Origin: Bdellovibrionales bacterium
GTDB taxonomy: Bacteria; Bdellovibrionota; Bdellovibrionia; Bdellovibrionales; JAUICD01
NCBI GenBank assembly: GCA_965203275.1
Contig: OZ241865.1
Coordinates: 1,728,001 to 1,792,000, forward strand
Reading direction: 5' to 3'
Length of the DNA stretch: 64,000 bases
The position numbers and the translations under genes were made by a program. Positions 1 to 64,000 of the stretch are shown here, one piece after another. Position 1 is the stretch's first letter, and every line of letters begins with the position of its first letter. The notes beneath the pieces were generated by a model that made no database searches, was not told where the DNA came from, and saw nothing but the letters and a program-made list of their open reading frames with translations.

Positions 1-1158
1 TTAAAAGGCTTGAGAGGGCAAAGTGAAGGGGATCCTAGAAATGTCATCCGTGCTATCTTTCAGAACTCTATCAATAAGGTGCATAATGGTTATATTCTTT
101 CAGATGTGATTGAACAAATTAAAAAAATCAACTTTGATCTTGATGATGATGCTTTTACTTTGTCTCATATTTATGAAGATCTCCTTAAAAATATGGGACA
201 AGGAGGTGGAAAGTCTGGTGAATTTTACACACCTAGACCGCTTGTGAGGTTAATGGTTAAACTCCTTGATCCGTATATCAGGCAGAAGATTTATGATCCT
301 GCTTGTGGAACAGGAGGTTTTTTAGCAGAAGCCCACTTGCATTTAACTCCAACAAAAACTCCCGGTGAAAGCAAAATACTAAATTATGAAACCTTTTACG
401 GGCAAGAAAAAACGCCTCTTCCTTTTGTATTATGCCTTATGAATTTGACCCTTCACGGCATGGATTACCCACAAATTATTAAGACCAATACACTCGATCA
501 AGATATTCGAGGGATGGAAGATCATGAAAAATACGATGTTATTCTAGCTAATCCTCCTTTTGGAGGAAAAGAGCGGAAAATGATTCAAAAAAACTTCCCC
601 ATTGAATCCAGTGCAACGGAGCATCTTTTCCTTCAACATATAGAAAAGAAACTTAAAATAAATGGGAAGGCTGCTGTAGTTGTGCCAGAAGGCGTTTTAT
701 TCCAAACTTCAAAAGCTTATAAAACACTCAAAGAAAACCTTATCAAAAAATGCAATCTTCATACAGTTATTAGTTTACCTCAAGGAGTATTTCTACCATA
801 TTCAAATAACAAAACAGCAGTGATTATTTTTGATAAAACAAAGAGGACAAAGGATATTTGGTTTTATAAGGTTTCTTTAATTAATGAGAAAAAGCTTACT
901 AAGCAAAACGGTATTGCTAGTGAACACTTTAAAGAGTTATTACAGCTTTATAAAAAACGAAGTGAAAGTCAAAATAGCTGGCTGATTCCAGTGCAGAGAA
1001 TCCTTGAAAATAACACAGATCTTTCAATAGACCGCTATAATCCCAACAGCCTTGAAAAAGAAGATTTGCTTGACCCGACAGAATATGCTAAGAAAGTCAA
1101 AACCTCACTTCAAGACTCTTTAGATCACATTAATCAACTGGTTGGTCAGTTAAATTAA
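1..1158 (+). CDS. hsdM: Type I restriction-modification methyltransferase subunit M (N6-adenine), 5'-truncated by window edge
   Basis: GEFYTPR, DPACGTGGFL (SAM-binding) and LANPPF catalytic motifs; frame open from position 1. Confidence 0.95.
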   Translation, partial: LKGLRGQSEGDPRNVIRAIFQNSINKVHNGYILSDVIEQIKKINFDLDDDAFTLSHIYEDLLKNMGQGGGKSGEFYTPRPLVRLMVKLLDPYIRQKIYDPACGTGGFLAEAHLHLTPTKTPGESKILNYETFYGQEKTPLPFVLCLMNLTLHGMDYPQIIKTNTLDQDIRGMEDHEKYDVILANPPFGGKERKMIQKNFPIESSATEHLFLQHIEKKLKINGKAAVVVPEGVLFQTSKAYKTLKENLIKKCNLHTVISLPQGVFLPYSNNKTAVIIFDKTKRTKDIWFYKVSLINEKKLTKQNGIASEHFKELLQLYKKRSESQNSWLIPVQRILENNTDLSIDRYNPNSLEKEDLLDPTEYAKKVKTSLQDSLDHINQLVGQLN

Positions 1159-1198
1159 TTTTGAACAAAATATTTTAACAAAATATGAGAAACACTGT

Positions 1199-3664
1199 AT
1201 GAGCCGTAATGAATCAAAAACCCGTAAAGACTTAATAGATCCTCAACTGAAAACAGCAGGTTGGTTTCGACATGATTGGCAAATAGATCCAGAATACAAG
1301 ATCACAGCTGGTTCGATTCAATTTGATGGTCAAACAGCAAAAAGATCTAGGCCTTGTTACACAGACTATCTCCTACGTTATGCACCAAGCAAGCCCATTG
1401 CTGTGATTGAAGCCAAGGCAGAAGACAAGCATCATCTTGAAGGTGAAAATCAAGCTAAGAATTATGCGAAGAAGTTAGGGCTTCCCTTTGCTTACTGCAC
1501 AAATGGACATGAGATTGAATTTTTCAATCTTAGGTCAGGTACTCAACAAAAGATGGATCGGTTTCATACTCCGGATGAGTTATGGCAAATGTATCTTAAA
1601 GAGTCTCGTATAGCTCCTAAAAAATCTTTAGCACTGACCTATGATTATTATGATGAATCAGGGATCGGTCAAAAGCGTCAAATGCGTTATTATCAAGAAA
1701 AAGCTGTCAATAATGCTATTGAGGCTATTCTTCATGGTAACAAACGTATTCTCTTAACTATGGCTACAGGGACTGGCAAAACTTTTACAGCCATTCAGTT
1801 AGTTTATAAATTATGGAAAGCAAATATTGTCCAAAAAGTTTTATTTATAGTGGATCGTAATATTCTGGCAGATCAAGCTTTTAGAGATTTTGATAGTGCT
1901 ATGGACACTGGTGCTTGTTATAGGTTATCACCTCAGGACGATCAATTTCCATTAGGTAGAGACCTTTATTTTGGAATTTATCAAAGCCTTGTAGGGGTGG
2001 ATGATGAGGATGAGTCAAAATTCATTGGTAGACCAGATCGATTTAAAGAGTTTCCACCAGATTATTTTGATTTGATTGTGATTGATGAGGCTCATAGAGG
2101 TGCTAAAAGAAGTCAAGATGGTCAGGAGTTAAGCTCATGGTTTCGATTATTAGAGTACTTTGATTCGGCTATTCAAGTGGGTTTAACAGCGACCCCTAAG
2201 CGTGAAGAATCCAATGATACGTATGCTCATTTTGGCCAGCCTGTGGTGAGTTATTCTCTTAAAGATGGCATTCAAGATGGCTTTCTTGCTCCTTATATTA
2301 TTAAGAGGGTGACCTCTAATATTGATGCCTTAGGATATAGACCAGATAGTGGAAATATTGAGGATGTCAAGGGACAGGTGCTTGAAGTGAAGGATTATCT
2401 TACGGAGGATTTTGAAAGGCAACTGTCTATTCCTACAAGGACGAGAGCTTTTGCTTATCACTTGTTAAGGCATTTATTTGCAACAGATCCGTTAGGCAAA
2501 ACAATTGTTTTTTGTTTAAACCAAAATCATGCTTTAGACATGGCTGATTATTGCAAGGAAGCTTTTGCTTATTATAAAAGTGAGTACAATCTAAAAGACT
2601 ACAATGGTGATTATGCTGTTCGCATTACAAGCAATGATAAGGATTCTAGAGGCAAGTATCCAGAGCTTGAAAAGTTTCAAGACTTAGAATCTTATCAACC
2701 TATTATTGTAACTACTTCAAAACTACTCACAACAGGTGTGGACGTGAAGAATGTGAAAAACATTGTGATCTTCAGAAATATTAGCTCATTGGTAGAATTT
2801 AAGCAAATCATTGGCCGTGGAACGAGAATTTATGAATCAATGGATAAGGATAGACAAAAGTTAGGCTTTTTTATTTTAGAATATGCAAATTATTCTACAC
2901 AGCTTTTTAATGACCCTGAATGGGATAAAGGTCCAGAAGACTTTAAAGAAGAACAACCTATTTTAGTGGATGAGAGCAAAAAAGAATCAAACTTAAAGGG
3001 TTTGAATAAAAAGCCACCTCTTGAGATTTTTAAAGAAACCAATGAAGAAAGGCTTCAAAATATTCGTTACCGCATGAGCGAAGAGTTTTTATCAGGGCGA
3101 GTGAAGATGGTTGCTGAATCTATCTCTTTGACAGGTCCTGATGGCAAGCCTATAACCACAGAAACATTTCTTGCTTTTCAATCAAATATTATGCAAAAAC
3201 ATGCTTCAAATATCGAAAAACTAAATAAAATATGGAGAGATGTCAGTGAAAGGAAAGAATTTATAGAAAATACAGAGTTGAGATTAGATGCTTTAAAAAG
3301 TATCTTTTTTGATAAGCATAAGATTTGTCATGTAGATCTATTTGATGTTTTAGCATCTTTATTATTTAATGAGAAGTATCTTACAAAGGATGAAAGAATT
3401 GCAAAGGCTCAAAAGCTTAATCCAAAGGCTTTTGATCTTAGCTCTCAATTCAAAAATAAGATTGTAAAAGATATTTTAAAAGTGTATGCTAATACAGAAT
3501 ATAGTAGTTTAAGTTTTGAAAATGAGTTTTGGCAAACTGCTTTGATGAAAAGGCATAGAGGATTTCAAGGGATAAAAAATACTTTAGATGGACTTGCTCC
3601 AATGCAAACTTTGATAGGTAGCTTGCAAAAAGCTCTTTATGATGAAAGAATTAAGGTAGAATAA
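1199..3664 (+). CDS. hsdR: Type I restriction endonuclease subunit R (EcoAI/EcoEI-like)
   Basis: N-terminal D..IEAK nuclease motif, MATGTGKT Walker A, DEAH, TATP, QIIGRGTR helicase motifs. Confidence 0.93.
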   Translation: MSRNESKTRKDLIDPQLKTAGWFRHDWQIDPEYKITAGSIQFDGQTAKRSRPCYTDYLLRYAPSKPIAVIEAKAEDKHHLEGENQAKNYAKKLGLPFAYCTNGHEIEFFNLRSGTQQKMDRFHTPDELWQMYLKESRIAPKKSLALTYDYYDESGIGQKRQMRYYQEKAVNNAIEAILHGNKRILLTMATGTGKTFTAIQLVYKLWKANIVQKVLFIVDRNILADQAFRDFDSAMDTGACYRLSPQDDQFPLGRDLYFGIYQSLVGVDDEDESKFIGRPDRFKEFPPDYFDLIVIDEAHRGAKRSQDGQELSSWFRLLEYFDSAIQVGLTATPKREESNDTYAHFGQPVVSYSLKDGIQDGFLAPYIIKRVTSNIDALGYRPDSGNIEDVKGQVLEVKDYLTEDFERQLSIPTRTRAFAYHLLRHLFATDPLGKTIVFCLNQNHALDMADYCKEAFAYYKSEYNLKDYNGDYAVRITSNDKDSRGKYPELEKFQDLESYQPIIVTTSKLLTTGVDVKNVKNIVIFRNISSLVEFKQIIGRGTRIYESMDKDRQKLGFFILEYANYSTQLFNDPEWDKGPEDFKEEQPILVDESKKESNLKGLNKKPPLEIFKETNEERLQNIRYRMSEEFLSGRVKMVAESISLTGPDGKPITTETFLAFQSNIMQKHASNIEKLNKIWRDVSERKEFIENTELRLDALKSIFFDKHKICHVDLFDVLASLLFNEKYLTKDERIAKAQKLNPKAFDLSSQFKNKIVKDILKVYANTEYSSLSFENEFWQTALMKRHRGFQGIKNTLDGLAPMQTLIGSLQKALYDERIKVE

Positions 3665-3684
3665 AAAACGATAGGCGGTGAAAA

Positions 3685-4275
3685 ATGAAGAAAAATAAAA
3701 TAGAGATGATTCCTTTAGATTGTACTCAAAGCATTTTAGATGTAGACCCTGTCATTATTGCTTCTATGAAAGAGAGGCTTCAAAGAGCAAATCTTATCAA
3801 CAAAGATTCACCACCTGTGAAAGATCAAAAGATATTGCGACGTGAAAAGGAGAAGCTCAAGAGAGTTTTTAGGAGTTTAGAGGAGTTAAAAAAATGCTTT
3901 TCTTCTGTTAAAAATATTCAGTCCACTCAAAGAGAGATAGGGTATGAAGGGGTTGATCGTAAGCTCCTTACTGATTATGCCTATTTGAAGTCTTGTGAAA
4001 CCAATGTAGATCAAATGGATTTTTTCAGGTTCTTTTTATTTGATGCTCAATTGGTAGATAAGCAAAAGAGAGTTCGAATGTGTTATAAAAAATGTGATAT
4101 GGCTTTAATTTTCAAGCCTATTTTAGAAAATTATGAGGTAAGCCATTTTGATTTTTTAAAACTCACAACACAAGCCATATCAGAGAGCAAAGATTTGCAA
4201 GGGATGGCAGAAGATCAAACGTTGGATGTTGCATTTGATCAATTTTTAAGTGAGTTTTATAGGTTAGAGGTATGA
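3685..4275 (+). CDS. Hypothetical protein inside hsd operon
   Basis: 196-aa ORF; its stop overlaps the hsdS start (ATGA); no recognised motif. Confidence 0.7.
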   Translation: MKKNKIEMIPLDCTQSILDVDPVIIASMKERLQRANLINKDSPPVKDQKILRREKEKLKRVFRSLEELKKCFSSVKNIQSTQREIGYEGVDRKLLTDYAYLKSCETNVDQMDFFRFFLFDAQLVDKQKRVRMCYKKCDMALIFKPILENYEVSHFDFLKLTTQAISESKDLQGMAEDQTLDVAFDQFLSEFYRLEV

Positions 4276-5645
4276 ATTCTTTGAATGTTCCCAAAACCTG
4301 GGCCACCGCAAAGCTTGGCGATATTTGTAAAATTAATATGGGACAATCACCTAAAGGTTCAATAGTCAAAAATGATCTCTCTGGTATACCTTTAATTGGT
4401 GGAGCATCAAATATTAAAAATGGTATTATTTTAACGAATAAATCTACAGACTCACCAACAAAATTATGTCAGAAAGGTGATCTTATTTATTGTGTCAGGG
4501 CTACTATTGGAAATTTAAGTATTGCTGATAAAAAATATTGTCTTGGACGTGGAGTTGCTGGAATAACACCGAAGATAAATTCAATTTTTATTCTTTATTA
4601 TCTTAAAAATACAGAAAAAGAATTAACTAAAGAAGCTACAGGATCAACGTTTATTCAGATTGATAAACTAACTTTGGAAAATATCTTAATTCCATTACCG
4701 CCTTTGAAGGAGCAGAGGCGGATTGTTAAGAAAATTGAATCATGTTTTACAAAAATCAACGCCATTGAAGAAAACCTTAATCGTACTGAGGCACTGCTTA
4801 AAAAATTCCGTGAAGCTATTTTAAGTAAAGCCTTTCGTGGTCAGTTAGTACCTCAGGATTCTCAGGATGAGCCAGCTAGCATTTTACTGGAAAAGATACA
4901 TAAAGATTCAAATACAAAAAAAGAAAGGCCAAAACCTGAACTGATCTCTAAGACCAAACAACCTTTTGAAATTCCAAAAACCTGGACCACCGCAAAACTT
5001 GGCGATATCTCTAAAATTAATATGGGACAATCACCGAGAGGTTCAATAGTCAAAAATGATCTCTCTGGTATACCTTTAATTAGCGGAGCATCAAATATTA
5101 AAAATGGTATTATTTTAACGAATAAATCTACAGACTCACCAACAAAATTATGTCAGAAAGGTGATCTTATTTATTGTGTCAGGGCTACTATTGGAAATTT
5201 AAGTATTGCTGATAAAAAATATTGTCTTGGACGTGGAGTTGCTGGAATAACACCGAAGATAAATTCAATTTTTATTCTTTATTATCTTAAAAATACAGAA
5301 AAAGAATTAACTAAAGAAGCCACAGGATCAACTTTTATTCAGATTGATAAACTAACTTTGGAAAATATCTTAATTCCATTACCGCCTTTAAAGGAGCAGA
5401 GGCGGATTGTTGAAAAGATTGAATCATGCTTTGAAAAAGCAGATAGAATTTTAGCCAATATCAAAGCAAAAAAACTTCTGCTCAAGCAACTCAGAGAGTC
5501 GATTTTAAAGAAAGCATTTAAAGGACGATTAGTAGAACAGAGAAAGTCTGAAGGCACCGGCCACACCCTCCTTCACAAACTCCATAAACCCTCTCTCATA
5601 AGGAAATCACATCAAAAATCCTACAAAAATGAAAAAAATAATTGA
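4272..5645 (+). CDS. hsdS: Type I R-M specificity subunit S with two near-identical TRDs
   Basis: PKTW...GQSP...IPLPPLKEQRRIV occurs twice; ILSKAFRGQLVPQD conserved spacer. Confidence 0.95.
   Translation: MNSLNVPKTWATAKLGDICKINMGQSPKGSIVKNDLSGIPLIGGASNIKNGIILTNKSTDSPTKLCQKGDLIYCVRATIGNLSIADKKYCLGRGVAGITPKINSIFILYYLKNTEKELTKEATGSTFIQIDKLTLENILIPLPPLKEQRRIVKKIESCFTKINAIEENLNRTEALLKKFREAILSKAFRGQLVPQDSQDEPASILLEKIHKDSNTKKERPKPELISKTKQPFEIPKTWTTAKLGDISKINMGQSPRGSIVKNDLSGIPLISGASNIKNGIILTNKSTDSPTKLCQKGDLIYCVRATIGNLSIADKKYCLGRGVAGITPKINSIFILYYLKNTEKELTKEATGSTFIQIDKLTLENILIPLPPLKEQRRIVEKIESCFEKADRILANIKAKKLLLKQLRESILKKAFKGRLVEQRKSEGTGHTLLHKLHKPSLIRKSHQKSYKNEKNN
4287..5432 (+). repeat. Intragenic direct repeat of about 460 bp (4287-4748 and 4971-5432, offset 684 bp)
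   Basis: Both TRD-coding regions are almost identical at nucleotide level. Confidence 0.95.
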
Positions 5646-6385
5646 ACAGGATTGATTTTAAATTGGAGCATTTTTGCTGTTTTTCGCCCTCCATCTCCTC
5701 CTTTCCTTTGCACTGTAATCTTTCCTATTTTTAAATTTCCTCTTGGAGTTATTACTACTTCATCCTTAGAAAATAATTGCATAATGTAATGGATGGATTT
5801 TAAAACCCATTGATTTCTATCTTTGATTTTTAAGATAACCAACATCCAATCAGCAGAAAATTCCCCTTGCCCTTTTAATATATCAGAAATAATTATTTTT
5901 TTATTTTTTGAGAAAAATTTTAAAATTTTTTGTTGATCTTTTGGGTCCATTTCATTAAAAAACATTCTTCTCTTATCCTTTAATTGATGGCAACAATCCG
6001 GAGATATCTCTCCAGTAAACATTTTTAAAAGCCTTGCAATATCATCAGGAATATTCCAAATCTCTTTGTATTTATCTACCCATCTTTTATCTACTTGATT
6101 GTATCCTTTAGGATTACTCACTAATTTAATAGATAAATTTTCTATTGAGATATTTTGTTCTGTGTAAATTGTGAGCTTCACTTGAATGTCAGCCTTATAT
6201 TTATTAGACAATTTGATAGCTTTAACATTTTCTATCTCATCGATTACATAACCCATTGCCTTGAGCCATTTTTGAGCTAGCTGGTCTTTTTGCCAATTAT
6301 TAAATTTTTCCAGTACATAAATTTCATTTCTAAAACCTCGTTTAGCAGTTTGTGATCCAATTTTTTTTAGGTTAGCTTTTTTCAT
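5621..6385 (-). CDS. Type II restriction endonuclease, HinP1I-like
   Basis: GSQTAKRGFRNE, KLVSNPKGYNQVDKRW and QRKGGDGGRKTAKMLQFKINP segments resemble R.HinP1I as recalled; adjacent to a C5 MTase. Confidence 0.85.
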   Translation of the reverse strand: MKKANLKKIGSQTAKRGFRNEIYVLEKFNNWQKDQLAQKWLKAMGYVIDEIENVKAIKLSNKYKADIQVKLTIYTEQNISIENLSIKLVSNPKGYNQVDKRWVDKYKEIWNIPDDIARLLKMFTGEISPDCCHQLKDKRRMFFNEMDPKDQQKILKFFSKNKKIIISDILKGQGEFSADWMLVILKIKDRNQWVLKSIHYIMQLFSKDEVVITPRGNLKIGKITVQRKGGDGGRKTAKMLQFKINPVQLFFSFL

Positions 6386-6397
6386 ATTTCATAATTT

Positions 6398-7462
6398 TTA
6401 TAATATCAAAGGTTGTTCTTGTTTTATAGATAATGACCTTTTGGGTAAAGTAGAGATTTGTTGATTGTTGTGAATGAAGTCAAGAAGAGCCTGGCTACAA
6501 GCCTTCGCTACATTGACTGTCATGGCATTGCCTGCTTGACTTAAAATTTGATTTTCCGGCACTCTACCTTTGACCTTGCAAGCTATATCTTGAGGAAATC
6601 CTTGCAAAAGTAAAGCTTCATATCCTGTCAGCCTTCTTAATTGACCTTCTCTTACATAAAGTAATCCATGTCGTCCTGTCCTTAAAGTAGGAACTGCCTC
6701 TCTATATAAACGCAAATCTGATTGACGAGTATCAATGATTAAAAATTCTTCTGACATAAGTCGCTTAATAGAAATACATCCTTTATTATATTTATTCTGT
6801 AAATAATTTAAAAAAGTTTGATAAGATTTCAAGCAGTTCTTAAATGCTATGTTGTCTTGGTCAATAAGATATTTTCTTATATTATTCATCTTTGTTTTTT
6901 GAGGATATTGACTAAAATAATCATAAAAAGAGCGATAAGAATATTTTAAGTCATCCTTAATACCTATAAAATAAATTCTCTGTCTTTTATGAGGTAAGCC
7001 ATAATGGGAGCTATCCATCAGCTTAGCAATAATTTGATAACCTGCTACTTTCAAAAGATTAAATATAGTTTTAAATGTTTGCCCTTGTTGATGATTGAGT
7101 AATCCCTTGACATTTTCTAAAATAAAATATTTTATTTGTTTTGCTTTTAAAATTTCAATCAAGCCAAAAATAATTTGCCCTTTAGGATCTTTAAAGCCTG
7201 ATCTTTGCCCTACAATAGAAAAAGTTTGACAAGGAAATCCTGATAACATGAGGTCAAAATTGGGTATAGCAGAAGGATTGATGTGCATTAAATCTCCATA
7301 ATTTGTCTCTGTATAATCAGAAGTATGATTAAAAAAATGCTTATATGTTTTTTCTGCTTTGGGATCAATTTCTGAAAAGCCGACACACTTCATCCCTAGG
7401 CTTTCTAATGCCAATCGCCCTCCACCAATGCCAGAACAAAAATCAATAAAACTTAATCTCAT
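6398..7462 (-). CDS. DNA (cytosine-5) methyltransferase
   Basis: FCSGIGG (motif I), GFPCQ (IV), ENV (VI), RQRIYF (VIII), QAGNAM (X). Confidence 0.95.
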   Translation of the reverse strand: MRLSFIDFCSGIGGGRLALESLGMKCVGFSEIDPKAEKTYKHFFNHTSDYTETNYGDLMHINPSAIPNFDLMLSGFPCQTFSIVGQRSGFKDPKGQIIFGLIEILKAKQIKYFILENVKGLLNHQQGQTFKTIFNLLKVAGYQIIAKLMDSSHYGLPHKRQRIYFIGIKDDLKYSYRSFYDYFSQYPQKTKMNNIRKYLIDQDNIAFKNCLKSYQTFLNYLQNKYNKGCISIKRLMSEEFLIIDTRQSDLRLYREAVPTLRTGRHGLLYVREGQLRRLTGYEALLLQGFPQDIACKVKGRVPENQILSQAGNAMTVNVAKACSQALLDFIHNNQQISTLPKRSLSIKQEQPLIL

Positions 7463-7761
7463 AAATCCTTCTTTGTGTTGACTTTGATAAGCCTTTTCTT
7501 CGCATAGGTCTACTAAAGTCTACTAAGGTCATCTTCATCTTGAGCTTTGTTGTTAAAAAAATCAATCAGCTTGCGTTGCAAAGGTAAAAAATAAAAGACA
7601 ACCATTGTTTTCACAAATGAACTTATTTACAACAATACAAAATATAGAATCAAAATGTGCTGTTCTTTGTGAAAAACATCAATCAAAATCTATTCAACAA
7701 CCCACCATCTACCCACCGTTTTAATACTAACGGATTAACTCTGTATTCAAACTCAGGCCCA

Positions 7762-8703
7762 TTATCTTAATATTTTAAGAGCTTCTTCTACTTTTATAGT
7801 TATTTGAGAGTTATTCCATAAAAACATTTCATCTAACACATGGGTTTCTGCAATCTTTCTGGCTACATGTAAGCCTAAACAATAAGCACGTATAGGAATA
7901 GGATCATTATTTTGATCTACCGGAGGGAAAAACCATTCAGAGTAAAGATAAAGATGAGGTGCATCATAAAATATATGTAAAAAATCATGAGCCATAAGAG
8001 CTACATTTTCTTGATGACAAGCAATATGTGTCTCTGGATTAATTAAAAGTTGCTGATCAGTTTTTTCTTGAGAGCTTAAAAGCCCTGTTATATAAGTGGC
8101 AAATCCTTCTGACCATAACATAGTGGCCATATTAGAAGTTTGATAGCCGTCTATGGAATCTCTATGCAAAGAAGAATGATAAACATGAAATAACTCATGC
8201 AATAAAATAAGCTTCAATTTTTGTAAAGCCATTTCTGGAGTTACATTCCAAACAATACGATCCACACCAATAAATAAATAAGGCTTTCTTTCTGTCTCAT
8301 CAAAGTCAATCTTTCCCTGAAAAGTTGATAAGGGCATAAAAACAAAAATTATATCTTCCGGTAAATTTGGGAAATATTGTTCAAATATTGCTTTTTGTTC
8401 TAATGCTAAAGATTCAATATGATCAAAAACAATAAGCATTGTTTCTTTAATTTCAGGAAGTGAATGAAAGAAAGCTTCTGTAAGTTTTCTTTTTGAATAA
8501 TCTCTATAGATTATACTATCATAAATATCTTGATATTTTGTTTCAAACTCTTGCCAATGCCTTTCTATCTCTGATTTTTCAGATGTGTTCTGAATGTTCA
8601 AAAGAAAAATCTCAAAATCTTTACCCATATTGATGATTTCTAATCCATAAACTGGAGTTGAAATTTGAATTATGAATAAACAAATAAATAAAAAAAGCTT
8701 CAT
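7762..8703 (-). CDS. Secreted putative Zn-dependent protease (DUF2268-like)
   Basis: Signal peptide; HELFH plus downstream EGFA gluzincin-type motif; AAGGAGG RBS. Confidence 0.7.
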   Translation of the reverse strand: MKLFLFICLFIIQISTPVYGLEIINMGKDFEIFLLNIQNTSEKSEIERHWQEFETKYQDIYDSIIYRDYSKRKLTEAFFHSLPEIKETMLIVFDHIESLALEQKAIFEQYFPNLPEDIIFVFMPLSTFQGKIDFDETERKPYLFIGVDRIVWNVTPEMALQKLKLILLHELFHVYHSSLHRDSIDGYQTSNMATMLWSEGFATYITGLLSSQEKTDQQLLINPETHIACHQENVALMAHDFLHIFYDAPHLYLYSEWFFPPVDQNNDPIPIRAYCLGLHVARKIAETHVLDEMFLWNNSQITIKVEEALKILR

Positions 8704-8903
8704 ATTTATACCTCCTTAAAATGATTGATTGAAATATTCTCATAATATATATCGATAGCTTTATTAGCAATGACTTTTTATGGGCGTTATTTTAGGTTAT
8801 TCTTTTGTTTTTACAACATTGAATTTAAGAGATTGCACATATATTTATATTATTATAATATCCTAATATTAGAGTATTATAATATTCTTCTAAGGAGGAA
8901 AAT

Positions 8904-9218
8904 ATGTTCATAGTTTTTGTATTTTTATTTTTAGTAGTCCCTGCACCAGTTGTGCTAAAGGCTGATGAAAGACCGCATCTTAAAAATGAAAGCCTTTTTA
9001 GACACTTAGGTAGGAAGGTTAAAAACTTTGGTCAGAAGAATTACGACAGAATAGAAAGACGTGATAGGCAACGTGAAGCATTTCATGTCTGTAGGACTAC
9101 GTGTAGGGATTTGCATAGTTACCACGAGAAGCCTAACCTTAAACCTGTAGAAAAACGCAGGTACTATAGGTATCGCAACAGGGCTATGAATAAATGCATG
9201 AGGAGTTGCTGGATGTAA
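8904..9218 (+). CDS. Small secreted hypothetical protein (basic, two Cys-x3-Cys pairs)
   Basis: AAGGAGG RBS, hydrophobic N-terminus. Confidence 0.65.
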   Translation: MFIVFVFLFLVVPAPVVLKADERPHLKNESLFRHLGRKVKNFGQKNYDRIERRDRQREAFHVCRTTCRDLHSYHEKPNLKPVEKRRYYRYRNRAMNKCMRSCWM

Positions 9219-9313
9219 AAATAACTGCACATATATTTTATATTGTTATAATATTCTGTTTCAATAGGAAGAGTTTTAAGCTTTACAGTATCAAAATAGC
9301 AAGGATGTGATAT

Positions 9314-10291
9314 ATGAAATTAGGTACATTAAAAACCAAAACAAACGATGGTCATCTTGTGGTTATTTCTCAAGATAACAAAAGGGCCATTAAAGTGCCA
9401 AAGATTGCACCCTACCTGCAAAAAGCCCTTGACCACTGGCAAGAAGCTTATCCCCAGTTAGAAGAAACATATCAAGCCTTAAATGCAGGTCCTATAGAAG
9501 GGGAGTTTGATGTAGACGAAAATCAATTTCATTCGCCCTTGCCAAGAGCCTATCAGTGGATAGATGGCTCTGCCTTTATTGAACATATTAAATTAGTCAG
9601 AAAAGCCAGAGGTGCCGATTTACCAGATACCCTCACAAAGATCCCTCTTTTATATCAAGGTGGCAGTGATACTTTTTTAGACCCTCGACAAGATATTACT
9701 TTATTGGATGAAGCCCATGGAATGGACTTTGAAAGCGAAGTAGCTGTGATCACAGATTTTGTCCCTATAGGTGTCAGTTCTGCTGACGCTCTCAATCATA
9801 TTAAACTGTTTATGTTGTGCAATGATGTGTCTCTGCGAGGATTGATTCCACAAGAGCTATCTATGGGGTTTGGTTTTTTTGTCAGTAAACCTTCTTCAGC
9901 TTTTTCTCCTTTTGCAATTACTCCTGATGAGTTAGATGGAGCTTGGAAAGAAGGCCGTGTGCATTTACCTTTAAAAACAACATTTAATGGTCAACCCTTT
10001 GGTCATCCTTCTGGTGATGAAATGTTCTTTCATTTTGGAGAGCTGATCTCTCGAGCTACTACAACTCGTAATTTAAGGGCAGGTACTATTGTAGGCAGTG
10101 GGACCTTTTCAAATAAGGATCCTCAAAAAGGAAGTAGCTGTCTAGCAGAAAAGAGAATGAGAGAGAAAATTCAAACAGGTCAAATCAAAACAGCCTTTAT
10201 GAAGGAAGGTGATACTTTACAGATAGAAATGCATGGGGTTCATGGCCAAAATCTTTTCGGCACTATTTTACAAACAGTTAAAAAAGGTTGA
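9314..10291 (+). CDS. Fumarylacetoacetate hydrolase family protein
   Basis: DFESEVAV, CNDVSLR, SKPSSAFSP and GTIVGSGT motifs. Confidence 0.92.
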   Translation: MKLGTLKTKTNDGHLVVISQDNKRAIKVPKIAPYLQKALDHWQEAYPQLEETYQALNAGPIEGEFDVDENQFHSPLPRAYQWIDGSAFIEHIKLVRKARGADLPDTLTKIPLLYQGGSDTFLDPRQDITLLDEAHGMDFESEVAVITDFVPIGVSSADALNHIKLFMLCNDVSLRGLIPQELSMGFGFFVSKPSSAFSPFAITPDELDGAWKEGRVHLPLKTTFNGQPFGHPSGDEMFFHFGELISRATTTRNLRAGTIVGSGTFSNKDPQKGSSCLAEKRMREKIQTGQIKTAFMKEGDTLQIEMHGVHGQNLFGTILQTVKKG

Positions 10292-10484
10292 AAGTTTCTA
10301 TTTTAAAGATTTAGAGCTATGTCTCATGTTTCAATTTCAAATGTTTCAAAATGAGATAATAACGGATATAAAAAAGAAGGGCCAAAAACCATACATGAAC
10401 AAAACATTTTCAAAAATACCATTTTCATAGCCATAAACTAACTGATTATTTATGTTTTTTACAAAAGCTGTATTAAAGGCTGTA

Positions 10485-11843
10485 TTAAGGTGACTCAAAA
10501 GTAGGTTTGTAAGTCTTAAGCCAATCAGTATTGCGATGCTTAGATGGTGTGTCATCGACTGAAGGTACAAAATTAGACTGAACAGAAACATTTAAGTTTC
10601 TTCTTTCAAATTCTTCTCGGATTATATTCGCATACTGAATGCCCTTTTCACCTTCAAACATCTGTCTGGCTAAGTTGACAATTTTTATGCCTGCTGTTTC
10701 AAAAGTATCTCCCCAATCCAAAATAGGTAAATGTTCTGTAAAAATTTTAAGGATTTCTTTTTGATCTGTTTCAGGCTTTCGATAGATCTCCCACCAGATA
10801 CTATTATAAAGTATACCCACTAGATGAATTTCACCTTTATTACCATAACTCCTTTCACATTCGTTAAATATAGAGTAAGCTGTTTCATTGTTGGCTTCAT
10901 CTGGATTGCGACTGGGGCCACTTGTTAGACCACAACCTGTCACCCCTCTTAAACTATTGCTGATCAGTTCACCTACCGCCGGTCGATCAGGGAAAAGCAC
11001 AGCAGCATGAAAGTCTGCTTGCCCTTCATTGATAGCAAATAAACAGCCTTTTTCATTCAGACAACAGATAGCACTTCCACCAGGGTCTCTTCTTTCTGTA
11101 TCGGTTAGATCACATACTGATTTACGGTATTTACAGCTTTGATGCGTTCGGCATGCAGCTGTCCCTGTAGCACCAGGCCTGCCTTCTGCACCCCCCTCCA
11201 CTGAATGTTCAAAGTTTGCATGACCTGCTTCATGTGTGATAATTTCTGCACTTAATCCTGCTGCAGTGCAGAGTTTAATTTTATTTTCTAAAGGAGACCA
11301 ATAAGCACAAAAAGGGGAATCCGCTGCGACTTCTACATTGATAGCCTTATCTGTCGCATACCACCCACTGGCATTGGTTTCCATAAAATACTTTTGATAC
11401 ATAAGCCAGTAGTAAGTCATAGCTTGTTCAGTTGAAAAATCCAATTCGCTATAGGGTGTTGTCCACTTACCATTAGAAGAAAGTTTTGCTCTTTGACCAG
11501 GAATCAGCAGTAAGGCCAAATTCACATCATAAGTGCTATTTTTAAGTAATCCTCCCACAGTACCTACAATATTTACAGCATACGTCTGTAGTTGAGTCAG
11601 CTGTGAACCGAGATCTTTCTCACTGAGACCTTGACCTTTTTGTGCCACTGGATTTTTGTCATAAATACAAGCATTTGAGTTGCTATCTTGAGTTTGATTG
11701 CAGTTATTTATAATCCTCCCACCAGGTATGGTGAGACGATCAGGAATGGTACCTCCACCGCCACTTGTAGGATCAAAACTGTAACGACAACTTAAGATGA
11801 AAGTACTTAAAATAAAAAGAGAGATAAAATGAAGATATTTCAT
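10485..11843 (-). CDS. Lipoprotein Zn metallopeptidase (thermolysin/M36-like gluzincin)
   Basis: Lipobox ILSC; HEAGH and NEGQADF motifs; GEIH. Confidence 0.75.
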   Translation of the reverse strand: MKYLHFISLFILSTFILSCRYSFDPTSGGGGTIPDRLTIPGGRIINNCNQTQDSNSNACIYDKNPVAQKGQGLSEKDLGSQLTQLQTYAVNIVGTVGGLLKNSTYDVNLALLLIPGQRAKLSSNGKWTTPYSELDFSTEQAMTYYWLMYQKYFMETNASGWYATDKAINVEVAADSPFCAYWSPLENKIKLCTAAGLSAEIITHEAGHANFEHSVEGGAEGRPGATGTAACRTHQSCKYRKSVCDLTDTERRDPGGSAICCLNEKGCLFAINEGQADFHAAVLFPDRPAVGELISNSLRGVTGCGLTSGPSRNPDEANNETAYSIFNECERSYGNKGEIHLVGILYNSIWWEIYRKPETDQKEILKIFTEHLPILDWGDTFETAGIKIVNLARQMFEGEKGIQYANIIREEFERRNLNVSVQSNFVPSVDDTPSKHRNTDWLKTYKPTFESP

Positions 11844-11932
11844 TCAAACCCTATTTTAGCTAAAACGGCCTTTTAATTTAATTTTATGTCTTATACACAA
11901 CTTTATATCGGTTAAATAATCAAAAAACTTTA

Positions 11933-12837
11933 GTTGGGCCTATTATTATCTAATTTCGGTGATCTTCGTCTACCCGTACGTACCTCTTTCAGAGATACGT
12001 GCGTTGTTTCCCTCAAAATTTCCCTTCCTTGAATCTTTTATCTTTAATTTCGTATATTCACCAGATTAAGCTCCTTTCAGAGAAATGGAAGGTCAATTTT
12101 GAGGAGATCGGCTAAAAATTCACTGCTGAACTTTGAATTTACCTTGATTTTTTTGTATATTTGGTTGGGCCTATTATTATCTAATTTCGGTGATCTTCGT
12201 CTACCCGTACGTACCTCTTTCAGAGATACGTGGGTTGTTTCCCTCAAAATTTCCCTTCCTTGAATCTTTTATCTTTAATTTCGTATATTCACCAGATTAA
12301 GCTCCTTTCAGAGAAATGGAAGGTCAATTTTGAGGAGATCGGCTAAAAATTCACTGCTGAACTTTGAATTTACCTTGATTTTTTTGTATATTTGGTTGGG
12401 CCTATTATTATCTAATTTCGGTGATCTTCGTCTACCCGTACGTACCTCTTTCAGAGATACGTGGGTTGTTTCCCTCAAAATTTCCCTTCCTTGAATCTTT
12501 TATCTTTAATTTCGTATATTCACCAGATTAAGCTCCTTTCAGAGAAATGGAAGGTCAATTTTGAGGAGATCGGCTAAAAATTCACTGCTGAACTTTGAAT
12601 TTACCTTGATTTTTTTGTATATTTGGTTGGGCCTATTATTATCTAATTTCGGTGATCTTCGTCTACCCGTACGTACCTCTTTCAGAGATACGTGCGTTGT
12701 TTCCCTCAAAATTTCCCTTCCTTGAATCTTTTATCTTTAATTTCGTATATTCACCAGATTAAGCTCCTTTCAGAGAAATGGAAGGTCAATTTTGAGGAGA
12801 TCGGCTAAAAATTCACTACTGAACTTTGAATTTACCT
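11933..12837. repeat. Tandem repeat, 231-bp unit x ~3.9, non-coding, internally structured
   Basis: Units start at 11933, 12164, 12395 and 12626; only isolated substitutions; no long ORF. Confidence 0.97.
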
Positions 12838-13600
12838 GGGATCCGGGATCTGGCAACCCGGCATCAGGCAAACGGGCAGGAGCGAAGCGAAAACCTTGTT
12901 TCCTTAACATTTCACTCAAAATGAGCCACACCGCTGGTGTGTTTTTTGGTGTTGCCTGCAAAGGCTTTCGCCTTTGACAAAATAGGCAACACCTAAAAAA
13001 TCCGCTCATTTTGAGTAGAGGAGGATCCTTTTATTCTTTTACACCATGTTAAGGAAATTTTTCTTTTATTGTCTTAAGAGCAAGCGGGTTACAATGAAGG
13101 AACTTTTTCCTTAACATGTAGTCAAAAAACGAAGAGATCCTCCCTTACTAAAAGTAAACGGACTTTTGAGGTAGCCAGCCTTTGATCGACGGCGGTAGCC
13201 GTCGGGCTGGCTACCCAAAAGTAGCCAGAGGCTAGTTTACTTTGAGTGAAACAACTCAGGCAATATTAGATTTGGAATTTGTTGGTTGTATGGAATTAGC
13301 AAAACAAGCTGATAAATTAGGTGCTTTTTTATACAAATTATGTAAAAATACTTAAAAGCAAATTTGAATTTATCCGGGATCTAAGATCCGGGATCCGGGA
13401 TCTGGCAACCCGGCAACAGAAGGATATTTTCCTTAACATGTAGTCAAAAAACGAAGAGATCCTCCTCTACTAAAAGTAAACGGACTTTTGAGGTAGCCAG
13501 CCTTTGATCGACGGCGGTAGCCGTCGGGCTGGCTACCCAAAAGTGACCAGAGGTCAGTTTACTTTTAGTGAACCAAACGGCTAGTTCAATTTTAGGGAAA
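12837..13600. repeat. Cluster 1 of covarying multi-stem element (copies 12899-13057 minus, 13106-13252 plus, 13428-13572 plus) with GGGATCY heptamers and linker
   Basis: TTTCCTTAACAT terminus and nested palindromes shared with other clusters. Confidence 0.92.
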
Positions 13601-13632
13601 TTAACAACAAAGTTAGACAGTAAAAGGTCCAA

Positions 13633-14544
13633 ATGCAGTATGCACTTGAAATAGACAATTTGAAAAAATCATACGGAGATGTACAAGCCATCAGAGGTGT
13701 ATCTTTTCACATAAAACCTGGTGAGATTTATGGCCTTTTAGGTCCGAATGGAGCAGGTAAAACCTCTTTAATCTCAATCATCACTTCTTTAGAAAAACCT
13801 CAATCAGGTACTGTACGTATCTTTGGTAGGGATATTAGTTCAGGAGACAGAATGACAAAAAGCCTTGTAGGGTGTGTTCCTCAAGAAGTGATCAGTCATG
13901 GATTTTTTACTGTTGAAGAAGTTTTGCATTTTGTTTCTGGTTATTATGGATTGCAAAATAACACCCAACGCATTCATGCTCTTTTAAAGCATTTACGGTT
14001 GTGGGAGCATAAAAATAAAAAAATCCCTCATCTCAGTGGCGGCCTCAAGCGTCGGTTTATGATTGCCAAAGCCTTAGTGCATGCTCCTAAGCTTTTATTA
14101 TTAGATGAACCTACAGCAGGTTTAGATATTGAATTGCGAGCTTCTCTTTTAGAGTTTGTCAAATCTCTTAATCAAACAGAAGGCTTAAGTTTGTTGTTGA
14201 CTACTCATTATTTAGAGGAAGCCCAACAGCTATGTGATACGATTGGCATTTTAGATCAGGGTTTATTGAAAAAATCAGGTCATAAAAAACAGCTCATTAA
14301 AGAACTCACATTAAGACATGTTGTTTTAAAATTAAGTCGAGAAATCAATAAGCCTCTACAATCCCCTTATTTAATTAAGCAGGGACCCCATCAAGTGACC
14401 CTTAAATTACCTTATGATTTAGGTGTAGGGGAAGTGATAGATCAAATGCAAATTGCAAAATATGTTTTTGATATAGAAGTTCATGAAGGCAACCTTGAAG
14501 ATGTTTTTATCAATGTTGTAGGTAAAAATGATGTTGTAACATAA
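13633..14544 (+). CDS. ABC-2 type transporter ATP-binding protein (YadG-like)
   Basis: GPNGAGKT, LSGG, LLLLDEPT and TTHY motifs. Confidence 0.93.
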   Translation: MQYALEIDNLKKSYGDVQAIRGVSFHIKPGEIYGLLGPNGAGKTSLISIITSLEKPQSGTVRIFGRDISSGDRMTKSLVGCVPQEVISHGFFTVEEVLHFVSGYYGLQNNTQRIHALLKHLRLWEHKNKKIPHLSGGLKRRFMIAKALVHAPKLLLLDEPTAGLDIELRASLLEFVKSLNQTEGLSLLLTTHYLEEAQQLCDTIGILDQGLLKKSGHKKQLIKELTLRHVVLKLSREINKPLQSPYLIKQGPHQVTLKLPYDLGVGEVIDQMQIAKYVFDIEVHEGNLEDVFINVVGKNDVVT

Positions 14545-14866
14545 ATCGTTCGTTTTAGCAAAGTTATAACACTTGAATCATCATAGACATTAGATATTAT
14601 TTCACTTTAAATATATGTTCAAGTCGGTACAGCAGACATATCAAAAAATTTATGTAACAGAAAAATTAGAAATTCCTATCAAGTTATTATTTGTAAAAAG
14701 TGTATTGTTCCTTGTAATTTTTACAAGGTGAGTTTTTATTCCTTTGCATATTGGATTTATTTATGATAAATATGTTCATTTGCAACATTTGCAACAAAAT
14801 TTATATATTACAAAGCACTTTTTAAAGAAATTATAATATAAATCAAACAAAAGGATATATCAAATT

Positions 14867-15922
14867 ATGAGGGAATTTATATTTATAGCTACTCTATTGA
14901 TAAATTCAACCAGTTATATGGTATTAGCTCAAAATACACAGATAGATGCTATTCCATTTTATGGCATTGGAGGTTTAGATCGTATTGAAAATTTTGAACA
15001 CTATCATCAAAACAGTTTTGAACATCATCATCAAAACAAAACAGATACTTATTTATTATTTGATTTTGAATGCTCTGAAGCTGATTGTAAAACAGTGATC
15101 TCTGATCCTGATGGACTGGCCTCTCTACTGGTAGCTCAATCTATGTTGCAAAGAGAGTACTTGTGTTCTTCTGATGCGATGTTCGATAGTCCTGTACCTC
15201 AATGGAAAGAAATCATAGCACCTTTTTATATACAAAAACTTCTTCGAATGAAACATCAATGCCAATACAACTTAGAAACTTTCTACGGGCCTAAAAAGCG
15301 ACCAACTCCAGCCCAAAATCGAACCTGCATCAAAGACGACAGGATTTTTATAGAACAAAATAGAAATAATCAAATAATATGTCGGGGAGGAGAACGCTTT
15401 GAAGATTTTTGCGAAAGATTAGATCAAGATGCCTCGAAGGTTTTAGAGCATATTTTTCAAGGAAAGCTACCAAATGATTTAGAGTCCATAGACCAAGGGG
15501 AAATAGCACCTTTGACTTATAGTGATCTTAATTTTATTTCTGATTTTCTTAAAAAATATGAAAAACAATATTTATATGTTCATGCCAGTCAAAATATGTA
15601 TCATGAAGAGCTGGGTATTTTCGGCACACCCAACACCAACGAAGGCAATTCCATATATGAGCAAATTCCACTATTGAGAGGAGATACACGTCTTAGTAAG
15701 TATTTGAGAATAGGCTATAATGAGAACAATCAAGATATTTTAAGGTTTTCTAACCATAAACCTCAACAGCCTCCTGCATTTTGTAGACGCATTAAACATC
15801 AATTAGTTGATATTATCCAAAATCAAATGACTATTCTTCTTTTTGATCCTAACAGGAATAATGCTCTTATCCCATCTATAAGGGTTCAATTAAATCAGAG
15901 TTTGTTAGCAATAGAAGGATGA
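14867..15922 (+). CDS. Secreted hypothetical protein
   Basis: 351-aa ORF with signal-like N-terminus. Confidence 0.7.
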   Translation: MREFIFIATLLINSTSYMVLAQNTQIDAIPFYGIGGLDRIENFEHYHQNSFEHHHQNKTDTYLLFDFECSEADCKTVISDPDGLASLLVAQSMLQREYLCSSDAMFDSPVPQWKEIIAPFYIQKLLRMKHQCQYNLETFYGPKKRPTPAQNRTCIKDDRIFIEQNRNNQIICRGGERFEDFCERLDQDASKVLEHIFQGKLPNDLESIDQGEIAPLTYSDLNFISDFLKKYEKQYLYVHASQNMYHEELGIFGTPNTNEGNSIYEQIPLLRGDTRLSKYLRIGYNENNQDILRFSNHKPQQPPAFCRRIKHQLVDIIQNQMTILLFDPNRNNALIPSIRVQLNQSLLAIEG

Positions 15923-15963
15923 TCCCTAACCCCACCCCCCACCCTTGATTCTGCTTTCCTATT

Positions 15964-16218
15964 TTGTTTTTATTTGAGGATAGGGTAAAAAACAGCAATT
16001 CAAAGATAGCTCCCGGAATCGATACAAAAGGTCCAGGTGGGCTAGGTGTTTTATATAAATGGCCTTTTATGATAAGTCACAATGATAAAGACGAGTTTTT
16101 AAGCTATTTGCGTGAGGGTGGTATTAACTCGGCCGGCCGGAGGGCTAATATGCAAATTAAAGCGGTTTTAAGGCTATTTTTAGCTTTCAAAACATCAATG
16201 ATCGTGGGATTTGGATAA
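15964..16218 (+). pseudogene. Fragment resembling the C-terminal part of a bifunctional primase-polymerase (Prim-Pol) domain
   Basis: APGIDTKGPGGLGV resembles the PGIDxRGxGGYVV motif; no good start codon. Confidence 0.4.
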
Positions 16219-16350
16219 AAAAGACCGACTTCTGGTAGTACATAAAGCCGGCCTTATGGATATTAGAAAGTGTTGTATATTTTATCGGCATCTATTGACT
16301 TTTCTTTACTTTTAATTTAAAAGGCTTATAATAAAATAAGGAAGGTCAAA

Positions 16351-16635
16351 ATGAAATTTAATAAAGATATGAAAGAAAATCTTATAGTTATAGCAACATT
16401 TATATTTGGCGTTGTCGGTGTTGTAGCAAGTATATTTTTTATAGATGATATGGTGCATCGATCTATGAAAATGCAAATAAGTGATATAAAGACTCAAAAT
16501 AAATTTATGGAAACACAAGTAACCGATATAAAGATACAAATGAAAGCTGTTGAAAATAAGATTGATAATATGGCTGAACAAAATAAAGAATTTCAAAGAG
16601 AAGTAAAGGCACTTATTAAAGCTTCAAATAATTAA
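16351..16635 (+). CDS. Small single-TM plus coiled-coil protein (paralog of 34287-34640)
   Basis: One TM segment, heptad-rich tail ending KIDNMAEQNK...ASNN. Confidence 0.75.
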   Translation: MKFNKDMKENLIVIATFIFGVVGVVASIFFIDDMVHRSMKMQISDIKTQNKFMETQVTDIKIQMKAVENKIDNMAEQNKEFQREVKALIKASNN

Positions 16636-16701
16636 CATTATCCAAAGAGGATGATATAAAATAATTTCTACTATTGTAGATAAAATTCATGATTCCATAT
16701 C

Positions 16702-16730
16702 AAAAGAGGCTTGATAGCCTCTTTTTTTTT
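16702..16730 (+). terminator. Rho-independent terminator
   Basis: AAAAGAGGC-TTGATA-GCCTCTTTTTTTTT. Confidence 0.8.
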
Positions 16731-16780
16731 GTATATATAAAGATTGATTATCGTAAGGCCCTCCGAGGGCGTATGATCGT

Positions 16781-17110
16781 ATGCCAAACCCACAAAAACT
16801 GATAAGGAAAGCTTATATGGATGCTATGAAAAGAATGAAAGAGAGAGAGGACATATACAAAGATATGTTTAAGATGTTTTGTTCTCAATTAATGAATGAC
16901 AATATAGGTATTCAGAGATTCATAAAAAACTATGTTGATAATATAACGTTTGATGGTGATCATTCCAAAGACCATCAACACTTACAATATGTTAAGGGAT
17001 TATCCGAGAAGAAGCTCAAACATTATACAAATCTTACCTTGCTAACAAGATTAATATCCTTAGATGATCTAAACCCACTTGAGATATACGACATTGTTTT
17101 GAAATCTTAA
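16781..17110 (+). CDS. Hypothetical protein (island)
   Basis: 109-aa ORF. Confidence 0.55.
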   Translation: MPNPQKLIRKAYMDAMKRMKEREDIYKDMFKMFCSQLMNDNIGIQRFIKNYVDNITFDGDHSKDHQHLQYVKGLSEKKLKHYTNLTLLTRLISLDDLNPLEIYDIVLKS

Positions 17111-17318
17111 CAAATTGAAATTCTATTTTTGAGTCCCTTCAAAATAAGCCTCGGGCGGGGCGAGGGGGTGGGGTTTGCTCTCTTGACAAAAATTTAAAAG
17201 AATCCTATAAAATTGCCTATTTGGTGTCATTTTGAGATCAAAAAAAGTCGATTTTGACCTTGTTTTCCGGAAAAGCAAATCGGCATGACAAAAAAAGACT
17301 ATAGAGTTAGCTTAAGGT

Positions 17319-17636
17319 ATGACTAAGAAATCTCAAAATTCAAATTCAGATAAAAAGAAGACATATTATCACCGGAAAGCATGGAAGGTTTTAAGATTAG
17401 AAATCTTAAGAGAGCATCCTTATTGTAGAATGTGCTTAAAGAAACGTATTTTTACCAAAGCTACTCATATTGATCATATTAACGGCTTTAATAATGAGGA
17501 TGAGTTCTTTGATAGAGATAACCTTCAGGCTTTATGTTTGCCTTGCCATTCCAGTAAAACCCATGCGGCCGGGGGCGACGACTGGCTTCGTCGACGAAAG
17601 GCCAAACTCGGAGTTATAGAATATTTTGATTATTAA
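17319..17636 (+). CDS. HNH endonuclease (phage packaging-associated type)
   Basis: W..LR...L..HPYCRMC, HIDH, NLQALCLPCHSSKT. Confidence 0.9.
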   Translation: MTKKSQNSNSDKKKTYYHRKAWKVLRLEILREHPYCRMCLKKRIFTKATHIDHINGFNNEDEFFDRDNLQALCLPCHSSKTHAAGGDDWLRRRKAKLGVIEYFDY

Positions 17637-17852
17637 ATGGTCGATTTTCAACTTCTAAGCTCAACTGCTTGTAAGCCAATAACCATCACAAAAAAACTTA
17701 TATTTTTTTTTGTTAAGACCTCGCAATCGTTAGAGGCTGAACCCCCACAAGGGACTCCATACCATGTTTTTTATCCTTAAGTAAGTCCAAAGACCGGCTT
17801 GAAAAGAGCATAAAGGCCGCTTGCTACGGCCCGTATATTCTTAATTAAATAG

Positions 17853-18251
17853 TTATTCTACCGACTCTCTTAAGAGTCTTTTCACATCTTCTGAAAAATC
17901 TCTCTCAGGGTCTAAGAGACTCTCTCCAGCTTTATTCGGATGATTGACGTCCGCACCATATTCTAGCAATAACCTTACAACTGCTATATGGCCTCTCATA
18001 CTAGCAATCATTAAAGCCGTCCAAAGCTCTTCCAGAGTATGATCATACTTTTCTAGCGATGACCTTACAACCTCAATATGGCCTTCACGACTAGCATATA
18101 TTAAAAGCGGATGGCTATGTGTGTCTTGATGATTGACTTTGACTCTATGGTCTTTATAACGAGCATCCACTAAGGTACTTTGAGTAGCTTCTGAAATTTG
18201 ACATACAACCATGGACAAAAATAAAAATATAGATAAAAATATATTTCTCAT
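17853..18251 (-). CDS. Secreted ankyrin-repeat protein (short)
   Basis: Signal peptide; LLIYASREGHIEVV and TALMIASMRGHIAVVRLLLEYGADVN. Confidence 0.85.
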   Translation of the reverse strand: MRNIFLSIFLFLSMVVCQISEATQSTLVDARYKDHRVKVNHQDTHSHPLLIYASREGHIEVVRSSLEKYDHTLEELWTALMIASMRGHIAVVRLLLEYGADVNHPNKAGESLLDPERDFSEDVKRLLRESVE

Positions 18252-18512
18252 TATTTGATACTCCTTTTAAATTGGTTAAAATTTTTAAGTTAAATAACAA
18301 TAAAGTACATACATAAAGTACATACAAGGTTAAAGCCTTGATTAAAAGGGCTTTTTCTATGTTTTAGAAATAAACCTTGATAATTTTTGTAAATATATCT
18401 TATTTAGTGGCCAAAGTCAAGCACTTTTTAAGAATTAAGTAAAAAAAGTGAATAGGAACATCCTTAAGTAAGTCTGAAGCCCTATATTTCCATAGTTTTT
18501 TATAAGGAAAAT

Positions 18513-18802
18513 TTTCCTTAACATGGAGTTAAAAAACGAGAGGATTCTTCCTACTAAAAATAAACGGATTTTTGAGGCAATCAGCCTTTTATCGACGGCG
18601 ACAGCCGTCGGGCTAACTATTAGAAGGATGTTTTCCTTAACATGGTGTTAAGAAACGAAGAGATCCTCCCTACTCAAAGTGAACAGGCTTTTGAGACAAT
18701 GACCATTTTGTCAAAGGCGAAAGCCTTTGCGGTCATTGTCCAAAAGTGGCCAGAGGCCAGTTCACTTTGAGTGAAACAGAGGCTGGTTTATTTTTAGTGA
18801 AA
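18513..18802 (+). repeat. Cluster 2 of covarying multi-stem element (truncated copy, full copy 18632-18777, 3' stub)
   Basis: TTTCCTTAACATGG start, nested palindromes. Confidence 0.9.
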
Positions 18803-18813
18803 ATAAATACGGC

Positions 18814-18842
18814 TTGACTTCTTAGATATATGATGTTATAAA
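18814..18842 (+). promoter_or_regulatory. sigma70-type promoter of ankyrin gene
   Basis: TTGACT-N17-TATAAA; conserved upstream of the paralog at 27393-27421. Confidence 0.7.
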
Positions 18843-18867
18843 ATCAAAAATTCAAAGGAAGGTACAA

Positions 18868-19782
18868 ATGAAAAAATATATTTTTATCCTATTTATTGCT
18901 TTGCTTGTTTCTAGTGATTCTCTATCTATGGGCCGGGTCCCATGGAAGACTTGTGCAAAAAGCCTTATGCCAAGTTCAAAACAAAAAGTTATTAAAAAGT
19001 CCTTAAGTGAGAGTGAATTATTGAAGCGAATCAAAGCTTTATTAAATCTTGTTCGTGCCGGCGGTCGCCGTAGGCTAATAGCTGGTTCTAACGTCAATCA
19101 TCAAGACAATTATGGCAATACGGTTTTAATGTACGCAAGCAGAGATAATATAAAAATTGTAAGATTATTGCTAGAAAATGGTGCTAATGTCAATCTTCAA
19201 AACAAAGATGGCAATACGGCTTTAATGTACGCAAGCATATATAATAAGATAGAGATTGTAAGGTTATTGATAGAAAAAGGTGCGGACGTCGATCTTCAAA
19301 ACCTATTTGGCACGACGGCTTTAATGTTTGCCAGAGTCCATATAGAGATTGTAAGGTTATTGCTAGAAAATGGTGCTAACTTTGACCTTCAAGACGACTA
19401 TGGCTGGACGGCTTTAATGCTTGCCAGTGATGAAGGCCATACAGAGATTGTAAGGGCTTTGCTAGCGGCCGGAGCTAACGTCAATCATACACGCGATTAT
19501 AGCCGGACGGCTTTAATACATGCTAGTTCTGAAGACCATATAGAGATTGTAAGGTTATTGATAGAATATGGTGCTAACGTCAATCATCAAGACATGATTA
19601 AAATGTCGGCTTTAATGTTTGCTAGTCGTGAAGGCCATACAGAGATTGTAAGGGCTTTGCTAGCGGCCGGAGCTAAAGTCGATCTGCAAGACAAAGATGG
19701 CTGGACGGCTTTAAGGTTTGCTAGTAAGCAAGGCCATACTGAAATTGAAAGACTATTAAGAGAGGCCGGAGCTACAGAATAA
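18868..19782 (+). CDS. Secreted ankyrin-repeat protein (~7 repeats)
   Basis: Repeated GxTALMxAS..GHxEIVRLLLxxGAxVN. Confidence 0.95.
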   Translation: MKKYIFILFIALLVSSDSLSMGRVPWKTCAKSLMPSSKQKVIKKSLSESELLKRIKALLNLVRAGGRRRLIAGSNVNHQDNYGNTVLMYASRDNIKIVRLLLENGANVNLQNKDGNTALMYASIYNKIEIVRLLIEKGADVDLQNLFGTTALMFARVHIEIVRLLLENGANFDLQDDYGWTALMLASDEGHTEIVRALLAAGANVNHTRDYSRTALIHASSEDHIEIVRLLIEYGANVNHQDMIKMSALMFASREGHTEIVRALLAAGAKVDLQDKDGWTALRFASKQGHTEIERLLREAGATE

Positions 19783-19866
19783 GACCAATTCTATAAATCT
19801 ACGTATTTTTTTGACTTTCTTAAAGCTGTGTTGCACTTTAAAGTAAACTAGGGTGGGAGACACAGC

Positions 19867-20590
19867 TTGAATATCAAACAACATGTAGCTTATTATCGAG
19901 TATCAACGTCAAAGCAAACTATTGGCTTACAAACTCAAGAGACAATGGTCAAAGCCTATCTTAAAGATCAATGGCCTCCTATTAAATCATTCACAGAGAA
20001 GGAAAGTGGTAAGTGTGATAAGAATCGACCGCAATTGCAATTGGCTTTGGAGTATTGCCAACAGCACAAGGCAACTTTGGTCGTGGCTACATTGAGTCGT
20101 TTAAGTAGGGATTTGCATTTTATAACGTCCCTATCCAAATCTTAAGATAGATTTTGTATGTTGTGATATGCCTGATGCAACACCTCTGACAATAAACTTG
20201 ATGGGAGCGATTGCTCAATATGAAAGAGAGACTGTATCTAAAAGAACAAAAAGAGCTTTAGCAGAGTTAAAAAATCGTGGGGTGGAACTTGGAGCAAATA
20301 ATCCTAAGGTAAAGGCCGGTCTTGAGAAATATCGTGAAAGACAAAAAAAAGAACAAAATAACAAGTTAAAGCCTCAAAAAATTAAAGCATCATCTCAATT
20401 GAGTAACCCCTCAAAAGTAGAGCAAGCTGATCAAAGGCATATTCAAGCACTAAAGGTATTAAGAAATAACAAAAATTCATGGAAAGAGATTGCTTTTCAA
20501 TTTAACCTGCTCGGTTTTCCGACTCGTTTTAGAGGCAAGTGGCATCGAACGTCAATTAAGAGGCTTGCAGATCGTCTAAATATCCATTGA
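19867..20590 (+). pseudogene. Serine recombinase (resolvase family), frameshifted
   Basis: YYRVST and RLSR motifs; one extra T near 20143 breaks ...SKS|KIDFVCCDMPDA... Confidence 0.85.
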
Positions 20591-20615
20591 AGTATAATAG
20601 AATCGGTCTTTTGTT

Positions 20616-20786
20616 ATGGGTATGGTCACATTTTAGCTCATAGTCTTAACGAGCAATAAGGCTAAAAGAATATTTGAAATATTAAAAGCCGAATGCAAGG
20701 TTTACCAAATAACACAAAATGGTGGCTATCATTTCTTTGTTAGAGGGAATTTAAAAAACTGGGAGCCTTCCGAAGTCCTCAATTGA
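20616..20786 (+). pseudogene. Prim-Pol N-terminal fragment with internal stop
   Basis: Translates MGMVTF*LIVL...YQITQNGGYHFFV, resembling the TxSGGxHxYF motif. Confidence 0.45.
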
Positions 20787-20789
20787 GCT

Positions 20790-21442
20790 TGCTCTTAAGG
20801 AGCAACCGGGTTGCGATAAAGGAACTTTTTCCTTAACATCTCACTCAAAATGCATCATGCCGTCTTTTGCACTTGAAATGAACCACACCTCTGGTGTGTT
20901 TTTTGGTGTTGCCTGCAAAGGCTTTCGCCTTTGACAAAATAGGCAACACCTAAAAAATCCATTCATTTCAAGTAAGAAAGGATATCCTTGCCACTTGACA
21001 TCATGTTAAGGAAAATGTCCTTCTAATGGTAGTTAGCCCGACGGCTCACGCCGTCGTAAAAAGCTGGCTACCTCAAAAGCTTGTTCATTTTGAGTAGAGG
21101 AGGATCCTTTTATTCCTCTACACCATGTTAGGGAAACAAGATATGCTTCTAGAGTTTTTGGGGGAGCAAGCGGGTCTGCCTGCAATAAAGAAACTTTTTC
21201 CCTAACATGTAGTCAAAAAACGAAGATATCCTCCCCTACTCAAAATGAGCAGTTTTTTGCGGCATTGCTCTTTTAATATAATTTTAAAGGCATTTTGTTT
21301 CCTTAACATCATGTTAAGAGACAAGAGGATTCTTCTTACTAAAAGTGGTCAGGCTTTCTAGGTGATGACCATTTTATCGACGGCGAAAGCCGTCGTGGTC
21401 ATCGCCAGAAAGTGACCAGAGGTCAGACCACTTTTAGTGAAA
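20790..21442. repeat. Cluster 3 of covarying multi-stem element (about 5 full or partial copies in both orientations with linkers)
   Basis: Repeated TTTCC(T/C)TAACAT termini; full plus copy 21298-21442. Confidence 0.92.
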
Positions 21443-21464
21443 GGAGTGAAAGGAATGGAAGGTG

Positions 21465-22661
21465 CTAAAAAGCTCCTATTGTCTGGAGATATAAATTGAA
21501 ATGATCTGATGAAGTCACCCATGGTTCAATAAAGTGTGAGTGTATAATCTCAGCTAGCTGTCTTATATCTTCTAAAATTTGGTCTTGTTGTCGCGATTGT
21601 GCGTCAAGTATATTCATTAATTCTTCAGGTACTTCAATATCAAATTGCAATGACCAGTACTTTCCTAATATTTCTAAGTTCTTTCTTATTCTTAATAAAT
21701 CTATATACTGCGGTTGATGTACCTGTTGTGCTATTAATGTTTCTGTAGCTTGTATTAAATGACTGCCACTTTTTATAAGGTCTCTTAAAATTTTGGTCTC
21801 ATTATTTCTATAATCTAATGCATATAAATTATCCACACGCATTAAAATAGTCTGATAAGACTGATATTCTTCTAAAGGATGAGCAAACCAAAAAAATAGA
21901 TTTTCAAGAGAAGGAGGCATTCGATTCAAAGCATAAGCTAAAGCTGTCATACCATTGTGATCTACTGCATTGACATCAATAGAAGTCATGGCATCAAAAT
22001 GAGATTCTATACCTATAGAAGTAGATGCCTTAGAATTTAATTGATAGCTAACTAAATCATGAACAGCTTTTGCATGACCATTTTGAGCTGCATACATCAA
22101 AGCTGTCATACCTGTCTTATCAGCTTTATTAACATATTCATAAAACAAAAGCTTTAGTCTTTCTGCATCTGTATTTTCAGGAAATTGAAGGGCTAGCATA
22201 TTATGTGCTGCCTTTAATATAAAATGCACTTCACCAGTTATGGCTCCATATATCAAAGGGGTCATCTCCATTTCATCTTCAACAAATAAATCAATATAGA
22301 GATGAGGACGAGAGATGAGTCGTGAAGGTCTGTGATGATGATATCCTCTCCTCTGTTGATCCATAGTGTACGCATTCATCCCTCTTTCTAAAAGAATACG
22401 AGCAACAGTTATATCTCCTGCTCTCATAGCTACTAAGAAATGATTTTGTCTACTGTGAGAGCTTATTCTGGAAATTAAAGGTTCAAACAAGAATGAATAA
22501 GCTATATCTATTGAGTTGCTTATAGTATGAGTTGTCTTTTCAGTAAAGGTTTTTGCCTTTTGTAAGCTATTGACACATTCATCCTTAGAGTGCGGCATAG
22601 CCATAGCGTGAAGGTAACCTACAATCATTATAATAAAAAACAAAATACATGATCTCTTCAT
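21465..22661 (-). CDS. Secreted ankyrin-repeat-containing protein
   Basis: VNKADKTGMTALMYAAQNGH and VNAVDHNGMTALAYA; signal peptide. Confidence 0.85.
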   Translation of the reverse strand: MKRSCILFFIIMIVGYLHAMAMPHSKDECVNSLQKAKTFTEKTTHTISNSIDIAYSFLFEPLISRISSHSRQNHFLVAMRAGDITVARILLERGMNAYTMDQQRRGYHHHRPSRLISRPHLYIDLFVEDEMEMTPLIYGAITGEVHFILKAAHNMLALQFPENTDAERLKLLFYEYVNKADKTGMTALMYAAQNGHAKAVHDLVSYQLNSKASTSIGIESHFDAMTSIDVNAVDHNGMTALAYALNRMPPSLENLFFWFAHPLEEYQSYQTILMRVDNLYALDYRNNETKILRDLIKSGSHLIQATETLIAQQVHQPQYIDLLRIRKNLEILGKYWSLQFDIEVPEELMNILDAQSRQQDQILEDIRQLAEIIHSHFIEPWVTSSDHFNLYLQTIGAF

Positions 22662-22803
22662 TATTTATACCTCTCTCTATATTTTTATTAGACTTTGCTA
22701 CAAAAAATACTTTTTTTGTCTATCGTCTATCCATCCTCGTCTATCCTTTCTATCCTTATGGAATCAAGAAAAAGTTTAAGAAAAATACACCTGAAACCAA
22801 AAT

Positions 22804-23052
22804 AAATCAAGAAGTTTTTATCAAATTGTAAAATTTATATATTGTCTATTTTTTATATATTTCTCGTCAGGTAATGTTTTGTTTTGAGACAAAAAGGCAA
22901 AAAGTCCACAACAGCAAAATCAATAAAAAGTGACAAGAAAGAACACCTGTTTGACAAAAAATGAACACTGTCTATTTTTTGATCATGTAGACTTTCTTGC
23001 GATGTTGTAAAAAAACCACTTTTACTCTAATAGGAGCTTATTTTGTGTAAAT
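22804..23052. repeat. Long non-coding direct repeat, copy 1 (copy 2 at 28394-28642)
   Basis: 249 bp, near-identical, offset 5590 bp. Confidence 0.95.
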
Positions 23053-23097
23053 CCTGAGTTTGACAGCCAGAATCATAGAGGCTTTATGTGGAATTCT

Positions 23098-23218
23098 GAT
23101 GCCGGGTTGCCAGATCCCGGATCCCGGATAAACACAATGTTAAGGAAACAAAATGCCTTTAAAATTATATTAAAAGAGCAATGCCTCAAAAGTCCGTTCA
23201 CTTTTAGTAAGGGAGGGA
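23098..23218 (-). repeat. Cluster 4: heptamer tract plus partial multi-stem element
   Basis: Reverse complement of the module at about 21230-21310 plus GATCCCG heptamers. Confidence 0.8.
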
Positions 23219-23459
23219 GTTCATCCCATTGATTTAATAATCATTTAACCAATTGAAAAATAATTTGACATTGGTCTTATATTATGCTATTGTATGTAGA
23301 TAGTAGGTCAGCAAATTATTCAGAACTGGAGTGGACCCTCAACTAGTAGGTAGGGTAGCCATAACTAAAAGATCTTCATCAATATAAATAAGCTGACAGA
23401 TACTCAATTTTTATAGATATGTAAAAAAGAGAAAGTCTAAAAACTTCGATAAGTGAATT

Positions 23460-25667
23460 ATGATTACAAAAATCACAATGGATAATATTGCAAGCTATAA
23501 AAAACCTACATTTTTTGAAACTGATAAGAAGATCAATCTGATCTATGGACTCAATGGGACAGGTAAAAGCATTTTTTCAGAATATCTATATAATCAATCA
23601 AATTCAAATGATCAACTAAATTCAGAATATTCAGATTGCTCTATTGAAGGACTCAATGACAAAGACATTCTTGTTTACAATCAAAAATTTATTCAAGATC
23701 ATTTTTATCAAAAAGAGAGCTTAAAAGGTATCTTCACTATATCAAAAGACAATAAAGAAGCCTTAGAAAAAATTAATAAAGCAGAACAAGAGAAAAGTAA
23801 GCTTGAAAAAGAAAAAGAAGATAAAAATAAGGAAAAAGATCGTTTTAATGAAGATTTAAAAGAGAAAAAAGAAGATGCGGAAAACAAAGTATGGGAAATT
23901 AAAAAAAAATATACTGGTGGTGATCGTGTGTTAGAATATTGTTTTGATAGTCTAAAAGGTAAAAAAGATAGATTATTTGATCATTTATCCCAGATAGAAA
24001 AACCTGCACAAAAACCAAAGAAAGAAACCAATCAACTCAAGAGCGAAGTTTCAGCTATAAAAGGGGATAAAGCACAAAAGTATAATCCATTGCCTTCTAT
24101 TAACTCCGAATTTTTTCAAGAAGTAGAATTAGATCCCATTTTTAAAAAAGTCATTATAGGGAATGAAAATAGCACAGTCTCAGATTTGATTAAAAGCCTC
24201 AATAATTCTGATTGGGTCCAAAAAGGATTGGTTTATTTACCAGAAAAAATAAATGCACAAGAGCCTTGCCCTTTTTGTCAGCAACCAACTATTACAAATG
24301 AGTTAAAACAGTCCATTCAAGATTACTTTGATAAAAGTTATAGTGATAAACTTGATAAAGTTAAAAAACTACTTTCAAAATATGAAGATAGTGTTAATAA
24401 ACATATTCCTAAAAAAAATATTTTTCAAAATTATCCATTTATTGAAAATAAAAAACATGAATTTGAAAATTTATACAATACCTTATCAGCAGTATTAAAC
24501 AATAATAAAGAAAAAATAAAAAACAAAATACAAACACCAAGTCAACAATCTCTTATGAAAAACTCAAAAAAAGCTATCGATGATTTTAATAACTTTATTC
24601 AAACTATCAATGAAAAAATCACAGCTCATAACCACAAGATGGACAATAAAGAGAAAACTCTTGGAGAAATCAAAAATCAGTTTTGGGATATTATGCGTTG
24701 GGATTATGATCAAACTTTGTCTTTTTATGAAAGTGAGAAGCATAAAATTGGAGAAAAAATAAACGACATTCAAGAAAAAATAAAAAATATTCAAAATAAA
24801 ATATCTATTCAAGAAAAAACTATAAAAGAGCATCAAGGTCAAACTAGCAATATTCAAGAAGCTATTGATCATATTAATCATCAGCTTAAAGATCTAGGTA
24901 TAAGTAATTTTGAGATAAAAAAACACGATAAAAATTTTTATAAAATCATCAGAGAAGGACAATCTAGTGATACATTTCAAACTCTTAGTGAGGGTGAGAA
25001 AATGATAATAAGTTTTCTTTATTTCTGTGAGCTTTGTAAAGGGAAAAAGACAGCATCAAGTCCTTTAAAGAAAAAAATTATAGTCATTGATGATCCTATT
25101 TCCAGCCTATCTCATATTTATATTTTTAATGTAGGTATGCTTATTAAGGAAACCTTTTTAGAATCTAATAATTATGAGCAGATCATTCTCTTAACACATA
25201 GTCTTTATTTTTTCCATGAATTATCTAAGTTATCTAAGAGGTTATCTAAAAAACAAAACAATCCAAAACTTTTTAGAATGATCAAGAATTCTGAAGGTAG
25301 TCAAATTTTAAAGATGGAAGATAAAGAAATCCAAAATGATTATCAATCTTACTGGAGTATTGTAAAAGACCGTCAGCAACCACCAGCCTTAATGGCAAAT
25401 TGCATGCGTCAAATTCTTGAATATTTTTTTGGTTTTATTGAAAAAGAATCCTTAAATGAGGTTTTTAAAAAAGACATATTTAAAGAACTAAAATACCAAG
25501 CGTTTCATCGCTACATGAATCGAGAGTCTCATTTTGACAGTCAAAATATATCTGATACAAAAGAGCTTGATTATGAAAATTTCCGAGAAGCATTTCAGTT
25601 AGTTTTTAAAGAGAGTGGATATAAAAAGCACTATGATCGCATAATGAAACCTGAGTTTGACAGTTGA
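23460..25667 (+). CDS. AAA_13 Rad50-like ATPase with C-terminal HEPN-like motif (RloC-like defence protein)
   Basis: GLNGTGKS, coiled coils, CPFC zinc hook, LSEGE, VIDDP, LTH, NCMRQILE...RYMNRESH. Confidence 0.8.
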   Translation: MITKITMDNIASYKKPTFFETDKKINLIYGLNGTGKSIFSEYLYNQSNSNDQLNSEYSDCSIEGLNDKDILVYNQKFIQDHFYQKESLKGIFTISKDNKEALEKINKAEQEKSKLEKEKEDKNKEKDRFNEDLKEKKEDAENKVWEIKKKYTGGDRVLEYCFDSLKGKKDRLFDHLSQIEKPAQKPKKETNQLKSEVSAIKGDKAQKYNPLPSINSEFFQEVELDPIFKKVIIGNENSTVSDLIKSLNNSDWVQKGLVYLPEKINAQEPCPFCQQPTITNELKQSIQDYFDKSYSDKLDKVKKLLSKYEDSVNKHIPKKNIFQNYPFIENKKHEFENLYNTLSAVLNNNKEKIKNKIQTPSQQSLMKNSKKAIDDFNNFIQTINEKITAHNHKMDNKEKTLGEIKNQFWDIMRWDYDQTLSFYESEKHKIGEKINDIQEKIKNIQNKISIQEKTIKEHQGQTSNIQEAIDHINHQLKDLGISNFEIKKHDKNFYKIIREGQSSDTFQTLSEGEKMIISFLYFCELCKGKKTASSPLKKKIIVIDDPISSLSHIYIFNVGMLIKETFLESNNYEQIILLTHSLYFFHELSKLSKRLSKKQNNPKLFRMIKNSEGSQILKMEDKEIQNDYQSYWSIVKDRQQPPALMANCMRQILEYFFGFIEKESLNEVFKKDIFKELKYQAFHRYMNRESHFDSQNISDTKELDYENFREAFQLVFKESGYKKHYDRIMKPEFDS

Positions 25668-26022
25668 TTTGCGAATGTGGATATCTTTTTTTGAGAATGT
25701 TTTATTTATAGGTGTTAGAGAGATTTGTAAGTTTTAATTTTTAAATTTTGGTAGAATTCCTAGTGAAACATTTTTTTTTAATTTTATCAATAAAGTCTTG
25801 ATATAGAAAGCTATACATTATTGAGTAAAAATGATAATGAAAATATGAAAATCCTAAAAATAAGGGGGAAAGATGAAGTTTCAGATAAATAAATTAATGA
25901 TTTCCCCTAAATTAAAAAGCTTACAGTAAAAAAAAGCTCACATCCTAGTGGCATAAAACCTTGTTACGCTTATAACCTATTGAAATCACACAATTTTATT
26001 TTTGCAGGCTGTCAAACTCAAG
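25650..26022 (+). mobile_element. MITE, 373 bp, 14-bp imperfect TIRs
   Basis: CCTGAGTTTGACAG...CTGTCAAACTCAAG; full-length homologue at 61983-62356. Confidence 0.88.
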
Positions 26023-26944
26023 TTTTACTTTTTAGCTTTAAAATATGATCTTGAGATAAACCTGTCACCTGAGAGATTAAAGCAATATTCATATTCTCTT
26101 TTAACATATTGTGTGCAACTAATTCCATACCCTTTTCCATACCTTCTTGTCGACCCTCAGCGATACCTTCTTGTCGACCCTCGGCGATACCTTCTTGCCG
26201 ACCTTTAGCTAAACCTTCTAATAAGCCTCTTTTAACCATTGGTATATATGCACCCATCTTACCTCCTTCTACTTTGACTAATTTACTATCCTTATCTGAA
26301 GCTAATTTCAAACATCTATTGAAAAAATCCAAATCTATTTTTGGATTTCTACGATATAAATGATATTGAACTGCTGATAATATTATATCTTGATTATTCA
26401 CTCCATGCAACCCTTTAAACAAATGAACCAACTCACTTTCAAGAACACGCTCATCCGAAGAAGTTAGCAACTTTTTATCCTTAAACAAATATAATGCTAT
26501 GCGAGAATGTAAACAACCCCACTGACTCTGCAAATGAGGGTCATGTACATCATAAATCCGCAATCTATAATTTAACATATCTTGAGATAAACTGCTCAAA
26601 GGACCTTGTATTCCCTGTTTTTGTTCCTGTAACTGCAATTCTAACCACTCTTTAGGAAGCAAATCTTGTAAAGATAATGGACCCTTAACTTGACGATGAC
26701 CATGAGAAAATAAAATAGCCAGCAACGGAGGGAATACCACTTGACCTTTCACATTGTAACGCTTGATCACCTCACACATATAACCTAATACTTGAATTAA
26801 TACTTGGGGCTTATAACTTGACTTATGCTCAAATAAAATTAACAGAGGAATACGTACATGAGGATAGGCCTTAAAAGGGATGCTATAAAGCAAATCTGCC
26901 GTTAAGCCCTTTGTAAAACTATCTTTGACTAAATTTTGTTTCAC
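26018..26944 (-). CDS. Rpn family (RpnC/YadD, PD-(D/E)XK) protein, N-terminally truncated
   Basis: ADLLYS...ILFEHKS, C-terminal (I)AEGRQEG repeats and IALISQVTGLS tail; the GTG start lies within a repeat element. Confidence 0.85.
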   Translation of the reverse strand: MKQNLVKDSFTKGLTADLLYSIPFKAYPHVRIPLLILFEHKSSYKPQVLIQVLGYMCEVIKRYNVKGQVVFPPLLAILFSHGHRQVKGPLSLQDLLPKEWLELQLQEQKQGIQGPLSSLSQDMLNYRLRIYDVHDPHLQSQWGCLHSRIALYLFKDKKLLTSSDERVLESELVHLFKGLHGVNNQDIILSAVQYHLYRRNPKIDLDFFNRCLKLASDKDSKLVKVEGGKMGAYIPMVKRGLLEGLAKGRQEGIAEGRQEGIAEGRQEGMEKGMELVAHNMLKENMNIALISQVTGLSQDHILKLKSKT

Positions 26945-27198
26945 TAAAAGTGGTCTAGCCTCTGGCTACTTTTGGGCAATGACCGCAAAGGCTTTCGCCT
27001 TTGACAGAATGGTCATTGCCTCAAAAGCCTGACCACTTTTAGTAGGAAGGATCCCTTCGTCCCTTAACTCCATGTTAAGGAAAAAGCTCTTTCTTACACC
27101 TTTTGGCTCACGCCGTCGATCAAAGGCTGGCTACCTCAAAAGTCCGTTTACTTTTAGTAAGGAGGATCCCTTCTTTTTTTAATACCATGTTAGGGAAA
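26939..27198 (-). repeat. Cluster 5 of covarying multi-stem element (full 26939-27083, partial 27106-27198)
   Basis: Nested palindromes ending CATGTTAAGGAAA / CATGTTAGGGAAA. Confidence 0.9.
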
Positions 27199-27392
27199 CA
27201 AGATGTTTGTCTTTTGGAAATTTTTCTAAAAGATGGAGAAAAAGGTATTTGAAAATTGGAAATCCAGTGATTCTAGTAACTTAATACTGTGACTTTTGTA
27301 TAAAAGTTACAGTATTAAGTGGTTGTAATTGTTAGACTTTTTTAGGTTGACTTTAGAAATTTCTCATTTTTTAGTTTTTTTATAAGCTAGGC

Positions 27393-27421
27393 TTGACTTT
27401 TTAGATATATGATATTATAAA
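27393..27421 (+). promoter_or_regulatory. sigma70-type promoter
   Basis: TTGACT-N17-TATAAA, paralogous to 18814-18842. Confidence 0.7.
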
Positions 27422-27446
27422 ATCAAAAATGCAAATGAAGGTACAA

Positions 27447-28056
27447 ATGAAAACAACATATTTTATCCTATTTATTGCTTTGCTTGTTTCTAGTGATTCT
27501 CTATGGGCTTGTGCTGAAAGTCTTATGACAAAGCAAATAGTTATTAAAGTGGACTTAAGTGAGAAAGAATTATTGGGGTTTAATAATGCATTACTAAATT
27601 CTGCTGAAGAGGGCAACTATCCTCTTGTAAAGTTATTGCTAGCGGGCTAACGTCAATCATCGTGACAATAGAGGTGGCGATACGGCTTTAATATGGGCTA
27701 GCAGGAACGGCCATATTGAGATTGTAAGGTTATTGATAGAAAATGGAGCTAAAGTCGATATTCAAAACGCGGGTGGCAGGACGGCTTTAATGTTTGCTGC
27801 TGCGAAGAATCATATTGAGATTGTAAGGTTATTGATAGAAAATGGAGCTAACGTCGATATTCAAAACGTGGGTGGCTGGACGGCTTTAATATATGCTAGT
27901 TCTGAAGGCCATATAGAGGTTGTAAGGGCATTGCTAGCGGCCGGAGCTAACGTCAATCATCAAGACCAATGGGGCCGGACGGTTTTAATGTATGCAAGAG
28001 ATAACAACCATACTGAGATTGTAAGGCTATTAAAAGAGGCCGGAGCTACAGAATAA
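27447..28056 (+). pseudogene. Frameshifted secreted ankyrin-repeat protein, paralog of 18868-19782
   Basis: GCGG|GCTAAC near 27645 lacks the 5 nt CCGGA seen in sibling repeats (GCGGCCGGAGCTAAC); shared leader and EAGATE end. Confidence 0.85.
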
Positions 28057-28393
28057 TACCAATTCTATATTTGTCTCATATATCAATCTTTACTCTTGTA
28101 TTGATTGCCATGCCTTCTTTGAAGTCTCAAACACCGAAACTTTACAAGCCATTCTATTAAACCCACTGGATGACACTTGATTGTCTTTCTTTTAGACTTT
28201 TGAGTTTTATCCATAACCAAATAGCTCCCATACCTTTGAGTCTGATTATCCAAAACAAAAAAGTAAACATATAACAATCTATCGTTATGAAAATTCTATA
28301 TCCAATTAAACACAAATATCAATCATTTTTAATCCTCTAATACCTATAAATAAAACATTCTTTTAAAAAGCCATATCCGCACATTAACTGTCA

Positions 28394-28642
28394 AAATCAA
28401 GAAGTTTTTATCAAATTGTAAAATTTATATATTGTCTATTTTTTATATATTTCTCGTCAGGTAATGTTTTGTTTTGAGACAAAAAGGCAAAAAGTCCACA
28501 ACAGCAAAATCAATAAAAAGTGACAAGAAAGAACACCTGTTTGACAAAAAATGAACACTGTCTATTTTTTGATCATGTAGGCTTTCTTGTGATGTTGTAA
28601 AAAAACCACTTTTACTCTAATGGGAGCTTATTTTGTGTAAAT
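28394..28642. repeat. Long non-coding direct repeat, copy 2
   Basis: Matches 22804-23052. Confidence 0.95.
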
Positions 28643-28660
28643 ATATACTCATAATCAAGC

Positions 28661-28676
28661 CGGCACACCTTTTGCT
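28661..28676 (+). promoter_or_regulatory. Putative sigma54 (-24/-12) promoter
   Basis: CGGCAC-ACCTT-TTGCT with GG-N10-GC spacing. Confidence 0.6.
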
Positions 28677-28713
28677 ATATTTAATATGAGAGATGGAAAA
28701 TAAGGAGCAATTC

Positions 28714-28812
28714 ATGATAAGTTTATTGACAAATCACAAATTAACTCTTTTTGCAGTGGTTACATTTTTTGCCTTTGTGATAGTGAGTTATTATAAAAAT
28801 CCTCTTTTGTAA
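28714..28812 (+). CDS. 32-aa single-TM small protein (below ORF-track cutoff)
   Basis: AAGGAG RBS; MISLLTNHKLTLFAVVTFFAFVIVSYYKNPLL. Confidence 0.55.
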   Translation: MISLLTNHKLTLFAVVTFFAFVIVSYYKNPLL

Positions 28813-28840
28813 GTTGATTTTTTAATGTATAAAAGTATCT

Positions 28841-29692
28841 ATGATAGAGATACTTAGAAAACTTACAGATCAACTAAGAGACACAAAGCCATCTTGTACC
28901 CATTCACCGCGTATAGATGCTGAAATCCTTTTAGCACACACCTTGCAAGTTAAAAGAAATCAACTCTTATCTTTAAATCGCACACTCACACCTGCGGAAC
29001 AAGCTTTATTAAAAGACCTTATTTCTAAGAGACAAAAAGGTTACCCTATCGATTATATCACTCAAAAGACAGAATTTTATGGATTGAGCTTTTATATCAG
29101 AGAATCTGTCTTCATCCCCAGACCAGAAACAGAAAAACTTATAAAAACCGCACTGACCGATCTTAAACCAGGTGAGAAGGTTTTAGACATGGGAGCAGGT
29201 TCTGGTTGCATTGGACTGACAGTAGCCCTAAAGAGACCTGATGTAAAAGTGCTTGCTTGGGAAAAATCTCCTCAAGCTTTAAAAGTCCTAAAGCAAAATT
29301 TTAAATACCACAATCAACCATCTAATTATAGCTTTGAACTTTTTGATATTGGCTCCAGTCATATCAAAGACAGTGATTATGGTGCTTACCATACAGTGTT
29401 ATCTAATCCTCCTTATATTGGTTATACTGATCAAAATATAGATTTTTTTGTGAAGAAGTATGAACCTAAAGATGCTTTATTTTCAGGCACTACAGGTTTT
29501 GAATGTATTCAAATGTGGTCTCATCTAGCCTATCAGATTTTAATTAACCAAGGGATGGCTTATTTTGAAATAGGCTTTCAACAAGCTACTGGCAGTATAG
29601 ATATTTTTAGAAAAAATGGCTTTGTAGATATAAAGATTATTAAGGACGATCTAGGAGAAGATCGTATCATTATAGGGAAGAAGCTTCATTAA
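28841..29692 (+). CDS. prmC: Release factor glutamine methyltransferase
   Basis: FIPRPETE, LDMGAGSG and SNPPY motifs. Confidence 0.95.
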   Translation: MIEILRKLTDQLRDTKPSCTHSPRIDAEILLAHTLQVKRNQLLSLNRTLTPAEQALLKDLISKRQKGYPIDYITQKTEFYGLSFYIRESVFIPRPETEKLIKTALTDLKPGEKVLDMGAGSGCIGLTVALKRPDVKVLAWEKSPQALKVLKQNFKYHNQPSNYSFELFDIGSSHIKDSDYGAYHTVLSNPPYIGYTDQNIDFFVKKYEPKDALFSGTTGFECIQMWSHLAYQILINQGMAYFEIGFQQATGSIDIFRKNGFVDIKIIKDDLGEDRIIIGKKLH

Positions 29693-29785
29693 CTGCTGTG
29701 TTCTTTATACTGTGTGTACGTTCATCTTTCTGTTGCCCATCTGTAAAAGCTAGAAAGTATTAATTCTTAAAAAGCAAATACAAAA

Positions 29786-32083
29786 TCACATATCACAAAT
29801 CACAGGGGCATCTACAAAATCATAGACAAATCTACTTATAAGACTTTTAAAGGCAAAAGCATACTCTTGCATACTTCTATCTCCTAGAGGTTGCTGATCA
29901 AAAGTACCGTTACTAGTATGATGATGGTATCGTTGTGTCATAGTTTCTATTTTAGGATGGCAGAGTAAAGGCTTGATATAATTATTGAGAACAAAATCTT
30001 TAAGCTCTTGAGGGCTTTGAGGTTTTCGGCCATTTATTAAAACACTTTCCAACTGATCATAATAACGATCTGCTGAAACATAATAAGCTAAAATACCAAA
30101 GATATGATTTTCTATTGCAGATGCTGCAGGTCTGTTCCATTTCTTATAAGGGCGGGAATCCACTGGCCTTAGAGTTGTGAGCAAATCAATTTCTTCATAA
30201 AGCGTTAAGAAGAAATACTCCAATGGATTTCTTCCAACGTCCATTGCATTACATTCTGGATGTGGAGGATTTCTCTCTATCAATTCTACATGATGACTTT
30301 GAGTAGGTATTCTTACTATATTGGATGCTAAACAGAATATGTCTGTTCTGTGAGGTGATGCTCCAAAATAACTATAAGCTACTAACATTTCATCATAAAC
30401 ACTAGATGAAATTTGCTCGTAATTGCTTTTAGAATATATAACAGAGTGTGTTGAGTCCATAACAGAGTTACCATAATTATTCTGTGCAAAGACACTTCCT
30501 CTATAATTATGTTCAAATCCCAATGCATGACCTATTTCATGTGCAGTGATAAATTTAAGAATATTGAAAGCAAACTGATCAAAGGAGATATTAGCAGGAG
30601 GCATTCTTGAAATAAAAGGAGTATTTTTATCCATATTACCATTTCGAATAGTTTGGCCTATTTGAAACCACATTTTTAAAGATTCTATCATGCTTTGAGC
30701 TTTGAGTAGAATTGTCGATGACCATATTTCTCCTGTGTATTCATTAAAAAACTTCGAAGCGATTCCTGTATGTGCATAAAAATCAGTTGTAGGAATCCAT
30801 TCTAAGACATTAAATCTTATGTCACTTGTCACAATCTCTTGTTCTCCATCATAATCATCTGGAATAAAAGTATAAGAGAGCAAAGGTGTTGCCTCCAGCA
30901 TAGAAGCAAGAGCTGGATCAAACTTATTTGCCTGAGAAACAAACAGGGAGTTCCAATATTCAAAAGCTTGAGCAACTGGCTCGTGATATTGTGGAGGCAT
31001 TTTCTTAATATAAAAATGCTTAGTGTTGATTTGATTATTTTTAACTATTCTCCAGTGCAGTACAGAAGGTTCCAAGATAAAGATATCTTCATATAATTGG
31101 ATTAGACCTTCTTGTGTCATATTGTAAATAAGTCCATTGACAGGAGGTCTTTTGATAAATGTTTCCTCCTCGTTGAGTATATTGAACTTCATAAACCAAC
31201 GCACCTTCATTTGAGGGAAGGGTTCTGACCTCCAATGCATTTGTGAACTGACATCAAAAATTAAAGTAGAATCAGAAAAGTCAACTATAGATGTTTTAGG
31301 GTTTGGCAAGTTGGGAAATCCCAAAGAGAGATGATTTTGATTATATCCGGTAAATCTTATAGGTTCATGAGGTTTAAAAGAAGATATATGTTTTCTTGAA
31401 TTTAAGCTCTTCCCCAGTGTATTCAAATCCACGATAACAGATTGATGCCTTGGAGAAATACCTAAAACAGGTATTTGTACAGGTGTGAAGTTTCCTATAT
31501 TTTCAATACAGCCACGCTCCCTCAGGCCTGGATGGAAACAAATAGCAAATCTTAAACTACATCCTCCATTTTGCAAGCCAACAAGCTTTATTTGAACCTC
31601 TTTTACCCCCAGTATAGCATGCTTATATGCTGAAAACATAGATTGGTAACTTCGATGTTGATAGAATTCATTGCCACTATCTGAAAAGTCAATAATAGTA
31701 CCTCCAATAGCCAAAGACTGGTTCAATGCTACAAGAGGAAATCCTAGCAAGAGATTATTTTCTGACTCTATATTTGAAGATCTTCTTGAAGAAAAAGATG
31801 GCAGTTCTGTTTGGACTGTAGCAGATGGACGACTAAGAACTTCATCAAGTGTGAATTGACGGTTTTCTTGAGCATCCTTGAAAACTGGCTGGAGATCGTC
31901 TTGTGGAACACACTCTAGTATATCTTGAGAAGTAGATAAAATCTCTCGACTAAATAACATGAATGGCATTTGCTGGTCACCTAAAAGTGTAGCTTGCTCA
32001 GGGGCTATATTTTGCCCTTGTGCATGCCCTTGAGTTAATAGAAATATTTGTAAAATAAAGAAAATTCTTAAAAAGCATTTCAT
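29786..32083 (-). CDS. Secreted metzincin Zn metalloprotease (DUF4953/EcxA-like)
   Basis: HEIGHALGFEH, SVMD Met-turn, signal peptide. Confidence 0.85.
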   Translation of the reverse strand: MKCFLRIFFILQIFLLTQGHAQGQNIAPEQATLLGDQQMPFMLFSREILSTSQDILECVPQDDLQPVFKDAQENRQFTLDEVLSRPSATVQTELPSFSSRRSSNIESENNLLLGFPLVALNQSLAIGGTIIDFSDSGNEFYQHRSYQSMFSAYKHAILGVKEVQIKLVGLQNGGCSLRFAICFHPGLRERGCIENIGNFTPVQIPVLGISPRHQSVIVDLNTLGKSLNSRKHISSFKPHEPIRFTGYNQNHLSLGFPNLPNPKTSIVDFSDSTLIFDVSSQMHWRSEPFPQMKVRWFMKFNILNEEETFIKRPPVNGLIYNMTQEGLIQLYEDIFILEPSVLHWRIVKNNQINTKHFYIKKMPPQYHEPVAQAFEYWNSLFVSQANKFDPALASMLEATPLLSYTFIPDDYDGEQEIVTSDIRFNVLEWIPTTDFYAHTGIASKFFNEYTGEIWSSTILLKAQSMIESLKMWFQIGQTIRNGNMDKNTPFISRMPPANISFDQFAFNILKFITAHEIGHALGFEHNYRGSVFAQNNYGNSVMDSTHSVIYSKSNYEQISSSVYDEMLVAYSYFGASPHRTDIFCLASNIVRIPTQSHHVELIERNPPHPECNAMDVGRNPLEYFFLTLYEEIDLLTTLRPVDSRPYKKWNRPAASAIENHIFGILAYYVSADRYYDQLESVLINGRKPQSPQELKDFVLNNYIKPLLCHPKIETMTQRYHHHTSNGTFDQQPLGDRSMQEYAFAFKSLISRFVYDFVDAPVICDM

Positions 32084-32506
32084 ATTTGAGTACCTTCTTT
32101 GACATGAATGTTTATTTTAAACTAAAAATCTTTCTTGATTAAAATAATGATATAGACTTATATATTGAAAACAAAATAAAAATTCATATATTTAAAATTA
32201 AAATTTGTTATTGAAATTTAATTATTGAAGTTTTATAGATATAAATGCTAAATAACCACACAATAAGCCTATTTATATGAAAACTTCACAGAAAAAAGAA
32301 AATATAGTTTCAGGGCTTATTTTTATTGCAGTGTGTTATTTTTGTATTCACAAAGCTGTTTTGTTCAGATAAATATATTATTCATTTTGTAGAATGAATA
32401 GCCATTTCAAATGAAATGTGTCAGTTATGGTTGTTTTTTCACTGAGCTGAAACAACCTGATGATGGGTTAAGAGATATGATAAGGAGTTGATAAACATTA
32501 AAAAGC

Positions 32507-32995
32507 ATGAAAGCACGTCAGATACCTCCTCAATATTTACCTCAATGTTGGCTGATGAAGTCAGAACCCGGCAATTATTCCATTGATGATCTCAAAAAGG
32601 ATAAAACTTGCTTATGGGATGGGGTTCGCAATTATCAAGCACGCAACTTTATGATGAAAGACATGCAGAAAGGAGATCGTGTTTTATTTTACCACTCTAA
32701 TACTAAGCCCCCTGCCATTGTTGGATTAGCTCAAATAGTTTCAAAGCATGCTATCCCTGATCCCACACAGTTCGACCCTCAAAGCCAATATTTTGATGCA
32801 AAGGCTACAGAAGAAAAACCTATTTGGTACTGTGTTCGAGTGCAATTTCAAAAAAAACTGCAAAAACCTATTTTACTCTCTGACATGAAATCTCATAAAG
32901 GATTAAAAAATCTTTGGGTTATTAAAAAAGGCATGAGGTTATCAATACAACCTGTCAGTAAAAAAGACTATCAAACCCTGCTGGCTTTATGTTAA
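32507..32995 (+). CDS. EVE domain protein
   Basis: WLMKSEP, WDGVRNYQARN, FYHSN and RLSIQPV motifs. Confidence 0.95.
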   Translation: MKARQIPPQYLPQCWLMKSEPGNYSIDDLKKDKTCLWDGVRNYQARNFMMKDMQKGDRVLFYHSNTKPPAIVGLAQIVSKHAIPDPTQFDPQSQYFDAKATEEKPIWYCVRVQFQKKLQKPILLSDMKSHKGLKNLWVIKKGMRLSIQPVSKKDYQTLLALC

Positions 32996-33002
32996 AGCAG
33001 AC

Positions 33003-33262
33003 TAGAGGAAAGCGACGTTATTTTCTTAACAGACGATAAAATAATCGGGCCACGATGGGCCGTGCCTCACTGGTTTCAAAAGGGATGTTTGTCTTTAATC
33101 GGTGGAGAGAAAGGTCGTGGCAAATCGACTTTTGTTATTAACTTAATCGTAAGGAATTCAAATAATCCTAGAAAGAGAAGCCGAAAACAAAGAATTAAAC
33201 ACTTCTGTTATCAAGAAACTGGCAATAGCTCGTGGAGTTTCTACTTATCATCTAAGATATAA
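33003..33262 (+). pseudogene. AAA_25/RepA-like helicase fragment
   Basis: PRWAVPHWFQKGCLSLIGGEKGRGKST Walker A context, then degenerates. Confidence 0.55.
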
Positions 33263-33747
33263 ATTAGACTGGAAAAGTTTAGGCTATTATGAGGAGAGAG
33301 TGGGATTTGGTGATCAATTCAGATTAATACTCAAAAAAGAGCTAATTAGCTAATATCCAAATATGATATGCCAGACCTGCCGGACCTGGGAAAATGATCA
33401 AAATATATGATTCTCTAATATATATTAATATGAATAACTGCAATAGGTTAGAGAAAAGTGACGTTTTACGTCAAGGTATGTAAGGTATTCCTATTTATTC
33501 CGGCCTATCAGTACCAAAGTGCCATGTGTTGCATTGTGTCGAGGCGTTTGACATACCTTAGTCTATTTGGTATAATTAATGTATGTTTATATAGGATTAA
33601 CTAATTTAACCAGGATGGTTTATGATCGCTGATAATGAAGAGCTAACTATTCCGACGAAGTGTCTGTAAAAAACTTAGGTTTCGATTCAATAAAGCTTTT
33701 TTTAGATGGTGATGATAAAGTAAGTGGTGAGGAACTGCAAAAAGTAA

Positions 33748-33963
33748 TTGGTGAGTGCGTTAGGGGACTTCTTTTATCTTTTAGTCAAAATAAAAGAACT
33801 TCAGGCCTTAAAAGGAGTGAGAGATATAACGGATGATAATAACGTGAGATTTTTAGGGCAAGAGATAATAGAGTTATTTTTAGCTGGTAAAGTTGACAAT
33901 AAAGATATGCAAAAAAAAATTGGAAAAATAGTAAATGAGATTTTAAATCAAAAAACTATATGA
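33748..33963 (+). CDS. Hypothetical protein or fragment in decayed island
   Basis: 71-aa ORF. Confidence 0.35.
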   Translation: MVSALGDFFYLLVKIKELQALKGVRDITDDNNVRFLGQEIIELFLAGKVDNKDMQKKIGKIVNEILNQKTI

Positions 33964-34286
33964 GGTGAGTATTATGAAAAAATATATTAGAAAATATTTA
34001 AGGCCTATTTTATTAGATAAGACCTTTTTTCTTTGGTCTTTTCTTAAGGTCATATTCGATGACATAAATCAATCAATATTTGATAAGTTAGAGAAGACTC
34101 TCATAACTTTTTTCTTTCCTTTTATTAAGACATAACCTCTTTTTCTTTAATTGTGGAAAATTCCACTAAACCTATTTATTCAATATACCGATATAGATTC
34201 TAGCAGTCCAGTCCATGCCTTAAATTCACAGCTTGCCTGATAAATAAGAACATGGATGCATGAAAAATAAAACCTAGGAGGATATT

Positions 34287-34640
34287 ATGAGTGACAATCA
34301 ATCAATGCATATAGAGGATACTCCAAAGAATGGAGATTCGGCAGGACATAGACAAATATCACAAAAAAATACGGATGAAAAAATTTTTTCACAAAAAGAA
34401 GTCTTAAATTTTTCTTATGGAATTTTAAGCAATCTTCTTCTTCTTCTTGTAGTTGGTGTAGTTAGCGTTGCAGGAAGTTTGTTTTTTATCGGCAACATGT
34501 TTACTGCTCCTATTAAAGAGGAAATAACTGAAATTAAAGTGCAAATAAATGGAATTGAAACAAAGATTGATAATATGGCTGAACAAAACAAAAAATTTCA
34601 AGAGGATGCAATGGCAATTATTGAAGCTTCAAATAATTGA
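34287..34640 (+). CDS. Single-TM plus coiled-coil protein (paralog of 16351-16635)
   Basis: AGGAGG RBS; KIDNMAEQNKKFQ...EASNN tail. Confidence 0.75.
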   Translation: MSDNQSMHIEDTPKNGDSAGHRQISQKNTDEKIFSQKEVLNFSYGILSNLLLLLVVGVVSVAGSLFFIGNMFTAPIKEEITEIKVQINGIETKIDNMAEQNKKFQEDAMAIIEASNN

Positions 34641-34685
34641 CTTTATAAGTGGATATGAAAACTAAAGTTTCCATGATTCCATATT

Positions 34686-34716
34686 AAAAGAGGCCACTTG
34701 TGGTCTCTTTTTTTTT
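34686..34716 (+). terminator. Rho-independent terminator
   Basis: AAAAGAGGCCAC-TT-GTGGTCTCTTTTTTTTT. Confidence 0.75.
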
Positions 34717-34842
34717 AAAGTTTCATAACATCCATACCACATATAAGTATAAACTTCCACGGTTTAAAAGAGGGCTATTTAGGTGCTGTGCAAATTTCTT
34801 TTAAGATATTAGCTTCTGATTGTTTTTAAGGTGTTCTTTTGT

Positions 34843-35865
34843 CTACTTTTGTCTAAAAGATAATCCGCTATGTGAAATGGTCTTTGCAATCAAGCTTGTG
34901 GGGCTATGTTTTTTCACATCTGAAAGGGGTACCCATTTTGGGGCATCTGTTTTATTTAGTTTTTCTTGAAAATTTTTTGAAGGTAAAGGATGTATTCGCA
35001 CATAAATATTATGATGAGTAATGGTATGTTTAAAATCAAATTTTTCAGGAGCTGTTTTTACTTTTTTCATGGGACCAGGCCATATCCATTGATTTTTTAA
35101 GAAGCTCTTTTGATGATTTTTCACTAATAATACTTTGCCTTTTTGCATACAAATTGATGGCCTCCAAAGCCATGGCTCAAGTTTTCGCCTTAGCCGAACC
35201 AACGGCAGTTTTTGTGCTTGACCTGATTGATAGGCTTTGCATTTTTTCCTTACAGGGCAGGATGGACAAATAGGGGATTGAGGTAAACAGACAGTAGCTC
35301 CTATTTCTATCAAGGCTTGGTTGATGTCGGCAACATGGCCATCATTAGCATACTGATCAGCAATAACTTGGAAAACCTTACGTCCTTGGCTGGTCCACCA
35401 TTTTTCTTTGATCAAATGGCATCGAGATAAAAAACGAATCACATTGCCATCTAAAACACCTGTCTTTTGACCAAAGGCAAAGCTGGCAATGGCTCTAGCT
35501 GTATATGGGCCAATTCCTGGTAGAGTAATAAGTTTCTGCCAAGTTTGAGGAAATTTTCCATTGTATTTTTGGTAAATGATTTGAGCTGTTTTATGTATAT
35601 TTTTAGCCCTTTGATAATAACCCAAGCCACTCCAAGATTCTAATATCTCGCCTTCTTGAGCTAAGGCCAGGTATTTTAAAGAGGGAAATCTTTTTAAAAA
35701 AGCTTTATAATAAGGTATGACAGCAACAGAAGTCGTTTGTTGCAACATCACTTCAGCAATCCATATTCTATAAGGGTGTAAAGATTTGTTATAAGGGAGC
35801 TTTCTCCAAGGAAGCTCGCGTTTGTTCTGCCAATACCAATCTAAAAGCAAGGTTTTCTGTATCAT
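34843..35865 (-). CDS. mutY: A/G-specific adenine glycosylase
   Basis: EVMLQQT, WSGLGYY, LPGIGPYTA HhH motif, DGNV, 4-Cys Fe-S cluster. Confidence 0.95.
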   Translation of the reverse strand: MIQKTLLLDWYWQNKRELPWRKLPYNKSLHPYRIWIAEVMLQQTTSVAVIPYYKAFLKRFPSLKYLALAQEGEILESWSGLGYYQRAKNIHKTAQIIYQKYNGKFPQTWQKLITLPGIGPYTARAIASFAFGQKTGVLDGNVIRFLSRCHLIKEKWWTSQGRKVFQVIADQYANDGHVADINQALIEIGATVCLPQSPICPSCPVRKKCKAYQSGQAQKLPLVRLRRKLEPWLWRPSICMQKGKVLLVKNHQKSFLKNQWIWPGPMKKVKTAPEKFDFKHTITHHNIYVRIHPLPSKNFQEKLNKTDAPKWVPLSDVKKHSPTSLIAKTISHSGLSFRQK

Positions 35866-36157
35866 TTTGGTTCAATCCTTTCGCTCTAAACGCAAATCAT
35901 CTAAAAAATAAAGATTTTTTACCAATATCTTAAATAAATTCATATAGTTCAAGCTGATCCAGTCTTCAACATAATAAAAAACATACCTTATAAGCATTTT
36001 TAAATACAAACGAAAGTATGGTTTTTTTCTAAAAAATGCGAAATACATAAAAAAACCTAAGCTTTTATACCCAATAAGACGATAGAGATATGAAGTGTAT
36101 ACACTCTATCAATCAAACCATTTATTAATATTTAATATTATTAATAGGATTCTTATA

Positions 36158-37804
36158 ATGAAATTTTCAAATGCAGGAGCTATATGTATAGGAATTTGCT
36201 TTTTATTTACAGATATCCAAGCACAAGATGTTTCAGTTGATAGGATACAAAGACAAATCAACACCAACCAAGTACAGATAGATCGACTCAACGAAGATAT
36301 AGGCCGTCAGGCAGAATCACTTATGAAAGCAAGAGATGGAACTTCTATCCTGTTTACTAGTTGTATGAGACGTTGTGATAGTCATACTGATAGCTTTTGG
36401 AATCGATTGAGAAGAAGAGGTTCAAGTTGTAAAAATAATTGTCGAAAAGAAAGACGTGAACAAATAACTCAATTAGAAGAATCTCTTAAAAAAGCCAGAG
36501 AAGATCTCGCACAATTTCAAGATCAAAAGAACACATTAGAAGTTCAGCTGAGGACTCATCAGCGACTCGTTCAATGCCGTCAAAGACAACAAGAACTTGC
36601 AAATATTCAAGCAATTCTCAATGCAGAAGAAATGAAAATCAACCAAGAAATTGATTATAACGAAGGTCCATCCCAATGTCATGCAGGAAACTCATGGTTT
36701 CAGGCACAAATTCCTGCCTCTCACGATGAGGCAGATTTTGATCAAAGCCTTGATCGTAGGTGTACCTATCGTATTTTAAAGGACTATACAAGGTGTGATA
36801 CAAAACGGCAATGCTATGTCAAATGTGATGGCAGACCACCAGAAAATGACACTAGACCAGAATACACATCTACACCCCCCTGTGTATCAAGACGCTTTCA
36901 TAATTATGTACACAATACCATTACAGAGATATCTTCTTGTCTTCAATTAGACCCTAAAATTTTGTTTTCCCTTTTCCTTAATGAAAGTGGGGTACATCCT
37001 TTAAGAAGAAGTCACACAAATGCAGTGGGGGCAGGACAGATGACAAGTGTTTTTATTGAAGATATTGGTAGTATCCGATGTAGCAGAAGAGTAAATAATC
37101 AATGTGTTGACACAAAACCCAGTTTGTTTGATGAATATATAAATGAAACATTGCCAGCTCTCAGTAAAAATCCACTCACAGGCAGTGCCTGTCAGTCTGT
37201 TTTAAACAAGGTGAGTAGCTTTGGGAAAGTAAAAACCATCCCTGCTGCCTGTCAAAGAACAAATCACTATATGAATGTGTATTATTCAGCTATTCATTTG
37301 ATTCGTTCAATGGATTTCATTATCCCTAAAGTCTTAAGAAGTAGAGGAAAAAGAAATATGCCTATACCAGAGAACAGCTCCTTTCGACATGCTCTTGGGT
37401 CTGGATTATTGGGTGAAGATTCTCGCAAAACCATAGAAAACTTAGCTAAATTTCAAGCAATAGATGTTAATGATCGCAATATCATTATAGAAGCTTCATT
37501 GTACTCACATATTATGCCTGTTACTCGTTACATGTTTTCTGAATACATTAATAATGAAGGGCTTCCTCAGAGATTTAAGGATTTTACTGGTACTCAAGGA
37601 GGATGGGTTTCTTTTTTAAAAACACGTAGAGATCGTATATCTTCTCAGGAGGCGATACAAAACCAAGTCATACAATATATATATCGGCCCAATGCAAGGT
37701 CTGGTTCTTCTGGAATGATGAAAGAAAAAATGAATAAGGTAGAAGAGGCTAACGAAGATTTATTCAGAGAAAAAATTAGCTGTCGACCTTATTATGATAC
37801 TTAA
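36158..37804 (+). CDS. Secreted coiled-coil, Cys-rich protein with lytic transglycosylase-like domain
   Basis: Signal peptide; NESG...AVGAGQM resembles SLT motifs I/II. Confidence 0.6.
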   Translation: MKFSNAGAICIGICFLFTDIQAQDVSVDRIQRQINTNQVQIDRLNEDIGRQAESLMKARDGTSILFTSCMRRCDSHTDSFWNRLRRRGSSCKNNCRKERREQITQLEESLKKAREDLAQFQDQKNTLEVQLRTHQRLVQCRQRQQELANIQAILNAEEMKINQEIDYNEGPSQCHAGNSWFQAQIPASHDEADFDQSLDRRCTYRILKDYTRCDTKRQCYVKCDGRPPENDTRPEYTSTPPCVSRRFHNYVHNTITEISSCLQLDPKILFSLFLNESGVHPLRRSHTNAVGAGQMTSVFIEDIGSIRCSRRVNNQCVDTKPSLFDEYINETLPALSKNPLTGSACQSVLNKVSSFGKVKTIPAACQRTNHYMNVYYSAIHLIRSMDFIIPKVLRSRGKRNMPIPENSSFRHALGSGLLGEDSRKTIENLAKFQAIDVNDRNIIIEASLYSHIMPVTRYMFSEYINNEGLPQRFKDFTGTQGGWVSFLKTRRDRISSQEAIQNQVIQYIYRPNARSGSSGMMKEKMNKVEEANEDLFREKISCRPYYDT

Positions 37805-37855
37805 TTTTTTAAATTTAAAATTGACAATCCTGTAAAGATAAACTTCAATAAAATA

Positions 37856-38305
37856 ATGGAAAGAATATCTTTATTGTCTCTTCTTTTATTTATAAGTCTT
37901 ATAAGTAGCTTAACAACTTACGCAAGTGCTTACAACAACAAGTCGCTAACTACTGATATTACAAATACTTATCAAGCTCTTTTGCAAAAAAAGCAAATAA
38001 AAAATCGTGTAGGACTTGTGGACCGTCTTGTAAAAAAGGCATCCGATGAACGTAAAAAAATTCTTAAAAAAGATAAAAAAAACGACGCAGATGTTTTAAT
38101 GAGCTTTCATGTGAATATTCTCAAAGAGTTTTATGACGATATAGATAAAACAAATTCTACAACTTGTATAAGAAGTTTTAGCCGACTGAAGCATACTCTT
38201 TACCCTACCAAGTTTGAGAAAAATCAAAGAAATATGTTGCCTTTTCAAAAGTCTGTTTATAATCTTTATGGCAAGATGTGCTTGTTAGAATTTGAGACTT
38301 TGTAA
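37856..38305 (+). CDS. Secreted hypothetical protein
   Basis: 149-aa ORF with signal peptide. Confidence 0.7.
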   Translation: MERISLLSLLLFISLISSLTTYASAYNNKSLTTDITNTYQALLQKKQIKNRVGLVDRLVKKASDERKKILKKDKKNDADVLMSFHVNILKEFYDDIDKTNSTTCIRSFSRLKHTLYPTKFEKNQRNMLPFQKSVYNLYGKMCLLEFETL

Positions 38306-38417
38306 TTGGCTTCATTCAAAACAGTTGAATGTTTGCTTTGCATTGTCTTTACAATACAATATTGACAATGTTTTCACAATGTGATCATTTTATATTATTA
38401 GGTACAAGGAGGTTATT

Positions 38418-39866
38418 TTGTTGTCATCACCATCATCTGAAAAAACTGAAAAAAATACAATAGACTTGCAAAAAAAAGCTACACCCACACATTTGAATCA
38501 AGCTGATCATATAAAAGAAAAGCATACCCATATTCAAGTAGGTCATTTAGACTTTCAAGTCTGCAAAAAAGCTATGGAAGATCCTGCTGAATTTCAGAAA
38601 CTAGCTGTTTGGGGGCGTAAAGAAATATCTATTGCTGAAACAGAAATGCCTGGCCTAATGGCTCTTAGAAAAGAGCTAGAACAAACACAACCTCTTAAAG
38701 GTGCTAGAATAACTGGATGCCTTCACACAACCATTCAAACAGCCGTCCTTATTGAAACCTTAACAGCATTAGGGGCTCAAGTGAGGTGGTCGTCTTGTAA
38801 TATATTCTCAACCCAAGACCATGCAGCTGTAGCTTTGGCTGCTACAGGTATTCCTGTCTTTGCATGGAAGGGTGAGACAGAGGAGGAATATCATTGGTGT
38901 ATCCAACAAACTGTTGAAGGATGGGGTAATGAAGGTTTTAATCTCATACTAGACGATGGAGGTGATCTTACATCTTTTGTTCATCAAGACACATACAAGC
39001 ATCTCATTTCTCAAATTATTGGTATTTCAGAAGAAACCACTACAGGTGTTCAACAAGCTTTAAAAAAAATAAAAGAGGGTCATTTCAAATTACCTGTCAT
39101 TGATGTCAACACTTCTGTCACAAAGTCTAAGTTTGATAATCTTTATGGTTGTCGAGAATCTTTAGCTGATGGCATTAAACGGGCTACAGATGTGATGATT
39201 GCAGGTAAGGTCGTCCTTGTTGCAGGTTATGGGGCTGTAGGTAAAGGGTGTGCCTCTAGTATGAGATCGCTAGGTGCTAGAGTTCTCATCACAGAATGTG
39301 ATCCTATTTGTGCCTTGCAAGCTAGTATGGAAGGTTTTGAAGTAGTGGATATGAATGCAGTTGTCCATCAAGTAGATATTTTTGTCACAGCTACCGGTTG
39401 TTGTGATATCATTACAGGTCAACATTTTGAAAAAATGAAACAAAATGCCATTGTTTGTAATATTGGACACTTTGATACAGAAATTGACATGAAGTGGCTG
39501 AATGAAAATTCTCAAAAAGAAGTTATTAAAGATCAAGTCGATCATCATACTCTTAAAAGTGGACAGAAAATTATTGTACTAGCAGAAGGTCGGCTTGTGA
39601 ATTTAGGTTGTGGGACAGGTCATCCTTCTTTTGTGATGAGTCACTCTTTTTGCAATCAAGTGATGGCACAGATCGAGCTTTTTGGAAACCAAGACAAATA
39701 TAAAAAAGTAAATATTTACACCTTACCTAAGTCCACTGATGAAAAGATTGCCCGGCTACATCTTAAAAAATTAGGTGTCTATCTGACACAGCTCACACCT
39801 CAACAGGCAAAATACTTAGGCCTATCTCCTCATGGTCCTTTCAAATCAGATAGCTATAAATACTAA
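38418..39866 (+). CDS. ahcY: Adenosylhomocysteinase
   Basis: [25 protein letters not shown] and [14 protein letters not shown] motifs. Confidence 0.97.
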
Positions 39867-39966
39867 AGTGTGTTGATAAAGTGATCCTTGTGTAAAATTT
39901 TGTTTATAGAGTGATAGTTATTCTAAATGATCACTTAAGATGATCATCAACTGTTAAAGCCAACGA

Positions 39967-40194
39967 ATGAAAAATTTAAAAAAAACACTACATTCTCGAA
40001 AATCATTATTTATAGGACTAGGCTTTGAGATAACAGGGATGGTCTTAGCAGGTTTCTTTTTAGGTCAAAGCATTGGTCAACTTCTAGGACATCAGGATTT
40101 AGGTGCAGCCATTGGTTGCTTCGCCGGCTTTATTATTTGGCTCTTACATGTTTTGTTTTTAATCTATCCCCGATCTCATCAAAACAAAAAGTAG
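39967..40194 (+). CDS. AtpZ/AtpI (ATPase gene 1)-like two-TM protein
   Basis: GLGFEI.G...GFFLG pattern, two TM helices. Confidence 0.55.
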   Translation: MKNLKKTLHSRKSLFIGLGFEITGMVLAGFFLGQSIGQLLGHQDLGAAIGCFAGFIIWLLHVLFLIYPRSHQNKK

Positions 40195-40565
40195 TCTTCA
40201 ACTTATCAGAAAGTATCCTTAAAGTGATTATTTATTAAACACAGTTATTTTTTTGACAAAAAAATTGTCTTTTGATCTGACCTTTGTTTTATTTATCAAC
40301 ACAAAAATTCTTTAAAACAGATGATGCTTTTGTCTTGTTTTACTCATAAAAATTACAGACTTCTATATCAAGAGATATTCACTTATAGATAGGATTTTGT
40401 CGACCTTATGATGTAAAAACACATAAGATGAGTCATTTTTTTTCATAGAGAGCTTAATGTGGCCTTGATCTTGCCTTTTCTATTTACAAGGAGTTTTTTA
40501 TTGAGACTCATTTTTGAGTAAAAAAATTGATAATAAATAATAATTAATAATGATGAGGTGTTACC

Positions 40566-42008
40566 ATGAAAAATATTTTACTAAGGAACTTTTTATTTGC
40601 TTTGCTTTTTTGTTTCACTTCAATAGCTTGCTCTGGATCAAAGTTAGACAGCAATAAGTCACCAAATAACTTAGAAGGTTTTGATGAAGATGTTCCGTTG
40701 ACACTAGAAAATATGGGTGATATACCAAACATGTCTTCAGACCCTACAGAAGCTTCTCAGCCTCCTTTAACCCTTGATGGACCAGCCAATGATGAAGGAG
40801 TCCCATTAACTCCTGAAGTTGAAGAAGATGTACAAGAACATGTAATTCCAAGTGTACCAGGACCTCTTCCTGTCACTTCACAACAACCCACATCTGATTG
40901 TCATAACAACAATAATGTGTCTGCTTCTGCAAAAATCTTATTTGTTGTGGATAAATCACGATGGCAAAATTATAAATACGATCCTGTTGGACAAACACGT
41001 CTTCATTATATACGTAATTATTATCAAGAAAGAGAAAATAGTGGTTGGTCATGGGGACTTATTGCCTTCCATAGTATAAATAGAGCATACCCTCTTATCC
41101 GCCATCCTAGAAAGGGAAATCAACCTGTATTCACTGCTAATAACAATACCTTCCGTCAAGCACTTAATGTATTAGCTAACATCCCTGATGAAGATCCTGA
41201 AGATGCAACAAGAGATCCTCAGCGTGTGGGTACACAATATGGTTATTCAAAAGCATTGAATTTAGTAAAGGATACCATCAAACACGACCTGGAAAACGAT
41301 ATACAACATAACTCTAATTATTATGTGTACTTCATTGCTGGAGCTAGACCTAGAGGAGACTTAGAACATAGATATGAAGATAGAATTTTTAGAAAAGTCA
41401 GAGAAATTGTAAATTTAAGACCAGGGAAAATTCGTTTTTCCACAGTTTATTATGGAGCTGATGTAGATACTGCTAGTCGACATCGTTACACAAGTAGAAC
41501 TGGGCCTATTTATCCTGATCGAGATGTTAAATCTGTTTTGAAGAATATGGCTAAAATAGTTCAGGGTGACTTTTTTGAATTACCCACTATCGGTGGTGGT
41601 CATTATAATACACCTTGTTCACAACAAGTGGCACCTGCACCAATTGTTCAACCTGCTGTGACACCATGTCATCAACAACTACCACAAGCAGCAGTTGTTC
41701 CATCATTTAGTCAAGCAGTTGTTCCATTTAATGATATTAATATTTCTACACCCCAACCACAGCAAGAACATGTTATTCAACCCCATGAAATTCAACATGG
41801 TACAGGATTTCATGTAGACACTGTTGAAGGTTTAACAGATGATTTATCCTCTCCTACTCAAAGTCTACCACCTTGTCAACAGCAAATCCAAGGTGAATAC
41901 AGACCATTGATAGAGCCTTCTCGTCAACTAGCTTTTAATTCTTGTAGAGAAGGTCACGCACCAGGAAGCTTCTGCCGTATGAAAGAAAAGAGGACTTTCA
42001 ATTGGTAA
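40566..42008 (+). CDS. Lipoprotein with divergent VWA-like domain and Pro/Gln-rich linkers
   Basis: Lipobox IAC; ILFVVDKS degenerate MIDAS. Confidence 0.6.
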   Translation: MKNILLRNFLFALLFCFTSIACSGSKLDSNKSPNNLEGFDEDVPLTLENMGDIPNMSSDPTEASQPPLTLDGPANDEGVPLTPEVEEDVQEHVIPSVPGPLPVTSQQPTSDCHNNNNVSASAKILFVVDKSRWQNYKYDPVGQTRLHYIRNYYQERENSGWSWGLIAFHSINRAYPLIRHPRKGNQPVFTANNNTFRQALNVLANIPDEDPEDATRDPQRVGTQYGYSKALNLVKDTIKHDLENDIQHNSNYYVYFIAGARPRGDLEHRYEDRIFRKVREIVNLRPGKIRFSTVYYGADVDTASRHRYTSRTGPIYPDRDVKSVLKNMAKIVQGDFFELPTIGGGHYNTPCSQQVAPAPIVQPAVTPCHQQLPQAAVVPSFSQAVVPFNDINISTPQPQQEHVIQPHEIQHGTGFHVDTVEGLTDDLSSPTQSLPPCQQQIQGEYRPLIEPSRQLAFNSCREGHAPGSFCRMKEKRTFNW

Positions 42009-42341
42009 CTAAATATCTTTTTGCAATTGAAATCTAATTTGCTTGATCCAAGTATGACCTATATAATTATTGATATTCTCTTTGATACTTTCTGATAAGA
42101 ACACAAACTCTTGTGTCCATGTAGAATTTTCTGACCATATAAACAACGTCCCTCTAAGATAAAATAAAGGCAAAGAATGTTTACTGATCACTTCACCTAC
42201 AATACTTTTCCAACAACGACGTAACTTCCACACTTGATAAGCGTGAGAGAAAGGCATTTTCTGACCTTCCATAAGCTTTTCTAACACATCGGTTGCAGAT
42301 AAAAGCTTAGTTTGCTTTCGAGGTCTGGGTTTTTTATTCAT
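42009..42341 (-). CDS. DUF721/DciA family protein
   Basis: W..IVGE.I..HS.P...GTL.I....W.QE. Confidence 0.85.
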   Translation of the reverse strand: MNKKPRPRKQTKLLSATDVLEKLMEGQKMPFSHAYQVWKLRRCWKSIVGEVISKHSLPLFYLRGTLFIWSENSTWTQEFVFLSESIKENINNYIGHTWIKQIRFQLQKDI

Positions 42342-42376
42342 TTGATCTGTCCTATTCTAGTTATTTTATTTTTCTT

Positions 42377-42414
42377 ATCTATGCTATCTATGCTATCTAT
42401 GCTATCTATGCTAT
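42377..42414. repeat. 9-bp tandem repeat (TATCTATGC)x4
   Basis: Direct reading; overlaps the mutS stop codon. Confidence 0.9.
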
Positions 42415-44846
42415 ATAGTGGCTTCATAAAAACTTCTTTGCTTTTGAGGTGAATCATTTGAAGATTTCTTTTTAAAAGATTTATTCTTTAAAGATGAGCT
42501 TAAAGTATGCATGTTCAAAAGTTGTGTGGCCCTTTCAATAACAATATCTGGCAGTCCTGCCATTTTAGCAACATGAACACCATAAGACTTACTGGCAAAG
42601 CCATCTGCTAGTTGATACAAAAAAGTGATTTGCTTATGATCCTTATCCTCTAGAATTTTGATATGTTTATTGATAATCTGAGGGCGTAAAGTAGCCATTT
42701 GAGTCAGTTCATGGTAATGTGTTGCAAACAAAACAGTGGCTTGAATGCGAGAAACCAAATGTTCTAAAATAGCTTGAGCTAAACTCATACCATCGAATGT
42801 TGAAGTCCCTCGACCCACTTCATCTAAAATGACCAAAGTCTGGCTAGTTGACTCTTTTAACATTTCAGAGGTTTCTGTCATCTCTAACATAAAGGTTGAA
42901 AGTCCTTCCGATAACATATCACTTGCTCCAATCCGTGTTTGGATTTGATCAAAAATAGGTAGCCTAGCTTGACTTGCAGGGACAAAAGAACCTATTTGCA
43001 TTAAGATAGCATTTAAAGCAACCTGTCTCATCAGTGTACTCTTACCTGCCATATTTGGCCCTGTAATAAGGAAACATTCTGATCTTTTTAAAATAATATC
43101 ATTCGGGACAAATTCAAGTCGTCCACTCTGAAGAGCTGTTTGCTTTTCTACAACGGGATGACGGCAGGCCATCAAAACAATTTCATTCTGAGAAATTTCA
43201 GGACGTACATAATTGCACTCTAAAGCTAACCAAGCTAAAGATGAAAATACATCTATTAAAGCTATTTGATCTGATAGAAAAAGTAAATCACAAGATACAT
43301 TCAAAACTTCTATACGCAACTGATTGAAAATTTCTTTTTCAATTTGAAGTTTTTTCACTTTAGTAGATAACACTTTAGCTTCTAAATTTTTTAGATGTTC
43401 TGTCACAAATCTTTCAGCATTAACTAAGGTTTGTTTGCGTATATAATCTGGTGGAATTTTGTTTTTATGTGTATGGCTCACTTCAATATAATATCCAAAG
43501 ACATGATTATGTCTTATTTTTAAGGAAGGAATATCTAAACGCTTTTTTTCCTCTGCTTCTATTGCCAAAAGCTGTGTATTGATCCCGTTCATAAAATCTA
43601 TCAAACTATCTAGCTGACTAGACACTCCTTTTTGAATAAAATCTCCATCTTTAATATGCAAAGGAGCATCTCTTTTAATTGTACGTTGAATTTTTGTACT
43701 TATAGATCGGGCTGTTGCTATGAGAGTTTCAAATGATTTGATCTTATTTGAACCCTGTGTATTCAGGTAGTCAAACACATTTAATCCATAGAATAAAGCA
43801 TCTGATAACTGAAGCAAATCCCTAGGGTGACAACTTGATATAGAAACTTTACCTATTCTACGTTCTAGGTCACCTATGGATCCTAGCATTTTTCTTACAG
43901 CTTGTAAATGAGGAGAAGCTTGCCATTGCTGTATTTTGTCTTGTCTTGCCATGATTTGCTCTTTGGATGTCAGAGGAAAGGTCATCCAACTGCGAAGCTT
44001 TCTAGCCCCTAAAGGAGATTTTGTTTTATTAATGCAAGCAAACAGAGAACCTTTTTTCTCGCCCTTGTAGGTGGAAAATATCTCTAAGTGTTCTCTTGCT
44101 AAAGAAGAAAACTTCATTTTTTGTTCAAAAAGTCTTTTTTCAAAAGGGCGAATAGTCGATAGTGCTTTTTGACCACGCAGACTCACCACATAAGAAAGCA
44201 ACCGATCATTCGACTCAATCCCTGTATTTATGTCGTTGGAAATTGTATCATAAACAGTGTAGGTTCGGTTTTGGCTTTCTTTAGCACGAGGGTGTTGTTC
44301 GGATTTTTGTTGAGAAGTGAGAATAAACTCCACTGGTTTCAATAAAGATATTAAATATTCTCTCAAAGAAGGCTTTGAAGTCTCATAATAGAAGGCATCT
44401 CCTGTGGTGATATCTAAAAAGGACACAATCTGTTGGCAATAAGCTGTCAGAAAATGAGGGGCTTGTTGCTCTAAGGTATCAGGGTCATAGACAATACCAG
44501 GACTAAATACTTGAGTGATTCCTCTTTTGACAAGCCCTTTAGCAAATTGAGGGTCTTCAAGTTGATCACATAAGGCCACACGATGTCCTAAAGATAAAAG
44601 TGTATTGATAGGCTTTGCAATGCTATGATATGGCACTCCACACATAGGAATATAGTCATCGCTGTTTTTATTGCGAGCTGTGAGGGTGATACCTAAGAGA
44701 GGGGCAGCTTTGATAGCATCCTCATGGAACATCTCATAAAAATCTCCCATACGAAAAAACAAGATTTTATCTGGATGAACAGACTTGATGCTCCAATACT
44801 GCCTCATAAGAGGCGTCTGTTGTGAAGACTTTCGGGCTTGTGTCAT
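42411..44846 (-). CDS. mutS: DNA mismatch repair protein MutS
   Basis: TPLMRQY, GDFYE, TGPNMAGKST, DEVGRGT and ATHYHEL motifs. Confidence 0.97.
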   Translation of the reverse strand: MTQARKSSQQTPLMRQYWSIKSVHPDKILFFRMGDFYEMFHEDAIKAAPLLGITLTARNKNSDDYIPMCGVPYHSIAKPINTLLSLGHRVALCDQLEDPQFAKGLVKRGITQVFSPGIVYDPDTLEQQAPHFLTAYCQQIVSFLDITTGDAFYYETSKPSLREYLISLLKPVEFILTSQQKSEQHPRAKESQNRTYTVYDTISNDINTGIESNDRLLSYVVSLRGQKALSTIRPFEKRLFEQKMKFSSLAREHLEIFSTYKGEKKGSLFACINKTKSPLGARKLRSWMTFPLTSKEQIMARQDKIQQWQASPHLQAVRKMLGSIGDLERRIGKVSISSCHPRDLLQLSDALFYGLNVFDYLNTQGSNKIKSFETLIATARSISTKIQRTIKRDAPLHIKDGDFIQKGVSSQLDSLIDFMNGINTQLLAIEAEEKKRLDIPSLKIRHNHVFGYYIEVSHTHKNKIPPDYIRKQTLVNAERFVTEHLKNLEAKVLSTKVKKLQIEKEIFNQLRIEVLNVSCDLLFLSDQIALIDVFSSLAWLALECNYVRPEISQNEIVLMACRHPVVEKQTALQSGRLEFVPNDIILKRSECFLITGPNMAGKSTLMRQVALNAILMQIGSFVPASQARLPIFDQIQTRIGASDMLSEGLSTFMLEMTETSEMLKESTSQTLVILDEVGRGTSTFDGMSLAQAILEHLVSRIQATVLFATHYHELTQMATLRPQIINKHIKILEDKDHKQITFLYQLADGFASKSYGVHVAKMAGLPDIVIERATQLLNMHTLSSSLKNKSFKKKSSNDSPQKQRSFYEATI

Positions 44847-45240
44847 TTTGTTTATTTTACTGCACTTTTTGTTGTTTATTATAAGGTTGTTCTTTAACCA
44901 TAAAACAACCGCATGCTATCAGTTACATGTCTTAAAATAAAGCCTTGACGCATTGTCCTATCTTTTAGATTTAGCTTTGACTTTGATGCTTTAAAAATTA
45001 AGTTTGTTATAACTATGGTCATAATATGACCTGTTTTATTCACAAATGTCATTAAAGATATATACATTCTAAGTAGGGTTCCCTGATCAGCAAAATATAA
45101 AAAACCAAATATTTTCCTCTATTGCCTTAAATATTGCCTTAAAAATTTGACTGTAATCAAACACATTTCAAATATGTAATGACCTTAACATATTGTTGTC
45201 ATAGTAGACAGGGATATACAAATCAAATAATAATAAGTTT

Positions 45241-46221
45241 ATGTTAGAAGTTTGTCACTTAAAAACAGGATTTCATACAGAAAATGGTTTTGTCACAGCT
45301 GTAGATGATGTCAGCTTTTCACTCAAACAAAGGCAAACCCTTGGAATAGTAGGTGAGTCAGGATGTGGAAAATCCGTGACAGCTCTTTCTATTATGCGAT
45401 TAATTGCCTCTCCTCCTGGTCAAATTATAGCAGGCAAAATTTTGTTCAAAGGTCAAAACCTTTTAGAATTGAAAGAAAAGCATCTTCGTAAATTTCGTGG
45501 CAATGCTATTTCTATGATCTTTCAAGAACCTATGACTTCACTGAATCCTGTCTTTACTATTGGTCATCAAATTGCTGAAGCTATTCATTTACATCAAAAG
45601 CATCTTTCGTTCAAACAAGTAAGAGAAAAAACAATTGAGATGCTCAAATTAGTAGGCATTGCCGAACCTGAAAAACGTAGCAAAGAATATCCACATCAAT
45701 TATCTGGGGGGATGAGACAAAGAGTTATGATTGCCATAGCTTTAAGCTGTGACCCAGAAGTTCTTATTGCTGATGAACCTACAACAGCTCTAGATGTGAC
45801 TATTCAATCTCAAATTTTAAAACTAATCAAAAATCTCCAAAAAAAGCTTGGAACAGCAATTATTCTCATCACACATGACTTAGGTATTGTGGCAGAAACT
45901 TGCGACTATGTAGCTGTAATGTATGCAGGTAAAATCATTGAATATGCTCCTGTGGAAGACGTTTTTCAACATCCTCAACACCATTACACAAGAGGACTGC
46001 TTTCTTCTATCCCATCACTTGAAACTCATCAAAAGACAGAAAGGCTCAACACTATCCCAGGCATTGTACCTCAATTAACTGACTTACCTAGTGGTTGTCG
46101 ATTTCAAGATCGATGTCCATCTCAACAACCAACTTGTTTAGAAAACCAACCTCCTCTTAAATCTCATCAAAAAGAACGCCATAAAGTTGCATGTTTTTTC
46201 CCTAGGAAGGACCCTTTATGA
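45241..46221 (+). CDS. Oligopeptide/dipeptide ABC transporter ATP-binding protein (OppD/DppD-like)
   Basis: [21 protein letters not shown]-terminal GCRF..RC. Confidence 0.93.
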
Positions 46222-47222
46222 AAGATATTCTTGTCAAAGTAAAAAATCTTTATAAGCACTTCCCAATCACAGCGGGCTTGTTTTCAAAACCCATCGGTAG
46301 TGTAAAAGCTGTATCAGATGTAAACCTTGAAATCTATAAAGGTGAAACTCTTGGCTTAGTTGGTGAGTCAGGGTGTGGAAAGTCTACCTTAGGGCGATGT
46401 ATTCTTAGACTTCTCGATTGTACACAAGGGGAAATTTATTACCAAGGAGAAGATATCACTCATCTTAAAAAACTCAAACCTCTTAGAAAGAAAATGCAAA
46501 TTATTTTTCAGGACCCTTATGCTAGTTTAAATCCTAAAATGAAAATTGGCCATATTATTGCAGAGCCTTTGGTGATCCATCGGCTTTATGATTCTCGTCA
46601 AGATCGCCATGATAGAGTTAAACAACTTTTAGAAACAGTAGGCCTAAGGTCAGATATGATGCACCGTTATCCGTATGAATTTTCAGGAGGACAAAGACAA
46701 AGGATCGGTATTGCAAGGGCTTTAGCCGTTGATCCTGAATTTATTATTTGTGATGAGCCTGTGTCTGCATTAGATGTGTCTATTCAAGCTCAAGTGATTA
46801 ATTTGTTGATGGATATTCAGCAAAAATTAGGTTTGACATATTTGTTTATTGCCCATGACCTTAAAGTTGTAAAGCATATTTCTCATAGGGTTGCTGTCAT
46901 GTACCTAGGAAGAATTGTAGAAATGGCAAGTAGTTTTGAGTTATATAAAAATCCTCAACACCCTTATACAAAGGCTTTGATGACGTCCATTCCTATACCT
47001 AATCCTCAAATAAAACGTAAAAGTATCGTTTTAAAAGGTGACGTGCCAAGTCCTATTCATCCTCCTCAAGGTTGCTCCTTTCACCCTCGATGCCCAATAG
47101 CTACTCAAGCATGTCAAAAACAAATCCCTCCACTGATCGTGACAAATAATCAACAAGATGCAAAGCACCAAGATGCTAGGCATCAAGATGCAAAGCATCA
47201 AACTGCCTGTATTCATCTTTAA
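46218..47222 (+). CDS. Oligopeptide/dipeptide ABC transporter ATP-binding protein (OppF/DppF-like)
   Basis: [25 protein letters not shown]; 15-bp x3 repeat (QDAKH) near C-terminus. Confidence 0.93.
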
Positions 47223-47421
47223 GTAAATTTTACACACTTTCTATAACCTATAGGTATTTATTACAGGCTCCTCTGTCACCTTATATGGTATTTTCATGGA
47301 TTCTCTTTGGCATAATTCTTGAAGTTATTATATTTGATAATTTCTTTCATTTGTTTCCATAGAAGCAAAAAGATGACTTCACCTTTAAAAAATCAAACAA
47401 AACAAAAGAGGCGATTTGAAA

Positions 47422-50400
47422 ATGCAAAAAAAAATACTTTTAATTTTGATGATTTCTTTTATATGCTTGGCCACAATGGGACTTACCTTAATCTGGCCCA
47501 TCACAAAAGGGTGGAGTCAGCAACATTCTCGAGTTTCCCCAGAAGAATTATTGCCATTCCGTGATCTTCCATCGACATCTTCTCTACCGATAATTAATCT
47601 TGAACAACAAAAAGATGGTTCTGATGCTAGTAAAACACGTTCCCCATTTGGAGATAGTTTTAATCATGTTAGAGATAGTGTGAAGCATGGTTTCCAACAC
47701 ACCATATCTCATTTTCCTTCTGTTTATTTACAATTTCATATAGCTTTAGGAGCTATGGCTGTATGGGATTGTTCTATTCGAATGAAAGACAATCCTATGG
47801 CCTGTGAGGAATTTGAACACTCTTTAACAGACCCTTTGTCTTTTTTGTCTTTCTTTTTGTTTATGGTATCTCATCATAGTACGGCACATTTTTTACAACA
47901 GATGGATTTCTTTCAAGTAGCTAATGGAGTGGTTCACCCTACACGTCAGGGACGCTTGCGTCAGCTTTTTAAGCAGTCCGTTCCAGGGTATGCTGGGCTA
48001 GCAGCAGGGATGATTGTTTCTCATATTGCTATAGACTTTTTAACAGATCCCAATATTCAATATTTAGCTAGACATTTATTTTCTTTGAAAAGAAACAATT
48101 ATGAGAAAGATCTATTTGAAAATGCATGGAATGCTACTGGACAAAGATGGTTTCAAGAAGATGGTTTTTTAAGATGGAAGGGATATGCACCTGATGTCAT
48201 CTCTGTTTTACTTGCAGTGACTGCATCTTCTGCAACAACTGGTTTTATGCGAGGGGGTTTATCTTCTGTTATGCAATTATTACAGAAAAAAGGTGTTGTA
48301 GATATAGGGCGAGTAGGGCCTAGCAGTGCTACAATAATGGGATGGAATGGTGGAGGATTTGGCGTTATAACTAATCCTAAACACTATATGTTTGGTATTG
48401 GAGCGAAAAAGTATAGCCTTAGTTTTGTAGGTAATATATCTCGTATGAATTGGATAACGGGTATTGCACACATGATTCTTTTTTTTTCTTGGAATGATTA
48501 TATACAACCTCATGTAAAAAGAGCTTGGGATTCAGGAAGAATCATTCATCAAATAAGATATCAAGAGTCAGCTATTCTCCATCATTTAACGTCTGGATAC
48601 CAAACTGCTCCAGTTGAAATACCTCCTACTGAAAATCTTGCAAATAATAAACCATTTTTTGCAAGCCTCTTAGACACATTTTCTGATCTGTTTAATTTCA
48701 ATAGAACAAAAGACCGCTTAGAAGCAATAAGAGAAAACAATAATCATTTTCAAAATGGTCAAGATATTTTATTTGATTTTTTAAACCCACAACAAACAGA
48801 GGGATTAAATACTTCAATAAGCCATGCATCTGTTTTAACAAATGTTGCTTCTTATCAAAATAATATAAATTCTTTTCCTGTTTTAACGACTTTGACAGAT
48901 GATCCTTTTAGAGAAGGTCAGGAACAGAAAAGAAGAGGTGACTTTCTTTTAGAACATATAACAAATTTAAACGTAGCAGCCAATGATTATAGAAATTTCT
49001 TAAATAAATTTAACATGACACAAGCAAGCTGGACAGCTTTTTTACAGCCCGCAGAAGCTTATTATAGGAGTACATATCGTTTTTATAAGCATATTATAGA
49101 GTTTGCAGAGCAACTTTCTTTTCAAGAAGAAGAATATTATTTGCATCGTCCTTTTAGTGGAAGTCAAAGTAAAGGCATGTTAGATGCTCTTTATTTTAAT
49201 TCAAGACCACTGAATATTTCTAAGGATATATCTTTCGAAAGATTATATTTAGAATCTCAACTTTTACAATATGGTTTATCACCTTCATTCATACATGTAC
49301 TTTCTGATCAAACTGATGAAGTTCTTCAGTGGATTTTACGTAGATTTGTGGCTTATGGTACTGATGAAGAAGACAGGCTTTTAGCAACATATTTAAATGA
49401 GGGTTTTGATATAAGCAAAATTTATGCATTTGAAAAATTTGATTTTCAAGTAAGGCTTGAAGCTCTATCCAGAGGGATTGCTCAGAAATTTTTAGAAAAC
49501 TCTAATTACTTTACAAGCACAGATCAAATTTATGACTTTATTCAAGAGGTAGACGAAAGCCCTAATAGAGATATTTTGATTTTAGCTACTGAATATTTTT
49601 CACGAAGTTATATTTTGAATAACAAACATAATCCAGAAAAGCTCATGGCTGAAATCAATGATAGAATACAAGAAGCAGATGAAGGCATAGCACAAGAAGA
49701 AAGCAAAGACATAACTAAGGAACTCCCTAATATTGTAGAAAATGGCTCTATCTATTTTGATAAAGGGTATTACCCTGGTGCAAATTCAAATTTTCCTAGT
49801 CCTAGTAGCAATTTAAGAAGTGAGAAGCGAGAACATGGGATTGATTATTTTTCAACTGTAGAAAAGCTACTGATTGATCTGGTGTGTGGACCTTCTATTT
49901 TTGATGTTCAACTTTTTGAAAGAAATAACCTTTTAGTTGGTGAAGGGGCTTTAAACTTCAATGCTCCTCGTTTGTGGGCTGAAAGACCGTCTTTTTGTAG
50001 TGGACTTAATCAAATCCAAAACATACATCACCCATTTACTGTTTGGGAAAATGGTCAAAGAGTTCATTACCACCATTTACTTGATTATGTCTCTCGCAAT
50101 ATAAACTCTCAGGCCTCTTTTGTTCAAAATGTAGAAGTTTTTGATAGATTTTGGAAAAGGCATATTACATCAGTCCAACAAGTGGTCTTTGATGACTATA
50201 AAAACACTCAATGGAAGATCTATTCAGAAGAACTAAGGCAAATTTATAATAGGACAGATTATAAAGATCATTTTGATTTTTCATCTCCTGCAAATGTGTT
50301 TCGAGTTCATCATCGAATAGATCATAAACCTTATGCTCAAGGTATTCATCAATTTGAAAAAGACTTTACTCGTTACCATCTTCAACTGCTGATCAGTGTA

Positions 50401-50796
50401 TTGCCGACTCAACAGGATAAAGCTTTTCTTGATAAAGAAATTTATCCATTGCTACAAAGGTTGCGTACTTTAAGTTTATATCCAGGACGTCCATTCGACG
50501 AGAGAGATCCTTATTGGGCAGAGGTAGCTTCTAATGTTGCTTCTCAGGCAGACAATCCTCTTGCTAATTTTATTATGGAAGAAAACAGATATATGCAAAA
50601 TATTTTATTTATGCAATCTGTTATTCAAAACATCCAACAAAAGATCAATATGTATTTGCAACAAAGACAAACTTCAGAAGATATTCACAACCTATATGTA
50701 CGGGAAGTGACAACAAAAGTTTTAGAGAATATAAATCAATCTATAATTTATGCCAATACAATGGAGGTTTACAATAGTAGGGAACCTCGCTTATAA
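47422..50796 (+). CDS. Large membrane-associated hypothetical protein
   Basis: >1100-aa ORF, N-terminal signal/TM and several hydrophobic segments. Confidence 0.8.
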   Translation: MQKKILLILMISFICLATMGLTLIWPITKGWSQQHSRVSPEELLPFRDLPSTSSLPIINLEQQKDGSDASKTRSPFGDSFNHVRDSVKHGFQHTISHFPSVYLQFHIALGAMAVWDCSIRMKDNPMACEEFEHSLTDPLSFLSFFLFMVSHHSTAHFLQQMDFFQVANGVVHPTRQGRLRQLFKQSVPGYAGLAAGMIVSHIAIDFLTDPNIQYLARHLFSLKRNNYEKDLFENAWNATGQRWFQEDGFLRWKGYAPDVISVLLAVTASSATTGFMRGGLSSVMQLLQKKGVVDIGRVGPSSATIMGWNGGGFGVITNPKHYMFGIGAKKYSLSFVGNISRMNWITGIAHMILFFSWNDYIQPHVKRAWDSGRIIHQIRYQESAILHHLTSGYQTAPVEIPPTENLANNKPFFASLLDTFSDLFNFNRTKDRLEAIRENNNHFQNGQDILFDFLNPQQTEGLNTSISHASVLTNVASYQNNINSFPVLTTLTDDPFREGQEQKRRGDFLLEHITNLNVAANDYRNFLNKFNMTQASWTAFLQPAEAYYRSTYRFYKHIIEFAEQLSFQEEEYYLHRPFSGSQSKGMLDALYFNSRPLNISKDISFERLYLESQLLQYGLSPSFIHVLSDQTDEVLQWILRRFVAYGTDEEDRLLATYLNEGFDISKIYAFEKFDFQVRLEALSRGIAQKFLENSNYFTSTDQIYDFIQEVDESPNRDILILATEYFSRSYILNNKHNPEKLMAEINDRIQEADEGIAQEESKDITKELPNIVENGSIYFDKGYYPGANSNFPSPSSNLRSEKREHGIDYFSTVEKLLIDLVCGPSIFDVQLFERNNLLVGEGALNFNAPRLWAERPSFCSGLNQIQNIHHPFTVWENGQRVHYHHLLDYVSRNINSQASFVQNVEVFDRFWKRHITSVQQVVFDDYKNTQWKIYSEELRQIYNRTDYKDHFDFSSPANVFRVHHRIDHKPYAQGIHQFEKDFTRYHLQLLISVLPTQQDKAFLDKEIYPLLQRLRTLSLYPGRPFDERDPYWAEVASNVASQADNPLANFIMEENRYMQNILFMQSVIQNIQQKINMYLQQRQTSEDIHNLYVREVTTKVLENINQSIIYANTMEVYNSREPRL

Positions 50797-50897
50797 GGCT
50801 GTTAGAGGAAACCTTTAAAGTCCTTTGAGAGATGAGAGATGAGGTTTTTTATTCTTTCTTCATAACTTTGTCTTTTGAATCTTTAGCATTTATTTAT

Positions 50898-50922
50898 GGC
50901 AATCCGCTCAGGGCGGATTGCC
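50898..50922. terminator. Hairpin between convergent genes, probable terminator
   Basis: GGCAATCCGC-TCAGG-GCGGATTGCC. Confidence 0.65.
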
Positions 50923-50928
50923 TAAACC

Positions 50929-51543
50929 TTACTTGACTTGTTTAAAAAACTCTTTAGAACCTTCAGGATCAGGTTTAATCCTGTGTGGATTTTTATCCTT
51001 ACTCCAGTTAGCAGGGCATACCTCACCTGTTTTCTCGTATGTTTGAAAAGCTTCTAAAACTCTTAAAGTTTCTGAAACACTTCTCCCTACAGCTAGGTCA
51101 TGGACCACTTGATAAGTGACTATACCTTTAGGATTAATTAAGAACAACCCTCTTAAAGCTATGCCCTCATCAGTCAATACCCCATAGTCTCTGGATAGGT
51201 GTTTGTTTATATCTGCTAGAAGTGGAAATTGAATAGCTCCTAAACCACCTTCATTGCGAGGTGTATTCAACCACTTTAAATGTGAAAATTGGCTATCAAC
51301 AGAAGCACCTAAGACCTCGCAGTTAAGAGCTTTAAACTGATCTATATGCTCTGAAAATGCGATGATCTCTGTAGGACAAACAAAAGTAAAGTCTAAAGGG
51401 TAAAAGAATAAACAAACCCATTTTTGCTTATAATCTGCTAAAGATATTTTCTTGAATTGAGAGTTCACAACAGCATCTACTTTAAAAGCAGGGGCAGGAT
51501 GTTGAACTAAAGATGTCTTATTATTATGATTTACATTTTCCAT
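50929..51543 (-). CDS. ahpC: 2-Cys peroxiredoxin
   Basis: [13 protein letters not shown] and GEVCPANW motifs. Confidence 0.95.
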
Positions 51544-51737
51544 TGATTATTCCTCCTTTTAGTTAAGTGAAATTGTTTAAGTTAATTAATGATTCAAATG
51601 ATGTACACTGTAATATAAAAATCAAACTCCGACAAGCTTTTTCTTTCATTCAAAAGTAAATTCAAATAAAAAAAGTCAAAAATTCCCATTCAAAAATTTA
51701 AGTAGGATATTTTTGCTTTGAAATGCACAGGAAGACA

Positions 51738-52175
51738 TTATTTGACAGGATGAGATTCTAAAAAGAGAGCCTTACTTAAAACTGAAAAAAAGTTTTGATA
51801 ATGTTGTGGATCAGTCACGGCCCGTCTTCGATACTCGGCATTCATACGTACAAGCACTCTCTTACCTCTTACTCTTGAAGTTACTGTCACCGTCAAACGT
51901 GTGCCAGAAAACAGCTTAGTTGCTGTGACAGTTCCAATAGATTTGTCTGCTTTATCAATCACAAAATCTAAGTCCTGTAAAGAAGCCAAAATAGCTCTGA
52001 TCACCTTATCTATATCCTGTGTGTCATAAGCTCTGGACTGTATGCTCCTTAACTGCACTTGGCTTTCATCAGCAGAAAGTAATTGGTTTTGAGAAGTGGC
52101 TGCACAACCAAGCAGAGTTCCATACAACGTAAATAGTAAAGCCATGGTATTTATTTTTTGGTTTAATGTTTTCAT
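51738..52175 (-). CDS. Lipoprotein of unknown function
   Basis: Lipobox LLGC; LQDLDF...GTVTATK similar to neighbour. Confidence 0.8.
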   Translation of the reverse strand: MKTLNQKINTMALLFTLYGTLLGCAATSQNQLLSADESQVQLRSIQSRAYDTQDIDKVIRAILASLQDLDFVIDKADKSIGTVTATKLFSGTRLTVTVTSRVRGKRVLVRMNAEYRRRAVTDPQHYQNFFSVLSKALFLESHPVK

Positions 52176-52732
52176 AAGTCCGCCTTATCTAAAAATAATG
52201 ATTTTGATAGTCTAGCAAAAAAATCTTTAAAAAACTCAGGGTCGTTCAGACTTTCTGCTCGACTCACCTTATTTAAGTTATTCCATACAATTCTCTGAAA
52301 ATTAGCCCTGACGAGATAATCTCCTGAAGAATTTCTCTTTCTTTGATTAGATACAGGATAAGCAATCACAGATATACGAAACCTTTGATGCTTATCAATG
52401 ACAATTTGATTGTTATTAGAAAAAAGACCTTGAAATATAGCACTAGCCACTTGTTTGCTATCAACTGCTGTGCGTGATTTAGAAGCCACAAACACACCTA
52501 AGTCACTATCTGTTTCATCTAAATTAAACCCTAAGTCTTGCACAACACCTACAATAGCAGACATTAATTGTTGCTTTTTAACACTACGAATACGTTGCGT
52601 TTGCATAGCTCTCTTTTTAAGAGCCTCTGCATCAGGTACAAAGGCATTTGGATGTAGATGAGCTACACAACCTGTCAACATCGTTGCTGTGGATACTGCT
52701 ATGGATACTATGAATAAATATTTTAATCTCAT
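52172..52732 (-). CDS. Lipoprotein of unknown function (paralog of downstream gene)
   Basis: Lipobox LTGC; VQDLGF...GVFVASK; LSKSLFL end. Confidence 0.8.
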   Translation of the reverse strand: MRLKYLFIVSIAVSTATMLTGCVAHLHPNAFVPDAEALKKRAMQTQRIRSVKKQQLMSAIVGVVQDLGFNLDETDSDLGVFVASKSRTAVDSKQVASAIFQGLFSNNNQIVIDKHQRFRISVIAYPVSNQRKRNSSGDYLVRANFQRIVWNNLNKVSRAESLNDPEFFKDFFARLSKSLFLDKADL

Positions 52733-52869
52733 GGTTTATTTTCTTTATTTAACATTTAACATGATTAACATGATTAAAGTGATTTTCTTATATATTTTCA
52801 ATTTAAAAAGCAAGCCTGTCAAATCATTAATTGAGTAAAATATTGTTTTGTTTTTGGAAGTATAGTGTT

Positions 52870-52976
52870 GATCCGGGATCCCGGGAGCTGGGATCTGGGA
52901 TCCGGGAGCTGGGATCCGGGATCTGGGATCCGGGATCCGGGATCTGGGATCCGGGATCCGGGATCTGGGAGCTGGC
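52870..52976. repeat. Heptamer tandem repeat (GGGATCC/GGGATCT/GGGAGCT) x ~15
   Basis: Direct reading; shorter tracts at 12837, 13373, 23100 and 58353. Confidence 0.95.
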
Positions 52977-53008
52977 AATGCAGAATTTTTTCCTTTATGA
53001 AGTGGGTT

Positions 53009-53284
53009 TTATTTTTCTTGTTGGTTTTTAGCTAACATCTCAAATAATCGATCAAGCCTTTGATTGGTTTGATCAATCTTTTGTCCAAGTCTTTGATTGG
53101 TTTGATCAATCTTTTCTTCAAGTCTTCTTATTTGAGTAGGAATATGGTTATTTACTTGATTTTCAATATGGTTTAGCCGGTTATGGATAGGGCTAACTAA
53201 AAATTGAAGTATAACGATCAAGCTAGCAAGACCACATAAAACACCTATTATTAAACCTGCATTCTTTTGAAAAAAGTCTTTCAT
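53009..53284 (-). CDS. Single-TM plus coiled-coil protein with 11-aa repeats, copy 1
   Basis: GAGG RBS; KIDQTNQRL x2. Confidence 0.85.
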   Translation of the reverse strand: MKDFFQKNAGLIIGVLCGLASLIVILQFLVSPIHNRLNHIENQVNNHIPTQIRRLEEKIDQTNQRLGQKIDQTNQRLDRLFEMLAKNQQEK

Positions 53285-53318
53285 AATTTACCTCTTTTCT
53301 TTTACTATACCATTAAAA

Positions 53319-53397
53319 CCTGAGTTTGACAGCCTGCAAAAACAAAGCTTAGTAAATTCAGCAGGTTATAAGCGTAATAAGATTTTGTATATGCCAC
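53319..53397 (-). mobile_element. MITE right-end remnant between duplicated genes
   Basis: CCTGAGTTTGACAGCCTGCAAAAA...TGCCAC is the reverse complement of the 3' end of the MITEs at 25650 and 61983. Confidence 0.85.
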
Positions 53398-53410
53398 TAT
53401 GAAGTGGGTT

Positions 53411-53719
53411 TTATTTTTCTTGTTGGTTTTTAGCTAACATCTCAAATAATCGATCAAGTCTTTGATTGGTCTGATCAATCTTTTGTTCAAGTCTCTGGTT
53501 GGTCTGATCAATCTTTTCTCCAAGTCTTTGATTGGTCTGATCAATCTTTTGTCCAAGTTCTCTTATTTGAGTAGGGATATGGTTATTTACTTGATTTTCA
53601 ATATGGTTTAGCCGGTTATAGATAGGGCTAACTAAAAATTGAAGTATAACGATCAAGCTAGCAAGACCACCTAAAACACCTATTATTAAACCTATATTCT
53701 TTTGAAAAAAATCTTTCAT
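53411..53719 (-). CDS. Single-TM plus coiled-coil protein with 11-aa repeats, copy 2
   Basis: Near-identical to copy 1 with one extra 33-bp unit (KIDQTNQRL x3). Confidence 0.85.
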   Translation of the reverse strand: MKDFFQKNIGLIIGVLGGLASLIVILQFLVSPIYNRLNHIENQVNNHIPTQIRELGQKIDQTNQRLGEKIDQTNQRLEQKIDQTNQRLDRLFEMLAKNQQEK

Positions 53720-54015
53720 AATTTACCTCTTTTCTTTTACTATACCATTAAAAGACAAGAAATAAAACAAAAATCCTTTTGATGCACAGTATTATATTAT
53801 TGTTTTGAAACACTTAGAAATAGCAAATTATTCTATATTTTGATTAAATTTGAAACAATTAATATTTTGAAATTCTAAATAATTTCAATAATTTAGAAGA
53901 TTTGATGTTGACTATTCTAAAGATATATAAGTAATAAGCATATATAAAATCTACTATAGCTTTAGGGAGTATTTCTGGCATATATTTTTGACTTCCTTTT
54001 CTGCTACTCACCTTT

Positions 54016-56232
54016 TTATTTTTTCTTCAAAAGCTTAAGAAACTCTTCCATTTGCAAATTCTTTTTGTGAGGAAAATCAAGAATCATAAACTCATTAATC
54101 ATTTGTGGGCTTGAAGGTTTTATGTATGTTCCTAAGCTAATTAATAAGCTCTTTTTTGATTCATATTTTTTAATAAGTCCGTAGGATAGCATTTGTTTCT
54201 CAAGACCTTCTTGTTGATATTGAGAGTGAAATGTTAAACAAAAAGGTTCTGCACCTAAACACAAGCTATGAGGTCTTTTGTTTTTTTCTGTGTCTTTTAT
54301 ATAGCCCTCTATTAAATCAAATATTTTTTTAAAAGTCACAAAATCAAAATACAATAACCAATAGATCGCATCAGAATGACCTGAAGAATATTTTAATAGC
54401 TTCTTAAATTGATCTATTGTTAAACCTTGTGTTTGTGTTATTTTTTTTAAATCATTCAAATGAATAGAAGAAATAGCATTTTGAGTATAGAGGTTATCCC
54501 ACTCTTTAATAAACCTTCTTAATCGAGGGTCTAAATTTAACTTTGGCTTTTTTTGAGGGTCAGGATTATGACTACAGTAATAATCATCAAAAGGAGCAAT
54601 CCATTCTGAAGGAATAAATACAAGCTGATCATTGCCTTTAAAATTAAATCCACCACAGGGACTATTTGTAAGATACAGTCCAAAATAACTCAGCTCATCT
54701 AATGCACAAATAGTTTGTTCATCCTGTACCTGTACCTCTAATCGAGACTTGATATAATGTATAAATAAGGAGGGATATTCTATATGGTTTAAAATAATTT
54801 CTAATTCTAAAAGATTAACAGCCCAAGGATATTGATTTTCTTTAAATAAATTTTGTAGTTTGGTTGTTTTTAAATTTTGTGTGATCATCATTAAATTTTC
54901 TAAACCAATACAAATAGAAAAAACCTCTAAGTGACTTGATTTTTCTATATGTATAGGCTTGCTACCTTGATAAAAAATAGGTTTATCTTCACTTAAAATA
55001 TAATCAGAAGTTCTTTGAGTTTGCTCATAAGCCTTTCCAATAATTTCTTTTAAGCCATATTCAAGCTGTTGTTTATAACCACCAGCTTTGGCTTTATATC
55101 TTAGAGAGCCAGATTTGACTTCAGCTATAATGATCTTGTTGTCATACTCTATTAAAATATCAACTTCATAGTCTTTACCTTTATATTGATACTTTAAATT
55201 TTTATAGACTCGATCCTTAAAAACTTTTTGAAAGCTTGTATAAGCTAATTCTTCTGCATATTTACTTTTTGCATTGTTGTATTGTTTCCACAGAGTTTTA
55301 TGGCTCTCTTTTTTATCTTTGATCAAGCATTCTAGTTGATGAATGATACCGTATTGGATTTGCTCAATATTTATTCCTAAATAGCCATTTTGCGTTTTTA
55401 TAATAGGCTTTTTCCAAGATATATCTTCATCTAATAATGAGTTATAATTAGGATTTCCTTCCCCTATTTGAATAGAGCAGTTTTCAAGATAAGTGCAAAT
55501 TTCTTCTCTAAATGCATCCCTTTCATTTTTTGGAAGTTTCTCTTTCAGCAAAGTTTCTATATCATCTTCTATATCATCTTCAGTAAATAAAAAATTTGTG
55601 TCGTGATTTTTGAATTTTTTGTCATAAATATTTGCTACTGCTCTTGAAAATGCACGGGCAATTAAAGGCTTAAATCCAAACTCTTTAAAAAAAGAGTAAC
55701 TTAAAGGCTTAAGTCCAAATTTTTCTAAAAAATTATGACTTAGAGAACTCATTTTTTTTCTTTTAATTAAGTCTTCTATATGATCAGAGTTTATCTCACC
55801 AAATAGACTACAAAACTTTTTTTCTAATTGGTTAGGGTATATTTCAGGATTGATTAGGCTTAAAAGGTATTGACTTTGAGAAAGGTATAAAAAATCATGC
55901 CAAGAGTTATTGTTGTTTTCCTTATGCCTAATTGGCCAATGAAAAGCACGGCAGTAGTTGATTAGAGTTTCTTTTAATCGATGAATATCTTTTTGGGATG
56001 GTTTTTTTGTTGAGATTTTTTTTTGTTTTAAGTACATGTTGAATAAAAAATTAACTATGGGTTGTTGTATTTTTTCTTCAACAGATAATGATTGCGACAT
56101 GTAATAATATTTAGAAATATAAAAAAGTGTTTCAATAGGATCATATTTGGAAATAAAATCATCTATTTCTTTTTTAGATTGCTTTATTTCTCTTTCATTT
56201 CTTTGTTGGATAATTTCTAAATAATCTTTCAT
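54016..56232 (-). CDS. NERD-like PD-(D/E)XK nuclease domain protein
   Basis: YAEE...EVDILIEY...IIAEVKSG motif; start overlaps fic stop. Confidence 0.65.
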   Translation of the reverse strand: MKDYLEIIQQRNEREIKQSKKEIDDFISKYDPIETLFYISKYYYMSQSLSVEEKIQQPIVNFLFNMYLKQKKISTKKPSQKDIHRLKETLINYCRAFHWPIRHKENNNNSWHDFLYLSQSQYLLSLINPEIYPNQLEKKFCSLFGEINSDHIEDLIKRKKMSSLSHNFLEKFGLKPLSYSFFKEFGFKPLIARAFSRAVANIYDKKFKNHDTNFLFTEDDIEDDIETLLKEKLPKNERDAFREEICTYLENCSIQIGEGNPNYNSLLDEDISWKKPIIKTQNGYLGINIEQIQYGIIHQLECLIKDKKESHKTLWKQYNNAKSKYAEELAYTSFQKVFKDRVYKNLKYQYKGKDYEVDILIEYDNKIIIAEVKSGSLRYKAKAGGYKQQLEYGLKEIIGKAYEQTQRTSDYILSEDKPIFYQGSKPIHIEKSSHLEVFSICIGLENLMMITQNLKTTKLQNLFKENQYPWAVNLLELEIILNHIEYPSLFIHYIKSRLEVQVQDEQTICALDELSYFGLYLTNSPCGGFNFKGNDQLVFIPSEWIAPFDDYYCSHNPDPQKKPKLNLDPRLRRFIKEWDNLYTQNAISSIHLNDLKKITQTQGLTIDQFKKLLKYSSGHSDAIYWLLYFDFVTFKKIFDLIEGYIKDTEKNKRPHSLCLGAEPFCLTFHSQYQQEGLEKQMLSYGLIKKYESKKSLLISLGTYIKPSSPQMINEFMILDFPHKKNLQMEEFLKLLKKK

Positions 56233-57650
56233 AAGATTCTATTTTTCCTAAGTTTTTGAGCTTTTTGCCAATTTTCAAACTGCTGTTTATTAACCTTATA
56301 GCGTGCAAAATTTCCTTCATGTAAAGAGATAAGTTCCGACTCAATCACTTCAATAAACTGTGATTGTTCTCTTATAGGAAATTTTTTAGATTCTTGCTTT
56401 ATTCTCTTTAAAGTATTTTTCACTGGTAATGGTTTACTGATCAGTGAATGGATCAATAAGCTGATTTCTTTATGATATTTTAAACGGAAAAGATCTGGTT
56501 TTGCATGTTCTATATGACTTAAAACATTATATTGTTTAGCAGAGCGTTCATAAGCCCATAAGAAGACATCTCTCAATAAAAAAATACTTCTTTTTTCATA
56601 CACTCCTAACACACCTTGTGTATAAATATCTTTAGGTACATCAAGAAAAGATAAAGGTGAAAGTTGATTCTTAATCAAAGGAATGTTAGTAGCTAAGCGA
56701 GAAACACGTTTATTAACATCTGTAAATGGTTGCAAATAGGGAAGATGAACCATGATAAAAAAAGCCTGCTCATATGGATTTTGAATTTGCCGTGCTTTTT
56801 TCAGAATAAGATCAAATAATTCCTCTATCATTTGTGGAATATCTAATGGCTCATAAGTAGAACCTTTAATTCCTACAATTTTTTGACGCAAAGAGCCTGA
56901 ATATTGCGGTTCTAAGAGGTTGTGGGATAGCAATGCATGTAGATTAAGGATTGTTGGTTTGTTAAATCCGATATCATTACCATGCTTTTTTGATTCGACC
57001 AGAAATCTAATAGCTTCTTTATGGTTTAAAATCATTTGAGCTTCAGTAGCTTTTTTGTCATCTGCTAGCTCACTAAACTCAAGTAGCCTTTGTGTTTCTA
57101 ATAAAGAATAAGTATTTCCTTCAAGACGGCTAGAATTCCATGAGAGATCAATTAATAAACGATTTAAGATGTCTTTAGAATAAGTTTCAACAGGTTGAAT
57201 AAGGTTTTTTATACTGCCTATTTGAGTCAATTTTTTAATTTGAGCAGGTGTCAAATAGCTATTTTTACTATTGGGTTGATAGGATTCTAAGAAATCACGA
57301 GAATAACTTACAGGTTCTCTCTTTTGCTTGGGGAGCTTCACAAAAGTTAAAATATGTTGACCAGCTTTTGAAAGTGGGATAACAGAATGATTTAAGTGGT
57401 TTTCTTGTTGAGATGTGTCCTTTAAAGAAGTCAAATAATACCTTGTTGCACGAGATTGACCTGTCACGTAGATTTTTTTCTGCTCTGCCAGTAAGGAAAG
57501 CTTTCTCTGTAAGGTTCTTCGAGTCCACTTTAAGCCTAATTGGATGACTTCACTTTCTATTTCTTCTATAGAAGCTCCGTTTGGAAAGCCCTTTAAAATA
57601 TCTCTAACATTGTCTAATTCTTGCTTCTGAGTTATTTTTTTTGTAGGCAT
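56229..57650 (-). CDS. Fic family protein with N-terminal HTH
   Basis: SWNSSRLEGN and LQPFTDVNKRVSR (Fic motif variant); RRTLQRKL HTH-like segment. Confidence 0.9.
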   Translation of the reverse strand: MPTKKITQKQELDNVRDILKGFPNGASIEEIESEVIQLGLKWTRRTLQRKLSLLAEQKKIYVTGQSRATRYYLTSLKDTSQQENHLNHSVIPLSKAGQHILTFVKLPKQKREPVSYSRDFLESYQPNSKNSYLTPAQIKKLTQIGSIKNLIQPVETYSKDILNRLLIDLSWNSSRLEGNTYSLLETQRLLEFSELADDKKATEAQMILNHKEAIRFLVESKKHGNDIGFNKPTILNLHALLSHNLLEPQYSGSLRQKIVGIKGSTYEPLDIPQMIEELFDLILKKARQIQNPYEQAFFIMVHLPYLQPFTDVNKRVSRLATNIPLIKNQLSPLSFLDVPKDIYTQGVLGVYEKRSIFLLRDVFLWAYERSAKQYNVLSHIEHAKPDLFRLKYHKEISLLIHSLISKPLPVKNTLKRIKQESKKFPIREQSQFIEVIESELISLHEGNFARYKVNKQQFENWQKAQKLRKNRIL

Positions 57651-57712
57651 GTAGAGAATCCTTTTATTGGTTTTTAAATTTCTGTGAATTGATCTTTAAA
57701 CATTATATCACA

Positions 57713-57763
57713 GAATTTGTCGCACAAATAGTTTGCACGACAAATTCGTGATTTGCACGACAA
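57713..57763. promoter_or_regulatory. Putative operator upstream of fic
   Basis: GAATTTGTCG-N15-CGACAAATTC inverted repeat plus TTTGCACGACAA direct repeat. Confidence 0.6.
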
Positions 57764-57887
57764 TTTTATTATTTTGAAACGTTTTGTATGAATATCTAAG
57801 ATTATTTTATGAAAAACGAAAACTAGAAACTTGCTTAAGAAAATAATGTATAATAAAACACATAGAAAAATACAGAGAAATGAACGT

Positions 57888-58948
57888 CTTGTTTCCTTAA
57901 CATTTCACTCAAAATGCATCATGCCGTCTTTTGCACTTGAAATGAACCACACCTCTGTTTCCCTAAAATTGAACTAGCCTCTGGCTACTTTTGGGCAGTT
58001 AGCCCGACGACTGTCGTCGTCGATCAAAGGCTAACTCCCTCAAAAGCTTGTTCAATTTTAGGAAGAAGGATGTCCTCATTTTTTTACTTCATATTAAGGA
58101 AAAAGATTTCCTTCTGATGTTTGCTCTGACAGCTATCGCTGTCCAAAAAGAGCAATGTCGTTGGTTCACTAAAAGTAAACTAGCCTTTGTTTCACTCAAA
58201 GTGAACTGGCCTCTGGCCACTTTTGGACAATGACCGCAAAGGCTTTCGCCTTTGACAAAATGGTCATTGCCTCAAAAGCCTGTTCACTTTGAGTAAGAAG
58301 GATCTCATCGTCTCTTAACTACATGTTAAGGAAACAAGATTTCCTTCGTTCTTGCCGGGTTGCCGGATCCTGGATCCCGGATCCCAGAAAAATACGATGT
58401 TAAGGAAACAAGATGTTTATTTCACGTCGATAAATGGTCATTGCCTCAAAAGCCTGACCACTTTTAGTTGGGAGGATCCTCTCGTCTCTTTACACGATGT
58501 TAAGGGAAAAGTTCCTTCTTACATCTTTTGCCTGCAAAGGCTTTCGCCTTTGACAAAATAGGCAACACCTAAAAAATCCGTTCATTTCAAGTAAGAAAGG
58601 ATATCCTTGCCTCTTGACATCATGTTAAGGAAAATGTCCTTCTAATGGCAGTTAGCCCGACGGCTTACGCTGTTGACAAAATGGTCATTGTCTCAAAAAT
58701 CTATGCATTTTGAGTAGAGAAGGATCCTTTTATTCCTTTACACCATGTTAAGGAAAAATTCTTTTATTTTCTTAGGAGCAAGCGACTTACGATAAAGGAA
58801 CTTTTTCCTTAACATGTAGTTATGAGACGAGGATATCCTCCCCTACTAAAAGTAAACGGACTTTTGAGATAGCCAGCCTTTGATCGACGGCGACAGCCGT
58901 CGGGCTGGCTATCCAAAAGCAACCAGAGGTTGGTTTACTTTTAGTGAA
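57888..58948. repeat. Cluster 6 of covarying multi-stem element (about 8 full or partial copies, heptamers, linker)
   Basis: Full copies at about 57957-58102 (minus), 58190-58335 (minus) and 58804-58948 (plus). Confidence 0.93.
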
Positions 58949-59323
58949 TTAAAACCGAGATGTATGGTACTTAAAGTCTTTCACCCTTTTGCTTTCATCA
59001 AAGTTGATAATAACAGTTAAGGTTTTTTGTCGGGATGTACGTTTTCCGCTACTCCCACCTATTAAAATCAATGTACCATAAGCTTGAGAAGTCGATACTG
59101 AACTGCTGATTTTATCGTAAATCCACACTTCGTTACCATCGTCATCTGTACTCACAATATTCGGAGAGCCTAAAACAGTGGCAACTTCTGCCCCACTCAT
59201 GCCTCTTTTGATTTCTTTTTGTACTGCTCCAACTGTAAGCTGTTGGCTATCATCACGTTGAGTGGCACATCCACTTATGAATAATACTGCAAATAAAACT
59301 GTAAATAATTTTAAATGTTTCAT
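58949..59323 (-). CDS. BamE/SmpA-like lipoprotein
   Basis: Lipobox ISGC; GMSGAEVATVLGSP...VWIY; AAGGAG RBS. Confidence 0.8.
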   Translation of the reverse strand: MKHLKLFTVLFAVLFISGCATQRDDSQQLTVGAVQKEIKRGMSGAEVATVLGSPNIVSTDDDGNEVWIYDKISSSVSTSQAYGTLILIGGSSGKRTSRQKTLTVIINFDESKRVKDFKYHTSRF

Positions 59324-59654
59324 TCTATACTCCTTTTTGTTGCATTTGATTTTTCGTCTATAATTATAGTGTGCTTTCTATTAACTTTTGTCAATGAAAT
59401 ATTTTTTATCTCCAAATCTCCAACAATTTACATAAGCCATAAGTATCTAAGTGCATTTCTTGACCATCAAAACAGCAACAGAAAAACTTAACCTTTTAGT
59501 AAAAGATATTCCTAAAAGAACTTAGCATTAAATAACTTCTTTAAAATACTTAACTCATATAATAAAAAGAGTCTTTTTATAACCTCTAAAGCCTAAAATA
59601 ATTTATTTTTGCTATGATGCTATTATGATCGCTATGATCTTTTTCCGTAGTATT

Positions 59655-60671
59655 TTATTCTAAAATCTTTCGAGAATTAATAAGGCCTTGAGCTTCACGT
59701 TCTTGTATAGATTGTTCAAATGTCACCATGCCTTGTGACCGGCTTGTTTGCATAATAGAAGGTATTTGAGATATTTTACTTTCACGAATACAATTAGATA
59801 CAGCAGTGTTCGTTATAAGCACTTCAAAAATAGCCACTCGACCTTTTTTATCTGCTTTTTTAACTAAAGTTTGTGCTACAACTCCTCTTAAAGATTCAGC
59901 AAGCATAGTTCTAATTTGCCCTTGCTTTTCAGCGGGAAACACATCAATGATCCTATTAACTGTTTGAACAGCACTGTTGGTGTGAAGTGTTCCAAAAACA
60001 AGATGGCCTGTCTCCGCAGCCGTCAAGGCTAACTGTATAGTTTCTAAATCTCGCATTTCACCCACAAGAATCACATCAGGGTCTTCCCTCAAAGTAACCC
60101 TGAGTGCTGCTGCAAAGGATTTACTATGTGTATAAATCTCTCTTTGATTGATAAGAGATTTTTTGTTTTTGTGTACAAATTCAATAGGGTCTTCAATGGT
60201 AATGATATGTAGATTATAATTTTCGTTTAAGTGATCAATCAAAGAAGATATGGTAGTAGATTTACCAGAACCTGTATAACCAGTGACAAGCACTAATCCA
60301 TTATGATTAGAAGTTAAGTTGATAATAGAATCTGGAACCAAAAGACTTCGAGAAGATTGTACTATATCAGGTACATATCGGAAGACACCACTAATCCCTC
60401 TTAATTGCATGAACAAACTTAAACGGAAACGACCTTCCCCCTTCACACTATAAGCACAATCTAACTCTAAATTTTCTGTAAATTGTTTTTTTTGCCTCTC
60501 TGTAAGTAACTCAAAAAGCAACCCTTGACATTCTGAAGCAGTTAAATCTCTATATTTGACAGGACACATATCTCCGTGAATACGCATAAAAGGTGGGCAA
60601 CCACTACTAATGTGCAAATCTGAACCATTTGCCTGCTTTAATTTAACCAATAAATCATCTAATTTTGCCAT
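59655..60671 (-). CDS. pilT: Type IV pilus retraction ATPase
   Basis: GSDLHI, TGSGKST, EDPIE, LREDPD, AETGHLVFGTLH motifs. Confidence 0.92.
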   Translation of the reverse strand: MAKLDDLLVKLKQANGSDLHISSGCPPFMRIHGDMCPVKYRDLTASECQGLLFELLTERQKKQFTENLELDCAYSVKGEGRFRLSLFMQLRGISGVFRYVPDIVQSSRSLLVPDSIINLTSNHNGLVLVTGYTGSGKSTTISSLIDHLNENYNLHIITIEDPIEFVHKNKKSLINQREIYTHSKSFAAALRVTLREDPDVILVGEMRDLETIQLALTAAETGHLVFGTLHTNSAVQTVNRIIDVFPAEKQGQIRTMLAESLRGVVAQTLVKKADKKGRVAIFEVLITNTAVSNCIRESKISQIPSIMQTSRSQGMVTFEQSIQEREAQGLINSRKILE

Positions 60672-60917
60672 TAGAACCTCTTTTGCTCTTAAAGTTTTTA
60701 TTATTTTCTTTCAATATAATCGGCACTTGATAAAAATTATTTAATTTTTTTGAAAATTTAAAAATATTGTATCATTATGAAACAATATTAACTTTTAATG
60801 ATATGATGATGATTGTATTAAAATGAGACAATCTAAAGGTATAGCAAAAATCCAAAAACAATTTCAAATGAGAAGAAAAATGCACGATAACAAACAGATA
60901 ACAATGAGGTACAAATT

Positions 60918-61922
60918 ATGATCAACGTAGCAGTTATAGGAGCAACAGGATTGGTAGGTTCTACTTTGCTTCAAATACTTAGGGAGCGTAAGTTTCCTTC
61001 CTCTCATTTGGCCTTATTTGCAAGCAGAGCTTCTCAAGGACAGAGCATATCCTTTGGTCAAGAGCGTATTGTGTTAGATGTTCTTTCTGAAGATAAACTT
61101 CAAAATTTAAATTTAGCTTTTTTTGTAGCTGATGATCCAATAAGTCGTAAATGGGTTCCTATAGCTCTTAAGGCAGGTGTGACTGTGATAGATAATGCTG
61201 CTACTTTTCGTATGGATCCTCAAGCTGTCTTGATTGTGCCTGAGGTCAATGGTCATTTGTTGTCATCAAAACCTCACTTGATTGCTAACCCGAATTGTTC
61301 GACTATACAAATGGCTGTGGCACTTTGGCCTCTTGACCAAAAGTTTGGTATTGAAACCATTAAAGTAGCCACTTATCAATCAGTGAGTGGATCTGGAAAG
61401 GCTGCTATTGAAGAGCTTAAGCATAATACATTAGCTGATCTCAAAAGCCCATCTCAAAATACCAAGTCACAAGTTTATCCACATAATATTGCTTTCAATA
61501 ATTTGCCTCATATTGGTTCTTTTAATAATGAAGGCTTCTGCACTGAAGAGATAAAAATGAGAAATGAAATGCGAAAAATTTTTAACAACCCATCTTTGAA
61601 AATCACAGCTTTTTGTGTTCGAACTCCTACCTTAAATGCTCATAGTGAGGCAATATGGGTCACATTTAAGCAAAAAACTAATTTAGCTGACATTTTATCT
61701 TGTTTAAAGTCTGCTCCAGGGATTCAAGTGATAGATCATCCTAGTCAAAACCAATATCCTTTAGCAAGGATGGCATCAGGTCAGGATCATGTATTTGTAG
61801 GACGTATTCATCAAGACCCTGATGATGATCGCACTTGGCTGATGTGGGTTGTAGCAGATAATATTAGAAAGGGAGCAGCTCTCAACGCAGTGCAAATTGC
61901 AGAAATACTACATGACTTATGA
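60918..61922 (+). CDS. asd: Aspartate-semialdehyde dehydrogenase
   Basis: GATGLVG, ANPNCST, YQSVSGSG and DNIRKGAA motifs. Confidence 0.97.
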   Translation: MINVAVIGATGLVGSTLLQILRERKFPSSHLALFASRASQGQSISFGQERIVLDVLSEDKLQNLNLAFFVADDPISRKWVPIALKAGVTVIDNAATFRMDPQAVLIVPEVNGHLLSSKPHLIANPNCSTIQMAVALWPLDQKFGIETIKVATYQSVSGSGKAAIEELKHNTLADLKSPSQNTKSQVYPHNIAFNNLPHIGSFNNEGFCTEEIKMRNEMRKIFNNPSLKITAFCVRTPTLNAHSEAIWVTFKQKTNLADILSCLKSAPGIQVIDHPSQNQYPLARMASGQDHVFVGRIHQDPDDDRTWLMWVVADNIRKGAALNAVQIAEILHDL

Positions 61923-61982
61923 CCCTGTCAGAGCAATGCCCATTACCATTCGCAATCATTTTTTGAATTTGAAGCATTAAAT

Positions 61983-62356
61983 CCTGAGTTTGACAGTTGA
62001 TTTGCAAATATGGGCATCTTCTTTTTTAAGAATGCTTTATTTATAGGTGTTAGAGGGTTGTAAGTTTTAATTTTTAAATTTCGTCAGAATTTGTAGTGAA
62101 ACAAATTTTTGTAAATTTTGATAAATAAAGCATTGACATAGAAAGCTATGTATTATTGAGTAAAGATGATGATGAAAATATGAAAATCCTAAAAATAAGG
62201 GGGAAATATGAAGTTTCAGATGAATAAATTAATGATTTCCCCTAAATTAAAACGCTTACAGTAAAAAAAGCTCACATCCTAGTGGCACAAAATCTTATTA
62301 CGCCTATAACCTATTGAAATCTCACAACTTTATTTTTGCAGGCTATCAAACTCAGG
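61983..62356 (+). mobile_element. MITE, 374 bp, second full copy
   Basis: CCTGAGTTTGACAG...CTATCAAACTCAGG; colinear with 25650-26022. Confidence 0.88.
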
Positions 62357-62364
62357 ATTTACTC

Positions 62365-63999
62365 CTACCTCACACCACATGTACCACCTATACATTCCAT
62401 CATACCATCGCAATCTGAGGTAGATTCGCAACCATTGTGTCTTTGTCTTGGATGTGCTGATCTTGTAGATGGTTTTGCTTTTAAACACTCTCCTGAATTC
62501 GCACCGCCTTCAATCCCATCACACCGCCATCGATAAAACATAGCGTTATCAGGATAAGCTGCATCATTTTGTACACCATCATGACATCCATTAATTATGG
62601 CATTGTTACACCTTCCACGAACAGGGCCGGGATCACCTTCTTTTCTTTTAGAACAACCAACTTCTTTTCTACCATTACAGCTAGAAAATTCTCTATGTGG
62701 TTTATTACGGCAGGTCCAGCGATGGTGAGTATAAGTATCACCTGGATGCGGGTGTTTATCTCCAGTGGCACATGAATGTTTAGTGTCACCACACTTCCCA
62801 CATATAACTGCTTTTGGTGGTAAATTGCCACTTTTTGATGCTCTGCAAGGGACTTCTCTTTTATTATTGCATTTAGCAAGTCTTTCGTGTGGTTTATTAC
62901 GGCAAGTCCAAAGATACTCAGTTGCACTGTCAGGTGGGTGTTGGTGATATGTTCCAGAAGAACAAGGATCTTGTGTATCAGAACTACATTGTCCACATCC
63001 AGAGACGGCACCTCCACCTGGGCTTGCAGAACCTATTCTCGGATATTTCCATCTAGCATGAATATATTCGATGCTCTTATTCACTCGACATGTCTCATGT
63101 GTGACATCAGTCCATGCAGGCGTTGGAGTATTGGCTCCTGCTCCTGCTAAGAAGTCAATAATTTGAACATCTTCACTGTTATTAGGACTTCCTTCACCAC
63201 GATAATAAGCCACAGTATCTGCAGAAATGCGACTACAGTTTGATCTGACACAGTTTTTATAGCCAAATCGCGGGTCTATGCGATGTAATTCATTTACAAC
63301 TAAATCCAAAAATCTATGGTCATTAGTATACTTTGAACCATCCCATACAGCCTCATAAGCTACTGGATTTTCATCGGCAAGTCTTTTTACCACATGTTGC
63401 ATCCTAGCTGGCTTGTTTTTAGATGGAGAGTTGCAAGTGGTGTAACCTCTAGAACTGCCACCTGTATTGCCACTAGAGCCACTACTACTAAGAGTCGCAG
63501 TCCCTCCTGTGCCACATCCTGAACCACCGGTGGCACCACCTCCATAATTAGGAACTGTAATCCAAGCAATATTACTTCTTTCATTACGAGAACCACTCCG
63601 ATAATCTGCTGGATGTAATCCCCAGGTAGAGGCTGCAAATCCTAATGTATCCCCAGGTTGTGGATACCAATTGGCAATGGGAGCAAATGCAGCTCGGGTG
63701 GCTGAATCTTTTAAATGACTAGCGTTTGTTTTTCTGACTAAGTAAGCAATGACTCCTGCTAAATCGTACCCTTTATGCCCTAGGGTACATTCTGTACCTG
63801 ATGCTGAGGCTTGTGATTGATTGCCACACATCTCATTATTTCTGGAACGTAAACCTTCATAAATTGTGGCATAAATTTTCCCATCTGGGCGAGGAATAAA
63901 TATCCATGCACTTCCTTGATTATACCAAGGAGTCCTAGAACCATCACTATTTATGCACTTACTATAGCCTGGATCTATTCTGGCATCCCAGACATTTCT
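62365..63999 (-). CDS. Cys/Gly-rich repeat protein, 5'-truncated by window edge
   Basis: Frame open to the edge; repeated CGxC...HxHPxD...WTCRNKPH...EVxC modules. Confidence 0.8.
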   Translation of the reverse strand, partial: RNVWDARIDPGYSKCINSDGSRTPWYNQGSAWIFIPRPDGKIYATIYEGLRSRNNEMCGNQSQASASGTECTLGHKGYDLAGVIAYLVRKTNASHLKDSATRAAFAPIANWYPQPGDTLGFAASTWGLHPADYRSGSRNERSNIAWITVPNYGGGATGGSGCGTGGTATLSSSGSSGNTGGSSRGYTTCNSPSKNKPARMQHVVKRLADENPVAYEAVWDGSKYTNDHRFLDLVVNELHRIDPRFGYKNCVRSNCSRISADTVAYYRGEGSPNNSEDVQIIDFLAGAGANTPTPAWTDVTHETCRVNKSIEYIHARWKYPRIGSASPGGGAVSGCGQCSSDTQDPCSSGTYHQHPPDSATEYLWTCRNKPHERLAKCNNKREVPCRASKSGNLPPKAVICGKCGDTKHSCATGDKHPHPGDTYTHHRWTCRNKPHREFSSCNGRKEVGCSKRKEGDPGPVRGRCNNAIINGCHDGVQNDAAYPDNAMFYRWRCDGIEGGANSGECLKAKPSTRSAHPRQRHNGCESTSDCDGMMECIGGTCGVR

Positions 64000-64000
64000 T

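What the first reader, a model, noticed from the sequence alone, without database searches (positions are those of the whole stretch)
12899..58948. Dispersed multi-stem element whose helices covary between copies
About 20 full or partial copies of a ~145-160 bp non-coding element lie in six clusters (12.9-13.6, 18.5-18.8, 20.8-21.4, 23.1-23.2, 26.9-27.2 and 57.9-58.9 kb). The architecture is fixed: TTTCCTTAACAT, ~30-nt leader, P1, P2, bulged A, P3, T-rich bulge, P4 with a GNNA loop, P3', P2', side hairpin P5 with an AGA loop, P1', GAA(A). Helix sequences change while staying paired. P1 variants: ACTAAAAGTAAAC, ACTCAAAGTGAAC, ACTCAAAATGAGC, ACTAAAAGTGGTC, CCTAAAATTGAAC. P2: CTTTTG, CTTTCT, TTTTTT. 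P3: GGTAGCCAGCC, GATAGCCAGCC, GACAATGACC, GGTGTTGCCT, GGTGATGACC. P4: CGACGGC or CAAAGGC, with loops GAAA, GACA, GGTA, GTGA. P5: TAGCC, TGACC, TGGCC, CAACC, CACACC. Helix variants are mixed between copies. This much compensatory change inside one genome implies selection on a fold (RNA or ssDNA), or a mechanism that re-pairs the arms. I do not recognise the family; it may be an undescribed structured mobile element or ncRNA (inference).
Basis: partly seen in the sequence, partly recalled or inferred. Interest (0 to 1): 0.88.

Follow-up and report, generated by a model that had tools for sequence, protein, structure and literature searches.

The report
Polar, fold-conserving selfish DNA repeat
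A 145-base non-coding DNA unit that keeps one branched hairpin shape while its sequence varies has spread to about a thousand places in this small bacterial genome; it behaves like a selfish repeat that moves as single-stranded DNA, but no enzyme known to move such repeats was found.

Summary
Confirmed and genome-wide. The left-end word occurs 1128 times (3.5 expected); 610 copies are full length; the family fills 6.5% of a 2.57-Mb Bdellovibrionales-like genome. Helix arms covary (96% Watson-Crick versus 73% with shuffled halves), nested helices are mixed, and bulges stay fixed. There is no Rfam hit. It was found in one genus only: the hits in a third genome lie on mis-binned contigs, which removes the apparent link to a four-helix-bundle gene. 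Insertions show no target duplication, carry about 10-25 nt left and 0-8 nt right donor flank, usually replace target bases, and nest in the same orientation (304:10 at left ends). Almost pure Watson-Crick pairs and GNNA rather than GNRA loops favour a DNA fold. Best reading (0.55): a non-autonomous REP/BIME-like element cut and joined as folded single-stranded DNA by an unidentified enzyme, reshuffled by recombination. It is not a member of the REP/REPIN, classical MITE, attC or retron families. No RAYT, IS91, IS110 or reverse transcriptase was found in this genome. The scan has reported this same family before in other windows of this genome.

The parts
12899..12909 (+). Left-end word fused to the right end of the opposite-strand copy (double-headed class)
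   Evidence: 102 of 1016 right ends genome-wide are joined this way
12910..13057 (-). Full copy, P1 ACTCAAAATGAGC, P5 loop AGC
13106..13251 (+). Full copy, P1 ACTAAAAGTAAAC; right end abuts a four-helix-bundle gene remnant
13254..13355 (+). 3' remnant (33 codons) of a four-helix-bundle (PF05635) gene truncated at the element's right end
   Evidence: intact paralogues
13388..13417 (+). GGGATCC-type heptamer repeats (separate family, a frequent target; also 12836-12865 + and 23098-23127 -)
13428..13573 (+). Full copy
18513..18631 (+). 5' part of a host copy interrupted in P3' plus the purine-rich carried flank
18632..18776 (+). Full copy nested in the host, same orientation
18777..18802 (+). Stacked right-end remnant (P5 loop to GAAA)
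20828..20866 (+). Left-end word fused to reverse right-end remnants
20867..21014 (-). Full copy, P1 ACTTGAAATGAAT
21016..21136 (-). Interrupted host copy (5' part)
21197..21281 (+). Interrupted host copy (5' part)
21298..21442 (+). Full copy, P1 ACTAAAAGTGGTC
23137..23215 (-). Left-end word followed by heptamer repeats, preceded by a truncated P1-P3 piece
26939..27083 (-). Full copy; its right end abuts a 5'-truncated rpn (Transposase_31) gene at 26018-26944
27088..27198 (-). Interrupted host copy (5' part)
57892..57957 (+). Left-end word fused to stacked reverse right ends
57958..58102 (-). Full copy, P1 CCTAAAATTGAAC
58190..58334 (-). Full copy, with a stacked right-end remnant at 58164-58189
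58440..58756 (-). Three partial, same-orientation copies (58440-58508, 58511-58633, 58635-58756)
58804..58949 (+). Full copy, P5 CAACC

Best explanation
A non-autonomous selfish DNA element that works like REP/BIME/REPIN repeats. Shown: a 145-146-bp unit (TTTCC to AGT-GAAA) with a sequence-conserved left word, a purine-variable leader and a three-way junction whose helices are free in sequence but paired. It inserts at new sites without target duplication, brings short donor flanks, and lands mostly in the same orientation inside older copies and other repeats. Inferred: the top strand folds when single-stranded; a trans-acting nick-and-join enzyme (HUH-like chemistry, not identified) recognises the left word, the invariant helix positions and the bulges, cuts at loosely defined sites a few to about 25 nt outside the unit, and joins the piece into a target strand, preferably one that already carries a bound copy in the same polarity. 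Also inferred: homologous recombination and gene conversion among about 1000 copies swap leaders, inner helices and flanks, and copies that still fold are the ones that spread.
For: Covariation with fixed bulges. Paired arms are more tightly linked than neighbouring helices: normalised MI P1-P1' 0.75, P3-P3' 0.83, P4-P4' 0.93, versus P1-P3 0.51 and leader-body 0.08 or less. Filled versus empty paralogues; identical units between different flanks; no excess of direct repeats (45 of 548 with 4 nt or more versus about 36 shuffled). Carried flanks: one clean site (G000:1827550) has no loss, 13 nt left and 2 nt right that match flanks seen at copies in an unrelated repeat family. Polarity: 304 same versus 10 opposite at left junctions, 388 versus 3 at right junctions, 85 of 86 two-sided nests, 57 versus 5 adjacent left words in G001 loci. 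DNA-like fold: G-T in 1.4% of cells, G-T 188 versus A-C 103, GNYA or five-base loops in 150 of 352. Precedent: TnpA-REP needs a tag plus a stem mismatch on ssDNA, cuts at variable distance on either side and joins strands (PMC3333891, passages); REPINs show compensatory changes (PMC3116915, passages).
Against: No candidate enzyme in G000: Y1_Tnp none at E 0.1 or below, Y2_Tnp only E = 0.11, Rep_trans none, Rep_1 none but its control rang nowhere. No conserved cleavage dinucleotide emerged at 267 right junctions beyond an A/C-rich tail. Targets usually lose bases (median 16 in 22 sites), which a single nick-and-join would not do. 102 of 1016 right ends are joined in the opposite orientation into a left word, and head-to-head pairs are common in G000. 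Junctions are not independent events, and left and right flanks may come from different events. No clean empty-site joint appeared among the rows shown from four runs.
Confidence: 0.55

Rival explanations
1. No dedicated enzyme. Hairpins stall or break replication forks; host repair copies a sister element into the break by microhomology and gene conversion, and template switching re-pairs the arms.
For: No transposase of the tested families in G000. Imprecise joints with target loss, and weak similarity of the carried flank to the replaced bases (31% versus 26.5% permuted). Same-orientation nesting is also what unequal recombination gives. Almost pure Watson-Crick pairing. Template-switch homogenisation of quasipalindromes is documented in E. 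coli (PMC7202029, start of abstract in search listing).
Against: Template switching should erase bulges, yet 593 of 610 full copies keep the 95-105-nt asymmetric span and the same bulges exist in G001. An invariant unpaired left word and a sharp right end point to protein recognition. Insertions into unrelated genes and a CRISPR repeat need little homology.
Confidence: 0.2
2. The unit is a structured RNA copied back into DNA (SINE-like, target-primed), using a reverse transcriptase in trans.
For: A sharper A-rich 3' end and a variable 5' extension resemble target-primed insertion. G001 has a group II intron RT and another RT. Folding energy slightly favours the top strand.
Against: No RT in G000, where the family is most abundant. 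G-U pairs are rare and many loops break GNRA. Left ends are intact rather than truncated.
Confidence: 0.1
3. A domesticated regulatory RNA or DNA element (terminator, UTR or nucleoid site) kept by selection on the host.
For: 6 of 1128 left words lie inside long ORFs. 50 right ends versus 1 left end lie within 80 nt of a start codon, and convergent intergenic regions are enriched (53 of 135 versus 94 of 434 tandem). The P5 hairpin plus T-run scores as terminator-like.
Against: No orientation bias in tandem gene pairs (76:76). Copies interrupt four-helix-bundle and rpn genes and one another. Found in one genus only.
Confidence: 0.08
4. A folded-ssDNA substrate for a host tyrosine recombinase, like integron attC or CTX-phage attP (both recalled, not from a call).
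For: The left end reads YYYTAAC-N5-GTYAAG with a variable 5-nt spacer, recalling attC R''-L''. About 5 foreign bases often follow the right end. Both G000 and G001 hold two tyrosine recombinases.
Against: No complementary R'/L' at the far end. The left word is carried intact, so no exchange happens inside it. Recombinases of similar size occur in the element-free G002 and G005. The left flank is 10-25 nt, not a 5-7-nt overlap.
Confidence: 0.07

Closest known systems
REP / BIME / REPIN elements with RAYT (TnpA-REP) Y1 transposases (PMC3116915 and PMC3333891, passages; PMC3733652, abstract and outline; PMC5581495, search listing only)
   Same: Hundreds of extragenic copies, conserved hairpin with compensatory changes and an essential asymmetry, a short sequence tag at one end, mosaic clusters, variable junctions.
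   Different: 145-bp three-way junction instead of a 20-40-bp palindrome or symmetric doublet; no GTAG or CGTC tag; no RAYT in the genome; helices vary at 25 of 39 columns within one genome; strong self-nesting. CGTC REPs also lack a dedicated transposase (PMC3733652 abstract).
Neisserial NIME arrays (dRS3 plus RS elements; PMC1797815, passages)
   Same: A short inverted repeat with a variable centre heads several cargo types (808 leader+P1, 116 heptamer, 97 reverse end, 107 other); arrays are dynamic.
   Different: One dominant folded body; same-orientation nesting; no IS110/Piv-type recombinase found.
Classical bacterial MITEs mobilised by DDE transposases (general knowledge)
   Same: Short, non-coding, high copy, with imperfect terminal inverted repeats (10 of 12).
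   Different: No target duplication, carried flanks, polar insertion; the ends of resident IS256 and IS1634 are unrelated.
Integron attC and CTX-phage attP folded-ssDNA sites (recalled)
   Same: Structure conserved over sequence, with fixed extrahelical bases on one strand.
   Different: Dispersed and cassette-free; no R'/L' partner; no integron integrase identified.

Membership tests
REP/REPIN-RAYT | GTAG or CGTC tag next to a 20-40-bp palindrome | tested here: not met
   Consensus of alignment A1; definition from the PMC3733652 abstract
REP/REPIN-RAYT | RAYT gene in the genome, flanked by the repeats | tested here: not met
   No Y1_Tnp in G000; the single G001 hit is IS200-type with no left word in its 3.4-kb locus
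REP/REPIN-RAYT | Extragenic, hairpin conserved through compensatory changes | tested here: met
REP/REPIN-RAYT | ssDNA cleavage and strand transfer dependent on tag and bulge | not testable with these tools
   needs biochemistry
DDE-type MITE | Terminal inverted repeats | tested here: inconclusive
   Imperfect 10 of 12 match between the ends; the right arm is paired in P1 in the fold
DDE-type MITE | Target-site duplication | tested here: not met
   no excess over shuffled pairs except 3 of 548 with 11-12 nt
DDE-type MITE | Cognate transposase with the same ends | tested here: not met
   IS256 and IS1634 ends differ; other IS families were not all screened
Integron attC | R''/L'' boxes paired with L'/R' at the far end, flanking gene cassettes | tested here: not met
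   The left word has no partner in the fold; copies nest instead of flanking ORFs; the attC definition is recalled
IS91/ISCR rolling-circle | Y2 transposase and a fixed target tetranucleotide | tested here: not met
   Y2_Tnp best E = 0.11; right-end targets vary, CAA/CAG in 30 of 57 short junctions
NIME/dRS3 (IS110-Piv) | IS110-family recombinase | tested here: not met
   PF02371 none in G000; PF01548 not searched
Retron / retro-element | Reverse transcriptase in the genome | tested here: not met
Described ncRNA (Rfam 15) | Hit at the gathering threshold | tested here: not met
   0 hits in the window; 7 weak hits far below gathering in 57800-59000
Structured ncRNA (undescribed) | Discrete transcript | not testable with these tools
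   No RNA holder listed

The most novel reading that the evidence does not exclude
A new class of bacterial mobile DNA: a structure-defined, strand-polar element whose branched ssDNA fold is read by an enzyme outside the known transposase families (or by a co-opted housekeeping nuclease), which cuts outside the element, carries flanks along and needs a resident copy on the target strand. The roughly 350 natural fold variants in one genome would then map that enzyme's recognition rules.
Probability: 0.3. Interest if true: 0.85.

Novelty: new variant of a known kind. Interest (0 to 1): 0.62.

Why it matters
A reduced 2.6-Mb genome gives 6.5% of its DNA to one repeat with no recognisable mobiliser. 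If an enzyme is responsible, it is a structure-guided DNA insertion activity not matching RAYT, IS91, IS110, RT or resident DDE transposases, and it bears on the open question of how transposase-less palindromic repeats spread. The family is also a natural mutational scan of a ssDNA fold, and it coincides with gene-order breaks between the two genomes (23 of 24 element-bearing gaps broken versus 21 of 29 others, p = 0.03; weak, because gene order is scrambled overall).

Tried and rejected
Four-helix-bundle (PF05635) gene as partner: it seemed to co-occur in G000, G001 and G004. But all 12 G004 element hits are on small contigs C1, C4 and C11, G004 has two RecG genes and the C1 copy is 94% identical to G001's, and 18 of 19 G004 PF05635 hits are on C12-C15, where 4 of 4 loci viewed lack the element. 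G021 (18 copies) and G025 (11) have no element. Rejected as a specific link; the genes are targets. Rpn (PF04754): 16 copies in element-free G003. PDDEXK_2: 14 in element-free G022. GIY-YIG: only UvrC-sized ORFs in G000 and G001. Cas1: in ordinary CRISPR-Cas loci; none of 48 spacers carries the element words searched. Serine resolvase copies: ends unrelated. An HUH motif scan of 1945 ORFs gave 11 hits, none convincing. A dif-like reading gave nothing convincing. Expression: no RNA holder listed. Reads: no clean empty-site joint among the rows shown (contigs only, tables cut). My leader helix was off by one base and is not counted. An alternative P1:P2 pairing suggested by four covarying sites in G000 is not kept in G001 rows. 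Literature searches with no relevant hit; they cover an open-access library only.
Full report
Observation. The six clusters exist as described. A covariance model built from 52 copies (9 from this window, the rest from G000, G001 and G004 loci) finds 10 full and 7 partial copies in the window. The window lies in G000, one 2.57-Mb contig of 35% GC; its same-genus relative G001 is titled a Bdellovibrionales MAG. The word TTCCYTAACAT occurs 1128 times (3.5 expected) in 415 clusters, and 6 of 1128 fall inside ORFs of 150 aa or more although such interiors cover 65% of the genome. 873 left words (one mismatch allowed) are followed by P1 and 610 reach a paired P1'. The family masks 167,798 bp, 6.5%. 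Contigs of four public runs from three studies also pile up over the clusters, so it is not an assembly artefact.

Structure. 573 copies could be parsed into helices, giving 352 distinct bodies. Pairing is 96.3% Watson-Crick versus 72.7% when 3' halves are shuffled; 25 of 39 columns have at least two Watson-Crick types seen five times or more; G-T cells number 188 and A-C cells 103 of 13,728. On the cross-genome alignment, RNAalifold recovers the same fold, and 33 of 42 body pairs change on both sides, beyond all 500 shuffles and all slid registers. These controls do not correct for relatedness. Paired arms are more tightly associated than neighbouring helices, and inner and outer helices are mixed: 35 perfect P1/P3 combinations from 11 P1 and 16 P3 variants. 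About 9% of copies carry mismatched P1 arms, one such chimera in 16 copies, so single crossovers happen and small defects are tolerated. The leader's A/G sites are close to linkage equilibrium with each other and with the body. Invariant or nearly invariant are the left word, CT..AA.T in P1, TTT/AAA in P2, the CC-AGA-GG tip of P5 and the G...A loop closure. Loops are GNRA in 202, GNYA in 118 and five bases in 32 of 352 bodies. That GNNA loops are very stable in DNA hairpins, and that RNA helices usually fix some G-U pairs, is my own knowledge; on it I read the fold as DNA, top strand.

Mobility. Paralogous repeats and genes show filled and empty versions (62 islands; 22 non-self sites). Identical leader-plus-body units sit between different flanks, which puts the ends at TTTCC and AGT-GAAA. 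Direct repeats at the flanks are no commoner than in shuffled pairs. Left junctions carry a purine-rich segment not found in the empty host, most often 11-24 nt; right junctions carry 0 to about 8 nt, usually CAA, CAAC or CAAAC. Targets lose a median of 16 bp in the 22 non-self sites and mostly 10-20 bp in 86 two-sided nests, but flanks may have been exchanged between events by recombination. One site, G000:1827550, is clean: no loss, no duplication, and 13 nt left and 2 nt right that match flanks of copies lying in a different repeat family. The same flank families recur at many host positions. I infer that donor flanks travel with the unit.

Polarity. Where a left junction lies in an older copy, the orientation is the same in 304 and opposite in 10 of 874 distinct junctions (555 have no element host within 50 nt, 5 are ambiguous); at right junctions 388 versus 3 of 906. 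That test misses one antisense class: 102 of 1016 right ends are fused into an opposite-strand left word, as at window 12899. Adjacent left words share a strand in 502 of 713 pairs in G000 and in 57 of 62 in the G001 loci held. Orientation is unrelated to transcription in tandem gene pairs (76:76) and strand-balanced along the chromosome, but right ends face start codons 50 times against once for left ends, which may reflect a preference for purine-rich top strands. TnpA-REP binds only a correctly oriented REP on ssDNA, needs the stem mismatch, and cuts 5' or 3' of it over more than 400 nt (PMC3333891, passages); an enzyme of that behaviour would give polar nesting and variable flanks. Unequal recombination also gives same-orientation arrays, so polarity alone does not decide.

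Distribution. The pattern is found in G000 (817), G001 (193) and G004 (6), and in none of 38 other genomes. The model hits the same 3 of 151 genomes of the order (only 21 candidates were scored per genome). G004's hits are all on small contigs whose proteins are as close to G000 as G001's are, and G004 has a second RecG: the one beside the element is 94% identical to G001's, the one on a large contig 55%. These contigs are mis-binned, so the family is known from one genus.

Enzyme search. Not found in G000: Y1_Tnp, RVT_1, Transposase_20 and Rep_trans, and Y2_Tnp only at E = 0.11. Present but not specific or not matching: two tyrosine recombinases, with similar-sized ones in element-free relatives, IS256 and IS1634 with unrelated ends, a serine resolvase family, rpn genes, Cas1 in four CRISPR-Cas loci. 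The genome is 90% complete by markers, and most of its 1945 ORFs were not scanned against Pfam; only 48 window proteins were.

Comparison. It works like REP/BIME/REPIN but fails their tag, size and RAYT criteria; it fails the duplication test for MITEs, the partner-box test for attC, and the RT test for retro-elements. There is no Rfam family. Papers seen: passages of PMC3116915, PMC3333891 and PMC1797815; abstract and outline of PMC3733652; search listings of PMC7202029 and PMC5581495. The first two ids and PMC3733652 came from earlier scan notes. No supplements were read. Searches that found no description of this family. attC, CTX attP, IS91, Tn916 coupling sequences and RpnS are recalled, not from calls.

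Verdict. A real, strongly fold-conserved, genus-restricted selfish repeat: a new and elaborate variant of the palindromic non-autonomous elements, most likely moved as folded single-stranded DNA by an unidentified enzyme (0.55), with a 0.3 chance that it defines a new class. The scan's earlier notes describe the same family in at least five other windows of this genome. New here are the mis-binning correction, the polarity counts and the carried-flank signature.

Noticed in passing
G004 contigs C1, C4, C11: Apparently mis-binned from a G001-like organism: duplicate RecG at 94% to G001, higher protein identity to G000 than the large contigs have.
   Followed up: yes
window 23169-25448 (AAA_13 gene, 735 aa): Contig depth is about a quarter to a third of the neighbouring unique DNA in two runs, and one 6.8-kb contig leaves the reference at 23052: possibly a variably present island.
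   Followed up: no
G000, 14 PF05635 loci, e.g. L073, L076, L079; remnant at window 13254-13355: Near-identical 101-aa four-helix-bundle genes flanked by heptamer repeats and a 5' hairpin over the ribosome-binding site; multi-copy also in G001, G004, G021 and G025. They look mobile with no known mover.
   Followed up: partly
G000:893178, 908252, 2025616: rpn (PDDEXK_2) genes split by the element just before an internal GGAGG-ATG, separating the C-terminal piece; an internal antitoxin start in Rpn genes is recalled, not tested.
   Followed up: no
G000, around 243800, 371200, 1994000, 2270400: Four CRISPR-Cas loci of different types with arrays of 6, 13, 9 and 24 repeat-word matches; an element's right end abuts a repeat at 2266376.
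   Followed up: partly
window about 20760-20820 and 21145-21195; genome-wide: At least two further repeat families (one with a GCTTGCTC...GAGCAAGC hairpin, one with ACGTATCTCTGAAAG) serve as targets; head-to-head element pairs sit in the first.
   Followed up: partly
G000:212909-212940, 320594, 888677, 1287812: Stacked left ends with a 31-32-nt period: insertions into the leader of older copies with only 3-11 nt of carried flank.
   Followed up: no
window 52873-52979: Heptamer-repeat array next to two small membrane/coiled-coil genes at 53009-53719, with no element left word.
   Followed up: no
window 19867-20590: Frameshifted member of a six-copy serine resolvase family also present in G001.
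   Followed up: partly
G001 loci, e.g. L016, L019, L022, L023: P5 often carries one or two extra GCTCGCCTCGAGAG sub-hairpins, and the P1-P2 linker can hold an extra hairpin: the junction tolerates added arms.
   Followed up: no
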